The translations under genes were made by a program, and so were the position numbers. Of a stretch of 64,000 bases of DNA, positions 1 to 64,000 are shown piece after piece. The notes under the pieces were generated by a model. It did no database searches and was not told the DNA's origin. It worked only from the letters and a program-made list of their open reading frames with translations. The DNA lies in contig OZ287759.1 of NCBI GenBank assembly GCA_965649765.1, positions 23,374,001 to 23,438,000 of the forward strand, given 5' to 3'. How positions within the stretch are numbered: the first letter of the stretch is position 1; each line of letters starts with the position of its first letter. The DNA is from Bispira polyomma (taxonomy: Eukaryota).

Positions 1-215
1 TTAACCAATAAGGTAGTCCAAAAAGCATAGCAATGGTTGTAAGGAAGGATGTGATGGTGTACAGGGATGGAATTAAGGGGGTAAGTGAGTTCAAATAGAT
101 AAGCTTTTCCTTAACCCAGAAAGTGTTTCCAGTGATCTAAGCTCAACAGGGAGACTATCTTATAACATTAGGGCAGCAATTGAGAAAGCTCTAGAACCAG
201 CCTGCTTGGTAGGTT
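1..215 (-). mobile_element. L2/CR1-like LINE 3' fragment (representative copy; one lies behind the donor of 24 of the 28 array exons)
   Basis: Minus strand reads ...[34 protein letters not shown]..., matching the GxRAFSVAAPxLWNSLP...LKTYLF C-terminus of L2/CR1-group ORF2. Confidence 0.75.
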
Positions 216-239
216 TTTATTAAGTTTATTTGTACTTAC

Positions 240-344
240 TGACACACTCAGCTCCTGTGGAACTGGGTACTTTGCCACTGCCACAAGCCGTACAGGTCTC
301 AAAGTCATCACATACGGTACAGTCTTCCATGGCAGTGCCACAGG
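240..344 (-). CDS. Repeat exon type [35 protein letters not shown] (last exon in window)
   Basis: 105 bp, ag...gtaagt. Downstream intron matches the ones at 6960-7200 and 19160-19398, so the array continues beyond the edge. Confidence 0.88.
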
Positions 345-3300
345 CTTTTAAAACAAAAATTATACATAGAGTCCTGACAATATATTAATGGTAAATGTAT
401 TACATGAAATGCTTGCAACTAATATAACATCAACAACAAAAAATCAGCATCACCTCTTTAGGTTGTATATTCATGTTTTGACATGGATATAGTTGACAGT
501 GTAATAACACTAATGTTAAAACTTCTTCAGTGGTATGATGTTCCCCGGTAGTGCAAATTGTGATCGAAGTCTAAAACAAGGTGCAGTAGTACAGTATGAC
601 TGAAATAGAAAATTTATACTCAATCTATAAAAACCTATGAACATTCAGCGGAGATATTTAGAGGCTACTGTGACTTTAAATTATCTGGAACTAGTAAGTC
701 AGTCTGGTGAAAGTGGAGAGAATATTTTATCTTAATAGATTGCTAAGAGATATCATACAAAGTAAAATTGTTGGTAAATATGAATAGCCGTAAACTTAAG
801 GACAATTAATTTAAATGTAATACAGAATTTGATCATTAGCCATTGGAGGTGTTGAATAAGAGGGGTTATATGAGAGCATGCTTTTGATTTACTTCAGTTT
901 TTTATCTCTTCCTGTCCAATACCATACAGTTGAAAACTGCAATGAGCAAGACACCTTGCAACCAAGGCATTTGCAACAGCAATAAAATTTTCAAATGTGA
1001 GATGGCGATATGTTTTTATAATAGCAGCTTAACAGAAAAATGATAAAAACATGGAGATTGAAAGTGTCTCCCAGATTGTAACATCATTGGCACAAAAATA
1101 CAATTGCAAAGGTTATTTATCTGAAAAATATTTATGTCATTTTCCTCTGTGCTTTCAAAAAGTAGTTTTTCTCTTGATTGAACTTTAATTTCCTAATTTT
1201 TCGATTTCCTAATTTTTCGTTTTCTTATTTCTTAGGTAGTTCAGCTAATTAGCTTGTTTCATTCATATCGATCTGCTAATGCTATTTTTATATTGTATTT
1301 CACATTTTTAATGTGTTTTTTTGATGTGAGACATCCAGTGAAGCCGAACAACAAAATCAATAACCCAATAGAGAAGTAAAAAAAGCATAGCGAAGTTCGT
1401 AATGAAGGATGTGGGGGTGCCAAGGGGGGAAATTTAGGGGATTAATGAGTTTGAAGAGATAAATTTTAAGTGATTTCCTGAACCAAAAAAATGTTTATTG
1501 TAATCTAAACTAAACAGGGAGACTATTCCATAACATAAAGGGTAGCAATTAAGAAAGGTCTGGATCCTGTCCTTGTGGTAGATTTCTATTAAGTTTATTT
1601 GTACTTACTAACACACATGTCTCCTGTAGAACTGGGTACTTTGCTGTCGCTACAAGCCGTACAGGTCTCAAAGTCATCACATGCGGCACAGTCTTCCATT
1701 GCAGTGCCACAGGCTTTTAAAACAAAAAATATACATAGAGTCCTATCAATTTATTAATTGTAAATGTATTACATGAAATGCTTGCCAGTAATATGACATC
1801 AACAACAAAAAATCAGCATCACTTCTTTAGGTTGTATATTCATGTTTTGACATGGATATACTTGACAGTGTAATAACATTACTGTTAAAAGTTCTTCAGT
1901 GTTATGATGTCACCCAGTAATGCCAATTGTGATTAAAGTCTAAAACAAGGTGCAGTAGTACATTATGACTGGAAAACAAACTTTTGTACTTAATCTATAA
2001 CAAGAGGAAAGTGACCTTGCGGTCACAAATCTCGGAGACATGTATCTTTTTCTCAAGCTGTCTACCTAAAAGTATACTAATATTATCTGTCAATGTATAA
2101 GTTACAACCAAAAAAAATCTGTCTACCGGTCTACCTATAACCTAAAATACAATTGTCAATATATAAGTTACGAAAAAGGAAATTATTTGACAACCTTTGA
2201 CAAGTTAAAAAAATTTTTTTTTTTAATTTTTTGATTGAAGGTAATTTTTTATGGTTTAGGGTTTAGGGGAGTTAGCCATCATTCTTTAGCCTATGTATCT
2301 CTTACACTTAAAGTTAGGGTTTAGGTTTAGGGCTTAGGGGAGTTAGTCATGATTCTTTAGCCTAAATATCTGTTACACATAAAGTTAGATATAGTCCCCT
2401 AACCCCTTAAGCCTAAAATAATTTCGACCTGACAGCTTATGTTTCTTAAATAATTAAAAAATTAGTCTACCTGTCGACCTAACTATATTATTATACAGCT
2501 AGTCCATAATTTAAGGATAAGACCCTGACATACCACAGAATACATGCAATATAAAAAAAACCCATGGCTACATTGTTCACACTTACTAATACAAGAAGTG
2601 TTAAAAACAGTATGAACTTACTAACACATTCCGCTCCTGTAGAACTTGTTACTTTACTACTGTCACAAGCTGTACAGGTTTGGTGGTTAGTGCAGAATTA
2701 ATAAGCCAATAGAGAAGTCTAAAAAGCATTGCGAAGGTTGTAAAGAAGGACAGGGGAGCGTACAAGGAGGAAATTAAAGGGGTAAGTGAGGTTAAAGAGA
2801 TAAGTTTTGCTTTTTCCTCAACCCAGAAAGTGTTTCTAGTAATTTGAGCTCAACAGGCAGACTCTTCCATAACATAAGGGCAACAATTTAGAAAGATCTA
2901 GATTCAGCTCTGTTGGTATGTTTTTATTTAGTTTAAATGTACTTACTGACACACTCGGCTCTTGTAGAACTGGGTACTTTGCTGCTGTCACAAGCCGTAC
3001 AGGTGTTGTAGTCAGTGCACATGTTACAGTCTGTCATTGCACTGGCACAGGCTGTGACATAAATAGGCAACACAAAACTATCATGATTAGTATTACTGAA
3101 ACGTTTAATTCATAGCATCCTGTTGATATATCATCCTCAAAGCTACTCATTTTCTGAAAAAGATAGTCCTGCAACAAAACTTTGGTTGTCATTAGTACAC
3201 AATTCATTTAATTTACTTTAATTTTCACCCTTGTATACATGTAGTTAATTATATATTTTAGACTTTAATTAGACTTTAATTTGCAGGATAATTTTCCAAT

Positions 3301-6300
3301 TTGTTTTAATTAAATTTTTTTTTTACAAAAATTATATTGTTGTTTTAAATCATAGTTACAGTGTTGATGCCTTGACAGATATTATCCCTGATACTGACAT
3401 TAGCCTTCAACTGGCATTTAACCTTGACCTGACACCGCTTGACCTGACATTAGAATTGGCTTGTTATTAGACTCGGCTTAATATATACCTTGACCTGGCA
3501 TACACTTATACACTTGACATTAACCTTGACCTGACATCCTTGACCTGACATTAGACTTGGCCTGGCATTATATTTGAGACATTAACCTTCACCTGACATT
3601 AACCTTGACCTAACATCCTTCACCTGACATTAGACTTGACCTGACATCCTTGACCTGACATTAGATTTGACATAGCATTATATTTGAGACATTAACCTTG
3701 ACCTGACATTAGATTTGACCAGACGTTAGACTTAACTTGATATACACCTTGACCTGGCATTATACTTGGCATTAGATTTGACCTTTAAACTTGACTTCAG
3801 TATTTTATACAATTATTAGCGGTCCAATGTTTATACCTGCTGTGACATAAAAGACAAACACAACTTTTCTAATAAACTGAAAAATGGTACCATCATCATA
3901 TATATTACATGTACTTACTTGTTTTCACTGAAGTTTAGGGAAACCTCTATCACTTGTCTTGAGAGTCGTAATCTATGCACTGTTCAATAAGTAATTTCAA
4001 TGCAATCATATAGATAAGCTGACAAAATATTTTTATGCTTGTAAATGTAGATAGCATTTTAACAGCGTCTCCATGGCACTCATCTTGATTCCAGGACTTA
4101 GCTGACAGTTATTGCCATCTCTGGCTTGACATTGACAACAAGAATGTTGAAGCTACTTAGTCATTGTAGAATTGTAATTTGGAAACTTAGGTATCAGACA
4201 GCTGACTTTGTTCTGATGGATCCCTCAAAATAAAGATTTACCCCAACAAGGGACGAATTAGATACAATTTTAATAAGAAGTGTTAAAAACAGTATGAACT
4301 TACTAACACATTCCGCTCCTGTAGAACTGGGTACTTTACTGCTGTCACAAGCTGTACAGGTTTGGTAGTCACTACACGTGTTACAGTCTGTCATCACACT
4401 GTCACATGCTTTAACAAACACAAGATATGTCTTCATATATGTCAAAATCTACTAAATCTAGGTACAATTTCATAATATGACTTTCATTTTCTAATATCTT
4501 AGGTAGTCCAGCGAACAAGATTGCTTCATATATATTAATTAACTGCTTTTGTATATTATATTTTGTATTATTAATATACCATATTGATGCGAGACATCTT
4601 CTATAGTGCAATAACAGAATCAATTAACTAATAAAGAAGTCCTAAAAGCATAGTAAAACTTGTAAAGAAGGATATGGTGTACAGAGAGCAAATTAAGGGG
4701 GTAAGTGAGTTTGAAGAGATACGTTTAAAGTTTTTTCCTAAACCCAGAAAGTGTTTCTAGTGATCTAAGCTCAACAGGGAGCCTATTCCCTATCATAAGG
4801 GCAGCAATTGAGAAAGATATCGATCCAGAATTCTAGGTAGGTTTCTCTTTAGTCGATTTGTACTTACTGACACACTCGGCTCCTGTAGAGCTGGGTACTT
4901 TGCTGCTGTCACAAGCCGTACAGGTGTCAAAGTCATCACACGTGTTACAGTCTGTCATCACACTGGCACAGGCTTTAACAAACACAAGATATGTATTCAT
5001 ATATGTCAAAATCTACTAAATCTAGGTACAATTTCATAATATGACTTTCATTTTCTAATATCTTAGGTAGTCCAGCGAACAAGATTGCTTCATATATAAT
5101 AATTAACTGCTTTTGTATATTATATTTTGCATTATTAATATACCTTACTGATGCGAGACATCTTCTATAGCGCAATAACAGAATCAATTAACTAATAAAG
5201 AAGTCCTAAAAGCATAGTGAAACTTGTAAAGAAGGATATGGTGTACAGAGAGCAAATTAAGGGGGTAAGTGAGTTTGAAGAGATACGTTTAAAGTTTTTT
5301 CCTAAACCTAGAAAGTGTTTCTAGTGATCTAAGCTCAACAGGGAGTCTATTCTCTATCATAAGGGCACCAATTGAGAAAGATATCGATCCAGAATTCTAG
5401 GTAGGTTTCTCTTTAGTCGATTTGTACTTACTGACACACTCGGCTCCTGTAGAGCTGGGTACTTTGCTGCTGTCACAAGCCGTACAGGTGTCAAAGTTAT
5501 CACACGTGTTACAGTCTGTCATCACACTGGCACAGGCTTTAACAAACACAAGATATAACGTCATATATGTCATAGCCTAGGTACATATTTAAAAAAACAT
5601 TTTTAAACTTAAAATTTCTAATTTCTTAGGTAGCTCAGTCAAAAGGCTTGCTTTATACATATTAATCAGGAAATGCTATTTTTAGAATTTTTTTTGTATT
5701 TTGTTTTAAATATATCTTATTGATGTGAGGCATCTTCTAAAGTGCAAAATCACAATCACTTAACCAATAAAGAAGTTCAAAGAGCATAGCAAACATTGTA
5801 AATGAGGATGTTGTGGTGTACAGGGAGGTAATTAAAGGGGTAAGTGACTTTAAAGAGGTAAGGTTTAAGTTTTTCCTGAACCCAGTAAGTACAGGGGGGG
5901 ACAGCAATTCGTGGTGGACAGCATTTCACTATAAATGTGGTTATTACACCTAATCACTGTATAATATTCATTTTAAAGGAATTATTTTCGCATTATAAGA
6001 TTTATATAACATACACATGCCTACACCACAAATATATAGAATACTGTCTGCCTAAATAAATTTTAAATGAATTTAAAGTACCAACACAGCTAAATAAACA
6101 GTAGTACTGCACAAAATTTGAGGTTGATGATTAGACAGTACTAATGATTGGCTATTGGGCTGTATTAGGGTTTCTTTTCTGTTTCTCATATTATGTATCG
6201 TGTACATAAACTATTTCATAATATAATTATTATTGTTAATAAAAGTTATACGTAATATTTTAATCTAAATATTTACTATTGTTTGAAAATGGCGAAATGC

Positions 6301-9300
6301 TGTCCACTTCTAATCTATATTAACCTAGTGACTTTACTTTCTAACTTCTGGTTAAAATTCATCGGAAGTACCTTAATGTATCTAGATACGAGTCAGATTT
6401 ATATGCAATGGAATGACCTCCACAAATTACCAGTTAATTGCCTCAACATTATTTCCTTTTGCTCATATTTGTTAAATTTCCGTGAATTTCAAGCGAATCG
6501 CTATCCCCCCTTGTATTTCCAGTGATCTAATCTCAACAGGAAGACTATTTCATAACATAAGGCAGCAATTGAGAAAGGTCTAGATCCAGCACACCTGGTA
6601 TGTTTTTATTTAGTTTATTTAATTTAGTACTTACTGACACACTCTGCGCCTGTAGAACTGGGTACTTTGCTGCTGTCACAAACCGTACAGGTCTCAAAGT
6701 CATCACATGTGTTACAGTCTGTCATCACACTGGCACAGGCTTTAACAAACACAAGATATAACTTCATATATGCCATTGTCCAGGTACATATTCACAGACA
6801 TTTTAAGACTTTCATTTTATAATTCCATATATACGTAGTTCAGGCAAAAAGCTTACTTCATGCATATTAATCAGCCAATGTTATTTTTGCAATTTTTGTA
6901 TTTTGTTTTAAACATACCTTATTATTGCAAGGCATCATTTAAAATGCAACATCACAATCAATTAACCAATAGGGTAGTCCAAAAAGCATAGCAATGGTTT
7001 TAAGGAAGGATGTGATGGTGTACAGGGATGGAATTAAGGGGTTAAGTGAGTTCAAATAGATAAGCTTTTCCTTAACCCAGAAAGTGTTTCCAGTGATCTA
7101 AGCTCAACAGGGAGACTATCTTATAACATTAGGGCAGCAATTGAGAAAGCTCTAGAACCAGCCTGCTTGGTAGGTTTTTATTAAGTTTATTTGTACTTAC
7201 TGACACACTCAGCTCCTGTGGAACTGGGTACTTTGCCACTGCCACAAGCCGTACAGGTCTCAAAGTCATCACATGTGTTACAGTCTGTCATAACACTGGC
7301 ACAGGCTTTAACAAACACAAGATATAACTTCATATATGCCATTGTCCAGGTACATATTCACAGACATTTTAAGACTTTCATTTTATAATTCCATATATAT
7401 GTAGTTCAGCCAAAAAGCTTACTTCATGCATATTAATCAGCCAATGTTATTTTTGCAATTTTTGTATTTTGTTTTAAACATACCTTATTATTGCAAGGCA
7501 TCATTTAAAGTGCAACATCACAATCAATTAACCAATAGGGTAGTCCAAAAAGCATAGCAATGGTTTTAAGGAAGGATGTGATGGTGTACAGGGATGGAAT
7601 TAAGGGGTTAAGTGAGTTTAAATAGATAAGCTTTTCCTTAACCCAGAAAGTGTTTCCAGTGATCTAAGCTCAACAGAGAGACTATCTTATAACATTATTA
7701 GGGCAGCAATTGAGAAAGCTCTAGAACCAGCCTGCTTGGTAGGTTTTTATTAAGTTTATTTGTACTTACTAACACACATGTCTCCTGTAGAACTGGGTAC
7801 TTTGCTGTTGTCACAAGCCGTACAGGTGTTGTAGTCAGTGCACATGTTACAGTCTGTCATTGCACTGGCACAGGCTGTGACATAAATAGGCAACACAAAA
7901 CTATCATGATTAGTATTACTGAAACATTTAATTCATAGCATCCTGTTGATATATCATCCTCAAAGCTACTCATTTTCTGAAAAAGATAGTCCTGCAACAA
8001 AACTTTGGTTGTCATTAGTACACAATTCATTTAATTTACTTTAATTTTCACTCTTGTATACATGTAGTTAATTATATATTTTAGACTTTAATTAGACTTT
8101 AATTTGCAGGATAATTTTCCAATTTGTTTTAATTAAATTTTTTTTTTACAAAAATTATATTGTTGTTTTAAATCATAGTTACAGTGTTGATGCCTTGACA
8201 CTGATATTATCCCTGACACTGACATTAGCCTTCAACTGGCATTTAACCTTGACCTGACACCGCTTGACCTGACATTAGAATTGGCTTGTTATTAGACTCG
8301 GCTTAATATATACCTTGACCTGGCATACACTTATACACTTGACATTAACCTTGACCTGACATCCTTGACCTGACATTAGACTTGACCTGACATTATATTT
8401 GAGACATTAACCGTGACCTGACATTAACCTTGACCTAACATCCTTCACCTGACATTAGACTTGACCTGACATCCTTGACCTGACATTAGATTTGACATGG
8501 CATTATATTTGAGACATTAACCTTCATCTGACATTAACCTTGACCTAACATCCTTCACCTAACATTAGACTTAACCTGACATCCTTGACCTGACATTAGA
8601 TTTGACATGGCATTATATTTGAGACATTAACCTTGACCTGACATTAGATTTGACCAGACGTTAGACTTAACTTGATATACACCTTGACCTGGCATTATAC
8701 TTGGCATTAGATTTGACCTTTAAACTTGACTTCAGTATTTTATACAATTATTAGCGGTCCAATGTTTATACCTGCTGTGACATAAAAGACAAACACAACT
8801 TTTCTAATAAACTGAAAAATGGTACCATCATCATATATATTACATGTACTTACTTGTTTTCACTGAAGTTTAGGAAAACCTCTATCACTTGTCTTGAGAG
8901 TCGTAATCTATGCACTGTTCAATAAGTAATTTCAATGCAATCATATAGATAAGCTGACAAAATATTTTTATGCTTGTAAATGTAGATAGCATTTTAACAG
9001 CGTCTCCATGGCACTCATCTTGATTCCAGGACTTAGCTGACAGTTATTGCCATCTCTGGCTTGACATTGACAACAAGAATGTTGAAGCTACTTAGTCATT
9101 GTAGAATTGTAATTTGGAAACTTAGGTATCAGACAGCTGACTTTGTTCTGATGGATCCCTCAAAATAAAGATTTACCCCAACAAGGGATGAATTAGATAC
9201 AATTTTAATAAGAAGTGTTAAAAACAGTATGAACTTACTAACACATTCCGCTCCTGTAGAACTGGGTACTTTACTGCTGTCACAAGCTGTACAGGTTTGG

Positions 9301-12300
9301 TAGTCACTACACGTGTTACAGTCTGTCATCACACTGTCACATGCTTTAACAAACACAAGATATGTCTTCATACATGTCAAAATCTACTAAATCTAGGTAC
9401 AATTTCATAATATGACTTTCATTTTCTAATATCTTAGGTAGTCCAGCGAACAAGATTGCTTCATATATATTAATTAACTGCTTTTGTATATTATATTTTG
9501 TATTATTAATATACCATATTGATGCGAGACATCTTCTATAGTGCAATAACAGAATCAATTAACCAATAAAGAAGTCCAAAAAGCATAGTGAAACTTGTAA
9601 AGAAGGATATGGTGTACAGAGAGCAAATTAAGGGGGTAAGTGAGTTTGAAGAGATACGTTTAAAGTTTTTTCCTAAACCCAGAAAGTGTTTCTAGTGATC
9701 TAACCCCAACAGGGAGTCTATTCCATATCATAAGGGCACCAATTGAGAAAGATATCGATCCAGAATTCTAGGTAGGTTTCTCTTTAGTCGATTTGTACTT
9801 ACTGACACACTCGGCTCCTGTAGAGCTGGGTACTTTGCTGCTGTCACAAGCCGTACAGGTGTCAAAGTCATCACACGTGTTACAGTCTGTCATCACACTG
9901 GCACAGGCTTTAACAAACACAAGATATGTATTCATATATGTCAAAATCTACTAAATCTAGGCACAATTTCATAATATAACTTTCATTTTCTAATATCTTA
10001 GGTAGTCCAGCGAACAAGATTGCTTCATATATAATAATTAACTGCTTTTGTATATTATATTTTGCATTATTAATATACCTTATTGATGCGAGACATCTTC
10101 TATAGCGCAATAACAGAATCAATTAACTAATAAAGAAGTCCTAAAAGCATAGTGAAACTTGTAAAGAAGGATATGGTGTACAGAGAGCAAATTAAGGGGG
10201 TAAGTGAGTTTGAAGAGATACGTTTAAAGTTTTTTCCTAAACCCAGAAAGTGTTTCTAGTGATCTAAGCTCAACAGGGAGTCTATTCCCTATCATAAGGG
10301 CACCAATTGAGAAAGATATCGATCCAGAATTCTAGGTAGGTTTCTCTTTAGTCGATTTGTACTTACTGACACACTCGGCTCCTGTAGAGCTGGGTACTTT
10401 GCTGCTGTCACAAGCCGTACAGGTGTCAAAGTCATCACACGTGTTACAGTCTGTCATCACACTGGCACAGGCTTTAACAAACACAAGATATGTATTCATA
10501 TATGTCAAAATCTACTAAATCTAGGTACAATTTCATAATATAACTTTCATTTTCTAATATCTTAGGTAGTCCAGCGAACAAGATTGCTTCATATATAATA
10601 ATTAACTGCTTTTGTATATTATATTTTGCATTATTAATATACCTTATTGATGCGAGACATCTTCTATAGCGCAATAACAGAATCAATTAACTAATAAAGA
10701 AGTCCTAAAAGCATAGTGAAACTTGTAAAGAAGGATATGGTGTACAGAGAGCAAATTAAGGGGGTAAGTGAGTTTGAAGAGATACGTTTAAAGTTTTTTC
10801 CTAAACCCAGAAAGTGTTTCTAGTGATCTAAGCTCAACAGGGAGTCTATTCCCTATCATAAGGGCACCAATTGAGAAAGATATCGATCCAGAATTCTAGG
10901 TAGGTTTCTCTTTAGTCGATTTGTACTTACTGACACACTCGGCTCCTGTAGAGCTGGGTACTTTGCTGCTGTCACAAGCCGTACAGGTGTCAAAGTCATC
11001 ACACGTGTTACAGTCTGTCATCACACTGTCACAGGCTTTAACAAACACAAGATATGTATTCATATATGTCAAAATCTACTAAATCTAGGTACAATTTCAT
11101 AATATGACTTTCATTTTCTAATATCTTAGGTAGTCCAGCGAACAAGATTGCTTCATATATAATAATTAACTGCTTTTGTATATTATATTTTGCAATATTA
11201 ATATACCTTATTGATGCGAGACATCTTCTATAGCGCAATAACAGAATCAATTAACTAATAAAGAAGTCCTAAAAGCATAGTGAAACTTGTAAAGAAGGAT
11301 ATGGTGTACAGAGAGCAAATTAAGGGGGTAAGTGAGTTTGAAGAGATACGTTTAAAGTTTTTTCCTAAACCTAGAAAGTGTTTCTAGTGATCTAACCCCA
11401 ACAGGGAGTCTATTCCCTATCATAAGGGCATCAATTGAGAAAGATATCGATCCAGAATTCTAGGTAGGTTTCTCTTTAGTCGATTTGTACTTACTGACAC
11501 ACTCGGCTCCTGTAGAGCTGGGTACTTTGCTGCTGTCACAAGCCGTACAGGTGTCAAAGTCATCACACGTGTTACAGTCTGTCATCACACTGGCACAGGC
11601 TTTAACAAACACAAGATATAACGTCATATATGTCATAGCCTAGGTACATATTTAAACAAACATTTTTAAACTTGAAATTTCTAATTTCTTAGGTAGCTCA
11701 GTCAAAAGGCTTGCTTTATACATATTAATCAGGAAATGCTATTTTTAGAATTTTTTTTGTATTTTGTTTTAAATATATCTTATTGATGTGAGGCATCTTC
11801 TAAAGTGCAAAATCACAATCACTTAACCAATAAAGAAGTTCAAAGAGCATAGCAAACATTGTAAATGAGGATGTTGTGGTGTACAGGGAGGTAATTAAAG
11901 GGGTAAGTGACTTTAAAGAGGTAAGGTTTAAGTTTTTCCTGAACCCAGTAAGTACAGGGGGGGACAGCAATTCGTGGTGGACAGCATTTCACTATAAATG
12001 TGGTTATTACACCTAATCACTGTATAATATTCATTTTAAAGGAATTATTTTCGCATTATAAGATTTATATAACATACACATGCCTACACCACAAATATAT
12101 AGAATACTGTCTGCCTAAATAAATTTTAAATGAATTTAAAGTACCAACACAGCTAAATAAACAGTAGTACTGCACAAAATTTGAGGTTGATGATTAGACA
12201 GTACTAATGATTGGCTATTGGGCTGTATTAGGGTTTCTTTTCTGTTTCTCATATTATGTATCGTGTACATAAACTATTTCATAATATAATTATTATTGTT

Positions 12301-15300
12301 AATAAAAGTTATACGTAATATTTTAATCTAAATATTTACTATTGTTTGAAAATGGCGAAATGCTGTCCACTTCTAATCTATATTAACCTAGTGACTTTAC
12401 TTTCTAACTTCTGGTTAAAATTCATCGGAAGTACCTTAATGTATCTAGATACGAGTCAGATTTATATGCAATGGAATGACCTCCACAAATTACCAGTTAA
12501 TTGCCTCAACATTATTTCCTTTTGCTCATATTTGTTAAATTTCCGTGAATTTCAAGCGAATCGCTATCCCCCCTTGTATTTCCAGTGATCTAATCTCAAC
12601 AGGAAGACTATTTCATAACATAAGGCAGCAATTGAGAAAGGTCTAGATCCAGCACACCTGGTATGTTTTTATTTAGTTTATTTAATTTAGTACTTACTGA
12701 CACACTCTGCGCCTGTAGAACTGGGTACTTTGCTGCTGTCACAAACCGTACAGGTCTCAAAGTCATCACATGTGTTACAGTCTGTCATCACACTGGCACA
12801 GGCTTTAACAAACACAAGATATAACTTCATATATGCCATTGTCCAGGTACATATTCACAGACATTTTAAGACTTTCATTTTATAATTCCATATATACGTA
12901 GTTCAGCCAAAAAGCTTACTTCATGCATATTAATCAGCCAATGTTATTTTTGCAATTTTTGTATTTTGTTTTAAACATGTCTTATTATTGCAAGGCATCA
13001 TTTAAAATGCAACATCACAATCAATTAACCAACAGGGTAGTCCAAAAAGCATAGCAATGGTTTTAAGGAAGGATGTGATGGTGTACAGGGATGGAATTAA
13101 GGGGTTAAGTGAGTTTAAATAGATAAGCTTTTCCTTAACCCAGAAAGTGTTTCCAGTGATCTAAGCTCAACAGGGAGACTATCTTATAACATAAGGCAGC
13201 AATTGAGAAAGGTCTAGATCCAGCACACCTGGTATGTTTTTATTTAGTTTATTTAATTTAGTACTTACTGACACACTCTGCGCCTGTAGAACTGGGTACT
13301 TTGCTGCTGTCACAAACCGTACAGGTCTCAAAGTCATCACATGTGTTACAGTCTGTCATAACACTGGCACAGGCTTTAACAAACACAAGATATAACTTCA
13401 TATATGCCATTGTCCAGGTACATATTCACAGACATTTTAAGACTTTCATTTTATAATTCCATATATATGTAGTTCAGCCAAAAAGCTTACTTCATGCATA
13501 TTAATCAGCCAATGTTATTTTTGCAATTTTTGTATTTTGTTTTAAACATACCTTATTATTGCAAGGCATCATTTAAAGTGCAACATCACAATCAATTAAC
13601 CAATAGGGTAGTCCAAAAAGCATAGCAATGGTTTTAAGGAAGGATGTGATGGTGTACAGGGATGGAATTAAGGGGTTAAGTGAGTTTAAATAGATAACTT
13701 TTCCTTAACCCAGAAAGTGTTTCCAGTGATCTAAGCTCAACAGAGAGACTATCTTATAACATTATTAGGGCAGCAATTGAGAAAGCTCTAGAACCAGCCT
13801 GCTTGGTAGGTTTTTATTAAGTTTATTTGTACTTACTAACACACATGTCTCCTGTAGAACTGGGTACTTTGCTGTCGCTACAAGCCGTACAGGTCTCAAA
13901 GTCATCACATGCGGTACAGCTTTCCATTGCAGTGCCACAGGCTTTTAAAACAAAAATTATACAAAGAGTCCTATCAATTTATTAATTGTAAATGTATTAC
14001 ATGAAATGCTTGCCACTAATATGACATCAACAACAAAAAATCAGCATCACTTCTTTAGGTTGTATATTCATGTTTTGACATGGATATACTTGACAGTGTA
14101 ATAACATTAATGTTAAAAGTTCTTCAGTGTTATGATGTCACCCAGTAATGCCAATTGTGATTAAAGTCTAAAACAAGGTGCAGTAGTACATTATGACTGG
14201 AAAACAAACTTTTGTACTTAATCTATAACAAGAGGAAAGTGACCTTGCGGTCACAAATCTCGGAGACATGTATCTTTTTCTCAAGCTGTCTACCTAAAAG
14301 TAAACTAATATTATCTGTCAATGTATAAGTTACAACCAAAAAAAATCTGTCTACCGGTCTACCTATAACCTAAAATACAATTGTCAATAGATAAGTTACA
14401 AAAAAGGAAATTATTTGACAACCTTTGACAAGTTAAAAAATTTTTTTTTTAATTTTTTGATTGAAGGTAATTTTTTATGGTTTAGGGTTTAGGGGAGTTA
14501 GCCATCATTCTTTAGCCTATGTATCTCTTACACTTAAAGTTAGGGTTTAGGTTTAGGGCTTAGGGGAGTTAGTCATGATTCTTTAGCCTAAATATCTGTT
14601 ACACATAAAGTTAGATATAGTCCCCTAACCCCTTAAGCCTAAAATAATTTCGACCTGACAGCTTATGTTTCTTAAATAATTAAAAAATTAATCTACCTGT
14701 CGACCTAACTATATTATTATACAGCTAGTCCATAATTTAAGGATAAGATCCTGACATACCACAGAATACATGCAATATAAAAAATACCCATGGCTACATT
14801 GTTCACACTTACTAATACAAGTGGCTCCTGTAGAACTTGTTACTTTACTACTGTCACAAGCTGTACAGGTTTGGTGGTTAGTGCAGAATTAATAAGCCAA
14901 TAGAGAAGTCTAAAAAGCATTGCGAAGGTTGTAAAGAAGGACAGGGGAGCGTACAAGGAGGAAATTAAAGGGGTAAGTGAGGTTAAAGAGATAAATTTTG
15001 CTTTTTCCTCAACCCAGAAAGTGTTTCTAGTAATTTGAGCTCAACAGGCAGACTCTTCCATAACAATAGCAATTTAGAAAGATCTAGATTCAGCTCTGTT
15101 GGTATGTTTTTATTTAGTTTAAATGTACTTACTGACACACTCGGCTCCTGTAGAACTGGGTACTTTGCTGCTGTCACAAGCCGTACAGGTGTTGTAGTCA
15201 GTGCACATGTTACAGTCTGTCATTGCACTGGCACAGGCTGTGACATAAATAGGCAACACAAAACTATCATGATTAGTATTACTGAAACATTTAATTCACA

Positions 15301-18300
15301 GCATCCCGTTGATATATCATCCTCAAAGCTACTCATTTTCTGAAAAAGATAGTCCTGCAACAAAACTTTGGTTGTCATTAGTACACAATTCATTTAATTT
15401 ACTTTAATTTTCACACATATATACATGTAGTTAATTATATATTTTAGACTTCAATTAGACTTTAATTTGCAGGATAATTTTCCAATTTGTTTTAATTAAA
15501 TTTTTTTTTTACAAAAATTATATTGTTGTTTGCTGTTTTAAATCATAGTTACAGTGTTGATGCCTTGACACTGATATTATCCCTGACACTGACATTAGCC
15601 TTCAACTGGCATTTAACCTTGACCTGACACCGCTTGACCTGACATTAGAATTGGCTTGTTATTAGACTCGGCTTAATATATACCTTGACCTGGCATACAC
15701 TTATACACTTGACATTAACCTTGACCTGACATCCTTGACCTGACATTAGACTTGACCTGGCATTATATTTGAGACATTAACCTTGACCTGACATTAACCT
15801 TGACCTAACATCCTTCACCTGACATTAGACTTGACCTGACATCCTTGACCTGACATTAGATTTGACATGGCATTATATTTGAGACATTAACCTTGACCTG
15901 ACATTAGATTTGACCAGACGTTAGACTTAACTTGATATACACCTTGACCTGGCATTATACTTGGCATTAGATTTGACCTTTAAACTTGACTTCAGTATTT
16001 TATACAATTATTAGCGGTCCAATGTTTATACCTGCTGTGACATAAAAGACAAACACAACTTTTCTAATAAACTGAAAAATGGTACCATCATCATATATAT
16101 TACATGTACTTACTTGTTTTCACTGAAGTTTAGGAAAACCTCTATCACTTGTCTTGAGAGTCGTAATCTATGCACTGTTCAATAAGTAATTTCAATGCAA
16201 TCATATAGATAAGCTGACAAAATATTTTTATGCTTGTAAATGTAGATAGCATTTTAACAGCGTCTCCATGGCACTCATCTTGATTCCAGGACTTAGCTGA
16301 CAGTTATTGCCATCTCTGGCTTGACATTGACAACAAGAATGTTGAAGCTACTTAGTCATTGTAGAATTGTAATTTGGAAACTTAGGTATCAGACAGCTGA
16401 CTTTGTTCTGATGGATCCCTCAAAATAAAGATTTACCCCAACAAGGGATGAATTAGATACAATTTTAATAAGAAGTGTTAAAAACAGTATGAACTTACTA
16501 ACACATTCCGCTCCTGTAGAACTGGGTACTTTACTGCTGTCACAAGCTGTACAGGTTTGGTAGTCACTACACGTGTTACAGTCTGTCATCACACTGTCAC
16601 ATGCTTTAACAAACACAAGATATGTCTTCATACATGTCAAAATCTACTAAATCTAGGTACAATTTCATAATATGACTTTCATTTTCTAATATCTTAGGTA
16701 GTCCAGCGAACAAGATTGCTTCATATATATTAATTAACTGCTTTTGTATATTATATTTTGTATTATTAATATACCATATTGATGCGAGACATCTTCTATA
16801 GTGCAATAACAGAATCAATTAACCAATAAAGAAGTCCAAAAAGCATAGTGAAACTTGTAAAGAAGGATATGGTGTACAGAGAGCAAATTAAGTGGGTAAG
16901 TGAGTTTGAAGAGATACATTTAAAGTTTTTTCCTAAACCCAGAAAGTGTTTCTAGTGATCTAAGCTCAACAGGGAGCCTATTCCATATCATGAGGGCAGC
17001 AATTGAGAAAGATATCGATCCAGAATTCTAGGTAGGTTTCTCTTTAGTCGATTTGTACTTACTGACACACTCGGCTCCTGTAGAGCTGGGTACTTTGCTG
17101 CTGTCACAAGCCGTACAGGTGTTAAAGTCATCACACGTGTTACAGTCTGTCATCACACTGGCACAGGCTTTAACAAACACAAGATATGTATTCATATATG
17201 TCAAAATCTACTAAATCTAGGTACAATTTCATAATATGACTTTCATTTTCTAATATCTTAGGTAGTCCAGCGAACAAGATTGCTTCATATATAATAATTA
17301 ACTGCTTTTGTATATTATATTTTGCATTATTAATATACCTTATTGATGTGAGACATCTTCTATAGCGCAATAACAGAATCAATTAACTAATAAAGAAGTC
17401 CTAAAAGCATAGTGAAACTTGTAAATAAGGATATGGTGTACAGAGAGCAAATTAAGGGGGTAAGTGAGTTTGAAGAGATACGTTTAAAGTTTTTTCCTAA
17501 ACCCAGAAAGTGTTTCTAGTGATCTAACCCCAACAGTGAGTCTATTCCATATCATAAGGGCAGCAATTGAGAAAGATATCAATCCAGAACTCTAGGTAGG
17601 TTTCTCTTTAGTCGATTTGTACTTACTGACACACTCGGCTCCTGTAGAACTGGGTACTTTGCTGCTGTCACAAACCGTACAGGTGTCAAAGTCATCACAT
17701 GTGGTACAGTCTGTCATCACACTGGCACAGGCTTTAACAAACACAAGATATAACTTCATATATGCCATAGCCTAGGTACATATTTAAACAAACATTTTAA
17801 AACTTGAAATTTCTAATTTCTTAGGTAGCTCAGTCAAAAGGCTTGCTTTATACATTTTAATCAGGAAATGCTATTTTTAGAATTTTTTTTGTATTTTGTT
17901 TTAAATATATCTTATTGATGTGAGGCATCTTCTAAAGTGCAAAATCACAATCACTTAACCAATAAAGAAGTTCAAAGAGCATAGCAAATATTGTAAATGA
18001 GGATGTTGTGGTGTACAGGGAGGTAATTAAAGGGGTAAGTGACTTTAAAGAGGTAAGGTTTAAGTTTTTCCTGAACCCAGTAAGTACAGGGGGGGACAGC
18101 AATTCGTGGTGGACAGCATTTCACTATAAATGTGGTTATTACACCTAATCACTGTATAATATTCATTTTAAAGGAATTATTTTCGCATTATAAGATTTAT
18201 ATAACATACACATGCCTACACCACAAATATATAGAATACTGTCTGCCTAAATAAATTTTAAATGAATTTAAAGTACCGACACAGCTAAATAAACAGTAGT

Positions 18301-21300
18301 ACTGCACAAAATTTAAGGTTGATGATTAGACAGTACTAATGATTGGCTATTGGGCTGTACTGGGGTTTCTTTTCTGTTTCTCATATTATGTATCGTGTAC
18401 ATAAACTATTTCATAATATAATTATTATTGTTAATAAAAGTTATACGTAATATTTTAATCTAAATATTTACTATTGTTTGAAAATGGCGAAATGCTGTCC
18501 ACTTCTAATCTATATTAACCTAGTGACTTTACTTTCTAACTTCTGGTTAAAATTCATCGGAAGTACCTTAATGTATCTAGATACGAGTCAGATTTATATG
18601 CAATGGAACGACCTCCACAAATTACCAGTTAATTGCCTCAACATTATTTCCTTTTGCTCATATTTGTTAAATTTCCGTGAATTTCAAGCGAATCGCTATC
18701 CCCCCTTGTATTTCCAGTGATCTAATCTCAACAGGAAGACTATTTCATAACATAAGGCAGCAATTGAGAAAGGTCTAGATCCAGCACACCTGGTATGTTT
18801 TTATTTAGTTTATTTAATTTAGTACTTACTGACACACTCTGCGCCTGTAGAACTGGGTACTTTGCTGCTGTCACAAACCGTACAGGTCTCAAAGTCATCA
18901 CATGTGTTACAGTCTGTCATAACACTGGCACAGGCTTTAACAAACACAAGATATAACTTCATATATGCCATTGTCCAGGTACATATTCACAGACATTTTA
19001 AGACTTTCATTTTATAATTCCATATATACGTAGTTCAGCCAAAAAGCTTACTTCATGCATATTAATCAGCCAATGTTATTTTTGCAATTTTTGTATTTTG
19101 TTTTAAACATACCTTATTATTGCAAGGCATCATTTAAAGTGCAACATCACAATCAATTAACCAATAGGGTAGTCCAAAAAGCATAGCAATGGTTTTAAGG
19201 AAGGATGTGATGGTGTACAGGGATGGAATTAAGGGGTTAAGTGAGTTTAAATAGATAAGCTTTTCCTTAACCCAGAAAGTGTTTCCAGTGATCTAAGCTC
19301 AACAGAGAGACTATCTTATAACATTATTAGGGCAGCAATTGAGAAAGCTCTAGAACCAGCCTGCTTGGTAGGTTTTTATTAAGTTTATTTGTACTTACTG
19401 ACACACTCAGCTCCTGTGGAACTGGGTACTTTGCCATTGCCACAAGCCGTACAGGTCTCAAAGTCATCACATGTGGTACAGTCTTCCATGGCAGTGCCAC
19501 AGGCTTTTAAAACAAAAATTATACATAGAGTCCTGTCAATTTATTAATTGTAAATGTATTACATGAAATGCTTGCCAGTAATATGACATCAACAACAAAA
19601 AATCAGCATCACTTATTTAGGTTGTATATTCATGTTTTGACATGGATATACTTGACAGTGTAATAACATTAATGTTAAAACTTCTTCAGTGGTATGATGT
19701 TCCCCGGTAGTGCAAACTGTGATCGAAGTCTAAAACAAGGTGCAGTAGTACATTATGACTGAAATAGAAACTTTTATACTTAATTTATAAAAACCTATGA
19801 ACATTCAGCGGAGATATTTAGAGGCTACTGTGACTTTAAATTATCTGGAACCAGTAAGTCGGTCTGGTGAAAGTGGAGAGAATATTTTATCTTAACAGAT
19901 TGCTAAGAGATATCATACAAAGTAAAATTGTTGGTAAATATAAATAGCCGTAAACTTGATGACAATTAATTTAAATGTAATACAGAATTTGATCGTTAGC
20001 CGTTGGAGGTGTTGAATAAGAAGGGTTATATGAGAGCATGCTTTTGATTTACTTAAATTTTTATCTCTTCCTGTCCAATACCATACAGTTGAAAACTGCA
20101 ATGAGCAAGACACCTTGCAACCAAGGCATTTGCAACAGCAATAAAATTTTCAAATGTGAGATGGCGATATGTTTTTATAATAGCAGCTTAACAGAAAAAT
20201 GACAAAAACATGGAGATTGAAAGTGTCTCCCAGATTGTAACATCATTGGCACAAAAATACAATTGCAAAGGATATTTATCTGAAAAATATTTATGTCATT
20301 TTCCTCTGTGCTTTCGAAAAGTAGTTTTTCTCTTGATTGAACTTTAACTTCCTAATTTTTCGATTTCCTAATTTTTCGTTTTCTTATTTCTTAGGTAGTT
20401 CAGCTAATTAGCTTGTTTCATTCATATCGATCTGCTAATGCTATTTTTATATTGTATTTCACATTTTTAATGTGTTTTTTTGATGTGAGACATCCAGTAA
20501 AGCCGAACAACAAAATCAATAACCCAATAGAGAAGTAAAAAAAGCATAGCGAAGTTCGTAATGAAGGATGTGGGGGTGCCAAGGGGGGAAATTTAGGGGA
20601 TTAATGAGTTTGAAGAGATAAATTTTAAGTGATTTCCTGAACCAAAAAAATGTTTATTGTAATCTAAACTAAACAGGGAGACTATTCCATAACATAAAGG
20701 GTAGCAATTAAGAAAGGTCTGGATCCTGTCCTTGTGGTAGATTTCTATTAAGTTTATTTGTACTTGATTTCTATTAAGTTTATTTGTACTTACTAACACA
20801 CATGTCTCCTGTAGAACTGGGTACTTTGCTGTCGCTACAAGCCATACAGGTCTCAAAGTCATCACATGCGGTACAGTCTTCCATTGCAGTGCCACAGGCT
20901 TTTAAAACAAAAAATATACAGAGTCCTATCAATTTATTAATTGTAAATGTATTACATGAAATGCTTGCCAGTAATATGACATCAACAACAAAAAATCAGC
21001 ATCACTTCTTTAGGTTGTATATTCATGTTTTGACATGGATATACTTGACAGTGTAATAACATTACTGTTAAAAGTTCTTCAGTGTTATGATGTCACCCAG
21101 TAATGCCAATTGTGATTAAAGTCTAAAACAAGGTGCAGTAGTACATTATGACTGGAGAACAAACTTTTGTACTTAATCTATAACAAGAGGAAAGTGACCT
21201 TGCGGTCACAAATCTCGGAGACATGTATCTTTTTCTCAAGCTGTCTACCTAAAAGTATACTAATATTATCTGTCAATGTATAAGTTACAACCAAAAAAAA

Positions 21301-24300
21301 TCTATCTACTGGTCTACCTATAACCTAAAATACAATTGTCAATATATAAGTTACAAAAAAGGAAATTATTTGACAACCTTTGACAAGTTAAAAAATTTTT
21401 TTTTTAATTTTTTGATTGAAGGTAATTTTTTATGGTTTAGGGTTTAGGGGAGTTAGCCATCATTCTTTAGCCTATGTATCTCTTACACTTAAAGTTAGGG
21501 TTTAGGTTTAGGGCTTAGGGGAATTAGCCACCATTCTATAGCCTAAATATCTGTTACACATAAAGTTAGATATAGTCCCCTAACCCCTTAAGCCTAAAAT
21601 AATTTCGACCTGACAGCTTATGTTTCTTAAATAATTAAAAAATTAGTCTACCTGTCGACCTAACTATATTATTATACAGCTAGTCCATAATTTAAGGATA
21701 AGATCCTGACATACCACAGAATACATGCAATATAAAAAAAAACCCATGGCTACATTGTTCACACTTACTAATACAAGTGGCTCCTGTAGAACTTGTTACT
21801 TTACTACTGTCACAAGCTGTACAGGTTTGGTGGTTAGTGCAGAATTAATAAGCCAATAGAGAAGTCTAAAAAACATTGCGAAGGTTGTAAAGAAGGACAG
21901 GGGAGCGTACAAGGAGGAAATTAAAGGGGTAAGTGAGGTTAAAGAGATAAGTTTTGCTTTTTCCTCAACCCAGAAAGTGTTTCTAGTAATTTGAGCTCAA
22001 CAGGCAGACTCTTCCATAACATAAGGGCAACAATTTAGAAAGATCTAGATTCAGCTCTGTTGGTATGTTTTTATTTAGTTTAAATGTACTTACTGACACA
22101 CTCGGCTCTTGTAGAACTGGGTACTTTGCTGCTGTCACAAGCCGTACAGGTGTTATAGTCAGTGCACATGTTACAGTCTGTCATTGCACTGGCACAGGCT
22201 GTGACATAAATAGGCAACACAAAACTATCATGATTAGTATTACTGAAACATTTAATTCACAGTATCCCGTTGATATATCATCCTCAAAGCTACTCATTTT
22301 CTGAAAAAGATAGTCCTGCAACAAAACTTTGGTTGTCATTAGTACACAATTCATTTAATTTACTTTAATTTTCACACATATATACATGTAGTTAATTATA
22401 TATTTTAGACTTCAATTAGACTTTAATTTGCAGGATAATTTTCCAATTTGTTTTAATTAAATTTTTTTTTTACAAAAATTATATTGTTGTTTGCTGTTTT
22501 AAATCATAGTTACAGTGTTGATGCCTTGACACTGATATTATCCCTGACACTGACATTAGCCTTCAACTGGTATTTAACCTTGACCTGACACCGCTTGACC
22601 TGACATTAGAATTGGCTTGTTATTAGACTCGGCTTAATATATACCTTGACCTGGCATACACTTATACACTTGACATTAACCTTGACCTGACATCCTTGAC
22701 CTGACATTAGACTTGACCTGGCATTATATTTGAGACATTAACCTTGACCTGACATTAACCTTGACCTAACATCCTTCACCTGACATTAGACTTGACCTGA
22801 CATCCTTGACCTGACATTAGATTTGACATGGCATTATATTTGAGACATTAACCTTCACCTGACATTAACCTTGACCTAACATCCTTCACCTAACATTAGA
22901 CTTAACCTGACATCCTTGACCTGACATTAGATTTGACATGGCATTATATTTGAGACATTAACCTTGACCTGACATTAGATTTGACCAGACGTTAGACTTA
23001 ACTTGATATACACCTTGACCTGGCATTATACTTGGCATTAGATTTGACCTTTAAACTTGACTTCAGTATTTTATACAATTATTAGCGGTCCAATGTTTAT
23101 ACCTGCTGTGACATAAAAGACAAACACAACTTTTCTAATAAACTGAAAAATGGTACCATCATCATATATATGACATGTACTTACTTGTTTTCACTGAAGT
23201 TTAGGAAAACCTCTATCACTTGTCTTGAGAGTCGTAATCTATGCACTGTTCAATAAGTAATTTCAATGCAATCATATAGATAAGCTGACAAAATATTTTT
23301 ATGCTTGTAAATGTAGATAGCATTTTAACAGCGTCTCCATGGCACTCATCTTGATTCCAGGACTTAGCTGACAGTTATTGCCATCTCTGGCTTGACATTG
23401 ACAACAAGAATGTTGAAGCTACTTAGTCATTGTAGAATTGTAATTTGGAAACTTAGGTATCAGACAGCTGACTTTGTTCTGATGGATCCCTCAAAATAAA
23501 GATTTACCCCAACAAGGGATGAATTAGATACAATTTTAATAAGAAGTGTTAAAAACAGTATGAACTTACTAACACATTCTGCTCCTGTAGAACTGGGTAC
23601 TTTACTGCTGTCACAAGCTGTACAGGTTTGGTAGTCACTACACGTGTTACAGTCTGTCATCACACTGTCACATGCTTTAACAAACACAAGATATGTCTTC
23701 ATATATGTCAAAATCTACTAAATCTAGGTACAATTTCATAATATGACTTTCATTTTCTAATATCTTAGGTAGTCCAGCGAACAAGATTGCTTCATATATA
23801 TTAATTAACTGTTTTTGTATATTATATTTTGCATTATTAATATACCATATTGATGCGAGACATCTTCTATAGTGCAATAACAGAATCAATTAACTAATAA
23901 AGAAGTCCTAAAAGCATAGTGAAACTTGTAAAGAAGGATATGGTGTACAGAGAGCAAATTAAGGGGGTAAGTGAGTTTGAAGAGATACGTTTAAAGTTTT
24001 TTCCTAAACCCAGAAAGTGTTTCTAGTGATCTAAGCTCAACAGGGAGCCTATTCCATATCATGAGGGCAGCAATTGAGAAAGATATCGATCCAGAATTCT
24101 AGGTAGGTTTCTCCTTAGTTGATTTGTACTTACTGACACACTCGGCTCCTGTAGAGCTGGGTACTTTGCTGCTGTCACAAGCCGTACAGGTGTCAAAGTC
24201 ATCACACGTGTTACAGTCTGTCATCACACTGGCACAGGCTTTAACAAACACAAGATATAACGTCATATATGCCATAGCCTAGGTACATATTTAAACAAAC

Positions 24301-27300
24301 ATTTTAAAACTTGAAATTTCTAATTTCTTAGGTAGCTCAGTCAAAAGGCTTGCTTTATACATATTAATCAGGAAATGCTATTTTTAGAATTTTTTTTGTA
24401 TTTTGTTTTAAATATATCTTATTGATGTGAGGCATCTTCTAAAGTGCAAAATCACAATCACTTAACCAATAAAGAAGTTCAAAGAGCATAGCAAACATTG
24501 TAAATGAGGATGTTGTGGTGTACAGGGAGGTAATTAAAGGGGTAAGTGACTTTAAAGAGGTAAGGTTTAAGTTTTTCCTGAACCCAGGAATTATTTCCAG
24601 TGATCTAATCTCAACAGAAAGACTATTTCATAACATAAGGCAGCAATTGAGAAAGGTCTAGATCCAGCACACCTGGTATGTTTTTATTTAGTTTATTTAA
24701 TTTAGTACTTACTGACACACTCTGCGCCTGTAGAACTAGGTACTTTGCTGCTGTCACAAACCGTACAGGTGTCAAAGTCATCACATGTGTTACAGTCTTC
24801 CATGGCAGTGCCACAGGCTTTTAAAACAAAAATTATACATAGAGTCCTGTCAATTTATTAATTGTAAATGTATTACATGAAATGCTTGCAACTAATATAA
24901 CACCAACAACAAAAAATCAGCATCACTTCTTTAGCTTGTATATTCATGTTTTGACATGGATATACTTGACAGTGTAATAACACTAATGTTAAAACTTGTA
25001 TGATGTTCCCCGGTAGTGCAAATTGTAATCGAAATCTAAAACAAGGTGCAGTAGTACATTATAACTGAAATACAAACTTTTATACTTAATCTATAAAAAC
25101 CTATGAACATTCAGCGGAGATATTTAGAAGCTACTGTGACTTTAAATTATCTGGAACCAGTAAGTCGGTCTGGTAAAGGTGGAGAGAATATTTTATCTTG
25201 ATAGATTGCTGAGAGATATCATACAAAGTGAAATTGTTGGTAAATATGAATAGCCGTAAACTTGATGACAATAAATTTAAATGTAATACAGAATTTGATC
25301 ATTACCCATTGGAGGTGTTGAATAAGAGGGGTTATATGAGAGCATGCTTTTGATTTACTTTAGTTTTTATATCTTTCTGTCCAATACCATACAGTTGAAA
25401 ACTGCAATGAGCAAGACACCTTGCAACCAAGGCATTTACAACAGCAATAGAATTTTTAAATGTGAGATGTGTTTTTAAAGTAGCAGCATTAGCAAACCAA
25501 AAATAATTACAACATGGTTATTAATGATAGCTCTGAGATTTGGACATCATTCACAAGAAAATGCTATTGCGGAGGAGATTTACATAAAAAACTTTTTACA
25601 CATTTTTCTTTTGTGCTTTCGAGCCAATTAGTAAAACAACATTTTCCTCTTGATTTTACTTTAATGTCCCAATTATTTAATTCCGTACTTTTTCATTTTC
25701 TAATTTCTAAGGTTGTTCAGACAATAAGCATGCTTCATACATATTAATTAGCCAATGTTATTTTTATATTTATTGTTATGTAATTTTAATGTGCCTTATT
25801 GATGTGAGGCATCTTCTAAAGCACAGCAACAGAATCATTTAACCAATAGAGAAGTCTAAAAAACATAACAGAGGTTGTAACACGGGATTAAGGGTTAAGC
25901 AAGTTTAAACAAGGTAGGAGAAGGTGTTTCAAATGATCCAAGCTCAACAGGGAGACTATTCCATAACACAACGGCTGCAATTTAGAAAGCTCTAGATCCA
26001 GCCCTCTTGGTAGGTTTATATTTAGTTTTGCAACCCTAGCCGAACATATTAAATTAAAGAATGAATAAAGGGAGCCTTAACCCAAATTACAACCACAAGA
26101 ACGCTCCTATTCAAAATGTAACTTCTTATGTTTAGCAGGGAACCATTCAGTGAAAAACAGAGATCCCGCCATTTTGTTTTGCACAATGTGTCACAAAGAC
26201 ATATGAAAGCTTGGAGAGATAAAATAATGAACATTAACATTCCTTTAGTGATAGACAACGGCTATGGCTAGGAATACAGGTCCTTATTTGGCTCACATTT
26301 TGTACACGATTAGAGGAGCCAGCCCATTCACTGTATATAGCAGTGGTAAAAGCATTTTTCCTGATTATAAATAGGACTATATTAGTTGCATACATTTCAC
26401 ATTTTCTGTCCATAAATATCCGCCAACTGCCATTACGATCCAACCTATATTATGAGCACCCTTAAAAATAATAAATGTTGTTTATTTAAATATTGTTGTT
26501 TCCTGTTGCAAAATGTTAGTAATATTGCCCAGTAACACACTCTACTCCAGTAGATTTGGATATTTAAATTTTTGGTCACAAACTGGGGGTCGCGATGTCC
26601 TAATGGTTGTAAGTGTTTGCTTTAATATCACTATCCCATTATTTCTGGGAGGTCAAGATCCCCACAACCGTTAAAAAGTCCATTTGCTGAAGCTGTAGTA
26701 AACTCAAGTCTAACAACCACATTGTACCTTTTATGTGTTTTCTTCCATTTGATAATAATAATAGAAACATTGATATAGCGCAACATTGATCAGAATCCTC
26801 TAATGCGCTGATTTCCAAAAGGGGATTGCATAGATTGTCACCCAGTCAGCGCCAACCAGGGAGTAACTAAGGTCGAGGATACACCAGTCTTAACAAGTGA
26901 GTCTTGAGCTGGCTTCGAAAACCTGATATTGTCTGCTGTGATCTTACCTTTTGTGGCAACCTTTTCCATTGTACCAGTGTAGCAACAGCAAATACACAAT
27001 ACCTGGATCCGCCTATGCTTCAGATACTTCATGTAAGTTATTGGTTTTTAGTACAAAATCCTACACAATAAGGATTTTTTTGTGTGCAGTTCCTTTTGAA
27101 CATGTTTTTGATTTGAAACCTGAAGGACAAGGGTGGCAATTCTCCTATGGCTAAATATGTTGAAAGTGACATATAACTCAGATTCAAATTATTGTCATTG
27201 AATATAATTGTACAACGTTGATGGTCAGTACTATCTGCTACTGTATTGGAGCATGGTTTTTTTGCCTGCTAGAAACACTAGATATTAACAACCAAACAAA

Positions 27301-30300
27301 TTGATAACTGAAGGCTTGGATTGTCATACTAGTTTACTATGTATAAAGTACATACTTTTAATATCCGAATATTGACTTTTATGAACTCAGTTTCTCTCTT
27401 TCAACAAATTCATTTTCCTTATTGTTTCATACTAGACTCTCTTTTAGATTTTAGCAATTATAATTTTTAAATACTGATTTATTTAGCCTAGCACCTTATA
27501 ATTTAATATAATAAAATATGTGTTAAAAAATTGTGTCTGAATTTAGTAGGATTGGCCGTGGGTGTAGACAAGGCGATCCCATCTCACCATACCTGTTTAT
27601 TATGGCAGCTGAAATACTTAATCTTCTTATACTAAATAATAAAGAAATAAAAGGGATCATAATAAAAGACTGCATTTAAAATATCTCAATTCGTAGACGA
27701 TACTACACTCATCTTAAATGAATCGCGTGAATCCATGACAGCAGCCTTAAACACTCATTTTGGAACCTTATCGAGATTGAAAATAAACACAGAAAAAACA
27801 AAAATAGTTTGGATCCGGAAAAAAGATATTCAAATGATCAACTAATTCCTAAAAAATTTGAATGGAATACTACAAAATTCAACTTATTAAGATTAAGAAA
27901 TGTTAAATCTTAATTTGTTGGGAGAAAATGGCACAAATGGAAGATGAAATATCCAAGTGGGGTAAAAGAAACCTAACCCATTTTGGTTGGATGTCTTTGC
28001 CGCATGGACAAAACTGACTAAAGAAAACAAAATATGTTCAAACTTGCAACTAGCATTAGTTTCCCTTTGGTACAATAAAAAATTATCAACAGAAATGATG
28101 TTTTTAAAAAAATTGTATTCCAAAGGAGTAATAATGGTATCGGATGTAATAGACGATGAGGGAAAGATTCTTACAAGCCAAAAATTAAAAGACCATTACA
28201 ACTTGGGTTGAATGAATTTCCTAGATTACATTCGTTTACGAACAATAGTATCTAAATTTAATAATGAAAATAAGCATGGGGAATTTAATAAAATAATTGG
28301 TCCTATTGTGCCTATGAATAATTGGATACACGAGAATATTAAGACTAGAAGTATAAAATATTGCTGGCGAAACAGCTAAATGACCATAATTCCAGGGCCA
28401 AATGGGCAATCGATTTTAATGTTACAATCAACAACCAAATGTAGAAGCAGATTTTCAAAATTTGCCACAGGTGAATAAAGGACAACGAATATATATGGTT
28501 TATATTAAGAATACTGTGTAGAATACTGGGAACAAGGTCATACCTAACAAAGGTGAACCTCAGTGAAGATGGCTCATGTATTAGATGCGGGAATAAAATT
28601 AAAAATATACTCCATATCTTTGTCACATGCCCAAAGGTAAAAGAATTTTAGAAATTAATACAGGAATATATTGAAAATAAGGTCAATAAGACATTATCAT
28701 TTACACCTTTTAATATCATATTTGGTTATACTTTGACAGAATCCAATTAACAGCCTATTAATACGATTTTTTTAATCGCTAAAAAATATATATTTGACTC
28801 TTCTGCCTAATGCCAAAACATTAGTGTGAATAGTTTTGATTACATCAGGTATACATGGACCAACAGTTAGTTGTTAAGTCATTTAAGTAATAAAGAAACT
28901 TGTTTTAATAAACTTTGGCTTAATTGGCGACCACATATGGCGAGTTGAATAGGTTCAGCATATATTATATATGTATTCTATGTTTTTAACCCCCAAAGCC
29001 ATTCTAGAGGTATGCAATTGCACAGAGCTAAATAAAGTTAAAGTTGTTAAATGTTGTTAAAGAATTTATAACAATACTGCACTTGTAAAATAGATCTGAT
29101 GGAGGGTTGACTACCTTTGCCCTCCCAGATTTCTTGCACTAATGTAAAAAAAGGGTAAATAAAAATCTAAAGGAGAAAAGAGAGAAAAAATCCTTCTAGA
29201 GTCACACCAGTCTTCAGGTATTCCACATCTGATAATCACCAGTCACATTAAATTTAAAGGTGCATATCTAAGTTTGGAAATCATGATACCAGTAAGTGCA
29301 GAAACACTGGAAATTATTTTAGGTGATGTTTCTGTAAAACTAAATGTTGTATATTATAAGTGGGCAAATTTTCACTTATTTGGAGGGCAACAGCTTTTTC
29401 TCACTAGGGAGACGATTTTCCGATTTGATAATTTCAAAGGTTGTCTCTGTCCAACTTTTCCTTTTTTCATCGGATATTACACTTGAATATCATGACAAAT
29501 TAGTAAATCTTGGGTCACCTTTCAGTGTTGCCAATCTGAAAATAATGACCAATGTGTTAGAAAATGATAAGATCAAGTAGGTGAGCATGTCACAGTCAAT
29601 TTACCTGTGATTAAGCAGCATCCAGACAAATGTGGATAAATTGTTTGATGATGATAATGATACTTGTACCAAGATGTTATATGTACACATATCAACAATT
29701 TATTGATAACAAAGCTTTCTCAATAGCTGCTTCTATATGTTGTGTAATAGTCTCCCAGTTGAGCTTAGAGCACTACAAACACGGTCGAGGGTTTAGGAAA
29801 AAACTTAAATCCTATCTTTTTAAACTTGATTAACCCTTAATTCCCTCGCTGTACACCCCCACAACCTTGCAATCTCCGTTATGCTTTTTAGACTTCTCCA
29901 GTGATTCTGTTGTTGTGCTTTGGAAGATACCTCGCATTAGAAAACTTGAAACCTATCTCTTTAAAACTCACTCGGTACCCCTTTAAAGTCCTAGGTGTAA
30001 CCCCCCCTCCCCCCCCCCATTCCACCGTATCCCCGGGCTCTCCAAAACAGGTTTCAAATAGTGGTAATTACTTCATCATGTATTTTTTTTCTGAGCATGT
30101 GGGACTCAACAAAAAGCCACTTACTAACACATTCAGTTGAATCCGCATTTGGACCTTCAGTGGATTCACATGCCGAGCAGATGGCTGGGTCTGGGTTACA
30201 TGCTTTGCAGTTGATCCCTGTACAAGCCGCTACAAGACAAACAACTCAAACTAATGTACAGGTTTTGTCATGCATTGGATCGTCTGATGTTGATATCATT

Positions 30301-33300
30301 GTTGCCTTGTCAATATCCACCATAAAACATATTTCAATTTCCAAATCAAAATCAAAATAACATAATCACATTGTGCTGTTAGAGATGCATAAAACATGAG
30401 TCGAATCTTAATCTTAGGAATACACACATTGAAAAGTAATACTTTCAAGTAATCACCTACTCTAACACGTAAAAGCAATAAATTGCCTTCCCCAGCTTTT
30501 CTAATATCATGAACAATATATATTTAAAACCTAGGCGCTCCTCTATTGTTTATTGTCTAAATATAATAGTTTTCCCCACAGTAGAGTGATATCATTTGAA
30601 ATAGAAACGCAAGGATTAAGAAGATATCCATAGTATTTCCTTATGGCTCAGTAACAATGGGTACGTCTATTTTGTTTGTGATTTTATAAAACATAAGCAA
30701 ACAAAAATAAATGAAAAGTAATTGGGGAAATAAAACAAAAAATTTATGTCTGCGACGTTTTGTTCACGCATCCTTCACGTTTTGGTAGCCGTTTCAACTG
30801 TGTTTGTGACGTTACCCACGTTTTTTTATGCGTTTAGATACGTTCGATACAATTACATCACACATTTCATTACATTCTGATCTTGTTTGCCATGTTTCAA
30901 ATATGTTATATTCATTTTACTTACGTCTTTCACGTTTCCGGTACATTTTGACGATGCTTTATATGTATATTACGTCTTAGTGCCGTCTTCAAGTACATAC
31001 GCAGTGATGACGTGTCAGACATGGTCATACGTTTTCCCCCAATGCAGGAAACGTTTCAGTGAAGATTGTCAAAAACGACTGTTTAAATTAACCATAACTT
31101 GATTTTGGTGCTGCTCGAAATTATGATTTTTTTTGCAACTTTTGAGTTACACAAACATACACTCTCTGCACATAATAGGTTCTTTACACAAATACTTAAG
31201 TTTCATCTTCCACTTACTATTTTTTGTGCGCAATCAAAAAGGAAGCCTAGTGTGACCTAGCTATAGGTGTGATTTTGGGATGGCGTCATCAATACATAAT
31301 TATGGGGTTATCTGTGATGAAATTATGACACAGACGTCAAAAATAGCAATTTTTGTTTTGCTGCTGTCAAAAAAGTGTATATAAAATAGTGTACCTGTAA
31401 TGAAGTACCAAAACATGTCGGTACACGCATTAGCGTCTGTTCCCTGTTGATAGTTGCCATCAAACAGTAGACAGTCAGTTCCGTCAGTTTGATCAGTGAC
31501 GTCACTTACATAGAGCGCAAGATTGGGTGACGTCAGGGCACTGACATCAGATGATGTAATTGATGTCAGGGCTGCCATAGCTCCCTCTTGGACAAAAACA
31601 ATGTTAGTGGATGAACTGGCGAATGTGGTCGCCCCACCTGCATTGAGGTTCATGTTGGAGTTACCGACCCCCGATTCCTCTATGGTAAACTCCCCTGGAA
31701 AATAAAAAATAATAAAGGCTTACATAGGTTTTTTTTACATGGATGACACTTTGTGTTACATGCTTACGTCTAAATCAAACAATCCCTCAAATATATACTG
31801 CTTAGAAATAGTAAAAAAGTACTTTCATGTTAACCAAAAGTATGGATGTTGGAAGGATGTAAGTTAAATATGTTTGCAGTGAAGACAAAGCCGAAATGGC
31901 TGAGCGCATTGATTTAACTCCAGTTAGCGATTAAAATGCACATAAAACACAAGTTAAGGTATTTTATTTCTTTTCTAAAATGATAAATCATTATTTTTTG
32001 TTGAAGTGAGCCCATAATACCTAAAAAGTGTTACTAATACGTAGGCAGTTCCATGTTATGGCTGTTCCATCAAACATACATGACAACAGAATTTATGAAG
32101 ATCCCTTCCATCCAAAAACAAAATGCCAATTAATTTTTAATAAGATTAATTATTATTAAGAATCATTAAAACAAATTCATAAAAACATGGTCGGAAAGCT
32201 TTTTGTATTGCGATAAATGTGCTTTTTAATGCATCAAATCAGCTTAATTACCCATTTTTTAAATGTATTATTGCCAAGCGCCTACATTGCACAAAATATG
32301 TGTTCATGGGCATTACACAGCCTACCATTTTAGAATAATATATAACCCTTCCTCCCCTGTAGTGAATTGGACTGATATTAGCCAACTGTTCCACTGTGTC
32401 AATATCACTTTCAAATCTCTTACCTCAACCATGCACCACCAATTCATCTTATTTATTTCAACGAACTATCTTATGCACTACCACTCCAAATCTTTACTGC
32501 AAACCAACTGTTCCCTACAGTACCATTCTTTAAGTTTGCCCTTTAGTGTTGCTCAAGGTAATTACATTTAACGCTGGTAACTGTAGGCATACTTTCTTGA
32601 AGGAAACAATACAAATACAGACATATTAACACATATTGAAGTAGGACCATAATACTGTGTTTCCTGTAGGTATGTAGGTATGCCATGTCCCAGTGGTTGA
32701 GGCGTTGGTCTGGTGATCAGAAGATCCCCAGTTCTAATCCTGGTAATGTGTTAATGGTGATATTAAGAAATAACATCCTTGGACAAGGTGTGAATTAGAC
32801 CGAGTATTCTGCCGCCAATGACGGCTTTTTAAAATGATGTATAGCTGATTAGCAACAGAGCGGCTACCATAAGCAAAAATCGGCATATATAGAGATAGAA
32901 ATTGGCATATATAGTGATAGAATTTGGTTGAAATAAATATATACCTCATTCCTTATATATGATATAGTAGCCGATTTTCTGGTATTTCATGCCGGCATGG
33001 AACATGTCAATTATATAAAATAAATACTAAAACCACATGTATTGGCACAACTGTCTGCCATTTTACGTCAGGCTAAATTAACAACATTTTTGTACTGGTT
33101 TCTGTTCTGTCCCTTTTCATGATTCAGTCGTCAAAATAACAGCAAGGAATCTTCCTAAATAGGGACAGATTATTCAGTCTGGTGTGATCATGCCATTATA
33201 CCTACTGATGACAACCGCTATTCATATATCATCATTATTAGTTTATCCAATCTGATGTTATGCTTTAAAAACATGTCTGGCATTGCCAGACCATCTCCCC

Positions 33301-36300
33301 AGCCAGAGGCCTACATTTTATTTCACAGTGTATGTCTTCAAATATCTTCTATAAACTAGAGTTGTCTTATGATTTAAAAAAGAAAATTACAATATCCCCA
33401 TATATGACAATACATTTTTGAGATGTGGTTTAAACATATTTATTTCCAATAGGCAGTATCTATAGTGTTATATTAAGCCGATTGGATTGTCCGGAAGACC
33501 TACTTACAGGAAATACATTATACGTTTGTGTCACTTTCATGGTCCTTCTTTAGTTCATTTTTTTCCATGTAAAAGAGCACACAATTCCAATACATAAAAC
33601 ATTAGAGCAAATGGTGTTTACTGTTAATTACATTTGGAAATTACTGGAATCGCCAAGTGTCAGCTCTATAGTCTTGCATGCAGGTCATTGCTATTTTGTT
33701 TGAAAGAGATCACCATGCAAAAGACAGGTTGTTAAAATTGTATTCATCTTCAACCTCTAGTTAACAAACAGTTAAAAATAAACGACAGAAATGATCTGGG
33801 ATCCATCCCAAGAAGATACATACTGGCCTGGATAATGTAAACAGCAGCTTTAACTTGGTTCTGCTGTAAACTTATAAAGACGCATACTACTGCTTGAATT
33901 TGATCCAGGCTTGTATTGGATCTTGAGATTAATATTCCGGTACACTAACAGTTGAGCTGAAGTGGAAACCCCAGAAGCCTGAGTGTCTAATGCGGTGATA
34001 CACACAGATATTATATGCCTCTTCCTTACAAAGACCTGACCTCAGGTCTTATACTACTACCACATTAACCCTACTAAGTTGCCTGGCTTATGAGATGGGG
34101 ATCTTGCCACTGAACTCCACCATGAAAACAACAGAGATAACTTATCTCTAAGAATTTCACTTATCTCCAAAAAACAATGCTAAAACTAGAATAAGAGTTT
34201 CCAGGAGGAGGTCCAGTGTCCATGGTATGTAAATGGAACACCTCTTCACTCATAGACTGGCTTAATGACCCAATAACAAATTTGGATGAAAGAGTGTAAG
34301 ACTGTCCTACTTAACAAATGAAAAGATAAATTCTGCTCCAGTTTTAGAATATATTGTGTTATTGCAGCCTTTGTTTTTTATACGGCAGTACGATACTGCA
34401 CTCTTTGTATTGATATTTGATTGTGGTTGGTAATATACCTCCTACCTCGCTTCTCTCCTTTCTTTTAGTAACCTGAAGAGAGGTAATGGACTTTATGTTT
34501 CCTCTGTTAAACCCACCAAGAAAGCTAGATCCAGAGCTTTGTCCATGGCAGCCCACCATGTTATGGAACAATCTCCCAGTTGAGCTAAAATCACTAGAAA
34601 CACTAGGAAACATCTTTTCAAGATCGTTTCTTCCACTTTAGTACCCTCCTGTACACCCCCACACACCATTCCTTATGACTTGGCTATGTTTATGGATAAG
34701 GCAATTGGTTAACTGATTCTGTTGTTGTACTTAAGAAAATGCTTAGCATTAATAAAGCACGTTAAACATGCATAATGATAATAATATCAATAGCTTACCC
34801 CCAGCTGATACATCTGTGACAAGCATGAGTGAACAACCGTCGCTGGCGAGTCCCATGGCAGTTAGAGTTTCCCCAGGACTAGCTACCACGGAATCTGTTT
34901 TAATGCAAGCTGAACCATCCTTGGCTACCATATAGCCACGCAAGACTGCAATACAAAATGTAACTTCTTGCACCATCACCCGTGTAAGTAATCAATTTGA
35001 ATTCGTACAAAAACAAGTATTGCACAATAAGATATGGTAAATGAAAGGACAAAAAAGGAAAAAAAAGCAGAAAAACATATTTCTGCAACACATGTACATT
35101 TGGCAAAACGTACTAATTGATCATATTCATAATTTCACTATTATTGTAAACTCTGTAGTTTTTACTATCCTAACATGTCTGTAACGACTTGGTTATAAAC
35201 AGCAGAGTGTGTACTATTTTTTATCACTGATAGCTGAATTAAGTTCTGTTTAAGGTAAAAATGTGAACATGTACATACTTTTCGAGAGCACAGTAGTGTA
35301 GGTAATCTTTTTGTAGGCGGAGATGAGCACAGATAAGCCGCTATACATATTATGTAAAATTAGTTTCGATCATCACCCATGGTGTTTAATGCACATATCA
35401 TTTTATTAGCAACATACTTGATTTACAAGAAGCTTATTCCCAGGTGTGGTAGGAGGTATTAGAGAAATTAGAGGATACTGTCTTTCCGCCTATGAAATTG
35501 GCTGTTCCATCTATGCAAAGTATACCTCCTGAAACTTGTCGAGGTAAGTTTTACAGACAGAAAAAGATGACAATAATACTATGACAGATTTACAGTAAAT
35601 AGGCAGAATTAGTCAGAAATAGGCGGAAACACGATTACAGAGACAGAAGAATTACAGTAGAATTTGGTACTACACAGAGATGGGCGGAAGCATTTTACCG
35701 CCCTTTTCTAATTTGGTGAGGCCAAAATTTTTAACATATTCAAAACCATTGCATAATAATGGAAGGAAGGAAGCTAAACTTAGGGGTAGTCATAGATAGG
35801 GATCCTGGCGGTAAAAGGCAATTTTCAAAACGTCTCTAACCGCGTATCCCTATCGCCATTGTGAGCCTAGGGTTTAAATAGCCATGTTGGCTTTTAAAAG
35901 TCAAATATTTATAAAAACTTGTAAGCAAATATACTCAAACAGCATCAGTCTTTCTTAATAATCAACTAGCACTACAACTTTAAAGATTAAATACATCCAG
36001 CCATAAATTAGCCTTTTATCACTGCATTTAGCACTAAAACTATCATTCTCCTATTTGAGTTTAGTTGGGTTGAACGTCCCTTTTAACAGCTTGGGTTATA
36101 TCAGGACATCCAGATTTATTGTGAAGCACTGTAAACCACCAGACTACAGCAAGTACCTGGTAAACTCTCCCACACGAACAGGCACGAACAGCATTCAAAC
36201 CCACATTGGTGAGAGACTAGCTATTATCAATAATACTAAGTACCTGTTTTTGATTTGTTTTGTCAAATTTCATTTCTAGAACATAAATTTTAAAAATGAA

Positions 36301-39300
36301 AATACAACACTACTTACTTGGATTATTAACAACATCTCCAGCATCTATTCTTTCCACTATAAGAAACTGTAAAACAAAATAGAATGTCACATTTGGATCC
36401 TTGACCGAGTATTCTGCCTCCAGTGACGGCTTATTAAACTGATGTATAGCCGTTTTGGCGACAGAGCGGCTACCATAAGCAAAACGTTGTAAATCAAAAA
36501 TCGGCATATATAGAGATAGAATCTGGTTAAAATAAATATACCCTCATATCTTATACATGATAAGGTAGCCAATTTTCTGTTACTTCATGCCAACATGCCA
36601 ATTAATATAAAATAAATTAAACTTTAACCACAAACATTGGAACAACTCTGTCGGCCATTTTATGCCAGGCTAAATTTACAACGTTTTGCTTATGGTAGCC
36701 GTTTGCCCCTTTTGGTGATTCAGCCATCAAAATTATTGCAAGGAATCTCGCTTAATAGGGACAGATTAATCAGTCTATGTTGGATTCCAACTTAGGATTT
36801 CATCAGTTCAAATTAAGACTTGTTAGTGTATTAATTCAGCTTTGTGTTTGATATTTATTATATTGCTTTAATTAAACTCATAAAATTCTTTGTTTTTGGT
36901 ACACAGGGTTGCACAAATTAGAGAGTGGACCTTTGTTAAGAACATACAGTAAATGTTCTTTTTGTTGCACTAATCAGGTGAAATGGCCTTATAAACCACC
37001 AAATACATAACACTGAACTACAGAGGACGGCACGCCACTTCACGACAGTTATTTACACGCCAAACACGATACTACACTACATAATCCATATAAAAGTACT
37101 CTCCACAGCCAAGTGGGGGAGAGGGGCAGTATAAAACAAGGTAAGAACTAATCACTATACGGCATGACATGACGCTTTTATAGATTTCTGCAAGGTAAAT
37201 TGCAGTGTCGTGCTGTGCAGTATAGTGTAGTGTCGTGCTGGGGGGCAGTCTGAATAATCACTATATGTTTTCTTATTTCGATATAATTGTAGTGTTGTGT
37301 CATGTTGTGTCGTCGTTGGTCTATAAGGCCCCTTAGACATGTAACAGTGAGAGGTACATGTATATATATATATGTATCATGTAATTTTTAATATTTACTT
37401 TAGATTGTAAATATAGACACTGACTAATATGTATTGAAAGTTTATTATTGCTGATTGAAATCGTGAATAAACCATGCTCTATTTGATAGTATAGCCTAAT
37501 AAAAACAGACTAATGCCCTGTAATCATAAACATAATCACAAATGTATTGCTGAAACAAATGCACATTATTAGTACACTAACACATAATGAGACAGATGTT
37601 GTTTGTTTCAGTATTCCATTATAACATGTGTAAAACAGTAATTGTTGTAACTAAGAGATTATTTTATTAATTAACTCGTAAAAATAATTAAAATAAACTC
37701 TCAGTTTTTTACATACTTGCAGTTAGTTCTGCCGTACCAGGTCAGAAGTTCAGGGGCCCATAGTAACCAGGGCAAGTATAATTTAAGATGTGGTTTAAAA
37801 CATTCATGGTTAATCTAAAAGGTTAGTTCTAGGGCTATGTACATACTGGGTGGTCTAAGGTCACTATCACACATTAAGTTTATATATATATTTTGCACTG
37901 AAAAATAATAACAATTAAAGGAAGGTTTTGTACATGATGCATACCCTTTCAGTTTTTTATTATAATTTTTCAGATATGGATGAATATTTCACCGATAGCT
38001 GTACCAGCTAAAGTTAATGTAGCATATGCAGTGTCTGTTAATATATGTACTTGATATTTTAGCTATCAGTTCAGCCAGTGCTATTCTTGTTTTTGCCTTT
38101 GTATTTCCCAACTGCTACAAAAGCATGACAGACGTTGTTTGTTTACAGGTTGCTATGGTAATATGTGCAAGTCACAAAGCGTTACAACTAGGTAATTCAA
38201 TTATTAATCTGCATTCTAATTGAATGGTAATATTTTTCAAGGGTCTTCATGTTTTTTCTTCAAACAACCACAGATTTTATTTTCATTTGCCTAAACAAAT
38301 TTCTGAATAAGTTTGTGTGTGGCAAACCTGGGTTTGTATTTACCAAAGGCCTTGCAAATTATTATTTTATATTTGGATGCCAATACCACATTCATAGATT
38401 TCCTCAAATTAAAAAAAAATTATACTGCATCAATATTACAAAGTCGTTGTATTAGCTAACATATGTATTAAATAGTACTTTCAAGCAGATTGACTCTCAT
38501 CATATAGACAGAGCTTAAGTTATGGACTAATATTGAGGATATCCGGCGGTCTAATTGCACATTTTCATGGACGGTCGACTCTAAACACCACATCTTGAGA
38601 GAATGGGGTTGGTCGAATCATAAATGGGTCATAATGGGTAATTATGTTTGTGAACCGGTCTAATCCAGAGAAACCATTGCATAAACGTCTGATCATCTGC
38701 ATAGATCTCTTATGGTTGGGAAATAATCTGTCACAAATGGGTCCTGACCTTGTGAGAAAATCTCAGATCTTGCTTGGTCGGAACATAAACTGGACATATC
38801 CGGCTGAGGGCATATCTGGGGCACAGCTGGGTGTGATCGTATTGTACACTTAATTATTGTGACATTAATATTAATTGTATGTTATGTGGGGTTCACAATT
38901 TCACGACCTATAGAGCCCTTTACTCCAGATTTCAAGATCTGGGCATAAACTGAAGAGATCGGTACGATCATGTGTAAAACTTGGTCGGCTCTAAAAGTTA
39001 CATTTGGAGAGAACTCGATAGGTCGGAGCTTAATCAGGGCATAATCTTTGGGACAGAACACATCATGTTGATAGCTTAATCTTGTGTGATCTGGAACAAA
39101 TGTTGCATAAATGTGTGATGGTCTGCTTAGATCGGGTATGGTCTGGGCATAATCTGGTATGAACAAAGCATAGTCTGGTAATAATCATAGGAGGTCTGGT
39201 AAAAAAAATGGGCATGTCCTGGGCATAAACTAGGCATGATCTGGTGAGATTGTATCATACACTTGGTAAGACGTAAGATTAATGCATTAATGATATGCAA

Positions 39301-42300
39301 ATGAGCTTTTTCACTCACTCTCTCCCGAACAGTCGAGAATTTATGATCTTGTTCTCCTCTGTATACACTCTGTTTCGTATACCCAAGTGGATAATAAAAT
39401 TACATTAAGTTACCTGTTATTTAAAGGACGAGGATACATCTGAACAAAAAAAAAATACATTACATATATATACTGCAATCACATCTAAACAAAACACTGT
39501 TTATTGTTTATAACAAAACAAAAATACATTTTATACTTATAGTTGATGTAACCATTTCCAATATTGTCTCTACATTAATTATCTATATCTAGAAATAGCT
39601 ACATATTTCCTAATCAATAGCATTTAAAGTATGAGATTTAAAGCTAAAGGGACATAAATTAGATCGTATCAAACTGATATTTGCATATACAATGTTTTTT
39701 TTTTTTCGAAAACAAGAGCTTGTTTCCATATCAGACCTTCCTTGTACAAGTTTTTATCAGTCGCAGCCTGTTATTGATTTCATTCTAAAAAGGGCGCCAC
39801 AATCTTAGAAAATGTGTAAGACCTTAATGGATTGGTTGGGAGCAATCGACATGTCCTAAGTAAGGGGTTGTCAGATTTGCCTGAGTATATAGTGGCCATA
39901 CCAGCGTTAGTGTATTTCACACTCTGCTCTCGTGACTTTTTTAAGAGACAATTCTTGCTCAGGACTATATATAACTTTTTGAAGTAATATTACCTTTGAT
40001 GTGAAGAAAGAAAATTTGTGTTATATTCATCAACTATTAGCCCTTTTAAAATGAGTCTATTAATATTATTTTTAAATCTATGCCATTTAAATGTATATCC
40101 TAATTAAATAGATTGATTGATTGTGGGTTAATGTTTAGGCCATACAACGGGCAGTTTTACAATTTATCTGTCAATGTCAATGAGTTATACAATTACAACA
40201 ACATAATAGTTAATATAATATATATTGTCCTGGCGTATATGGTATTCTTGTGCATTGATTATTCAAATTCATATTGAACAGGCGTAAATATTTATTCATA
40301 TGGATAAATATTTATTCATATGGATTATGATATTTAGATTACACATGCCTTGTGAGTCAAAAAGTATCTTGCAAGATATGCAGAAAATATTTGGAATGAA
40401 AAGAACAACAAAATTATGAACTCATTAAAAAGATAACTTTTTTACGATGTTTTCAAATTAGTGTGCCTGAAAATGTCTAAAATCTAGAATCCCCCCCCCC
40501 CCCTTTCCGCTATTTTGAAAAGTAGTACAAAATTAAAATAGAAGTCCCTATATGAATATTTTATATTATTTTCAGGTTCATAAAAAATAATGAAATAAAT
40601 GGTAAGTGAAAAGATGCAAAAGTAATTTTATTAGAGAGAACTAGAGAAATTCTCTAGAATTAATATTTACTACTGGCGATTTGTTAATTAAAATATTACA
40701 TTAATATGTTCTAATTTCCACTAGGAATCAATTTTCGATATGAACCCCAGTCATAAGCTAATATTAATTCCTGGTTAAACAATGTCTAACCAATACCGTA
40801 TGGTCTGAGCTATTAACCCTTTCAACACCTAGGTTGCTGGCTAGTAGTTCGGGCCGTGGCGGCCTAGTGGTTAGCAAGCATTGCACTTCACAATCACTGG
40901 TCTCTCACCTCTGGGCGGCGTGAGTTCGAATCCCGTTGATGCCTATGTGGGAAAGGTGGTAGTTCCTTACCGTGGGCCGCTGGTTTCAGTGCAGAACCTT
41001 GATCAACTGTATGCAGTGTTTCCTCCAGCGTTTCCAACTACCTGTCCCAATATACGCTAAACAGGTACTAGAGTGGACGTTAAAATATCCAAATTCAATT
41101 CAATTCAATTGGCAAGCAGTCCACTGCATTAGTTACTCCCAGAACCTATGTCTGTCGGCAAGCAGTCGACACCCCCAAAAATAGGATTTTTTTTTTTCAT
41201 TTTGTTCCTCGCAACAGGTAATTATTATTACGGCAGAATTCCCTGTTCCATAAAATTATACTTTAGGCTGTTATTGAATGCCGGAAGTTGTCTGTGGTGT
41301 GTGTTTTAGTGACTTTAGTTATCTGTAACCTGTTCCTGAAAAAAAAATCCTGCATTTTTTGGAGATAGTTTTCTCTTATGATGAAAAGGATTAATTAGGT
41401 TGTTGCCTCATGTTTTCTTCACTGATAACTGGGTGGTTGGTAGTTGTTTTTTTTAATAAAGATTTGATCAATACTAAAAGATGATAAAGCAATGTTCAAT
41501 CCAATTAATTTATGATCGGAAACTGCAAAAACTAATCACTTTAAAGCTTCCTGTACAATTTTATTTAGTAAAAATTGTTAGATACAGTACATAATATTAT
41601 CATAGTCNNNNNNNNNNNNNNNNNNNNNNNNNNNNNNNNNNNNNNNNNNNNNNNNNNNNNNNNNNNNNNNNNNNNNNNNNNNNNNNNNNNNNNNNNNNNN
41701 NNNNNNNNNNNNNNNNNNNNNNNNNNNNNNNNNNNNNNNNNNNNNNNNNNNNNNNNNNNNNNNNNNNNNNNNNNNNNNNNNNNNNNNNNNNNNNNNNNNN
41801 NNNNNNNNNNNNNNNNNNTGCCCTTTCTGCATTTCATTTTCCACATTTGACAATGTCTTTGAAATTGACAATATCAAAGACCCACATTTTAAAATGTCAA
41901 AACAACGATCAAGACTGTTTTCAGAGTGTGGGTGAACTTTTTCTAAAATATCAAATGGTGTTGTACCTGAAACAAAACTGACAGAAAAGTAGACGTATAA
42001 AAGATATGTAAGTTTTATAATCACCAATGTGTGTCTATGTTTTTTTCTGTTTATGTAAAAATTTGATTCTCGCTTCATTTTAGGCTTATTTCCAGCGTCT
42101 CCACGGTCATGACCTAATATTTTAACAATGATTACCATGTCTCACATGCCTTAGAACCCGCTGGAATGGAGATTAAGCACTATGGAAGTTAAATTCAATA
42201 ATATTATTGTTTATCTTAGTATTTATTTTACACCAGGTAATATAATTGTTTATCTTAATATTTATTTTACACCATGTTCACATATATCCAGGTAACTGCA

Positions 42301-42546
42301 AATTTAACAGGTAACCGCAAATATATATAAATTATATATATATAAATCAGAACTTTTTTGCTCACAAATACTCCAGTTATCTAAATTATAAAAGTATGTT
42401 TTCCATAAAAAAAAACCCATAATATAGAAGCAAACAAGAATTAAGCAAAAGAATCATATATTGATCCTTTTCTTAAAGTGTTTAATAACAATTCTTTTAA
42501 AAATCGATCTTACCAGAAACAAAACAGCCACTTGCAACTTTGCCAT
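240..42546 (-). CDS. Multi-exon gene span, 3'-incomplete: secreted or cell-surface protein with signal peptide, N-terminal domain and at least 29 tandem 35-aa CxxC-rich repeats (furin-like/VSP-like Cys pattern)
   Basis: 33 exons with canonical AG/GT ends and compatible phases (0, then all 1) join into one stop-free frame of 3574 nt. No stop codon is reached inside the window. Confidence 0.88.
1609..1713 (-). CDS. Repeat exon type [35 protein letters not shown]
   Basis: 105 bp, ag...gtaagt, phase 1-1. Confidence 0.88.
1999..2500. mobile_element. Putative non-autonomous Helentron/DINE-like insertion with TTTAGGG-like repeats (copies at ~14227 and ~21182)
   Basis: Homology to the A-type intron stops at aacaagag, followed by hairpin gtgacc-ttgc-ggtcac (2011-2026) and (T)TTAGGG repeats at 2254-2340. 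Right end undefined. Confidence 0.4.
2622..2694 (-). pseudogene. 5'-truncated half-exon [24 protein letters not shown] (3' end replaced by F-type sequence)
   Basis: Acceptor missing; two donors in tandem (acttac at 2581 and 2616 on +). Confidence 0.72.
2947..3051 (-). CDS. Repeat exon type [35 protein letters not shown]
   Basis: 105 bp, cag...gtaagt, phase 1-1. Confidence 0.88.
3370..3797. repeat. Intronic minisatellite, core ccttgacctgacatta
   Basis: Many degenerate ~13-17 bp units. Confidence 0.9.
4304..4408 (-). CDS. Repeat exon type F
   Basis: 105 bp, ag...gtaagt, phase 1-1. Confidence 0.88.
4868..4972 (-). CDS. Repeat exon type C
   Basis: 105 bp, ag...gtaagt, phase 1-1. Confidence 0.88.
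5432..5536 (-). CDS. Repeat exon (C variant) [34 protein letters not shown]
   Basis: 105 bp, ag...gtaagt, phase 1-1. Confidence 0.88.
5892..6513. mobile_element. 622-bp Tc1/mariner-type MITE
   Basis: TIRs cagggggggacagcaattcg / cgaatcgctatccccccttg (3 mismatches in 20), TA duplicated on both sides, interrupts the LINE tail. The homologous site near 24590 is empty. Confidence 0.9.
6635..6739 (-). CDS. Repeat exon type E
   Basis: 105 bp, ag...gtaagt, phase 1-1. Confidence 0.88.
7201..7305 (-). CDS. Chimeric repeat exon (5' E, 3' A) [34 protein letters not shown]
   Basis: 105 bp, ag...gtaagt, phase 1-1. Confidence 0.86.
7770..7874 (-). CDS. Chimeric repeat exon (5' D, 3' B) [34 protein letters not shown]
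   Basis: 105 bp, cag...gtaagt, phase 1-1. Confidence 0.86.
8192..8733. repeat. Intronic minisatellite, longer variant
   Basis: Same core, ~110 bp longer than the 3.4 kb copy. Confidence 0.9.
9239..9343 (-). CDS. Repeat exon type F
   Basis: 105 bp, ag...gtaagt, phase 1-1. Confidence 0.88.
9803..9907 (-). CDS. Repeat exon type C
   Basis: 105 bp, ag...gtaagt, phase 1-1. Confidence 0.88.
10367..10471 (-). CDS. Repeat exon type C
   Basis: 105 bp, ag...gtaagt, phase 1-1. Confidence 0.88.
10931..11035 (-). CDS. Repeat exon (C variant) [34 protein letters not shown]
   Basis: 105 bp, ag...gtaagt, phase 1-1. Confidence 0.88.
11495..11599 (-). CDS. Repeat exon type C
   Basis: 105 bp, ag...gtaagt, phase 1-1. 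Confidence 0.88.
11955..12576. mobile_element. 622-bp MITE, same insertion carried by block duplication
   Basis: Same TIRs, TA TSD and flanks as 5892-6513. Confidence 0.9.
12698..12802 (-). CDS. Repeat exon type E
   Basis: 105 bp, ag...gtaagt, phase 1-1. Confidence 0.88.
13269..13373 (-). CDS. Repeat exon type E
   Basis: 105 bp, ag...gtaagt, phase 1-1. Confidence 0.88.
13837..13941 (-). CDS. Repeat exon type [35 protein letters not shown]
   Basis: 105 bp, ag...gtaagt, phase 1-1. Confidence 0.88.
14813..14885 (-). pseudogene. 5'-truncated half-exon [24 protein letters not shown]
   Basis: Donor intact; acceptor and first 32 bp missing. Confidence 0.75.
15133..15237 (-). CDS. Repeat exon type [35 protein letters not shown]
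   Basis: 105 bp, cag...gtaagt, phase 1-1. Confidence 0.88.
15562..15993. repeat. Intronic minisatellite, shorter variant
   Basis: Same core. Confidence 0.9.
16499..16603 (-). CDS. Repeat exon type F
   Basis: 105 bp, ag...gtaagt, phase 1-1. Confidence 0.88.
17063..17167 (-). CDS. Repeat exon (C variant) [34 protein letters not shown]
   Basis: 105 bp, ag...gtaagt, phase 1-1. Confidence 0.88.
17627..17731 (-). CDS. Repeat exon (C variant) [34 protein letters not shown]
   Basis: 105 bp, ag...gtaagt, phase 1-1. Confidence 0.88.
18087..18708. mobile_element. 622-bp MITE, same insertion carried by block duplication
   Basis: Same TIRs, TA TSD and flanks as 5892-6513. Confidence 0.9.
18830..18934 (-). 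CDS. Repeat exon type [35 protein letters not shown]
   Basis: 105 bp, ag...gtaagt, phase 1-1. Confidence 0.88.
19399..19503 (-). CDS. Repeat exon type [35 protein letters not shown]
   Basis: 105 bp, ag...gtaagt, phase 1-1. Confidence 0.88.
20794..20898 (-). CDS. Repeat exon type [35 protein letters not shown]
   Basis: 105 bp, ag...gtaagt, phase 1-1. Confidence 0.88.
21769..21841 (-). pseudogene. 5'-truncated half-exon [24 protein letters not shown]
   Basis: Donor gtaagt intact; the first 32 bp and the acceptor are missing. Confidence 0.75.
22094..22198 (-). CDS. Repeat exon type [35 protein letters not shown]
   Basis: 105 bp, cag...gtaagt, phase 1-1. Confidence 0.88.
22523..23063. repeat. 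Intronic minisatellite, longer variant
   Basis: Same core, ~110 bp longer than the 15.6 kb copy. Confidence 0.9.
23570..23674 (-). CDS. Repeat exon type [35 protein letters not shown]
   Basis: 105 bp, ag...gtaagt, phase 1-1. Confidence 0.88.
24134..24238 (-). CDS. Repeat exon type [35 protein letters not shown]
   Basis: 105 bp, ag...gtaagt, phase 1-1. Confidence 0.88.
24713..24817 (-). CDS. Repeat exon (5' A-type, 3' E-type) [34 protein letters not shown]
   Basis: 105 bp, ag...gtaagt, phase 1-1. Confidence 0.88.
25790..26025 (-). mobile_element. L2/CR1-like 3' tail with no adjacent exon
   Basis: Homologous to the array intron tails but not followed by acttac plus exon. Confidence 0.7.
26762..26950 (-). 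mobile_element. L2/CR1-like LINE 3' end (second family)
   Basis: Minus strand reads [24 protein letters not shown]; similar to 51.7-52.1 kb and 62.1-62.6 kb. Confidence 0.7.
27550..28950 (+). mobile_element. Decayed, 5'-truncated L1/Tx1-clade LINE ORF2
   Basis: RT motifs [22 protein letters not shown] and [11 protein letters not shown], and C-terminal CIRC...HIFVTC zinc knuckle; many stops and frameshifts. Confidence 0.9.
29705..29940 (+). mobile_element. L2/CR1-like 3' tail, same family as array introns, opposite orientation
   Basis: aaagctttctcaatagctgc...tctcccagttgagcttag...[12 protein letters not shown]. Confidence 0.7.
30125..30229 (-). CDS. Exon 5, divergent first Cys repeat [34 protein letters not shown]
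   Basis: ttgtcttgtag acceptor, A|gtaagt donor, 105 bp, phase 1-1, 6 Cys, ends in ECV like the array exons. Confidence 0.88.
31395..31694 (-). CDS. Exon 4, [20 protein letters not shown]...[30 protein letters not shown]
   Basis: Acceptor ttattttccag, donor G|gtacac, 300 bp open frame, phase 1-1, coding-like composition. Confidence 0.85.
32683..32795 (+). mobile_element. Degenerate tRNA-derived SINE 5' part, interrupted by a MITE
   Basis: A-box-like cagtggtt, B-box-like gttctaatcc, and ccttggacaaggtg shared with the 46953 SINE. Confidence 0.45.
32796..33181. mobile_element. ~380-bp MITE-like repeat, copy 1
   Basis: Imperfect TIRs agaccgagtattctg / cagattattcagtct; second copy at 36401-36777. 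Confidence 0.7.
34505..34760 (+). mobile_element. L2/CR1-like 3' tail, same family as array introns
   Basis: accaagaaagctagatccagagc...ttatggaacaatctcccagttgagct. Confidence 0.7.
34799..34945 (-). CDS. Exon 3, [48 protein letters not shown]
   Basis: Acceptor ttttgtattgcag, donor G|gtaagc, 147 bp, phase 1-1, GC-richer than flanks. Confidence 0.85.
36318..36366 (-). CDS. Exon 2, [16 protein letters not shown] (end of signal peptide, likely cleavage IDA|G)
   Basis: Acceptor tctattttgttttacag, donor A|gtaagt. 49 bp, phase 0 to 1, exactly bridging exons 1 and 3. Confidence 0.8.
36401..36777. mobile_element. ~380-bp MITE-like repeat, copy 2, ~33 bp from the exon 2 acceptor
   Basis: Colinear with 32796-33181. 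Confidence 0.7.
36985..37330. mobile_element. MITE, possibly PIF/Harbinger-type
   Basis: TIRs ggccttataaacca / tggtctataaggcc with subterminal 5-bp repeats in mirrored orientation. Confidence 0.65.
40851..41110 (+). mobile_element. tRNA-derived SINE, family 1
   Basis: A box tggcggcctagtgg, B box gttcgaatcc, (ttcaa)n tail; three copies in window. Confidence 0.9.
41608..41818. other. Assembly gap (211 N) in predicted intron 1
   Basis: Run of N. Confidence 1.
42514..42546 (-). CDS. Exon 1 coding part, [11 protein letters not shown] (signal peptide n/h region)
   Basis: aaaattATGGCA start, phase-0 donor CTG|gtaaga. Joins exon 2 to give a ~20-aa signal peptide. The intervening intron contains an assembly gap. 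Confidence 0.75.
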
Positions 42547-42841
42547 AATTTTCTCCTTGTACCAATCTGTTACACTTTAATACACTAACGAATATTAATA
42601 TACTAATGTGTATATTTTCCTATTTTTTTTTTTTGTTTGCCTTTCTCTTTTTTAATTTTAAGTAAATTTAATTGATATCAAAATTAAAAAAAAAACAACT
42701 TTGTTCTTTCTCTCTTAAATGAAAAAGTTGATCTTTTTGTCGGTCCAACTTGCTGTAAAAGTGTTCAGTATAAAAGTCGAGTTTAATCCTTCTTGGTGTT
42801 CACTTATGACGACAAAACCCCTCCCCTCTTGACGACTGCTG

Positions 42842-42864
42842 CTTTTATAGAAATTCGCCCCCAC
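42842..42864 (-). promoter_or_regulatory. Candidate TATA box (TATAAAAG, 42849-42842) with adjacent GC-box-like gtgggggcgaa
   Basis: Consensus TATA on the gene strand ~300 bp upstream of the ATG, in a locally GC-richer patch. Confidence 0.45.
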
Positions 42865-45776
42865 AATACACACTCTCACCTTTGAACAAGAGTTGTCGTT
42901 TAAAAAAAGATGGGGTGCACAATGTGTGAACTACACTAACGTTTGATATGACCACTATATACTCAGGATCTCAGCTGCGCCTGATGATAATAATAATAAT
43001 GATGATTTGACCACACCCTCACTTTGGACGAGTCAATTACTTCTAACCAATCTATGAATGCTTTACATATTATTTTTGAGAAGATGCCCCGTATTTCAGC
43101 GTTTGAGCCTGATAAAAATTCAGAGACGCTCACCTGAAGAATCAATATCACCCTCCTTATAAAGAGTTGGAATTAGTGGGGAGGAGGGGGGGGGGCGCTA
43201 GTGGAAGGGACTGTTTCAGCACAGTGATATTGTTAGATGGTAATCAACTGCAGAATGCAATGCCTGAAGTGACTACGAATGTTAGATAAATATTTTATTT
43301 TGTAAATTAGCTCGTGTATTGGCAACAAGGTATAACCAAGTTAAAAACTGGTGCTTATCGAATGTCTCATATATGTACATATGTGAACTTTAGGTTAGGG
43401 CCCCCTATAACATAGATCAACAGCTTCAAATCGTGGTGCAGGGAAAATAGGGGGGGGGGGGGCTAGAAACGTCTTGGTTACTAGACGAACTGGAATGATG
43501 AACTGATGGGGGTTAAATAAAGCAAAAGCAAAAGAAAATCGACGATCGATTATCCCCCACCCCCACCCCCCTGCCGCCGCCACATCCCCGTTCATTGCCC
43601 CAATGGCTCATTGTTTTATGGCACACACTTCTAAATATAATGTTTGGTCCTAGCATTAACACCTGGGTTAGAAATGGGAAAGCAGAAAAGAAGCCACATT
43701 TTTCACTGATGCTATTTGAAATAGACTGTTCTCAGTATATTTGAATTATGTGGTATATTTAATTGTCACCTTTTATAAAATACTCCTAAAAATATAGGAA
43801 CAACATGGCATAAATGTAACATTTTAACATAACCTTCTTTAACGTAAATGTTATTCTGTGAAAATGCCAAAATATAGAATTATCTGACTCTGACCCTTCA
43901 TTTTTCTAACAAATTTTTAAAATAGCAAATATTGTCTTTAATATTATATGTGTATTACATATATAGGGTATATAGTTGTTGAGATAGGAATCTTAAATTA
44001 ATTGCCTTCCTCACAATATTATGAATTATTTCAATTTAAAAAAAAAAAAAAAAAATTCGCAAGTAGCAATTACTTTTAACTTAAACGTTGTCGGCTTTTA
44101 TAATCTATATTTCAAAAGTCACCTGGCTACATAAATATGTAAACTGAACATCTGTATTACCTGTACTTACTAATACATGATACCTTTAATCAATCAACTC
44201 TGCTGTAAAAACTTGCATTCTTAGCAATTGTGAAAAACATTTCAACTTTAACTAACAATATCTTTACAAAAATTTTATGACATTGAAACGAAAATTTAAG
44301 GTTAAGTATAAATAAAGATACAGCCATTTTATCACTTTAAATTTGGACACAAATATAAGTCAACTATAACAATATAACAGAGATAAAAAAAATGTATATT
44401 TCATGAATATTATCAATAAATCGTACAACATGGGGGCGCCCAGCTAATGCTTACGTTTAAGTCTCTGACCAAAAAAAAATTATATATTTTTTATGCTTGA
44501 CTGTAAAATTTCAACATCCCGACAATCCCTTTTGTTTACGTGGCCTTGTAATCCCAGTAACAAGACATAGAAACAAACAACAAACAAATACACAGATCAC
44601 AGCCTATGGTATAGGGTCTTTATTCATTTTAATTATCAACTCAGACAGAAACTTAAATCTGAAGTGTCCATGTCTTTGGCTAGAGTAAAGATAAGTAAAA
44701 TATCACTGTACGTCTACAGTCCCCAGTTTTAGATGCAGGTGTCAAAAGCCAAGGTTAAATAGAAATCAGTTAAAAACACTTTTTTAGAAGTAAGGTTAAA
44801 AATTTAAATGAAGGGAAATGATAGACAGAAGAATGCTAGCAGTAGCATTAGCCAAGTTATTTTTAAGGTGGTCAATAAATAATGTTGCATGTGTTGTGGA
44901 CTAAATCAGCAGTCACCCTAAAGTAGACTGCCAGTTATATTCAGTGCAGAATGGCTTGGTTAAAATTTGTTTCAGTTTCTCCAGATAAATATGTCCAATT
45001 GGACTGCCCTTCTTCAAACAAACTTAAAGTCAAACTCAGGGGGACTATGTGGAAATATATGTTGAAATAACCTATACTTGTAATCATACTGATTTCAAAG
45101 ATACAGTCAGGGCTTGGTTAACTTCACTTGACTCTCGAGATAGAGTAAGGCATCTAAAATTCCCCACTGTATCTGAAATTCGTCACCCATAATTTTTTTT
45201 TAAGCCAATTAAATAAAAAGTGGCAAAAAAATAACTTGCATTTAGGTAAGTTATGGGCCGTTCACACCAACAAGTGTATTGTACTGTAAAGTCTACGGTT
45301 CCCGTTGAACGTATGACCCAGTGTCGTAGCAAAATGTGTGTCATTGGCCTCGTTAACGATCGTTCAGTAATGGTAGTTAGTTACGTTTCACAAATTTGAA
45401 AAATACAACCACCCAGTAGTAGAAACATACTTAAGTTCATTGTACGTTTTGTGACGTTTCGTAACGTTTTGACGAAGAAGCTGCCCCAAATCATAATAAA
45501 ACAAAAATGGCCACTTTATCAGTACCTACTACTATGTAGAGCAACTCATTAGCAAGTAACTGCTCCTTAAAGCTGATTATTACAGCTTTAGTGAAACGAT
45601 TTGTGACAAATACAGAAACAGAGAGTTCTGCCACGATTATTTTAAACAGTTTGAAATAAACGTAGCAACTTTTGAAATGTATCCGAAAGTAGAACTAATG
45701 CAGGCTTTCCGCAAAGATATTAGAACAAATTTTCACTTTGAGTGATGTTTCAAAAAGTAGTACTAATGACTCTAAT

Positions 45777-46246
45777 GGGCCGGTCCCACCAGATTTACGT
45801 TAGGATATGTAAATCACGCATGGCCTTGTAAAATATTTAATGCAAAACATCATGCAAAACTAGAAATTAGAGATTTTCTCCACGTTGAAGGCATCAACAG
45901 ACGTTAAAATTCATATATTAATATTTCAAAAGCTGTAAAGTCTCGCAGGGGATGCATAAGTTCACGTCCAAGTACATGTATGAGTACGCTAATACATGTA
46001 AAAGGACGTCATAATGACGCACATTTACACACTGTGACGCATATCCACGTTTTAGGACATCATACTTTTGCATCTCTTGCGTGTCCAAATTTCAAACGGT
46101 TCAAAATTAAAAATTTCTTGCATCTCAACTCTCACGCCAGGTTATGTATGCTTATGTATATTATGTCAGCTCCTGCAAATACCACGCAAAACCTACGCAA
46201 ATTAATTTTCAAACAACTCCTAACGTGACGGCTGGTGGGACCAGGG
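45777..46246. mobile_element. MITE, possibly PIF/Harbinger-type
   Basis: Imperfect TIRs ggtcccaccag..acgttagga / tcctaacgt..ctggtgggacc. Confidence 0.65.
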
Positions 46247-46952
46247 TATTATGTAGCAGCTGAACAGAGATGTGTGACCAAGCTATAAGGCAAAATAGTC
46301 ACAAAAATCTCAATTTGACCAAATATCACAGACAATGTTACAAAAAAAGCCAACATTTTCTAGATTGCCAATATTCAGAAACAATAGCAAATCTTAGATT
46401 CCTTACTCTATGTAAATCGTAGATTTAAGATCTGGAAGCTGAGTCCGAGAGTTTTTGTTTAAAGACTACTGTCACAGGCAAAGTATCTTTATGGTAACGA
46501 GTCTATACACACACACACACACGGCAAATCAAAGGACTGCTTTGATTTTATTTGGTTTCCTTTAGTATGACAAATGATCATAACCTCGCTAACTATTAGC
46601 CTTGGGACAGACAGAGGAAATGGCATCATTAAATGACAGGGATCCATGGACAAAGTGCACACTCATAAGCATTACTACATTTCAACTAGGTGTTTATATT
46701 GTCAGGACATAGCTATAGAGTTGAATGCTAGAAATGCACTGATATACACATTGCTTCAAACGTTTTCTGCAAACGCCAGCTATATATTTCTACACAAACG
46801 TGTTATTATGTGAGCATTTTCTACCTCTTGAACAAAACTTGTGAACCCATCAAAATAAAGTTATGAATACATGTACTATGAATAGATGTACAAGCATGGC
46901 AACTGATAATAACTAATGGTGTCAGCTTTGTTAAAGATATGATAATTTATTC

Positions 46953-47285
46953 TGTGGCCTAGTGGCTAGTGTCTGACTTTGGATGTGAGGGTCCAAGTTC
47001 GATCCTCGCTGCAGGCCTAGTGATTGTCCCCTTGGACAAGGTGCTTTACACAAAGCTGTCCTTCTCTACCCAGGTGTATAAATATGTACCTGGTTGCTAA
47101 TAGGTGTTAAGTCTTTGCGCCGTATATATAGCAGCATAGCCAGTGTGCTTCCTGAGAGAGCTGAGACTGAACAATTTGTTGGCACAAGTGGAAGAATCCA
47201 GGCTGGGGGTGTAAATTGTGAAGTCGGATGAGACCTTAATAGAGGTGATATAAGAATATAAACCTACACACATTCACACACACAT
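46953..47285 (+). mobile_element. tRNA-derived SINE, family 2, with CORE-like central box
   Basis: tggcctagtgg A box, gttcgatcc B box, ccttggacaaggtgcttt...cccaggtgtataaat, CA-rich tail. Confidence 0.75.
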
Positions 47286-47680
47286 TTATATTTCTTATTT
47301 TTACCACTCTGCATAAAGACCACTTGTTCATGTATCTTAGGAGACTAATGTTTAATAATATTCAACCTCTATAAAAGAACATCTGTCAATAAAGACCACT
47401 TTAGAGGGTTACCTTGTGTGGTCTTTGTATACAAGTTTTACTGTGTATTATTGATGCTTTTTTACATTGTTCATGGTCAGTAAAGGTATGGTCTTTGAGG
47501 TGCCTAAATTCAGCCTTCCACCTCAGCAGAGAATGCCCACTCTGCTCTGGCTTGATCGAAGAAGCTATACATGCAGATTCAGGTAGTTTAAGAGTTGATG
47601 TGCAGCATTTGACAACCAATCTCCCAGAACATTTAGGTTTCCTAGAATATGTCTTGTCCATATCTAGATGTTTTTTTTTT

Positions 47681-47915
47681 AATTGGGATATCTAACGTTC
47701 ACTCTAGTACCTGTTTAGGTTATATCGGGACAGGTAGTTGGAAACACTAAAGGAAACACTGCATACAGTTGATCAAGGTTCTGCACTGAAACCAGCGGCA
47801 TACAGTAAGGAACTACCACCTTTCCCACATAGGCATCGACAGGAGTCGAACTCACGCCACCCAGAGGTGAGATTGTGAAGCGCAATGCTTGCTAACCACT
47901 AGGCCACCGCGGCCC
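47681..47915 (-). mobile_element. tRNA-derived SINE, family 1
   Basis: Reverse complement of the 40851 copy; degenerate TSD tatctagatgt / tgtctggatgt. Confidence 0.9.
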
Positions 47916-50900
47916 TGTGTCTGGATGTGGCGAGCATTTGCCCAGGTCATGATATTTCTCCACACAATAAAAGATAAATCAACTAAACAGGGTTCTACTT
48001 GTAAGGGGCCAGTAAGGCGATATTTGTTTTACCAAAGTCATTTCAATTCTGTGTAACAACTAGACTCTATGATGACTTTATCAAATTATACTTTAAATGT
48101 AAAAGTGCAGTGTGCAAACAATTTAAAACTTGAATACTTGTCTTGTATTATGACGTCACACAATTTTAAACTCTATATAGAACGTCATTTTTGTAAACAG
48201 ATCTCAGAGAGAGCCCTTTCTATTGTGACATAAACCGGTTATTGATCTACTTGATATAATGATATCATGTACACTATTTCCCTCTAGAAAACGTGTATAT
48301 TATTTTTAATGATATATTAAAAAACATATATATATTCCGTAAAATAATTCCATGTGTATTTTGTAATATATTAACTTAGGGGATTTCCTAATGTTAACAC
48401 AGTTTATTGAATTTTATCGAAAAAGTAAATATCATACAAAAAAAAAAAAATGCTGAAATCTTTGTTTATCTGGTGGTGTGCAAATATTGTAGTAATGTTT
48501 ACTATCACATGCGTTTGATTTGTGTCACGTTTCTGAAGGGTGTACTTTGAATAATATTCATATTTGTCTTACAAACTCACGCCTTGTAATATGTAATATT
48601 AGTTGCTAATAAATTATTAAAATGATTTATAAATAGGAGCTTGAATTTTTAATTAATCCCTCCTTTATCATTTTCACTACTCATATGAAGTAAAAATCCT
48701 ATTTAAAAATTGACTTTGAGCTAGGTCTTCCTAACAAAGTGGTACATGTTTGTCGTTCTTATTCATAACGAAGTTTATTAGCAACAATTATTTTTATTGC
48801 GATAAATATCCTTACATTATCCTCACTGAGTGCTTTTATTCATTTTGAATAAATGCTCGACCAAAAAAGAATAAAAGTCTTTTTTCAAAGACTATTCTTG
48901 TCCCTCGACACATGTGAGCTGCGCATGCGCAGGAAGTATGTTCACTTCTGAAAACAGCATGCTATCGTCATATTTCATTTGGTCGTCCATTGAGAAGGGC
49001 GACCTTTTGGCTCAGACCACATAGGAATTTGTTTGTTTTTATAAGAGATTATTAGATTTATTAGCAACAGTTATATTTATGTGTTCGTTACTAACACCCG
49101 GGTAACAACTCACGCACACCTTTTAAATAATTACAAACATTATTGTTATAATTAGGCAAACACAGTTCATTATTATGTCAAATCAATTATTATAATATTA
49201 TGTTTGAATTATTAAAAGTCAGTTCGAAATTGATGTTCCTACAAAGAGATATGCACTGATTTAATTTGGGTGGGGCATCTATTGTTATCCGAGCGAGAAC
49301 TGGTCTGCTTGCTTGCTTGTTTTGTAAGTTATACATTAAAATACTATAAACACTATTAATTGTACATCATTATCTTTATGTAAATTCAATTTATGGAGTA
49401 ATTATTTTAAAAGAAAATATGGGAACAATTCATAAAAGTCAGATTTGTTGACTTATATGCCTTCTATAAATTGTTCCTAAATTTTCTTTATGATAATAGG
49501 TATTCACAAACATTCTTAGTGCAAATATGTAGATTTTACATGAATGCACAGTCATATATTGTTAAATATGATGGGAATATATTCAGAGGGTGTTTGTTGT
49601 TTGGGGAGGGTTTCTAGGGTAAACAAACCGTACGGACGTTCATCCAAATATAAATAATAATTAGTAAAAATGGCCATCTATTTACATCAACAGTTAAGTC
49701 ATGAAATATTCAATGTATTCATATACAAAACCTTACAAAGTTAATTAGGTGCAGTTTTTGGGTAGACATCAAGTCATGACAAGAAACTCTGGTGAAATAT
49801 AAAGCCACCTGTTGAATATTTAACCAGATACTTGCCCCTGTAATAAGCTCTTACGCTTTCGTGGACTTGAGTGAGATTTGCACCAATTTTCACGGTTCAT
49901 TTTCCAAATGAATAAATATAAATGTGTTATGTAGGAGTTATAAATTGTTTATTGGGTTTTGAAACCCTAAACTTTAGCCTATATTGTTCCTTTGAAACAA
50001 AAAAATTCATCATTGTGAAGTGTTTTTCAGAGTCCTCCTTATTTACTTCCATGAAGTGGTTTATGAACTTAGTAAAGTACAAAGTTACATAGTAATAGTT
50101 GCATGTACATTGAAATTGAGTGATGTCTACTTTTTCTACTAATAAGTAAATGTGAACAACCCACTTAACAGATAGACATTGAAGTTAAGTTATGGCTTAC
50201 ACACAAAAATTAAGGTTACCTTCTTAGCTTTTCCATAAATTGATCATATCTTATATTAAGGTGACATTCGTATCAGCTTAGGTTTAAATATAGCTACTCA
50301 CAAGTTCAATTGTCTTAACTTTTTGCTTGTGTAGGTTGGTTGCAAATTACCACAAAGCAAATATACTATATAGTGAGCCTAGTAAGGCGAATGGTTTAAT
50401 TGCTTTTACACATAGGTGAAAATTCAGATGTTACAGTACACACTGTGTATGTGAATGTATGTATTTACTTAAATACAGCTTTCCCTGTTGCTATATTTTG
50501 TCCAATACACACACAAGGGCAAATCAAAAATTAATGTGACCATCTTGACTCTCCAGTACTAGTCTTGAAACCATTGTGAAGGGTTGTGCACAGATGATTG
50601 GTTTCTCCAATATTTATTCTCTTCACTAGTATTCGCCGTACTGTAGTGTACAAAGACCCTTTTGCCCCCTAGCGATTTCAAAGAAATTCTGGGGTTTATA
50701 AGATACCCTCTCTTCGCCGTTTGTGCATCCGTCCAAGGGTTTCCTAGGCATAGATTCTATGGGGTGGATTAATTTAATTTTTTTTTGGTGTGACCAATAG
50801 TTAGGCAACAAAAAAATGCATATTTCGAAGTTTGAAAATATGTAATATGGCTGCCATGAAAGGCGAAAAATGGCGTTATATGAATATATGTCACAAGATA

Positions 50901-51671
50901 GAAGTAAAAAATAGATTTCTTCCGAATTTTAAACAACTGTAACTAGCACTGGTTTCGCCCACCAGTAAATCTACTTGATATGACCTACACAATGTGTTGA
51001 CATCGATGTTAAACACAATTCAATCAATCAATGCCCACTGTGACACAAAACGTGGTGAAAGTGTTGTTGAAACCAAACTATAATAAATTAATTTAACATG
51101 AATTCGATCTTCACATATTGGTCAAATCTGCTGATTACTTGGGCACTGACCAAAATTTTGTTATTATGTAGTTCTATTGTATTGTGGTTTTCTAATGTGC
51201 CTTATTGACGCCAGGCATCTTCTAAATAATTGTCTTTATCAGAATCAATAAACCTGTAATCATGATCATAATACACAGTCAGGTGGTCCTCAATCAATAG
51301 GCAAAGGCATGTTCACACCTTTTACAAGAATGTTATATTCCAAATGTAAGAGTCTTATATCAAATAATGTTCACAAATAATTGAAGCAGCCTTTGAAAGC
51401 TCAGCCACAAGTACCCAACATCACACGATTATTTTGTTTATCAAGTAACAGTTTAGATCATTCATATTAAAAGTTGACAAAAGTTTTGTGCAAAGTGTTT
51501 TATATGGACTGTGAGAGTAACAATGATACCACAGCTTTATTTAATATAAGAAATAGTTGTTAATTATTGAATTAACTGGACATGACCTCACCATATTGGA
51601 TTTGGTGTATGAACACCACTGAATAACACTTAATAATTATAATATAATAATTTATAATAATTGAAACATTT

Positions 51672-52100
51672 ATAAAGCACCAATTTGATGAGAACTTCAA
51701 ATGAGCACTGATTTCCAAAAAGGTGAAAATCCAAAGGTAAGCAAAGGTCGTTACCAGATAAGCAACCACCAAGGGAAGAGTTGCTAAGGAGGGGGTAGGC
51801 CAGTCTGAAAAGGTAAGTTTTTAGATGGCTTCTGAAACTTGAGATTTTATCCTGTGATCTATCAGTGTGTGGGAGTTTGTTCCATTCAACAGGAGCTGCA
51901 ACAGCAAAGCTGTGCCTGCCGATTTTTCTGTGTAGTCGTGTTGAGGAGATGGATTGGCAGTTTCCATGGGTAAGGCTACTAGATTTGATAAGTGAGGACA
52001 AATAAGGAGGTTGGCTGAGTTTGATAGTTTTGAACACAAGAAGGTTGTATTTGAAAAGAACGCCCGTTTGACAGGTAGCCAGTGGTATTTGTTTAAGTAA
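51672..52100 (-). mobile_element. L2/CR1-like LINE 3' fragment
   Basis: PPYLSSLI...IGRHSFAVAAPVEWNKLP...FRSHLKTYLFRLAYP, with HWLP upstream. Confidence 0.85.
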
Positions 52101-53640
52101 GTGAACCCATTGGTAACCCTACTTGGGCGGTCGCAATGTTGGCCAGATCATAATGTTGTCCGTTGTATTTTTAACAACTTACAGACGGAAATAAATATTG
52201 AAAGCACATGCTACTTCAGGTCTATGAATTAAAGTACAGAATACTATATTTTATTTTGAAGAAATCTACGTTTGAGACATCGAAATGTGCGTCGACCAAT
52301 ATTGTCACCCGACCACTATTGGGACTGCCCTTGTAATGCTGTGATAGTCGGGAGAACTACTTCCAAAAAAAAAAAAAAATAACTTAGACAGAAGATTTAT
52401 CAGAAATTGCTGAACATTTAAAAAAAACGTGTGAACAAAACAACCTGGATGTAGCTGTTACCTGCATTTGTAGATTGTCTGGGCACTTTATAAATTGCCC
52501 GGGTGAAATAACTTTGTATTTACAAATAAACAAAACATTTTTGTCTACAATGTCCTAAATGGACTTCCGTAATTTTCAACAAGCACACAAACTGGGCTTA
52601 ATTAATATTGCACACATTGTTTACATATATGCTATATTACATATAGACAAGTAAATCTGATTCATTTTAAATTAAAGTGTTAAAACAATGGGACGACATC
52701 CCAAATGTGCTTTAAACAGCAGTAATAAATGGTGAATAGTGGAAACGTCATAATAGAAAACTGGTATAAACTGGTATTAACTGGTCAAAATACTGCAGAA
52801 TTCTAACTTGATTCGAGTCAGGCCATATGTATAGATTTTCATTTACTTTGATGTACTCCATCAGGCCACTAACAATAGAAAATCCATACCTAAACCGTGT
52901 GTTAATTGTGATTGAATGCTTATTTCAAGCATTTCAACGAATAAGACAATATATCCGGTCTGGAGTATCCCATCTAATTTATCAAGCATCTCGTGTTTAT
53001 AGTTATATCATCAGCTCTAATGGTCAACAACAGGCTTTATTGACTGAATTAACATTTAAGATCTAATATTTTATTGATATTGGGGTCATTAGGAGGGAGA
53101 AGAATGTATTTATGACGCACTTTTACCTTATATAAATTATGGTTATGAAAATATTACATCCACATGTGTATATGTGTATTTAATATTAGATTTCTTATCT
53201 AACTAGAAGAGCACCCCAGTGGAACACATACCTCTGCCAAGGCACCGCAGTGATAAACAGGTGAAAATATATTTCATCAAGATATGCTTCAAAATTGAAT
53301 GTTGTTTTCCTTGTCTCACGTTTTTCGTCTCTCCACTAAATTCTATGTAAATAAATTCAGTAGGTTTTGTGCAATCCTGTTGACAAACCCTTAAAAACCC
53401 CATAACCTCTGGGGCACAAGTAAAGAGAACAATTTAAATACTTATTCAAATTCTACTTTTATTATGACAAACAACAGTAAAACAATAACAATATAGCATA
53501 ATACCATTTGGTATAGGCAACAGGTGTCTAAGCAATTGATATAGGAAATAAAATAGAATATGAAGATAATAATTAGAGCCCGAGACAGGCTAGAAAGTGT
53601 GGTACAGATAAAAGGGAATAGTAGAGATTAATTTCCTTTT

Positions 53641-53841
53641 GGTTTAACGCCACTTTCACCCCATTGTATAGGTAATATCACGATGGGCGTGTGTACTACT
53701 TGTTGGTCAAGATTCTACACCGTAAACCAGCGACCATCGGCAAGTAACTGCTAACTTTGCCACTCAAAGCTCTAGCGGATATTCAAACTGGGACCATAGC
53801 GGTGGAAGGCGAGTGTGTTAGCATTGCACCACAGAGGCTCC
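53641..53841 (-). mobile_element. Diverged tRNA-derived SINE related to family 1
   Basis: Minus strand ggagcctctgtggtgcaatg...gtttgaat...cgctggttt...gtggcgttaaa. Confidence 0.55.
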
Positions 53842-55829
53842 TGAAGACTAGTTGAAGGATGTGCACTGTGCAACCATACACTGATTTTAGTGGCCTTTAT
53901 ATCAGATGCAGCTTGATATAACTATGACTAACAGTTTCGATGAATTAATTAATACATCCATGTCATGCATGTATTGTGAAATGGTGTTGTGTAATAATTG
54001 GTATCGATTGCCTCACAGTTGATTTATCATGGCCTTGGTACTGATTCGCAAAAGAAATTTAAGCGCAAATTCAAGGCTATCTGGAAGTCTCTATGTATGT
54101 TAATAAGCCTAAACTTGTGACCATTAATTTTTAACAGAGTTTTCAGTGCTAAGTTCAAACACGCGGTCAAATTCTTAAAACTTAAACTCACTCTATAGCC
54201 AGAAATAAGCATAGTCTTAAGACTTCAGTCTGAGTTAAGCTTCTGACACTGTATTTGTGTGATTGTTGCTAGCGACGCCAAATGACAACTGATGACTCTC
54301 TAAACCTAACCCCCCCACCTCTCTCACACACACACTGAATACAATTGTACACCATAACTACCAGTCAATACTTAAAGGGCACAGAAAAAAGTATCTGTAG
54401 TAGAGTGTACATCTCCGCCAAGGTGCTCCACTGTAATTATCAAAAATCCTAGATCTCTACCCTCTTAAGACAGTTAATTCCAAAATTGAATGAATACTTT
54501 GTGGACAAATTCCCCACTCCTGATATCAATTAGTTCAGTTGGTTTTATGTGCAATCCTGATGACAAACAAACACCAAGCAATGGACACACTCAGCGAGCA
54601 TCATGGGTTGACCCCCCCCCCCCCTCCTTGTTGACTGATAATAACTTTTGTAATCTCTTGTGATGATGTATGGGGGTGGTGGTCACCTACTGAGGTCTAG
54701 AAAAATAATGAAGTCTAGTAAAAGAGGGGACAATATGAAATCAGCCAACAAGGGTTCAACACATATGATGGTCGTGGGATAATTTCTGTTTTGAACAGAA
54801 TAAGCTCCCTTCATTTCCTTCATTTTTGTTATTTTTGAGGTTACACATATAAAGTACAAAGAAGTGCATATTTAAAAATTGCTCAAGGGTAAGGTCGCCA
54901 CACGGTACCTGCCGGAATATATGATCAATATGATAAAACATGATCAATGGAGGACAATAGTCAACAAGCCAGACTATCATGGGTGTAAGCATGCTCTCAT
55001 TGAAAGAAGTGACTTGGAGGCGACTCAGTGGAGTATAGCTTCCCCAAAGTGCCAGAATGCCAAATAGTAAACAATAAATGTCTTTCAAAAAAACATCAGC
55101 GCACAGTGTGACTCACATCTCTCAGTTTGGACGGGTCGATTGTTTCCAGCCAATCCATAAAGCGGCATTCCGCAATATTATTTCCAACATGGCAGCAATG
55201 TCAGGCTGTGCCTAATGATCATTGCCTGATATTATAAATCTGACACCCCTCAGTTTCGCCAGGTCAATCGCTTCAAACCAATCCACGAAGGCATTACATA
55301 TTAGCAACATGGAAGCACCCTGTTCAGAATTGTCTAGATTTGCCATGTTTGCATCAAATTATAATGGATAAATGGCTCATGCCTCAGCCCTCTACCAAAT
55401 TTATTGCGAAGTAGTTTACTTTTTTTTGTGTAACTTTCTGACATAATCTCCTTTGTACAAGTAGCTAGAAGGCCACCTCACTACAATGTATACCTTTATC
55501 AATGCAGCGCAGTGCAAAAATAGCGAGAAAAAAACAACATTTCCTTGATATTCCCGTCTACCTGGACACTCCTTTATCAAAATATGAAGGATTCCTTCAT
55601 GCCCTATCTCTTATCCACCAAATCTCATGGAAATGTTAGACCAAATCCATAAAATCGGCAATTTCGTGAAATGGGCAAGAAAATTGGTCATTGCGTGAAA
55701 TTGACAAAAGAATTATTTTCGTGAAATGGGCAACAAATTCTTTATTGGTTCAGTTATTTTGTGTAATCTCGGTTATGCAGAAACAAACCAACACACAGGG
55801 GCAAAACAAAACCTCTTTGGCAATGGTAA

Positions 55830-55990
55830 TACAGTAGACCCTCAATTATACAACCTTCTATTATCCTAATTTTTAATTTCTAAAAAAAAATGTCATTTTT
55901 TTAAATTCACATTTTCTTTTGATGAACTTTCTATTATCCAAACAAACTATTGCTTTCCCAAAACGTTTGGATAATACAGTTTCTACTGTA
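55830..55990. mobile_element. Short Tc1/mariner-type MITE
   Basis: TA-cagtaga...tctactg-TA termini with inverted attatcc/ggataat motifs. Confidence 0.65.
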
Positions 55991-56008
55991 ATTTTTAAAT
56001 TTCATCAG

Positions 56009-56011
<3 letters not shown>

Positions 56012-56040
<29 letters not shown>
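56012..56040. repeat. (TA)n microsatellite
   Basis: Direct observation. Confidence 0.95.
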
Positions 56041-56704
56041 GCACAATGGAAAATTGATCAAGAACACATTCTGTTGTGTAAAAGGCTCAATTTATCTTCT
56101 GAACGGCAACTATAATACTGGCCAAGTTAATAGTGTGGAACAAGCAAATATATGACTGTCAGAGAAAATTGACAACTGTGAAGGGTAGAGATGGGGGTTT
56201 GACATTAACAGACAGGGGAGAAGCACCCTTAATGATAGCATCAACCAGATAAAGAGGACTAACAATCGGCTATACAGGTGTGTGAATCAGGTATTCTCTC
56301 AATTTACTGGAAATAGTAACCTTTCCCCAGTCCCATTCTCGAAGATAATTATATAATTTCAATCACTAATGATATATATAATTAAATATTTCTAGAAAAT
56401 AGTAACCTTTTATAATTCTTATTTTGCAAGAAAATAATTTTTGAAAAAATTAAGTGGACTGAAGATCTAAAGGGTATATAAACGTTACATATCACTAAAG
56501 CACAAATTTATGGTGGGATATTAAGAAAACTATGAGATGTAAATGGACAAAAATGAGGTGTAATAATGAGAAAAAGCTCAAGGCTACTTTGATTAAGCCC
56601 AAGGTATTATGGGTAAAAAGAGGGATCCTATGGTATTTACTCTTGCAGTATTGCTGGGTCGTATAGTACTTGACTATATTAAGAGTACTTGGATTCTGTT
56701 TTCT

Positions 56705-56985
56705 CTGTAAAATCTACCAAAAGTGCTGTATCCAGAGCTTCCTCAATTTATGTGGCTATGTTAAGGAAAAGTCCAGTTCAGCTTAGATCACAAGAAATAC
56801 TTTCTGGCTTTACGCAAAAACTTAAAACCTTTGTCTTTAAACTTACGTGTTTCCCGTCATTCCCTACCTGTACCCGCACATCCTTCCTTACGACCTATCT
56901 GTATATTTTTTGGACATGTGGATTGGTTCTGTTGGTGCGCTTTAGCAGATGCCTTGCATTAATAAGGCACATAAAAAATCCACAA
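56705..56985 (+). mobile_element. L2/CR1-like 3' tail, same family as array introns
   Basis: SRASS...PVQLRSQEILSGFTQKLKTFVFKL plus shared 3' UTR gatgccttgcattaataaggcac. Confidence 0.7.
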
Positions 56986-58534
56986 CACCATGTGACAAAT
57001 TGACTGTCAGATCTGTATTACACCTGTTGTGTCACAATATCGGACATAAGTGTAAAAGGTGCACAGTGTGAAATACACTAACGTTGCTATGGCCTCTATA
57101 TTGCACCCCTACAAATAGTACTCTGACACCACTTAGTTTAGACTGATCGTTTGCTTCGAACCAAGCCATGAGGGGCTTGCGCATTATTTTTAAGATGGCG
57201 GCGCCCTTGATAACGATGACGGCGCCTTTTTAAGAATGCAAAACAATTTCAGGCTATGCCTGATAAAAAAAGGGTTGACGTCGGTGGTGTTACAGCCGTT
57301 TTAGGACCGTTCTTATTAGCAAGTGTTGCTTGAGATTGCAAAATGGAATTGTTGGGAATAATGTAAAGACAAGTGATTTATAAACATGCAATAGTTTCAT
57401 AATGGAAAATAAAGTATAAAGTATTATTGAGATGTACACAGCTCTACCAATACGGGATACGATTACTGATAACCAATTCATCAAATAATATTTTCTTTTT
57501 TTAGGGTTACAAAAATGGTAGATAAACCCCCATAAAGTCAAATGGGTACTACAGGGTGTTTTTAATACTGAGAACAAAGGTGATAGAATTATCCAAATCC
57601 ATTTAAAAAAAGAAGAAATTAAGTATTTTATATTTGACGTACGGGTGAGCCGTACTTGTATTCTGTAGTGGTACGACAAAGACGTGTGCATCTGAACAGT
57701 ACTTAACTGGGTGACAAGACATGGATATTCATATACTGTAATATCCTGCAATTAATGGGTATAGGAAGTTGATGCAGCAAATGGGAAGGACACATACCAT
57801 AAAATTCGAAGGGCATTCAGTAGATCTTGAATTGAAATGTGTGATAGCAAAACTCCAGGTAAAACCGAAGAACGGCCATAATTCCAATAGTGTTGCAGAT
57901 AGAATCATGCCTAGAAGCTGTCCACTCACCTTTAATGAATGAAAAAGGAAATTAAATGGTCACTAAATTCAAAAATGTTTTGGTAAAGTTTTAAAGAAAT
58001 TAAAAAAAGTTCAAAACCTAAGTCAACCCAATAACTATGTTCTATTTTGATATTTGGAAAACTGTAATTATGGCTACTAGTAATGTAGTAGTAATAGGTA
58101 TTTTTTTATAAAACTGTATTTTGTGATGTTATTGTTATACTTTAGATGTGTATTAAAAACTTAATACAAATTAACCTTTTAAAATGTATATCATCTATTT
58201 CAAATTTATTTTGCTATTCACAGATGTTTTTCTTAAGAGTGGCCCATTGGCTATATAGTGTAATCTACGAGTCATTATTACCATTTGCAACTAGCATGTC
58301 TGGATGTTAAAGCTAAACACTGACCAATCAAAGCACCCCATGTTGGTAATGAAGAAGACTTTATCAAAAGGTATTTGTTGTATTGACTGCAGTTATTCAG
58401 GGTTCGGTGAGCACCATTAACTGTCAGCAGGTCAGGGTTAAATATTGGGGTGTGTGGTGTGTGGGTGGGTGTGTGGTTTACATGTTAGATTTCTCTCTTT
58501 GAGTTATAGTTATCGAGGTCCGAAATAGACTGAG

Positions 58535-58831
58535 TTAAGGGGCAAATATACCTGTTCGATTTTTCTTCTGCATACATCATCCGACCTCCGTCATCCAAAA
58601 AATTCAAAATATAAAAAAATATAGAAGTACCATAAAGCTGACCAACATCACCTCAGATTCGGGAGCCAAATTTAGAAAATCGTTCAAGCAATCGATTTTT
58701 TTCGGATGACAGATGGGAAGATGAAGTTATTTTATTGATTTATTTTTAAAAACATGAACATCAGAAAAATCGGCCATGTTTTCTGATGTAGTAAATTTGG
58801 CCATCGGATGCAGGTCTTTTCGCCTCTTTAA
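58535..58831. mobile_element. TTAA-flanked MITE (Kolobok- or piggyBac-type)
   Basis: ttaaggggcaaatatacctg...caggtcttttcgcctctttaa imperfect TIRs. Confidence 0.55.
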
Positions 58832-60198
58832 GGGTCAGGGGCAAAAATACCTGGCCAATTTTGCATTTAATTCGTTAATTTAATTCCAAACACGTAATCA
58901 GTTATATTATATATCTATTTTACATTAGAGAGGGCTTTATAAGTGTTTATAAATATCACAGAGCACAGTGTTTTAATTCTAGTCGTGTTTGATCTTATAT
59001 CAAATGTCATTACTCAAACGGGTATTTTTCTAATGTGTTTACTTATGATTGTAATTATTAATCTTCAACTAATATTAAAGCAGTCCAAAAATAGTGATAA
59101 AAGCACAACACCCATTTCATGTATGCTCTGGTTAAAGCATAAAACATTAAACCATAAGAATTCAAGAAGAATTATCAATGCAAAAAGGATATAAAGTAAT
59201 TTCTTTTGTAATAAAATATTTTTAAAACATCAAAAACTAAAATAATATCAAAGTAAAACCATTTTAGTGTAGCTTTTCATGATATTATCCATTTATTCTA
59301 GAAATGTACTTGAAAGTGAGTACTTGTACTCACCCCAGGCCTGGTTCAGAACCTCATTTTCAAAAGCTGTTTTGATTAAACTTTCAATTTTTTGCAAAGA
59401 TTAGTAACAGTAAGGTAAAAGAAGTTTCAGTCATAACTACTGGAAATGACATAAATATTATATAAGGAGATGGTAAATAGGGGCAATATTGATATTCTTT
59501 ACAGCCGTAACCAAAGTATGTATATGTTACAGTGAATATGTGTAATCAGGGAATACGCGTATTCCCTGAAAATTTAGTGAATACGCATATTCCCTGTTTT
59601 GGTCAAAGAATGTGATCGGCGAGAAATCCAAAGTCAGAAGCATAGGACAACAGATGTCAAGAACATGAAAGTTGTCTTTCACTTGCCAATTTATTGAAAA
59701 AATAACTGGTAATAGTGGGTTGTAACCCCATTCATGTTAATACACTCGGTACAATGTCTTTGCATAGTCACAAGATTATTCTGGATCATAATCCACCTGT
59801 TCCAATGTGGTCATGGAGATCCAGGCCCTCAAAAAGAGAGGGAAAACCTGGAAAAGCAAGTCATCTGGAATACTGTTGTGACTATTTAAAGACATTGTAT
59901 GCAGTGCATAAACCTTATATTATCTTAGCTAATGAATGCAACATAACCCCAACTTAACTAAATTTAAAGTCAGCATCTCATTTTAAGAATAGGGTTTAGT
60001 CTCCCACATCAGCAATCATGAATCTTGTTCTCAACCTGGGTAGGCACATGTATGTGGGAAAGATTATTATTATTATTATTATACATTTTTAACGCACTTT
60101 ATTGATGCTAGGCATCTTTTGAAGTGCAACAGCATAATCAGTGAGCCAAGTGTGTACTCTATAGGCAGAGCAGTGTTAACTGATTCACGGCAGACCCT

Positions 60199-60456
60199 AA
60201 TTAAATTTGAATTTGGATATTTCACGTCCACTCTAGTACCTTTTAGTAGGTTATATTGGGACGGGTAGTTGGAAACACTGGAGGAAACACTGCATACAGT
60301 CGGTCAAGGTTCTGCAGAGAAACCAGCGGCCCACAGTAAGGAACTACCACCTTTCTCACATAGGCATCGGCGGGATTCGAACTCACGCCGCCCAGAGGTG
60401 AGAGACCAGTGATTGTGAAGCGCAATGCTTGCTAACCACTAGGCCACCGTGGCCCC
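60199..60456 (-). mobile_element. tRNA-derived SINE, family 1
   Basis: Reverse complement of the 40851 copy; TSD-like ccctaattaaa / ccctaataaaa. Confidence 0.9.
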
Positions 60457-60844
60457 CCTAATAAAAAGGAAGGGAGGAATGCATGAAGAAGAGTGACACG
60501 CTCGGAAATCACTGCAAGCAGTCCTCCCCAGTTGAATGCCCAACAACCCACCCACGCCCTGACAGGGATCCTAAGTCCCCCAGCCTACCCACCTCCGGAG
60601 GCTAAACCACCCCGATCCAAAGACCAGAGCTACCCTTCTCTGCGACTCTTGGCGGCCGAAAAACTGGTCACAGCGTTTTGCCCAGGGAAAAGTGGCAATA
60701 TAGGCTCATTAAAGGTAAATATAATACACATATGTTAAAAGTAACATTATACCCAAACTAACTGTAAATCAAAACGAATTAAAAATCATACTGAATGGCA
60801 CAAATGACCCAATATTTATTTCATATTCTGTAAGTTTCTGTAAA

Positions 60845-61825
60845 CACTACTAACGTTTAGAAAGTTTTTAATGCTCTGGTATGAGCACGAATAACTGGAA
60901 GTCAGAAAGTCAGGAGGGACATGTATATAGAGAGAAACTAGGGAGGATGTGATTGTATTTGATTAAAGTCTTCAAGAAAGTATCATTGCATTAGGAAATT
61001 ACTGCAGTTATAGCGATTAGTGAACATAACTGTTTTTTCTAGTTTGTGTTGTTTTTCTGTAGCCCTTTGTTGACATTAGATGTTTTTTTTAAAAAGCGTG
61101 AAAAAAGTTTTTGTACTCATAACAGAAATATAAGCTGTAAAACCACTGCAAAGAACGAGTCAAGTTTGATAAAATAAAATGATGTAGCCAAGAAACAGAA
61201 CAAAATTATTGACAAATACTATAAAAATGGTTAGAGAGACAAAAATCAAAATGTAGGAATGTGAGAAAGATAGCCATAAACTTGTTGAAGTCCTGTAGTT
61301 TACAGAACTTCAACAAACAAACAATATAATATGCATTTATTAAAAGACACAATAAAACCATGCTAAAACGTAATCAAAACAAGCAAAAATCAAACACAAT
61401 GCCACAAATTATTCTATATTTACTTCAATATTATTTCAATTTAAGCCAGAATACCTATATAAAACTACTAACGTTTAGAAATGTTTTTGCCACACCAATT
61501 ATCACGCAACTTCATAATACAGGAGACTTTATAAGTAGGTACGTATTGACAGGGGTTGTTCAGCGTTCAGTAAGCAACATCAACTGTCAAATATAAGGGA
61601 GAGTGAGAATGGCATTGTCTTTGATTGAGTAAGAATCAAGTATTATTGCGCAAGGAAATTATTGCAGTGATAGTTATTATTGTAAATATATCTGTATAGC
61701 TTTTGTACTCATAATGGAAATATAAGCTGCGAAACTACTGCAATGGACGATTCATATGTAGCCAAGAAACAATTTTGAACAAAATTTCACTGTTGCAAAA
61801 TACTATGAAAATTGTACGAGAGACC
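60845..61825. repeat. Old ~400-bp direct duplication, ~620 bp offset
   Basis: Shared blocks actactaacgtttagaaa, ggaaatta(c/t)tgcagt, ttttgtactcataa, atgtagccaagaaaca. Confidence 0.75.
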
Positions 61826-62086
61826 TAATGCAAAAAAAGCCATCCCCTTCAAGAAGATAAAATGATCTCATTTGCAAATTACTTTCATTAATGTATCAGT
61901 AACATTCTATTTATTCACTTTTATTAATGTATCATAAATATTTCATTCGTTTACCTCTTTATACAAATTGTACGAGAGACCCAATGCACAAAACGTCATT
62001 GCGTTCAATTAAATATCATTTGTAAAATACTTTCTTTAATGTATCATTTCATTCAATTACCTCTTTTATAATAATTTACGAATTTG

Positions 62087-62570
62087 TAGAGCACCAAATT
62101 GATGAAAAAACATCCTCTAAGGTGTTGATATACAAAAAGGTAAGGTCCAGGGGTCAACAGAAGGTCGTTACCAAAAAGCATCCACCAGGGAAGGGTGAAC
62201 GTAGTCAGTCTAAAAAGGTAGGTTTTGAGATGGCTTCTGAAACCAGGGATTGTATCCTATGATATGACAGTCTTTGGGAGTTTGTTCCATTCATCAGGAG
62301 CAATAACAGCAAAGCGATGCCTGCTGATTTTTACAATTTGGACTTTGGATTTGGTTCGAGGAAACGAAGAGGCAGTTTTCCTGAGTAAGGCTGATAGACT
62401 TATTGTGCAAAGAAAAACAGGGAGTTTGGTTGAGCTTGATAGCTTTGAACACAAGAAGGTTGTGTTTAGAAAGAAGACGCTGTTCAACAGGTAGCCAGTG
62501 GTGTTTGTTTAGGTATGGCGAGATATGACTGAATTTATTAAGCTTGTACACAAAACAGCAGAGGGCATTT
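62087..62570 (-). mobile_element. L2/CR1-like LINE 3' fragment
   Basis: HISPYLNKHHWLPVEQR...RHRFAVIAPDEWNKLP, frameshifted. Confidence 0.85.
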
Positions 62571-63674
62571 TGGACTCTTTGGAGACTTTACAACAAGCCT
62601 TATACAACTATCACATTCAAACCATCCAAAGAAGGATGCTAATGTGCAGATTTCATACCATACATACCGCAGAGAAAGTAACTTTGCTTGTTTGTGGCAA
62701 AACTTTTGAGAATCTAGTGCTACAGACAAAACCATATAAGCCCCAGTAAAAGTCTATTCCCTTTGATTGCAGCAAGAATATATAAGGTATATATGATCTT
62801 TTCTACAACACAGATGACATAGTTAGATGCAACAAAACCCTACTAAAGGACAGGTATAAGCTTGCTAATTGGTGTTAATGTTGCCATGTAGACAACCTAT
62901 TTGTCAATTTGTTTATTGTATACAATGTAAAAAATCGGGACCTTGGGCACTCCTGGTGTATAGGACCAATTCAGAGAGAGGAGAGTGGGGTTGTGGGGAG
63001 GGGATAATCTAGGCTAGAAAACATGAATGGTGGTTAGAAAAGGCTATTATTGCAAATTAAACAGCGATCCAAATTCCATGTCTGATAGCATCCTAAGTGA
63101 TTAAGCATTAATATATTCATTTTCTCATGAGTTGTTAACTGATGCATTAACTGTGTTATAAAAGCAAACAGCAAGTCTGGCAATGTTTGCTGCAATTAAC
63201 TGGGGTTGTGTTGATGGGAAGAATTTGTAGCATTAATGCTTTGGATACAGTTGCTTGTTTTACGACGTTTAAACAATTTTCTATGTATGGGGCAAAGAGG
63301 TTTACAAATGGTGTTTTTCGGGGGAAGACATTATAGTTTGTCCCATCAGTCACAAAGCTAGTTAACAATTCATTATCTCAAAGTATATGTTTTCACTAAA
63401 TTCAACAAGGCTGTCATTTAACTTATTAAAAAAGTTTTTCTTACAAAAAAATAAAAACAACAAAATTACAAGATCCGTAATATTTATGGTTGGTACCCTA
63501 ATTTGTAATGTAATCTAGTTAAGCAATAATGTATGGCATTTTTCCAGCAACAAAATTTGGAGAAAGTGTATCCCTAGAACACATAGTTGGTATCTGCCAT
63601 TTATATTTAATGATATGCCTATTGAATATCAAGAGTCGTAGAATAGATAAACTCGAGCATCAAAGGTTTAAACC

Positions 63675-63735
63675 TAAGTGAGCTAAGTAGGTGAGCTAAG
63701 TAGGTAAATTAACTAAGTAGGTAAGTAAGCTAAGT
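63675..63735. repeat. Short tandem repeat (gagctaagtaggt)n
   Basis: About 4 degenerate 13-bp units. Confidence 0.8.
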
Positions 63736-64000
63736 CGCTACTTTGAGTTTTGAATACTAACTTGTGTTCTTTTAATGAGTTTCATCAGCTTTTGATTTGT
63801 TACTGTATGGGAAAGAGTTAATTTAAAAAAACTATTGCTTCCTGAATATCTTTGACATAAAGTAGACGGGTTAATGATCAACTAACTAGCTGGGGAGACA
63901 TTAAACAAAAGCTATGATTTGAAGCTTGATGAAACATGGCACTGCAGCTTTTAGACCATCCCATTTGTTACAAGTCCTTTATCTATCCTGACATGATACC

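What the first reader, a model, noticed from the sequence alone, without database searches (positions are those of the whole stretch)
1..26030. Higher-order repeat grammar of the array (A-B-h-D-F-Cn-E)
Seen: left to right the exon types read A B h D F C C E [E/A] [D/B] F C C C C E E B h D F C C E A B h D F C [A/E]. A ~7 kb master block (B 13837 to 20794 = 6957 bp; D 15133 to 22094 = 6961 bp) recurs about four times with deletions. Inside it the 564-bp C unit has 2, 4, 2 and 1 copies. Blocks differ by only scattered SNPs. Inference: recent or ongoing unequal crossing-over at two scales, predicting strong copy-number polymorphism of a coding VNTR between alleles.
Basis: partly seen in the sequence, partly recalled or inferred. 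Interest (0 to 1): 0.7.

Follow-up and report, generated by a model that had tools for sequence, protein, structure and literature searches.

The report
Nested exon repeats lengthen surface protein
An animal gene carries 31 near-copies of one small cysteine-rich exon, arranged as repeats within five larger repeats; they likely arose by uneven chromosome exchange and would lengthen the stalk of a predicted cell-surface protein, a known kind of gene repeat here found in an unnamed family.

Summary
In detail: exon order, 6957/6961-bp spacings and C counts 2-4-2-1 are exact. The array lies in a minus-strand gene (model: 45 exons, 1610 aa, no stop): signal peptide, a head predicted to be beta-trefoil-like, 40 frame-neutral six-cysteine exons, hydrophobic tail. 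The recent array runs 2.6 kb past the window: 31 exons, five blocks, 28.6 kb. Blocks differ by 0.8-1.4% plus indels; the six unit types share only 70-84% of their introns. Four of five irregular junctions switch template inside an exon or at its donor, so unequal exchange is well supported. Corrections: 'h' is a dead half-exon; the C counts need only about two or three events; a 110-bp intronic repeat adds a third scale. Contig depth in three public runs is 0.7-1.35 of what the assembly predicts (stitched haplotypes predict about 0.5), so an artefact is unlikely. Polymorphism between individuals remains untested. A distant paralogue has only three full repeats. Same kind as NBPF/Olduvai triplets, the nebulin triplicate and SmPoMuc; the protein family seems unnamed.

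The parts
1..26028 (-). Recent higher-order array, 28 full exons inside the window; it continues to about 2,570 bases left of the window (3 more exons, fifth block); 28.6 kb in all
13837..20793 (-). The one complete 7-exon master block (6957 bp): A, E, C, C, F, D, B with introns b, a, e, c, c, f, d
9239..11599 (-). F plus four C units, 564-bp period; the youngest unit-scale expansion (introns at 10930 and 10366 differ at 1 of 459 sites)
7770..7874 (-). Chimeric D/B exon; template switch between exon positions 66 and 67; removes intron d
   Evidence: 0 misfit sites with parents D15133 and B13837
7201..7305 (-). Chimeric E/A exon; switch at exon positions 31-58; one-unit duplication
13374..13941 (-). 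B exon joined to an a-type intron; switch between exon position 104 and about 23 nt into the intron; drops b and A
12803..13373 (-). E exon with a hybrid e/a intron; switch about 71-79 nt past the donor, inside the shared dispersed-repeat remnant
21769..21841 (-). h: dead 3' part of an F-like exon without acceptor, inside intron d (also at 14813, 2622 and left of the window)
18087..18708 (.). 622-bp high-copy insertion with imperfect terminal inverted repeats and TA on both sides (MITE-like); in all three e introns, absent from the outermost unit (24239-24712)
22667..22977 (.). 110-bp intronic tandem repeat in intron f (2.8 copies here and at 8336; 1.8 at 3511 and 15706): a third repeat scale
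23880..24110 (-). Dispersed repeat remnant (3' tail of a LINE-like element) on the donor side of c introns; homologous pieces in a, b, d, e
   Evidence: 4851 candidates; 79-83% to copies on other contigs
24818..26028 (-). Exon-less b-type intron relic forming the 5' edge of the array (81% to 19504-20755)
30125..30229 (-). Older, divergent six-cysteine exon (exon 5)
31395..31694 (-). Exon 4 (300 nt): predicted two subdomains of a beta-trefoil-like head; 11 unnamed homologues
34799..34945 (-). Exon 3 (147 nt): inferred first subdomain of the head
36318..36366 (-). Exon 2: end of predicted signal peptide
42514..42546 (-). Exon 1 coding part with ATG, start of predicted signal peptide

Best explanation
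This is a real nested array of frame-neutral exons, likely built by repeated unequal crossing-over and gene conversion, in the stalk of a predicted membrane-anchored surface protein. Shown: 31 exons of 105 nt (phase 1-1), six unit types, five blocks, single-switch chimeras. Inferred history: (1) one exon plus about 460 nt of intron holding a LINE-like tail was copied in tandem and diverged into types A-F; (2) a MITE-like element entered intron e, one exon died (h) and C doubled; (3) the 6-7-exon block was copied to five; (4) out-of-register exchanges, mostly in the exons because they are the best-matching sequence between types, deleted or added whole units, and C went from 2 to 4 in one block. 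Any such exchange between equivalent positions keeps whole exons and the frame, so the likely effect is only a longer or shorter stalk under a beta-trefoil-like head. Length polymorphism among individuals is predicted, not shown.
For: Open model of 1610 aa; 43 of 44 acceptors end in AG as first cut and the remaining one has an in-frame AG 3 nt upstream; all donors GT. Cys pattern kept in 31 of 31 units; dN/dS 0.47 between the six types. Exons 84% identical between types against 48-59% in aligned flanks; 3 of 5 irregular junctions switch inside the exon, 1 at the donor, 1 in the intron remnant (binomial P about 0.05 and 0.01 against a rough exon share). The 12 informative sites among five blocks give 7 different, incompatible pairings. 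The five C>C introns group together (94/97 support) apart from the five C>F introns. No N in the array; longest exact repeat 1232 bp. Depth of 14 array contigs over flank depth, divided by the multiplicity expected from the assembly: medians 0.73, 1.11, 1.35 for X1, X2, X3; X1+X2 pooled 0.83-0.90. Both b copies appear as contigs; 52 of 53 tested alternative letters are paralogue differences of the assembly. Paralogue on contig C6 has the same layout with 3 full and 3 short Cys exons.
Against: No transcript evidence was obtained, so splicing of all 40 repeat exons is inferred; most array acceptors are the weaker AAG type. Contig depth is a crude measure (tool warning): X1 alone gives 0.70-0.77 and one X3 contig 2.03. 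The chimeric junctions themselves were not checked against reads. No second allele was seen, so ongoing change is not shown. The five junctions are few and their parents were chosen by hand; with another parent the E/C switch maps 55 nt upstream of the exon. Recent private exon changes are mostly non-synonymous (5 of 6 sites), so selection on the young copies is not shown. Head fold: best Z 6.4, under the usual threshold of 8, and no Foldseek match at E<=0.001.
Confidence: 0.8

Rival explanations
1. Assembly artefact: two shorter haplotype arrays were joined in tandem.
For: Block divergence of about 1% resembles allelic divergence in many invertebrates (general knowledge). X1 depth ratio is 0.70-0.77. 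No listed contig spans the array.
Against: Five mutually distinct f introns; no N gap; exact repeats no longer than 1232 bp; X2 and X3 ratios 1.04-2.03 where stitching predicts about 0.5. The flank shows no alternative substitutions over 25.4-41.5 kb and one contig crosses exon 4 at flank depth in X1 and X2, so there is no sign of a second, different haplotype to stitch.
Confidence: 0.07
2. The array is real but the young copies are mostly skipped or selectively neutral: it grows by recombination in a gene that tolerates any repeat number, or is decaying.
For: Dead exon relics exist (h four times, a frameshifted copy about 3.1 kb left of the window, the exon-less relic at 24818-26028). Private recent changes are mostly non-synonymous. 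The paralogue has only 3 full repeats.
Against: 31 of 31 units keep six Cys, frame and splice sites; exons are far better conserved than introns between types; dN/dS 0.47. Conversion could produce part of that conservation.
Confidence: 0.25
3. The array arose in one or a few replication-based events (template switching, rolling-circle reinsertion) and is now fixed, not a crossover-driven length polymorphism.
For: All block pairs lie in a narrow band, 0.84-1.36%. No variant allele in three runs. One paper reports equal NBPF triplet copy numbers in 20 human genomes (PMC9584774, passages), so such arrays need not look polymorphic.
Against: Divergence of like introns spans 0 to 2.5% (c up to 4.1%), junctions fall at homologous positions, and shared variants are incompatible with one tree: several rounds of homology-guided exchange.
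Confidence: 0.12

Closest known systems
NBPF / Olduvai (DUF1220) triplet higher-order repeat (PMC9584774, passages)
   Same: Coding monomers made of exon plus intron, about 17-19% apart, grouped in a higher-order block whose copies are about 1% apart, with canonical and non-canonical copies.
   Different: Here 6 types, one 105-nt exon per monomer, 6.4-7 kb block, five copies with only one complete; no sequence relation claimed; single-copy gene with a predicted secreted, anchored product.
Nebulin triplicate region, exons 82-105 (PMC12402328, passages)
   Same: Intragenic multi-exon block (8 exons, 10 kb, three times, 99% identity) in a repeat protein; in-frame gains and losses.
   Different: Copy-number variation is documented there, not here; here a second, unit-scale expansion and chimeric exons sit inside the blocks.
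Schistosoma SmPoMuc exon-2 genomic repeats (PMC2576457, passages)
   Same: Invertebrate gene in which one small exon with its flanking introns is tandemly repeated (about 1 kb, up to 20 times), with unequal crossing-over and conversion proposed.
   Different: SmPoMuc is a multigene mucin family with 27-nt exons and one monomer scale; here a single gene, 105-nt Cys-rich exons and a higher-order block.
CXXC-rich anchored surface proteins of protists, e.g. Entamoeba Igl (PMC4564812, passages); Giardia VSP and furin-like repeats (recalled)
   Same: About 150 kDa, many CXXC motifs, signal peptide and C-terminal anchor.
   Different: No sequence match was found (Pfam); here one repeat per exon and a predicted beta-trefoil-like head; resemblance of architecture only.

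Membership tests
Coding higher-order repeat (NBPF/NEB type) | Monomers much more divergent than blocks | tested here: met
   Introns 70-84% alike between types; blocks 0.84-1.36% apart
Coding higher-order repeat (NBPF/NEB type) | Blocks in tandem, same orientation, in one gene, frame kept | tested here: met
Coding higher-order repeat (NBPF/NEB type) | Three or more canonical blocks in tandem (definition in PMC9584774) | tested here: not met
   Only 13837-20793 is a complete 7-exon cycle; the other four carry deletions, chimeras or array ends. It works like a HOR but is mostly non-canonical.
Coding VNTR | Copy number differs between alleles or individuals | tested here: inconclusive
   Three runs, at most two samples of one study, show no second allele; contigs drop variants
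Coding VNTR | Repeat exons are in the mRNA | not testable with these tools
   No RNA run was available to lay; frame and selection evidence only
Furin-like / VSP / Igl CXXC repeat proteins | Profile match to the family | tested here: inconclusive
   Single 32-37-aa exons: none of 16 matches such a family, best E 0.0057 to an unrelated one; PDB sequences best E 0.29; multi-repeat queries were not run
Beta-trefoil (ricin-B-like) lectins | Beta-trefoil fold | tested here: inconclusive
   Exon 4 alone, pLDDT 77.6 (best of five; others 47-64): top hit Difoil-4P Z 6.4, rmsd 2.5, 72 aligned; the 50 rows listed are beta-trefoil proteins as far as I recall them; Foldseek E 1.7
Beta-trefoil (ricin-B-like) lectins | Sugar-binding residues / QxW motifs | not tested
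   No Pfam match; the alignment shows one conserved W only
GPI-anchored proteins | Signal peptide, no internal membrane segment, small residues then a hydrophobic C-terminal tail | tested here: inconclusive
   Only two hydrophobic peaks, at residues 1-25 and 1586-1610; paralogue ends alike; no dedicated predictor run

The most novel reading that the evidence does not exclude
An undescribed animal family of anchored beta-trefoil recognition proteins whose reach is set by a recombining exon array: this member would be hypervariable in stalk length (3 repeats in the paralogue, 40 here) through exon-targeted crossovers and exon skipping, acting as a polymorphic immune or self/non-self surface receptor.
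Probability: 0.15. Interest if true: 0.7.

Novelty: new member of a known kind. Interest (0 to 1): 0.42.

Why it matters
It is an unusually legible, gap-free record of how a repeat protein grows: old divergent exons at both ends, middle-aged monomers, young blocks and crossover points mapped down to one base. It gives an invertebrate counterpart to NBPF and nebulin arrays, and points to an unnamed surface-protein family. If length alleles segregate, the locus makes the rate of intragenic unequal exchange and selection on stalk length directly measurable.

Tried and rejected
C-type lectin reading of the head (my first guess from Cys spacing): no support; both models gave beta-trefoil rows. First model was poor (pLDDT 57.7, Z up to 3.9). 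No full-length homologue among longer proteins (weak evidence by the tool's own note); none in JGI metagenome contigs (130 pattern hits, 0 confirmed). The protein atlas gave no result. Pfam: nothing for 6 single exons, 12 head sequences or 16 repeats at a useful E-value. No RNA holder listed. Joints tables were dominated by dispersed repeats and gave nothing on array junctions. h as an exon: rejected, no acceptor and stops in the upstream frame. A/E at 24713 as a simple recent chimera: not resolved (33 misfits, 11 private sites); it lacks the MITE-like insertion and may be close to the ancestor of A and E. Literature searches without hits: (0 papers each); two searches gave nothing on this family. 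No supplements were opened.
Full report
OBSERVATION. A self-comparison of the window shows kilobase direct repeats at 90-98% confined to 1-26028. B13837-B20794 is 6957 bp and D15133-D22094 is 6961 bp. C runs have 2, 4, 2 and 1 copies. The window is G000:C12:23374001-23438000 of a 1.035-Gb, 75-contig genome. Stretches to the left show that the array goes on for about 2.6 kb with three more exons (E/C, F, D) and a fourth h, so there are 31 exons in five blocks over 28.6 kb, with no N.

THE GENE. Reading on in both directions gives a 45-exon model of 1610 aa without a stop: a predicted signal peptide (exons at 42546 and 36366), two head exons (34945-34799, 31694-31395), 40 Cys-rich exons, all phase 1-1, and a last exon 15.4 kb left of the window with a hydrophobic tail. 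Array exons encode 35 residues with the pattern C-x6-C-x2-C-x5-C-x2-C-x12-C. Outside the recent array lie one divergent exon upstream, two array-like and six divergent exons downstream (23-47% identity for the divergent ones). Exon 4 has one match in the genome at E<=0.01, 11 unnamed homologues of 33-54% identity among 1.84 billion representatives and no Pfam match. Its model from 16 sequences (pLDDT 77.6) aligns to two thirds of a beta-trefoil (Difoil-4P, Z 6.4, rmsd 2.5, 72 residues; 11 chains at Z>=5, none at Z>=8; Foldseek best E 1.7, same chain). Exon 3 has the length of the missing third (inference). A distant paralogue on C6, found with exon 5 and confirmed with the head profile (E 1e-5; exon 3 match E 2e-4), has the same layout with 3 full and 3 short Cys exons. 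So the family's head and tail are stable while repeat number is 3 versus 40. Expression is inferred: Cys pattern kept in 31 of 31 units, pN 0.140 against pS 0.265 between types, dN/dS 0.47.

THE GRAMMAR. The 30 introns between array exons fall into six types, c (459 nt), f (1186-1371), d (about 1200, holding h), b (1264-1290), a (about 463) and e (1098), plus the outermost x (474). The transcribed cycle is E e C c (C c) F f D d B b A a; 13837-20793 is the only complete one. Types a, b, c, d, e/x are 70-84% alike over their first 350-600 nt and so descend from one unit of about 570 bp. That unit carries a dispersed repeat (4820 and 4851 candidates genome-wide) whose translation resembles the tail of a LINE-like frame seen nearby (the name L2 for such tails is recalled). 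Intron e is x plus a 622-bp MITE-like insertion. h is the 3' part of an F-like exon with no acceptor. Intron f holds a 110-bp tandem of 1.8 or 2.8 copies.

MECHANISM. Five irregular junctions were mapped against chosen parents: D/B switches between exon positions 66 and 67, E/A at 31-58, E/C at 47-58 (with parent E6635; at -55 with parent E18830), B>a at 104-128, E13269 at 176-184. Exons are 84% identical between types, aligned flanks 48-59%, so exons offer the best out-of-register pairing (inference). An exchange at equivalent positions of symmetric units removes or adds whole exons and keeps the frame. Over a 1906-column core the five blocks differ by 0.84-1.36%, and 12 informative sites give seven incompatible pairings: repeated exchange or conversion. 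Six of 7 variable sites among 9 C exons carry the letter of another type. C>C introns form one group (94/97) apart from C>F introns: C doubled once before three of the blocks multiplied, and one block later went to four; the counts 2-4-2-1 are not independent expansions. The youngest pairs differ at 1 of 459, 2 of 1098 and 0 of 463 sites. No absolute date can be given.

IS IT REAL? Three runs (two samples, one study; Logan contigs) were laid on 17740-27700 and 22200-41500. Eight flank contigs per run have depths 19.6-22.4, 12.8-15.4 and 50-98 with 0 other letters in 23 of 24. I compared 14 of the 15 array contigs listed (one left out because its path could not be rebuilt) with the 31-mer multiplicity expected from the assembly: observed/expected 0.70-0.77 (X1), 1.04-1.20 (X2), 1.04-2.03 (X3); X1+X2, one sample, 0.83-0.90; stitching predicts about 0.5. 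One b copy appears as a contig in X1 and the other, with its five substitutions and 26-bp gap, in X2. Of 53 alternative letters tested, 52 are differences between assembly copies and one lies in the high-copy insertion; three displayed rows beside indels, three outside the array and 94 hidden rows were not tested. The tool warns that contig depth is no copy number, so this is supportive, not proof. The same data show no second allele, and the samples may be the assembled individual: polymorphism is untested.

COMPARISON. NBPF triplets: monomers 17-19% apart, blocks about 1% (PMC9584774, passages). Nebulin: 8 exons, 10 kb, three times, 99% identity, with copy-number variation (PMC12402328, passages). 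SmPoMuc: a 27-bp exon in 1-kb genomic repeats, up to 20 copies (PMC2576457, passages). Entamoeba Igl: 150 kDa, GPI-anchored, many CXXC motifs (PMC4564812, passages). The array works like these; by the strict three-canonical-copy definition it is a mostly non-canonical higher-order repeat. Searches found no description of this protein family; the library lacks most subscription papers. The scan's notes hold nothing for this place and only unrelated nested repeats elsewhere, which did not change the reading.

VERDICT. Real, well explained, a new member of a known kind of intragenic repeat, in a protein family that seems unnamed. Interest 0.42; about 0.7 if stalk length proves hypervariable in a recognition protein (probability 0.15).

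Noticed in passing
G000:C6:25445540-25454883 (L017:5540 to L018:4883, + strand): Distant paralogue: same small and large head exons, 3 full and 3 short Cys exons, hydrophobic tail; its first two repeat exons are a recent 823-bp duplication (86%), and a second copy of the small head exon lies at 25446599.
   Followed up: partly
window 25400-41500: No alternative substitution in any of three runs across 16 kb of flank at 97% likeness (two 1-nt gaps in repeats only): homozygous or hemizygous region, or an effect of contig simplification.
   Followed up: partly
P0001, P0003, P0009: Three head homologues sit on unnamed ENA contigs of the same length (1,843,302), likely a cluster of paralogues in another animal; all hits end at the same exon boundary.
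   Followed up: no
L001 6840-6925: Frameshifted, truncated copy of the Cys exon just upstream of an intact one.
   Followed up: partly
L001 4420-5330, L001 950-1900, L002 about 7100-8700: Several intronic minisatellites (about 35-48 bp units) in the older 3' part of the same gene.
   Followed up: no
window 21150-21760 (also in the other d introns): High-copy insertion with a 71-bp doublet and inverted TTTAGGG-rich arms inside intron d.
   Followed up: partly
L005, about 46.7-49.3 kb left of the window: Two LINE-like reading-frame remnants (441 aa and 184 aa); the shorter ends in the same tail motif as the remnant in the c introns.
   Followed up: no
window 40835-41085 and 47680-47915: Copies of a tRNA-like SINE (very high depth); further copies in L003.
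   Followed up: no

Follow-up and report, generated by a model that had tools for sequence, protein, structure and literature searches.

Gene model and exon structure

The window analysed here is a stretch of 64,000 nucleotides, and a six-frame scan of it finds exactly 28 units of the pattern C-x6-CxxC-x5-CxxC, all of them minus-strand and spread over positions 24817 to 240. Together with five upstream exons they make 33 exons with AG/GT splice sites, which join into one open frame of 1191 codons without a stop (Table 1). A preliminary description of this DNA had proposed such a hidden gene, and AG/GT sites are present at every exon border it gave. It had also described the 28 array exons as uniform, and all are indeed 105 bp long, bordered by AG and GTAAGT, with six cysteines and a KVPSST motif invariant in 28/28. 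The gene does not end at 240, as had been supposed, but runs 15.5 kb past the left window edge (contig C12) through 11 further repeat exons and a terminal exon. The whole model has 45 exons with canonical splice sites and encodes 1611 aa, laid out as a signal peptide, a head of ~150 aa, 40 six-cysteine repeats and a hydrophobic C-terminal tail.

Table 1 Features of the locus. Positions are those of the window unless given on contig C12 (left of the window).
Feature	Position	Strand	Description
TATA-like box TATAAAAG	42842..42849	-	~300 bp upstream of ATG; consensus match only
Exon 1	42514..42546	-	Holds the ATG and codes for the first half of the signal peptide; phase 0 at its end
Assembly gap (N)	41608..41818	.	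Wholly inside intron 1, >690 bp from exon 1
Exon 2	36318..36366	-	Codes for the remaining signal peptide and a linker; phase 0 to 1
Exon 3	34799..34945	-	First third of head; putative trefoil foil alpha; two invariant Cys
Exon 4	31395..31694	-	Last two thirds of head; putative foils beta and gamma; C-L..C..(Q)xW-YF motif
Exon 5	30125..30229	-	Head-proximal first six-Cys furin-like repeat; homologs up to 71% identity
Array	240..24817	-	28 exons of 105 bp, all phase 1-1 and homogenised, each coding for a single six-Cys furin-like repeat; higher-order repeat
Dead exon remnant	21763..21841	-	3' ~80 nt and donor kept, acceptor lost
Dead exon remnant	14807..14885	-	Same ancestor as remnant 21763..21841
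Chimeric exon	7770..7874	-	nt 1-66 as exon 15237, nt 67-105 as exon 1713; crossover inside exon
Chimeric exon	7201..7305	-	5' part as exon 18934, 3' part as exon 344
Dead exon remnant	2612..2694	-	Same ancestor as remnant 21763..21841
Five further near-identical repeat exons	C12 23373776 down to 23368255	-	
Six diverged repeats	C12 23367485 to 23359535	-	99-114 bp
Terminal GPI-signal exon	C12 23358583-23358489	-	

Exon 1 is the sole candidate found by a scan from 36.4 to 64 kb for an ATG, a hydrophobic stretch and a donor site, and its layout matches the 30-nt phase-0 first exon of three homologs in another animal (L021, L024 and L061). At the place of exon 2 the homologs have a 34-nt phase 0-1 exon. 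Because the assembly gap lies wholly in intron 1, it has no effect on the frame. The sequencing runs X1 and X3 consist of genomic reads, which agree with the assembly. Searches of the window for tRNA genes and Rfam families gave no match. As the gene is known from DNA alone, the main support for the model is the match in layout across species, and we hold with high confidence that the gene is spliced and expressed. A pseudogene, or an array inflated by mis-assembly, is a barely credible alternative. Short-read contigs cannot count repeats, but the units differ by many consistent substitutions and indels in an ordered higher-order pattern, both frame and cysteines are conserved, and so is the layout in the other species. 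The animal, a marine invertebrate and probably an annelid, probably carries this 45-exon gene, which is not annotated and whose product would be a membrane-tethered surface protein.

Origin of the array and selection on it

The intron types follow one another in the order ABCDEFGBBHDFFGBBBBCFFGBBHDEFBHIJ, a higher-order unit in which the number of 564-bp B units varies, and near-identical blocks extend up to 4.7 kb at 98% identity. The 33 near-identical array exons comprise only 24 distinct DNA sequences and 20 peptides, two exons are chimeric, and one dead 5'-truncated exon has been copied four times in the process. The ends of the array are diverged and its middle is homogenised, which is the expected mark of unequal crossing-over, and by all appearances this is how the array grew.

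The preliminary description held the array to be free of stops and indels. This is true of the full exons (0 in 33), whereas three 5'-truncated dead copies lie in array introns. The intactness of the 33 exons does not amount to 33 independent tests, because recent block duplications have left only 24 distinct sequences. Introns of different types differ by 8-10 gaps per 150 nt, and exon types are 83% identical compared with 55-57% for the flanking introns. Among array alleles, 20 of 61 possible synonymous and 37 of 236 possible non-synonymous changes are seen (ratio 0.48, p=0.006, with copy relatedness ignored). A dN/dS near 1 among exon types had been named as a ground for rejecting the gene; the ratio is ~0.5 instead. 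None of the 42 possible cysteine changes occurs among the 37 amino-acid-changing alleles (p=0.0007, again ignoring copy relatedness). The counts support selection on the protein; they attest translation, not an adaptive length.

The length of the stalk may have adaptive value, although we lean somewhat towards doubt. Close to an even call, and judged separately from the other alternatives, is the reading in which the gene works as proposed below and the 40-repeat length is a neutral by-product: symmetric exons would duplicate freely, and selection would remove only changes to cysteines or frame. The near-identical blocks, the chimeric exons, the dead remnants and the diverged ends around a homogenised middle all fit such a neutral history, as do a dN/dS of only ~0.5 and the in-frame stops in other arrays of the same module (L016). 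Set against it is the absence of stops and indels in 33 exons beside gapped introns, which bears on translation rather than on a selected length.

Every repeat exon is phase 1-1 and can be left out without loss of the frame, and skipping could in principle yield many isoforms of a variable surface antigen, an animal analogue of VSP or i-antigen variation. We regard this as very unlikely, given that the 20 peptides from 33 exons differ little and are under homogenisation, that variation in the family sits in the head, and that symmetric phase is simply what allows exon duplications to survive.

A stalk of probable furin-like repeats

The spliced model bears out the earlier picture of an N-terminal head on an acidic, cysteine-rich stalk, with a net charge of ~-190 for the full protein and a composition of 11% Asp, 28% Ser plus Thr and 15% Cys. 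The 244 cysteines are accounted for by six in each of 40 repeats and four in the head, so that none is spare and the number is even in every module. In a profile of 49 repeats all six cysteines are invariant. Compared with PDB, the 34-column repeat profile matches the furin repeats of R-spondin-1 and -2 best (E 0.003-0.07), in agreement with the likeness to furin-like domains that had been noted. The Pfam family Furin-like_2 (PF15913) reached E 0.036 in 1/49 repeats, which is below the cut-off, single exons being very short. ZZ and zinc-ribbon families gave weak single-repeat matches (2/49 repeats, best E 1.4e-5), and no Pfam match to VSP or i-antigen families was found among the 49 repeats.

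Furin-like modules pair their cysteines C1-C3, C2-C4 and C5-C6. Such a pairing would close each repeat exon on itself, in which case the splice-made C-V-T-C would be a mere link between modules. The creation of a CxxC across array junctions is confirmed, with 32 CVTC and 2 CITC in the full model, and some repeat junctions have three residues between the cysteines. Most likely the junction CxxC would be an ordinary linker from the last cysteine of one furin-like module to the first of the next, and no metal site. The R-spondin furin repeats are beta hairpins knotted by disulfides and set out in an extended shape (PMC3937510), and a disulfide-bonded furin-like fold is very probable for the repeats here.

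The stalk had been put forward as either disulfide-bonded or metal-binding, and the first option now appears the better one on the strength of the even cysteines per module, the extracellular setting and the R-spondin match. Metal binding is unlikely for a secreted protein with even cysteines. In its specific form, metallothionein-like or zinc-ribbon binding through CxxC thiolates including those made by splicing, it is to be considered extremely unlikely. The density of CxxC and the weak ZZ and zinc-ribbon matches would fit it, and binding of Zn and Fe has been reported for Giardia VSPs (10.1101/2022.03.07.483299). However, a secretory signal and a GPI-type tail would place the protein in an oxidising space, the best solved match is disulfide-bonded, and junctions with three residues between cysteines depart from the motif.

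A GPI-type C-terminus

Reading of the left flank for a transmembrane or GPI tail, as had been suggested, revealed a GPI-type terminal exon. By inspection, it encodes a Ser-Ser-Ser omega candidate, a spacer and a 19-aa hydrophobic tail (mean hydropathy 1.9) followed by the stop. The model thus combines an N-terminal signal, a small-residue omega site, a spacer and a hydrophobic tail that runs to the stop with no cytoplasmic tail. This exon is conserved in four homologs, with a similar spacer of the form S/N-(S/N)-(S/A)-V-(V/I)-(E/V)-K-x-S. These features argue strongly for a GPI anchor. Of the two fates first proposed, secreted or surface, the signal peptide agrees with both, and the conserved terminal exon favours a GPI-type surface protein over a freely secreted one.

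A putative beta-trefoil head

Sequence searches and folding of the head were done exon by exon. Pfam and PDB sequence searches with the head exons gave no match, including none to Ricin_B_lectin (PF00652) for any head exon, and 0/51 PF00652 matches in the genome lie at a head locus. Searches of the ESM Atlas by features and by shape returned only unnamed or low-scoring entries, and a length-limited search for head homologues by shared words was blank and also missed known fragments. The predicted model of exon 4 is all-beta. In fold comparison its best match is 3ogf, a trefoil fragment of two foils, and R-type lectins, FGFs and MIR domains come next. Exon 3 modelled alone has a pLDDT of 52, at which its fold matches are meaningless. 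A C-type lectin head, raised by motifs, was rejected, since the all-beta exon 4 model contradicts it and no CTLD appears among the fold or Pfam matches.

The putative foils alpha, beta and gamma fall in register with a ricin-B foil profile, a result that column-shuffled controls reach in 0/60, 0/60 and 1/60 cases, respectively. In one paralog (L034) an extra intron lies between the putative foils beta and gamma. A QLW motif is found in 5/11 homologs, in the last foil only, where the present gene has MFW; QxW is absent from the putative foils alpha and beta. The residue after C-L in foil gamma is K, L, T, M, R or Q, not the Asp that, with an Asn/aromatic pocket, binds Gal/GalNAc in R-type lectins, and C-L-D is seen only in foil alpha of two paralogs. 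We consider the head to be probably a divergent beta-trefoil, an identity that the preliminary description had missed. Sugar binding by it is conceivable but somewhat doubtful. The head paralogs of the other animal have dN/dS of 0.5-1.0, as might be expected for a binding domain under weak or diversifying constraint.

Relatives and gene family

When exon 4 was compared by phmmer with 1.84 billion proteins, 11 matches were obtained (best E 5e-21), each an unnamed fragment of a single exon. Their sources are a long-read assembly of another animal (ERZ22147071) and marine metagenomes, including one biofilm sample. In the other animal, L021, L023, L024 and L061 have exons 3, 4 and 5 in this order, then further repeats and a homologous GPI-type last exon, with candidate signal exons upstream. 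They have only 3-4 repeats compared with 40 here, so the present stalk is, by these gene models, about ten times longer than that of its relatives.

The repeat protein is no singleton in its own genome (1.035 Gb). A profile search with exon 4 finds at least 27 head copies free of stops, which form clusters on C6, C7 and C13 and, on C12, at 43.5-44.3 Mb; several are preceded by exon 3 and followed by a repeat. For the repeat module at least 150 matches were scored, among them large independent arrays on C7 and C11.

One alternative makes the acidic Asp/Ser/Thr-rich rod the working part, as a protease-resistant coat, mucus, tube or mineral matrix or a Ca2+ binder, like VSPs and i-antigens on protists, with the head serving to anchor or oligomerise it. 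The charge and composition of the rod agree with this, as do the independent expansion of the module in many other arrays and the homologs in a marine biofilm metagenome. We nevertheless consider it unlikely: relatives retain head and GPI tail with only 3-4 repeats, which marks the head as the conserved core, and the head paralogs are numerous and diverse.

Discussion

With modest confidence we favour a GPI-tethered recognition or adhesion protein in which an acidic rod of disulfide-bonded modules keeps a putative binding head well away from the membrane. The signal peptide would direct the chain into the ER, where the hydrophobic tail would be exchanged for a GPI anchor, with the omega site probably in the Ser-Ser-Ser run. 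Forty furin-like modules with three disulfides each would form an acidic, semi-rigid rod presenting the single ~150-aa head. This head is probably a beta-trefoil that has diverged strongly from a ricin-B (R-type lectin) ancestor, and its ligand may be a glycan or a protein, carried by microbes, the matrix or another cell. From 3-4 modules in the ancestor, the stalk would have expanded as symmetric units of exon plus intron crossed over unequally; if extended, it would by estimate reach very roughly 70-90 nm versus <10 nm.

A bolder proposal, which we rate as rather unlikely in full, is that marine worms have an expanded and so far undescribed family of GPI-tethered beta-trefoil receptors, with at least 27 heads in this genome. 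Diverse heads would supply ligand specificity, and reach through the glycocalyx would be set by exon-per-repeat stalks, whose length unequal crossing-over (and perhaps exon skipping) would adjust between 3 and 40 modules, in an innate-recognition or settlement-cue system convergent with protist CxxC coats and with the lectin-on-arm design. Should the head prove to be a trefoil lectin, annelid recognition biology would gain an entire family of receptors that is so far unannotated. The contrast of 3 versus 40 modules among relatives makes selection on reach directly testable, and the array is a clean natural record of exon-level unequal crossing-over.

Each part of the protein has counterparts among known systems. 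The stalk appears to share with the furin-like cysteine-rich repeats of R-spondin (Fu1/Fu2), PCSK5 and EGFR-type proteins a C-x2-C-x5-C-x2-C core and its spacing, and these form extracellular extended rods, as proposed for the stalk. It differs in that each unit of 33-37 aa has six cysteines and its own phase-1 exon, in the copy number of 40 and in a strongly acidic character. In abalone VERL, tandem repeats are likewise homogenised by unequal crossing-over while the end repeats have diverged, but these are ZP-N repeats of unrelated fold, largely within one exon.

R-type (ricin-B) lectins, such as annelid EW29 and PnL and mussel SeviL, probably share the three-foil fold of the head, along with a Cys pair in foils alpha and gamma and, in head relatives, a QxW-like motif ahead of the last strand. 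The head differs from them in having no PF00652 match, mostly no canonical Asp, a shorter Cys-to-Trp spacing and QxW in the last foil only, and PnL and EW29 are lectin-domain-only proteins that are not GPI-tethered on a stalk. Annelids make R-type lectins, whose role in their recognition is still unclear (PMC8399747).

Ciliate immobilisation antigens, Giardia VSPs and Entamoeba Igl share with the present gene a signal peptide, tandem periodic-cysteine repeats and a multigene family in tandem clusters, and ciliate i-antigens combine signal peptide, repeats and a GPI signal (PMC3341644). The present gene belongs to an animal, devotes an exon to each repeat and has a globular head apart from the repeats; searches gave no sequence match to these antigens, and the likeness is probably convergent. 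The Entamoeba Gal/GalNAc lectin (HgL-LgL) presents a beta-trefoil sugar-binding chain together with a cysteine-rich partner and an elongated arm (PMC12948311), a functional analogy with two chains, a different repeat type and no homology shown.

Our searches found no characterised full-length match and, for the head, no name in Pfam, PDB, the Atlas or protein databases; in the literature searched, mostly outside subscription journals, no paper was found on the head family or on the combination of head, stalk and GPI anchor in animals. Taken singly, head-on-stalk GPI proteins, furin-like repeats and trefoil lectins are familiar, and it is their combination, together with the head family, that appears to be new.

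Head copies and CxxC arrays elsewhere in the genome

At two loci, G000:C13:32.277-32.294 Mb and G000:C6:73.306-73.332 Mb, CxxC exons are flanked by two copies of the head, an arrangement that represents either tandem genes or a multi-head protein. At least eight further head paralogs are clustered at G000:C12:43.56-44.29 Mb, and among those that were read, no CxxC exon was found within 1.5 kb after exon 4; some may therefore have different tails or be tail-less. In one head paralog (L034), exon 4 is split by an extra intron. The six-Cys module of the main gene also forms at least five large exon arrays at G000:C7:24.34-25.04 Mb (L016, L018), which are present as segmental copies. Some of these exons contain an in-frame TGA (three in L016), and no head match was found near the arrays. 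Three loci (L037, L040 and L041) served solely as a profile source; their ricin-B domains lie within long single open frames of 481-691 aa, and the genes are probably intron-poor and GalNAc-transferase-like.

The head family in another animal

In the other animal (long-read assembly ERZ22147071), one head paralog has a stop inside its second repeat exon (L021:13622), and another (L062) has transposon genes near the head and no repeats or tail seen within 10 kb of it. Both paralogs suggest that the family undergoes gene birth and death. Pairwise dN/dS for exon 4 of the head paralogs L021, L023, L024, L061 and L062 is 0.5-1.0, and on these pairwise values diversifying selection on the exon is possible.

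Repeats in and beside the window

The intronic CCTTGACCTGACAT minisatellite was duplicated along with the higher-order unit of the array. Approximately 8-13 kb to the left of the window (L008 and L009), intronic minisatellites surround diverged repeat exons, and one 66-bp unit among them (~23361000-23362600) looks like a mirage-like duplicate of the next exon downstream, covering its acceptor and initial bases.

Coordinates of repeats, candidate decayed elements and the split head exon
Feature	Location	Strand	Remark
CCTTGACCTGACAT minisatellite, variable length	window 3486-3762, 8336-8697, 15680-15957, 22641-23028		inside C/H-type introns
Decayed LINE reverse-transcriptase ORF 3' end, candidate	window 51630-52147	minus	recognised by eye; no Pfam match
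Decayed LINE reverse-transcriptase ORF 3' end, candidate	window 62297-62587	minus	recognised by eye
Head paralog, exon 4 in two pieces	L034:91-243 and 1459-1752		extra intron between putative foils beta and gamma

Follow-up and report, generated by a model that had tools for sequence, protein, structure and literature searches.

The window analysed here, 64,000 nucleotides of the forward strand of contig OZ287759.1 from Bispira polyomma, carries on its minus strand, at 240..24817, an array of 28 intact 105-nt exons, each encoding a six-cysteine repeat, which runs from 24817-24713 down to 344-240. Read on the minus strand, exons 1-10 begin at 24817, 24238, 23674, 22198, 20898, 19503, 18934, 17731, 17167 and 16603, exons 11-20 at 15237, 13941, 13373, 12802, 11599, 11035, 10471, 9907, 9343 and 7874, and exons 21-28 at 7305, 6739, 5536, 4972, 4408, 3051, 1713 and 344. 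All are bounded by AG..GT, open and in phase 1-1, as an earlier, sequence-only reading had stated in describing 28 phase 1-1 exons with lengths divisible by 3. The exons comprise 20 distinct DNA sequences and encode 17 distinct peptides, the number of peptides given in that reading; its claims that peptide changes are limited to positions between the cysteines and that CxxC motifs are rebuilt at the junctions also hold, the six cysteines being invariant in 28/28 exons and C-V-T-C being restored at each exon junction within the array. The exons of the cassette that it placed at 240-24817 are real, but the array does not end at 240: outside the window, beyond that position, there are 4 further array-type exons and 7 divergent repeat exons. 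Together with a first, divergent CxxC repeat exon at 30125..30229 (minus strand), which is the last constant exon ahead of the array and is kept in homologous loci of another assembly, the repeat exons total 40 (28 in the window's array, 11 beyond 240 and 1 ahead at 30229-30125). Three dead, 5'-truncated exon copies also lie within the array on the minus strand, at 2622..2687 (donor retained, in-frame acceptor very weak at 0.9 bits), 14824..14878 and 21780..21834.

The array sits inside a 45-exon minus-strand gene model, predicted from sequence, that extends 15 kb beyond the window. The coding part of the predicted first exon (42514..42546) supplies the ATG and the opening 11 residues of a hydrophobic signal peptide and ends at a phase 0 donor; exon 2 (36318..36366; 49 nt, phase 0-1; acceptor 11.3 bits, donor 11.4 bits) supplies the end of the signal peptide. 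A stretch of N occupies 41608-41818 of the window. Head exon A (34799..34945; 147 nt, phase 1-1) encodes the first third of the head and has homologous exons in paralogues and in L038 (26/47 identical), and head exon B (31395..31694; 300 nt, phase 1-1; 47% to P0002) encodes the remainder of the head, which is putatively a beta-trefoil. The GPI-type last exon, also on the minus strand, starts near G000:C12:23358583, outside the window. A candidate exon of 26 nt at 39439 was omitted from the model, as including it would cause a frameshift, and a donor-like site within head exon B, giving a 185-nt form, was rejected because homologues read through it.

With all exons joined, the model predicts a protein of ~1,611 aa with a putative signal peptide, a ~150-aa head, 40 six-cysteine CxxC repeats and a GPI-type tail. 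Counted on the joined exons, the model is open throughout, is hydrophobic only at both ends, contains 116 CxxC motifs and is acidic (237 D+E versus 47 K+R). In this gene, its C6 paralogue, L038, L040, L041, L042 and P0010, hydropathy and inspection indicate a signal-peptide-like hydrophobic N terminus and a small-residue spacer followed by a terminal hydrophobic tail with no cytoplasmic part; the protein is probably GPI-anchored, i.e. lipid-anchored, at the cell surface.

The head (~140-150 aa) resembles beta-trefoil lectins of the ricin B or AbfB type in being beta-rich and in its C...C...W-Y-F ending, although it has no profile match above a curated cut-off and no PDB sequence match, and sugar binding is putative. 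Profile and homology searches were run exon by exon, not on the joined model. A profile of head exon A searched against the head alignment recovered just the shared first third, a word search with the head alignment, which covers short proteins only, found no match, and two AlphaFold models of the head were of low confidence (pLDDT 46.6 and 50.7), with three fold searches returning no match. The head's neighbours in the Atlas, by language-model features, lie at 0.92-0.93 and all belong to the trefoil group, and the AbfB profile matches weakly (E 0.0094; 16.5 bits, under the cut-off of 22.8). These observations suggest a beta-trefoil-like head.

Paralogues share the same design, with one repeat per phase 1-1 exon, their repeats being 32/32 distinct with a mean identity of 37%; further paralogues, known from partial sequence, lie on C5, C7, C13 and elsewhere on C12. 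In ENA ERZ22147071, the closest homologues combine a head with 3-4 repeat exons and a hydrophobic tail, and P0010, a 328-aa record, has a signal, a head, four repeats in series and a tail. P0010 is a distant relative and its record is intronless, which limits its weight for series splicing. A literature search found no description of this family.

With respect to better known surface proteins, the ciliate GPI-anchored immobilisation antigens may be comparable CxxC proteins with a signal peptide and a membrane anchor. Giardia VSPs (PF03302), of which a single gene is active at a time, with switching, likewise form a multigene family with a signal peptide, many CxxC motifs and a C-terminal membrane anchor, and P0010's best word-search matches carry PF03302; however, P0010 itself matches PF03302 weakly (E 0.012; 15 bits versus a curated cut-off of 31.4) and single exons have no meaningful match in Pfam, PF03302 included. 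VSPs are defined by a transmembrane segment followed by a CRGKA tail (PMC2996952), whereas the last exon of this animal gene, which has one intron per repeat and a distinct N-terminal head, ends hydrophobic, without CRGKA or a cytoplasmic tail. In Giardia, vspC5 carries a 105-bp repeat in >20 copies, the number of which varies between alleles (PMC2996952).

The array donors read GTAAGT in 28/28 exons, in agreement with the sequence-only reading, and its description of the acceptors as weak-looking is fair because AAG acceptors, which serve 24/28 array exons (GTTAAAG in 18 and TTAAAAG in 6, the other 4 being GTCACAG), occur in 0/52 paralogue repeat exons. Use of an in-frame acceptor at +21, giving an 84-nt form, as the main site was rejected; its scores lie between -2.4 and 3.7 bits, and a cysteine would be lost. 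That any subset of exons can be joined in frame is correct as frame logic. Phase 1-1 is, however, common to the head exons and all paralogue repeat exons, including the ~35 all-different ones of one paralogue; on this comparative evidence, symmetry of phase is ancestral throughout the family's module exons. The array introns are 458-1371 nt long and all GT-AG, and the exons are 3n, which together leave no steric, spliceosome-type (U2/U12) or NMD/frame-based means of exclusion.

Nested duplications within the array have carried introns along, as a 6.1-kb block at 96% identity, a 3.6-kb one at 98% and 564-bp units, and the nearest units of the window exons are 91-100% identical. Similarity of flanking introns parallels that of the exons, the order of units recurs in blocks and chimeric exons are present, patterns by which the 17 variants are accounted for through block duplications and crossovers taking introns along. 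The variants have a mean identity of 81%, with five identical copies and a dN/dS of 0.52. None of 85 parsimony steps (0/85) falls at the 12 first or second positions of the Cys codons (P about 2e-5 under uniform placement), and the array exons have no indels and no loss of cysteine, whereas the intron types differ from one another by 3-22 indels per 400 nt. The variation is conservative and carries a purifying signal.

We consider it likely that the gene encodes a long GPI-type surface protein whose stalk was lengthened by DNA duplication, with its exons mostly joined in series and its 17 variants forming no repertoire. It would belong to a marine-invertebrate family of secreted surface proteins with a probable GPI anchor, in which a small, perhaps lectin-like head is held off the membrane by what we infer to be a rod of disulfide-stapled CxxC repeats, each encoded by its own phase 1-1 exon. 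Repeated unequal crossing-over would have multiplied exon-plus-intron units and multi-exon blocks, such that a stalk of about 4-10 units reached 40; the main transcript most likely carries the exons in series, encoding ~1,600 aa, and the variants would reflect past duplications plus mild drift, with selection retaining cysteines, frame and splice sites. The stalk would act as a spacer, perhaps in mucus, cuticle, adhesion or a microbe-facing coat. The sequence-only reading had put forward a splice-diversified cassette, holding one constitutive long rod to be at least as likely; we rank the rod as better supported, based on the family design and the pattern of duplication. The frame logic and the unusual acceptors of the cassette proposal stand, but the phase is ancestral and the variants are explained by duplication, and some exon skipping within the array may occur. 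Counting against the series-rod reading are the AAG acceptors in 24/28 exons and the inverted repeats flanking the array, which pair strongly on paper.

Compatible with this series rod, and offered as an alternative source of diversity, is variation in length at the genomic level, i.e. a copy-number-variable macro-repeat whose alleles differ and are each spliced constitutively, a proposal to which we give somewhat better than even odds. In human LPA, near-identical exon-plus-intron units of kringle IV type 2 have been multiplied by unequal crossing-over, lengthening the protein in frame, although the module is unrelated and here the unit has one exon and several unit types are interleaved. Units with 99-100% identity and the chimeric exons imply recent or ongoing unequal crossing-over; on the other hand, three public runs differ from unique sequence at 0-1 positions over 400-920 nt, and may derive from the source animal.

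The introns also contain a high-copy repeat. An L2/CR1-like retroposon tail, so assigned by its decayed reading frame, lies antisense to the gene at 29715..29937 (plus strand), ~190 nt past the donor of exon 30229-30125, and is complementary to copies found within introns of the array. Further antisense copies occur between head exons A and B (34509..34772, plus strand) and downstream, near G000:C12:23367000. A sense copy follows 24/28 array exons (for example, 23830..24120, minus strand), and ~26 sense copies lie in the array introns; because their position past the donor is fixed, they appear to have been co-duplicated from one ancestral insertion. One clean contig covering 29149-29932 in three public runs confirms the antisense copy as real DNA; over 24001-30000 these runs, the three returned by a search for RNA of this species and none of them RNA, gave DNA-like contigs, with no splice joints among those listed.

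Pairing of the antisense copy past exon 30229-30125, or of the one downstream, with one or other of the ~26 sense copies could loop out runs of exons and leave a sizeable fraction of the mRNAs with shortened stalks, yielding a leaky stalk of variable length through an insertion accident that is possibly tolerated or used, a proposal that we view as possible but unlikely. The antisense/sense layout is observed, the computed duplexes of full copies (-177 to -214 kcal/mol versus -85 for shuffles) are well below shuffles, weak AAG acceptors favour skipping and the symmetric phases would leave all products in frame. Complementarity is, however, only ~72%, with the longest perfect stems being 11-18 nt, and the antisense copy forms duplexes almost as stable with unrelated genomic copies (-161 to -180 kcal/mol) and with its nearest partner, a sense copy located in the same intron at 25786..26027 (minus strand; -204 kcal/mol), which loops out no exon. 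Genome-wide, at least 2,578 candidate members of the repeat family were counted, at a density of roughly one per 15-25 kb in the DNA examined, and an inverted copy is therefore expected by chance; the antisense copy is absent from homologous loci. Inverted Alu pairs, in which members of a single retroposon family are similarly opposed, show enrichment near skipped exons, above all where the acceptor is weak, in a study that considered pairs up to 5 kb from an exon (PMC13019027), whereas here one antisense copy faces ~26 co-duplicated sense copies at 5-30 kb. The search for docking/selector complementarity suggested by the sequence-only reading did find a complementary element after the last constant exon, but it is a generic, non-conserved repeat and not specific. 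Since unrelated copies pair with it about equally and homologous loci lack it, any skipping by looping out would be accidental. It is doubtful that the retroposon tail, co-multiplied with the exons and faced by an opposed copy, constitutes a self-assembled docking/selector system in which pairing with copy k skips exons 1-k to give a ladder of stalk lengths.

Inflation of the array by misassembly, or a decaying, untranslated expansion, is very unlikely: some units are 100% identical and dead partial copies are present, but there are five or six unit types with 18-34% intron divergence, none of the 20 distinct exon sequences is disrupted or has lost a cysteine, and public-run contigs map to the edge of the array and the unique sequence beside it. 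The analogy with SpTransformer (185/333), drawn in the sequence-only reading for element-shuffled diversity, fails, since those two-exon genes, with their elements inside exon 2, have element patterns that are genomic, not spliced (PMC5491942); like the present family, they comprise multiple genes whose extracellular products, made by a marine invertebrate, are rich in repeats, but here the model has 45 exons and the repeats are Cys-rich. A selected, mutually exclusive or combinatorial cassette making a recognition repertoire, as in Dscam1, is extremely improbable, for although tandem homologous, frame-preserving exons with weak acceptors lie amid constant exons and a complementary intronic element lies past the upstream constant exon, at the docking position, no exclusion device was found among these GT-AG introns and 3n exons, the variable part is the stalk and not the head, each exon is a whole chainable repeat unit in nearly identical copies (dN/dS <1) and not one of a set of diversified alternatives, and the element is one copy of an abundant retroposon; in Dscam, by contrast, docking pairs stand out by their conservation and by compensatory changes (PMC4691838).

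The overall results point to what is most likely an animal surface protein with a CxxC stalk like those of protist coats, made ~tenfold longer through exon duplication. The family is unnamed and its head domain new, whereas the mechanism of lengthening is already known, and the results will be useful in annotating the family and in studying how stalk length evolves. Were a ladder of skipping tied to the inverted retroposon to prove true, the locus would offer a natural test for the origin of the competing RNA pairings by which exon arrays are governed. A self-assembled docking/selector, if true, would mean that a Dscam-like pairing layout can arise from one step, transposon insertion plus tandem duplication, and that one gene could give a ladder of in-frame stalk lengths under a lectin-like head.

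The 28-exon array is real. We consider it probable that it encodes part of a GPI-type surface protein's stalk, one lengthened by duplication and spliced constitutively. In a genome of 1.035 Gb (75 contigs), with the window at G000:C12:23374001-23438000, it runs on the minus strand from 24817 to 240 as 28 AG..GT exons, each of 105 nt, open and in phase 1-1, whose 20 distinct DNA sequences encode 17 peptides (mean identity 81%, minimum 59%; five identical copies) with six invariant cysteines. C-V-T-C is restored at every junction inside the array, and all 28 donors are GTAAGT. Acceptors ending in AAG precede 24 of the 28 exons, versus 0 of 52 paralogue repeat exons, and score 3.0-7.6 bits against a mean of 10.7 (sd 4.0) with a matrix trained on family exons; they derive from one or two ancestral sites, not from 24 independent events. 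The anatomy described in the sequence-only reading, i.e. symmetric exons of length divisible by three, 17 cysteine-preserving peptides, rebuilt CxxC junctions, uniform gtaagt donors and mostly weak-looking acceptors, is thus borne out. An intronic minisatellite with nested 14/17/31-nt units (3486-3762, 8336-8697, 15680-15957 and 22641-23028) travelled along in four block duplications, and its 110-nt unit is present 1.8 or 2.8 times.

The gene opens upstream of the array, also on the minus strand, with a start exon at 42546-42514 and exon 2 at 36366-36318; two head exons, A (34945-34799) and B (31694-31395), come next, ahead of a divergent repeat exon at 30229-30125. Past the window start the gene continues with four further exons of the array type and seven divergent repeat exons, and closes with an exon that ends hydrophobic, without a cytoplasmic tail. 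The 45-exon model, joined locally and searched against databases exon by exon, encodes 1,611 aa (15% Cys, 116 CxxC, strongly acidic) with hydrophobic segments confined to its two ends, by inspection a predicted signal peptide and a GPI-type tail. Intron 1 holds 211 N (41608-41818, gap or mask), a TATA-like box seen by eye lies on the minus strand at 42842-42850, ~300 nt ahead of the predicted ATG, and intronic tandem repeats with ~39-nt and ~66-nt units separate divergent downstream repeat exons (L001:4420-5330 and L002:7100-8600, both in fetched stretches of this genome). Searches of Pfam and of PDB sequences gave the head no match that passes the cut-off, and its structure models are of poor quality; the head of P0010, a 328-aa database record, has a weak AbfB match (E 0.0094), and its neighbours by Atlas features, at 0.92-0.93, belong without exception to beta-trefoil families. 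A lectin-like beta-trefoil is a reasonably likely, putative assignment for the head, which we treat as a lead.

Self-comparison of the window reveals nested direct duplications, introns included, with blocks of 6.1 kb (96%) and 3.6 kb (98%) and 564-bp units. Flanking introns sort the units into five or six types that recur in blocks, exon likeness rises with that of the introns, and several exons, e.g. 7874 and 7305, combine the 5' part of one type with the 3' part of another. The nearest units are 91-100% identical while introns of different types are 18-34% apart, which points to growth that is long repeated and recent or ongoing. Purifying selection acts on the exons (dN/dS = 0.52), with 0 of 85 steps at the 12 Cys first and second codon positions and no indels, versus 3-22 per 400 nt of intron, and broken copies that have lost the 5' half are decaying; this pattern demonstrates translation of most unit types and is compatible with constitutive and alternative use alike.

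One rival explanation is that inverted repeats accidentally loop out exons, giving leaky stalk length in a sizeable share of mRNAs. At 29937-29715, ~190 nt beyond the last constant exon's donor, lies an antisense repeat with ~72% complementarity to an element found after 24 of the 28 exons; we read the element as the 3' end, now decayed, of an L2/CR1-type retroposon. Full copies pair at -177 to -214 kcal/mol, versus -85 for shuffles. Such skipping is possible because inverted Alu pairs can promote it, chiefly at weak acceptors (PMC13019027). However, the antisense repeat pairs nearly as strongly with unrelated copies on other chromosomes (-161 to -180 kcal/mol) and at -204 kcal/mol with a sense copy that shares its intron, the longest perfect stem of the duplexes is 11-18 nt, and the repeat, for which the genome yields at least 2,578 candidates (~75% identity; ~1 per 15-25 kb of fetched DNA), is missing from the homologous loci. 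We regard loop-out in a sizeable share of mRNAs as unlikely, and a true stalk-length ladder driven by the antisense repeat as slightly less likely still. Further decayed LINE-type 3' fragments lie at 51630-52037, 56689-57003 and 62225-62551. Among the sequencing runs found for the locus, none is RNA. Three unlabelled ones, which may stem from the source animal itself, gave DNA-like contigs over 24001-30000 that match the unique parts of the window almost exactly, one clean contig covering the antisense repeat; the contigs listed there contain no splice joints and have no bearing on splicing or polymorphism.

Steric hindrance, spliceosome mismatch and frame-based exclusion, all established mechanisms, are ruled out by array introns of 458-1371 nt, uniformly GT-AG, and by 3n exons. 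The array shares with the Dscam1 cluster only its first, anatomical feature, tandem homologous frame-preserving exons between constant exons; a search for docking/selector complementarity in the introns, as the earlier reading proposed, did find a real complementary element, but not the conservation and compensatory change that identify Dscam docking sites (PMC4691838), and a selected Dscam-like repertoire is very hard to credit. With an ancestral symmetric phase, intron-bearing duplications and no exclusion device, the splice-diversified cassette first proposed is unlikely. SpTransformer differs in mechanism, since its two-exon genes are not alternatively spliced (PMC5491942). Giardia VSPs and ciliate coat proteins likewise combine a signal, a CxxC rod and an anchor, and in Giardia vspC5 a 105-bp repeat varies in copy number between alleles (PMC2996952), but VSP membership was rejected, as the gene lacks the CRGKA tail and the Pfam score of its relative P0010 falls below cut-off.

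The gene belongs to a family of which our literature search found no description. A search with one repeat exon scored 150 matches, spread over at least seven chromosome-scale contigs of the same genome, and one with head exon B scored 17 (E up to 0.002). Paralogues on C6 and C11 have phase 1-1 head exons and phase 1-1 repeat exons that each encode a single CxxC repeat, and a GPI-type end was found in the C6 paralogue; symmetric phase is thus the ancestral family state, nothing special to the array and uninformative on it. The plus-strand C11 gene has ~35 repeat exons, of which the 32 of 105 nt all differ (mean identity 37%). The C6 paralogue at G000:C6:73305833-73336400 (L007-L010) carries a head domain at its start and, on the same strand, another (exons A+B) that follows ~seven repeat exons close to the GPI-type end. 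Paired head exons 16 kb apart occur at C13:32.28-32.29 Mb and C7:16.13-16.14 Mb, tandem near-identical multi-exon gene copies with internal 6.4-kb repeats at G000:C7:24.29-25.04 Mb (equal scores at 24.48, 24.63, 24.88 and 25.01 Mb), and a convergent pair whose last repeat exons are close paralogues at G000:C11:8045000-8120000 (L014-L021).

A large search returned 11 relatives; of those looked up, most come from ENA assembly ERZ22147071 and one from a marine biofilm sample. P0010 is intronless, with a signal, head, four serial repeats and tail, and is probably the spliced mRNA of a distant relative. In the closest ERZ22147071 loci a head is followed by 3-4 repeat exons and by a hydrophobic tail, with 26/47 identities in head exon A, 47% in exon B and a clearly homologous first repeat exon. 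In the closest, the second repeat exon (L038:13622-13720) lacks its 3' end and donor and reads into a stop, so that the reading frame of the gene is kept only by skipping this exon. In evolutionary terms, the array resembles exon-bearing macro-repeats, e.g. LPA kringle IV-2. Another ERZ22147071 homologue carries its own duplication, a near-identical repeat exon pair at L044:14677 and 18032, which suggests that stalk growth via duplication recurs in the family.
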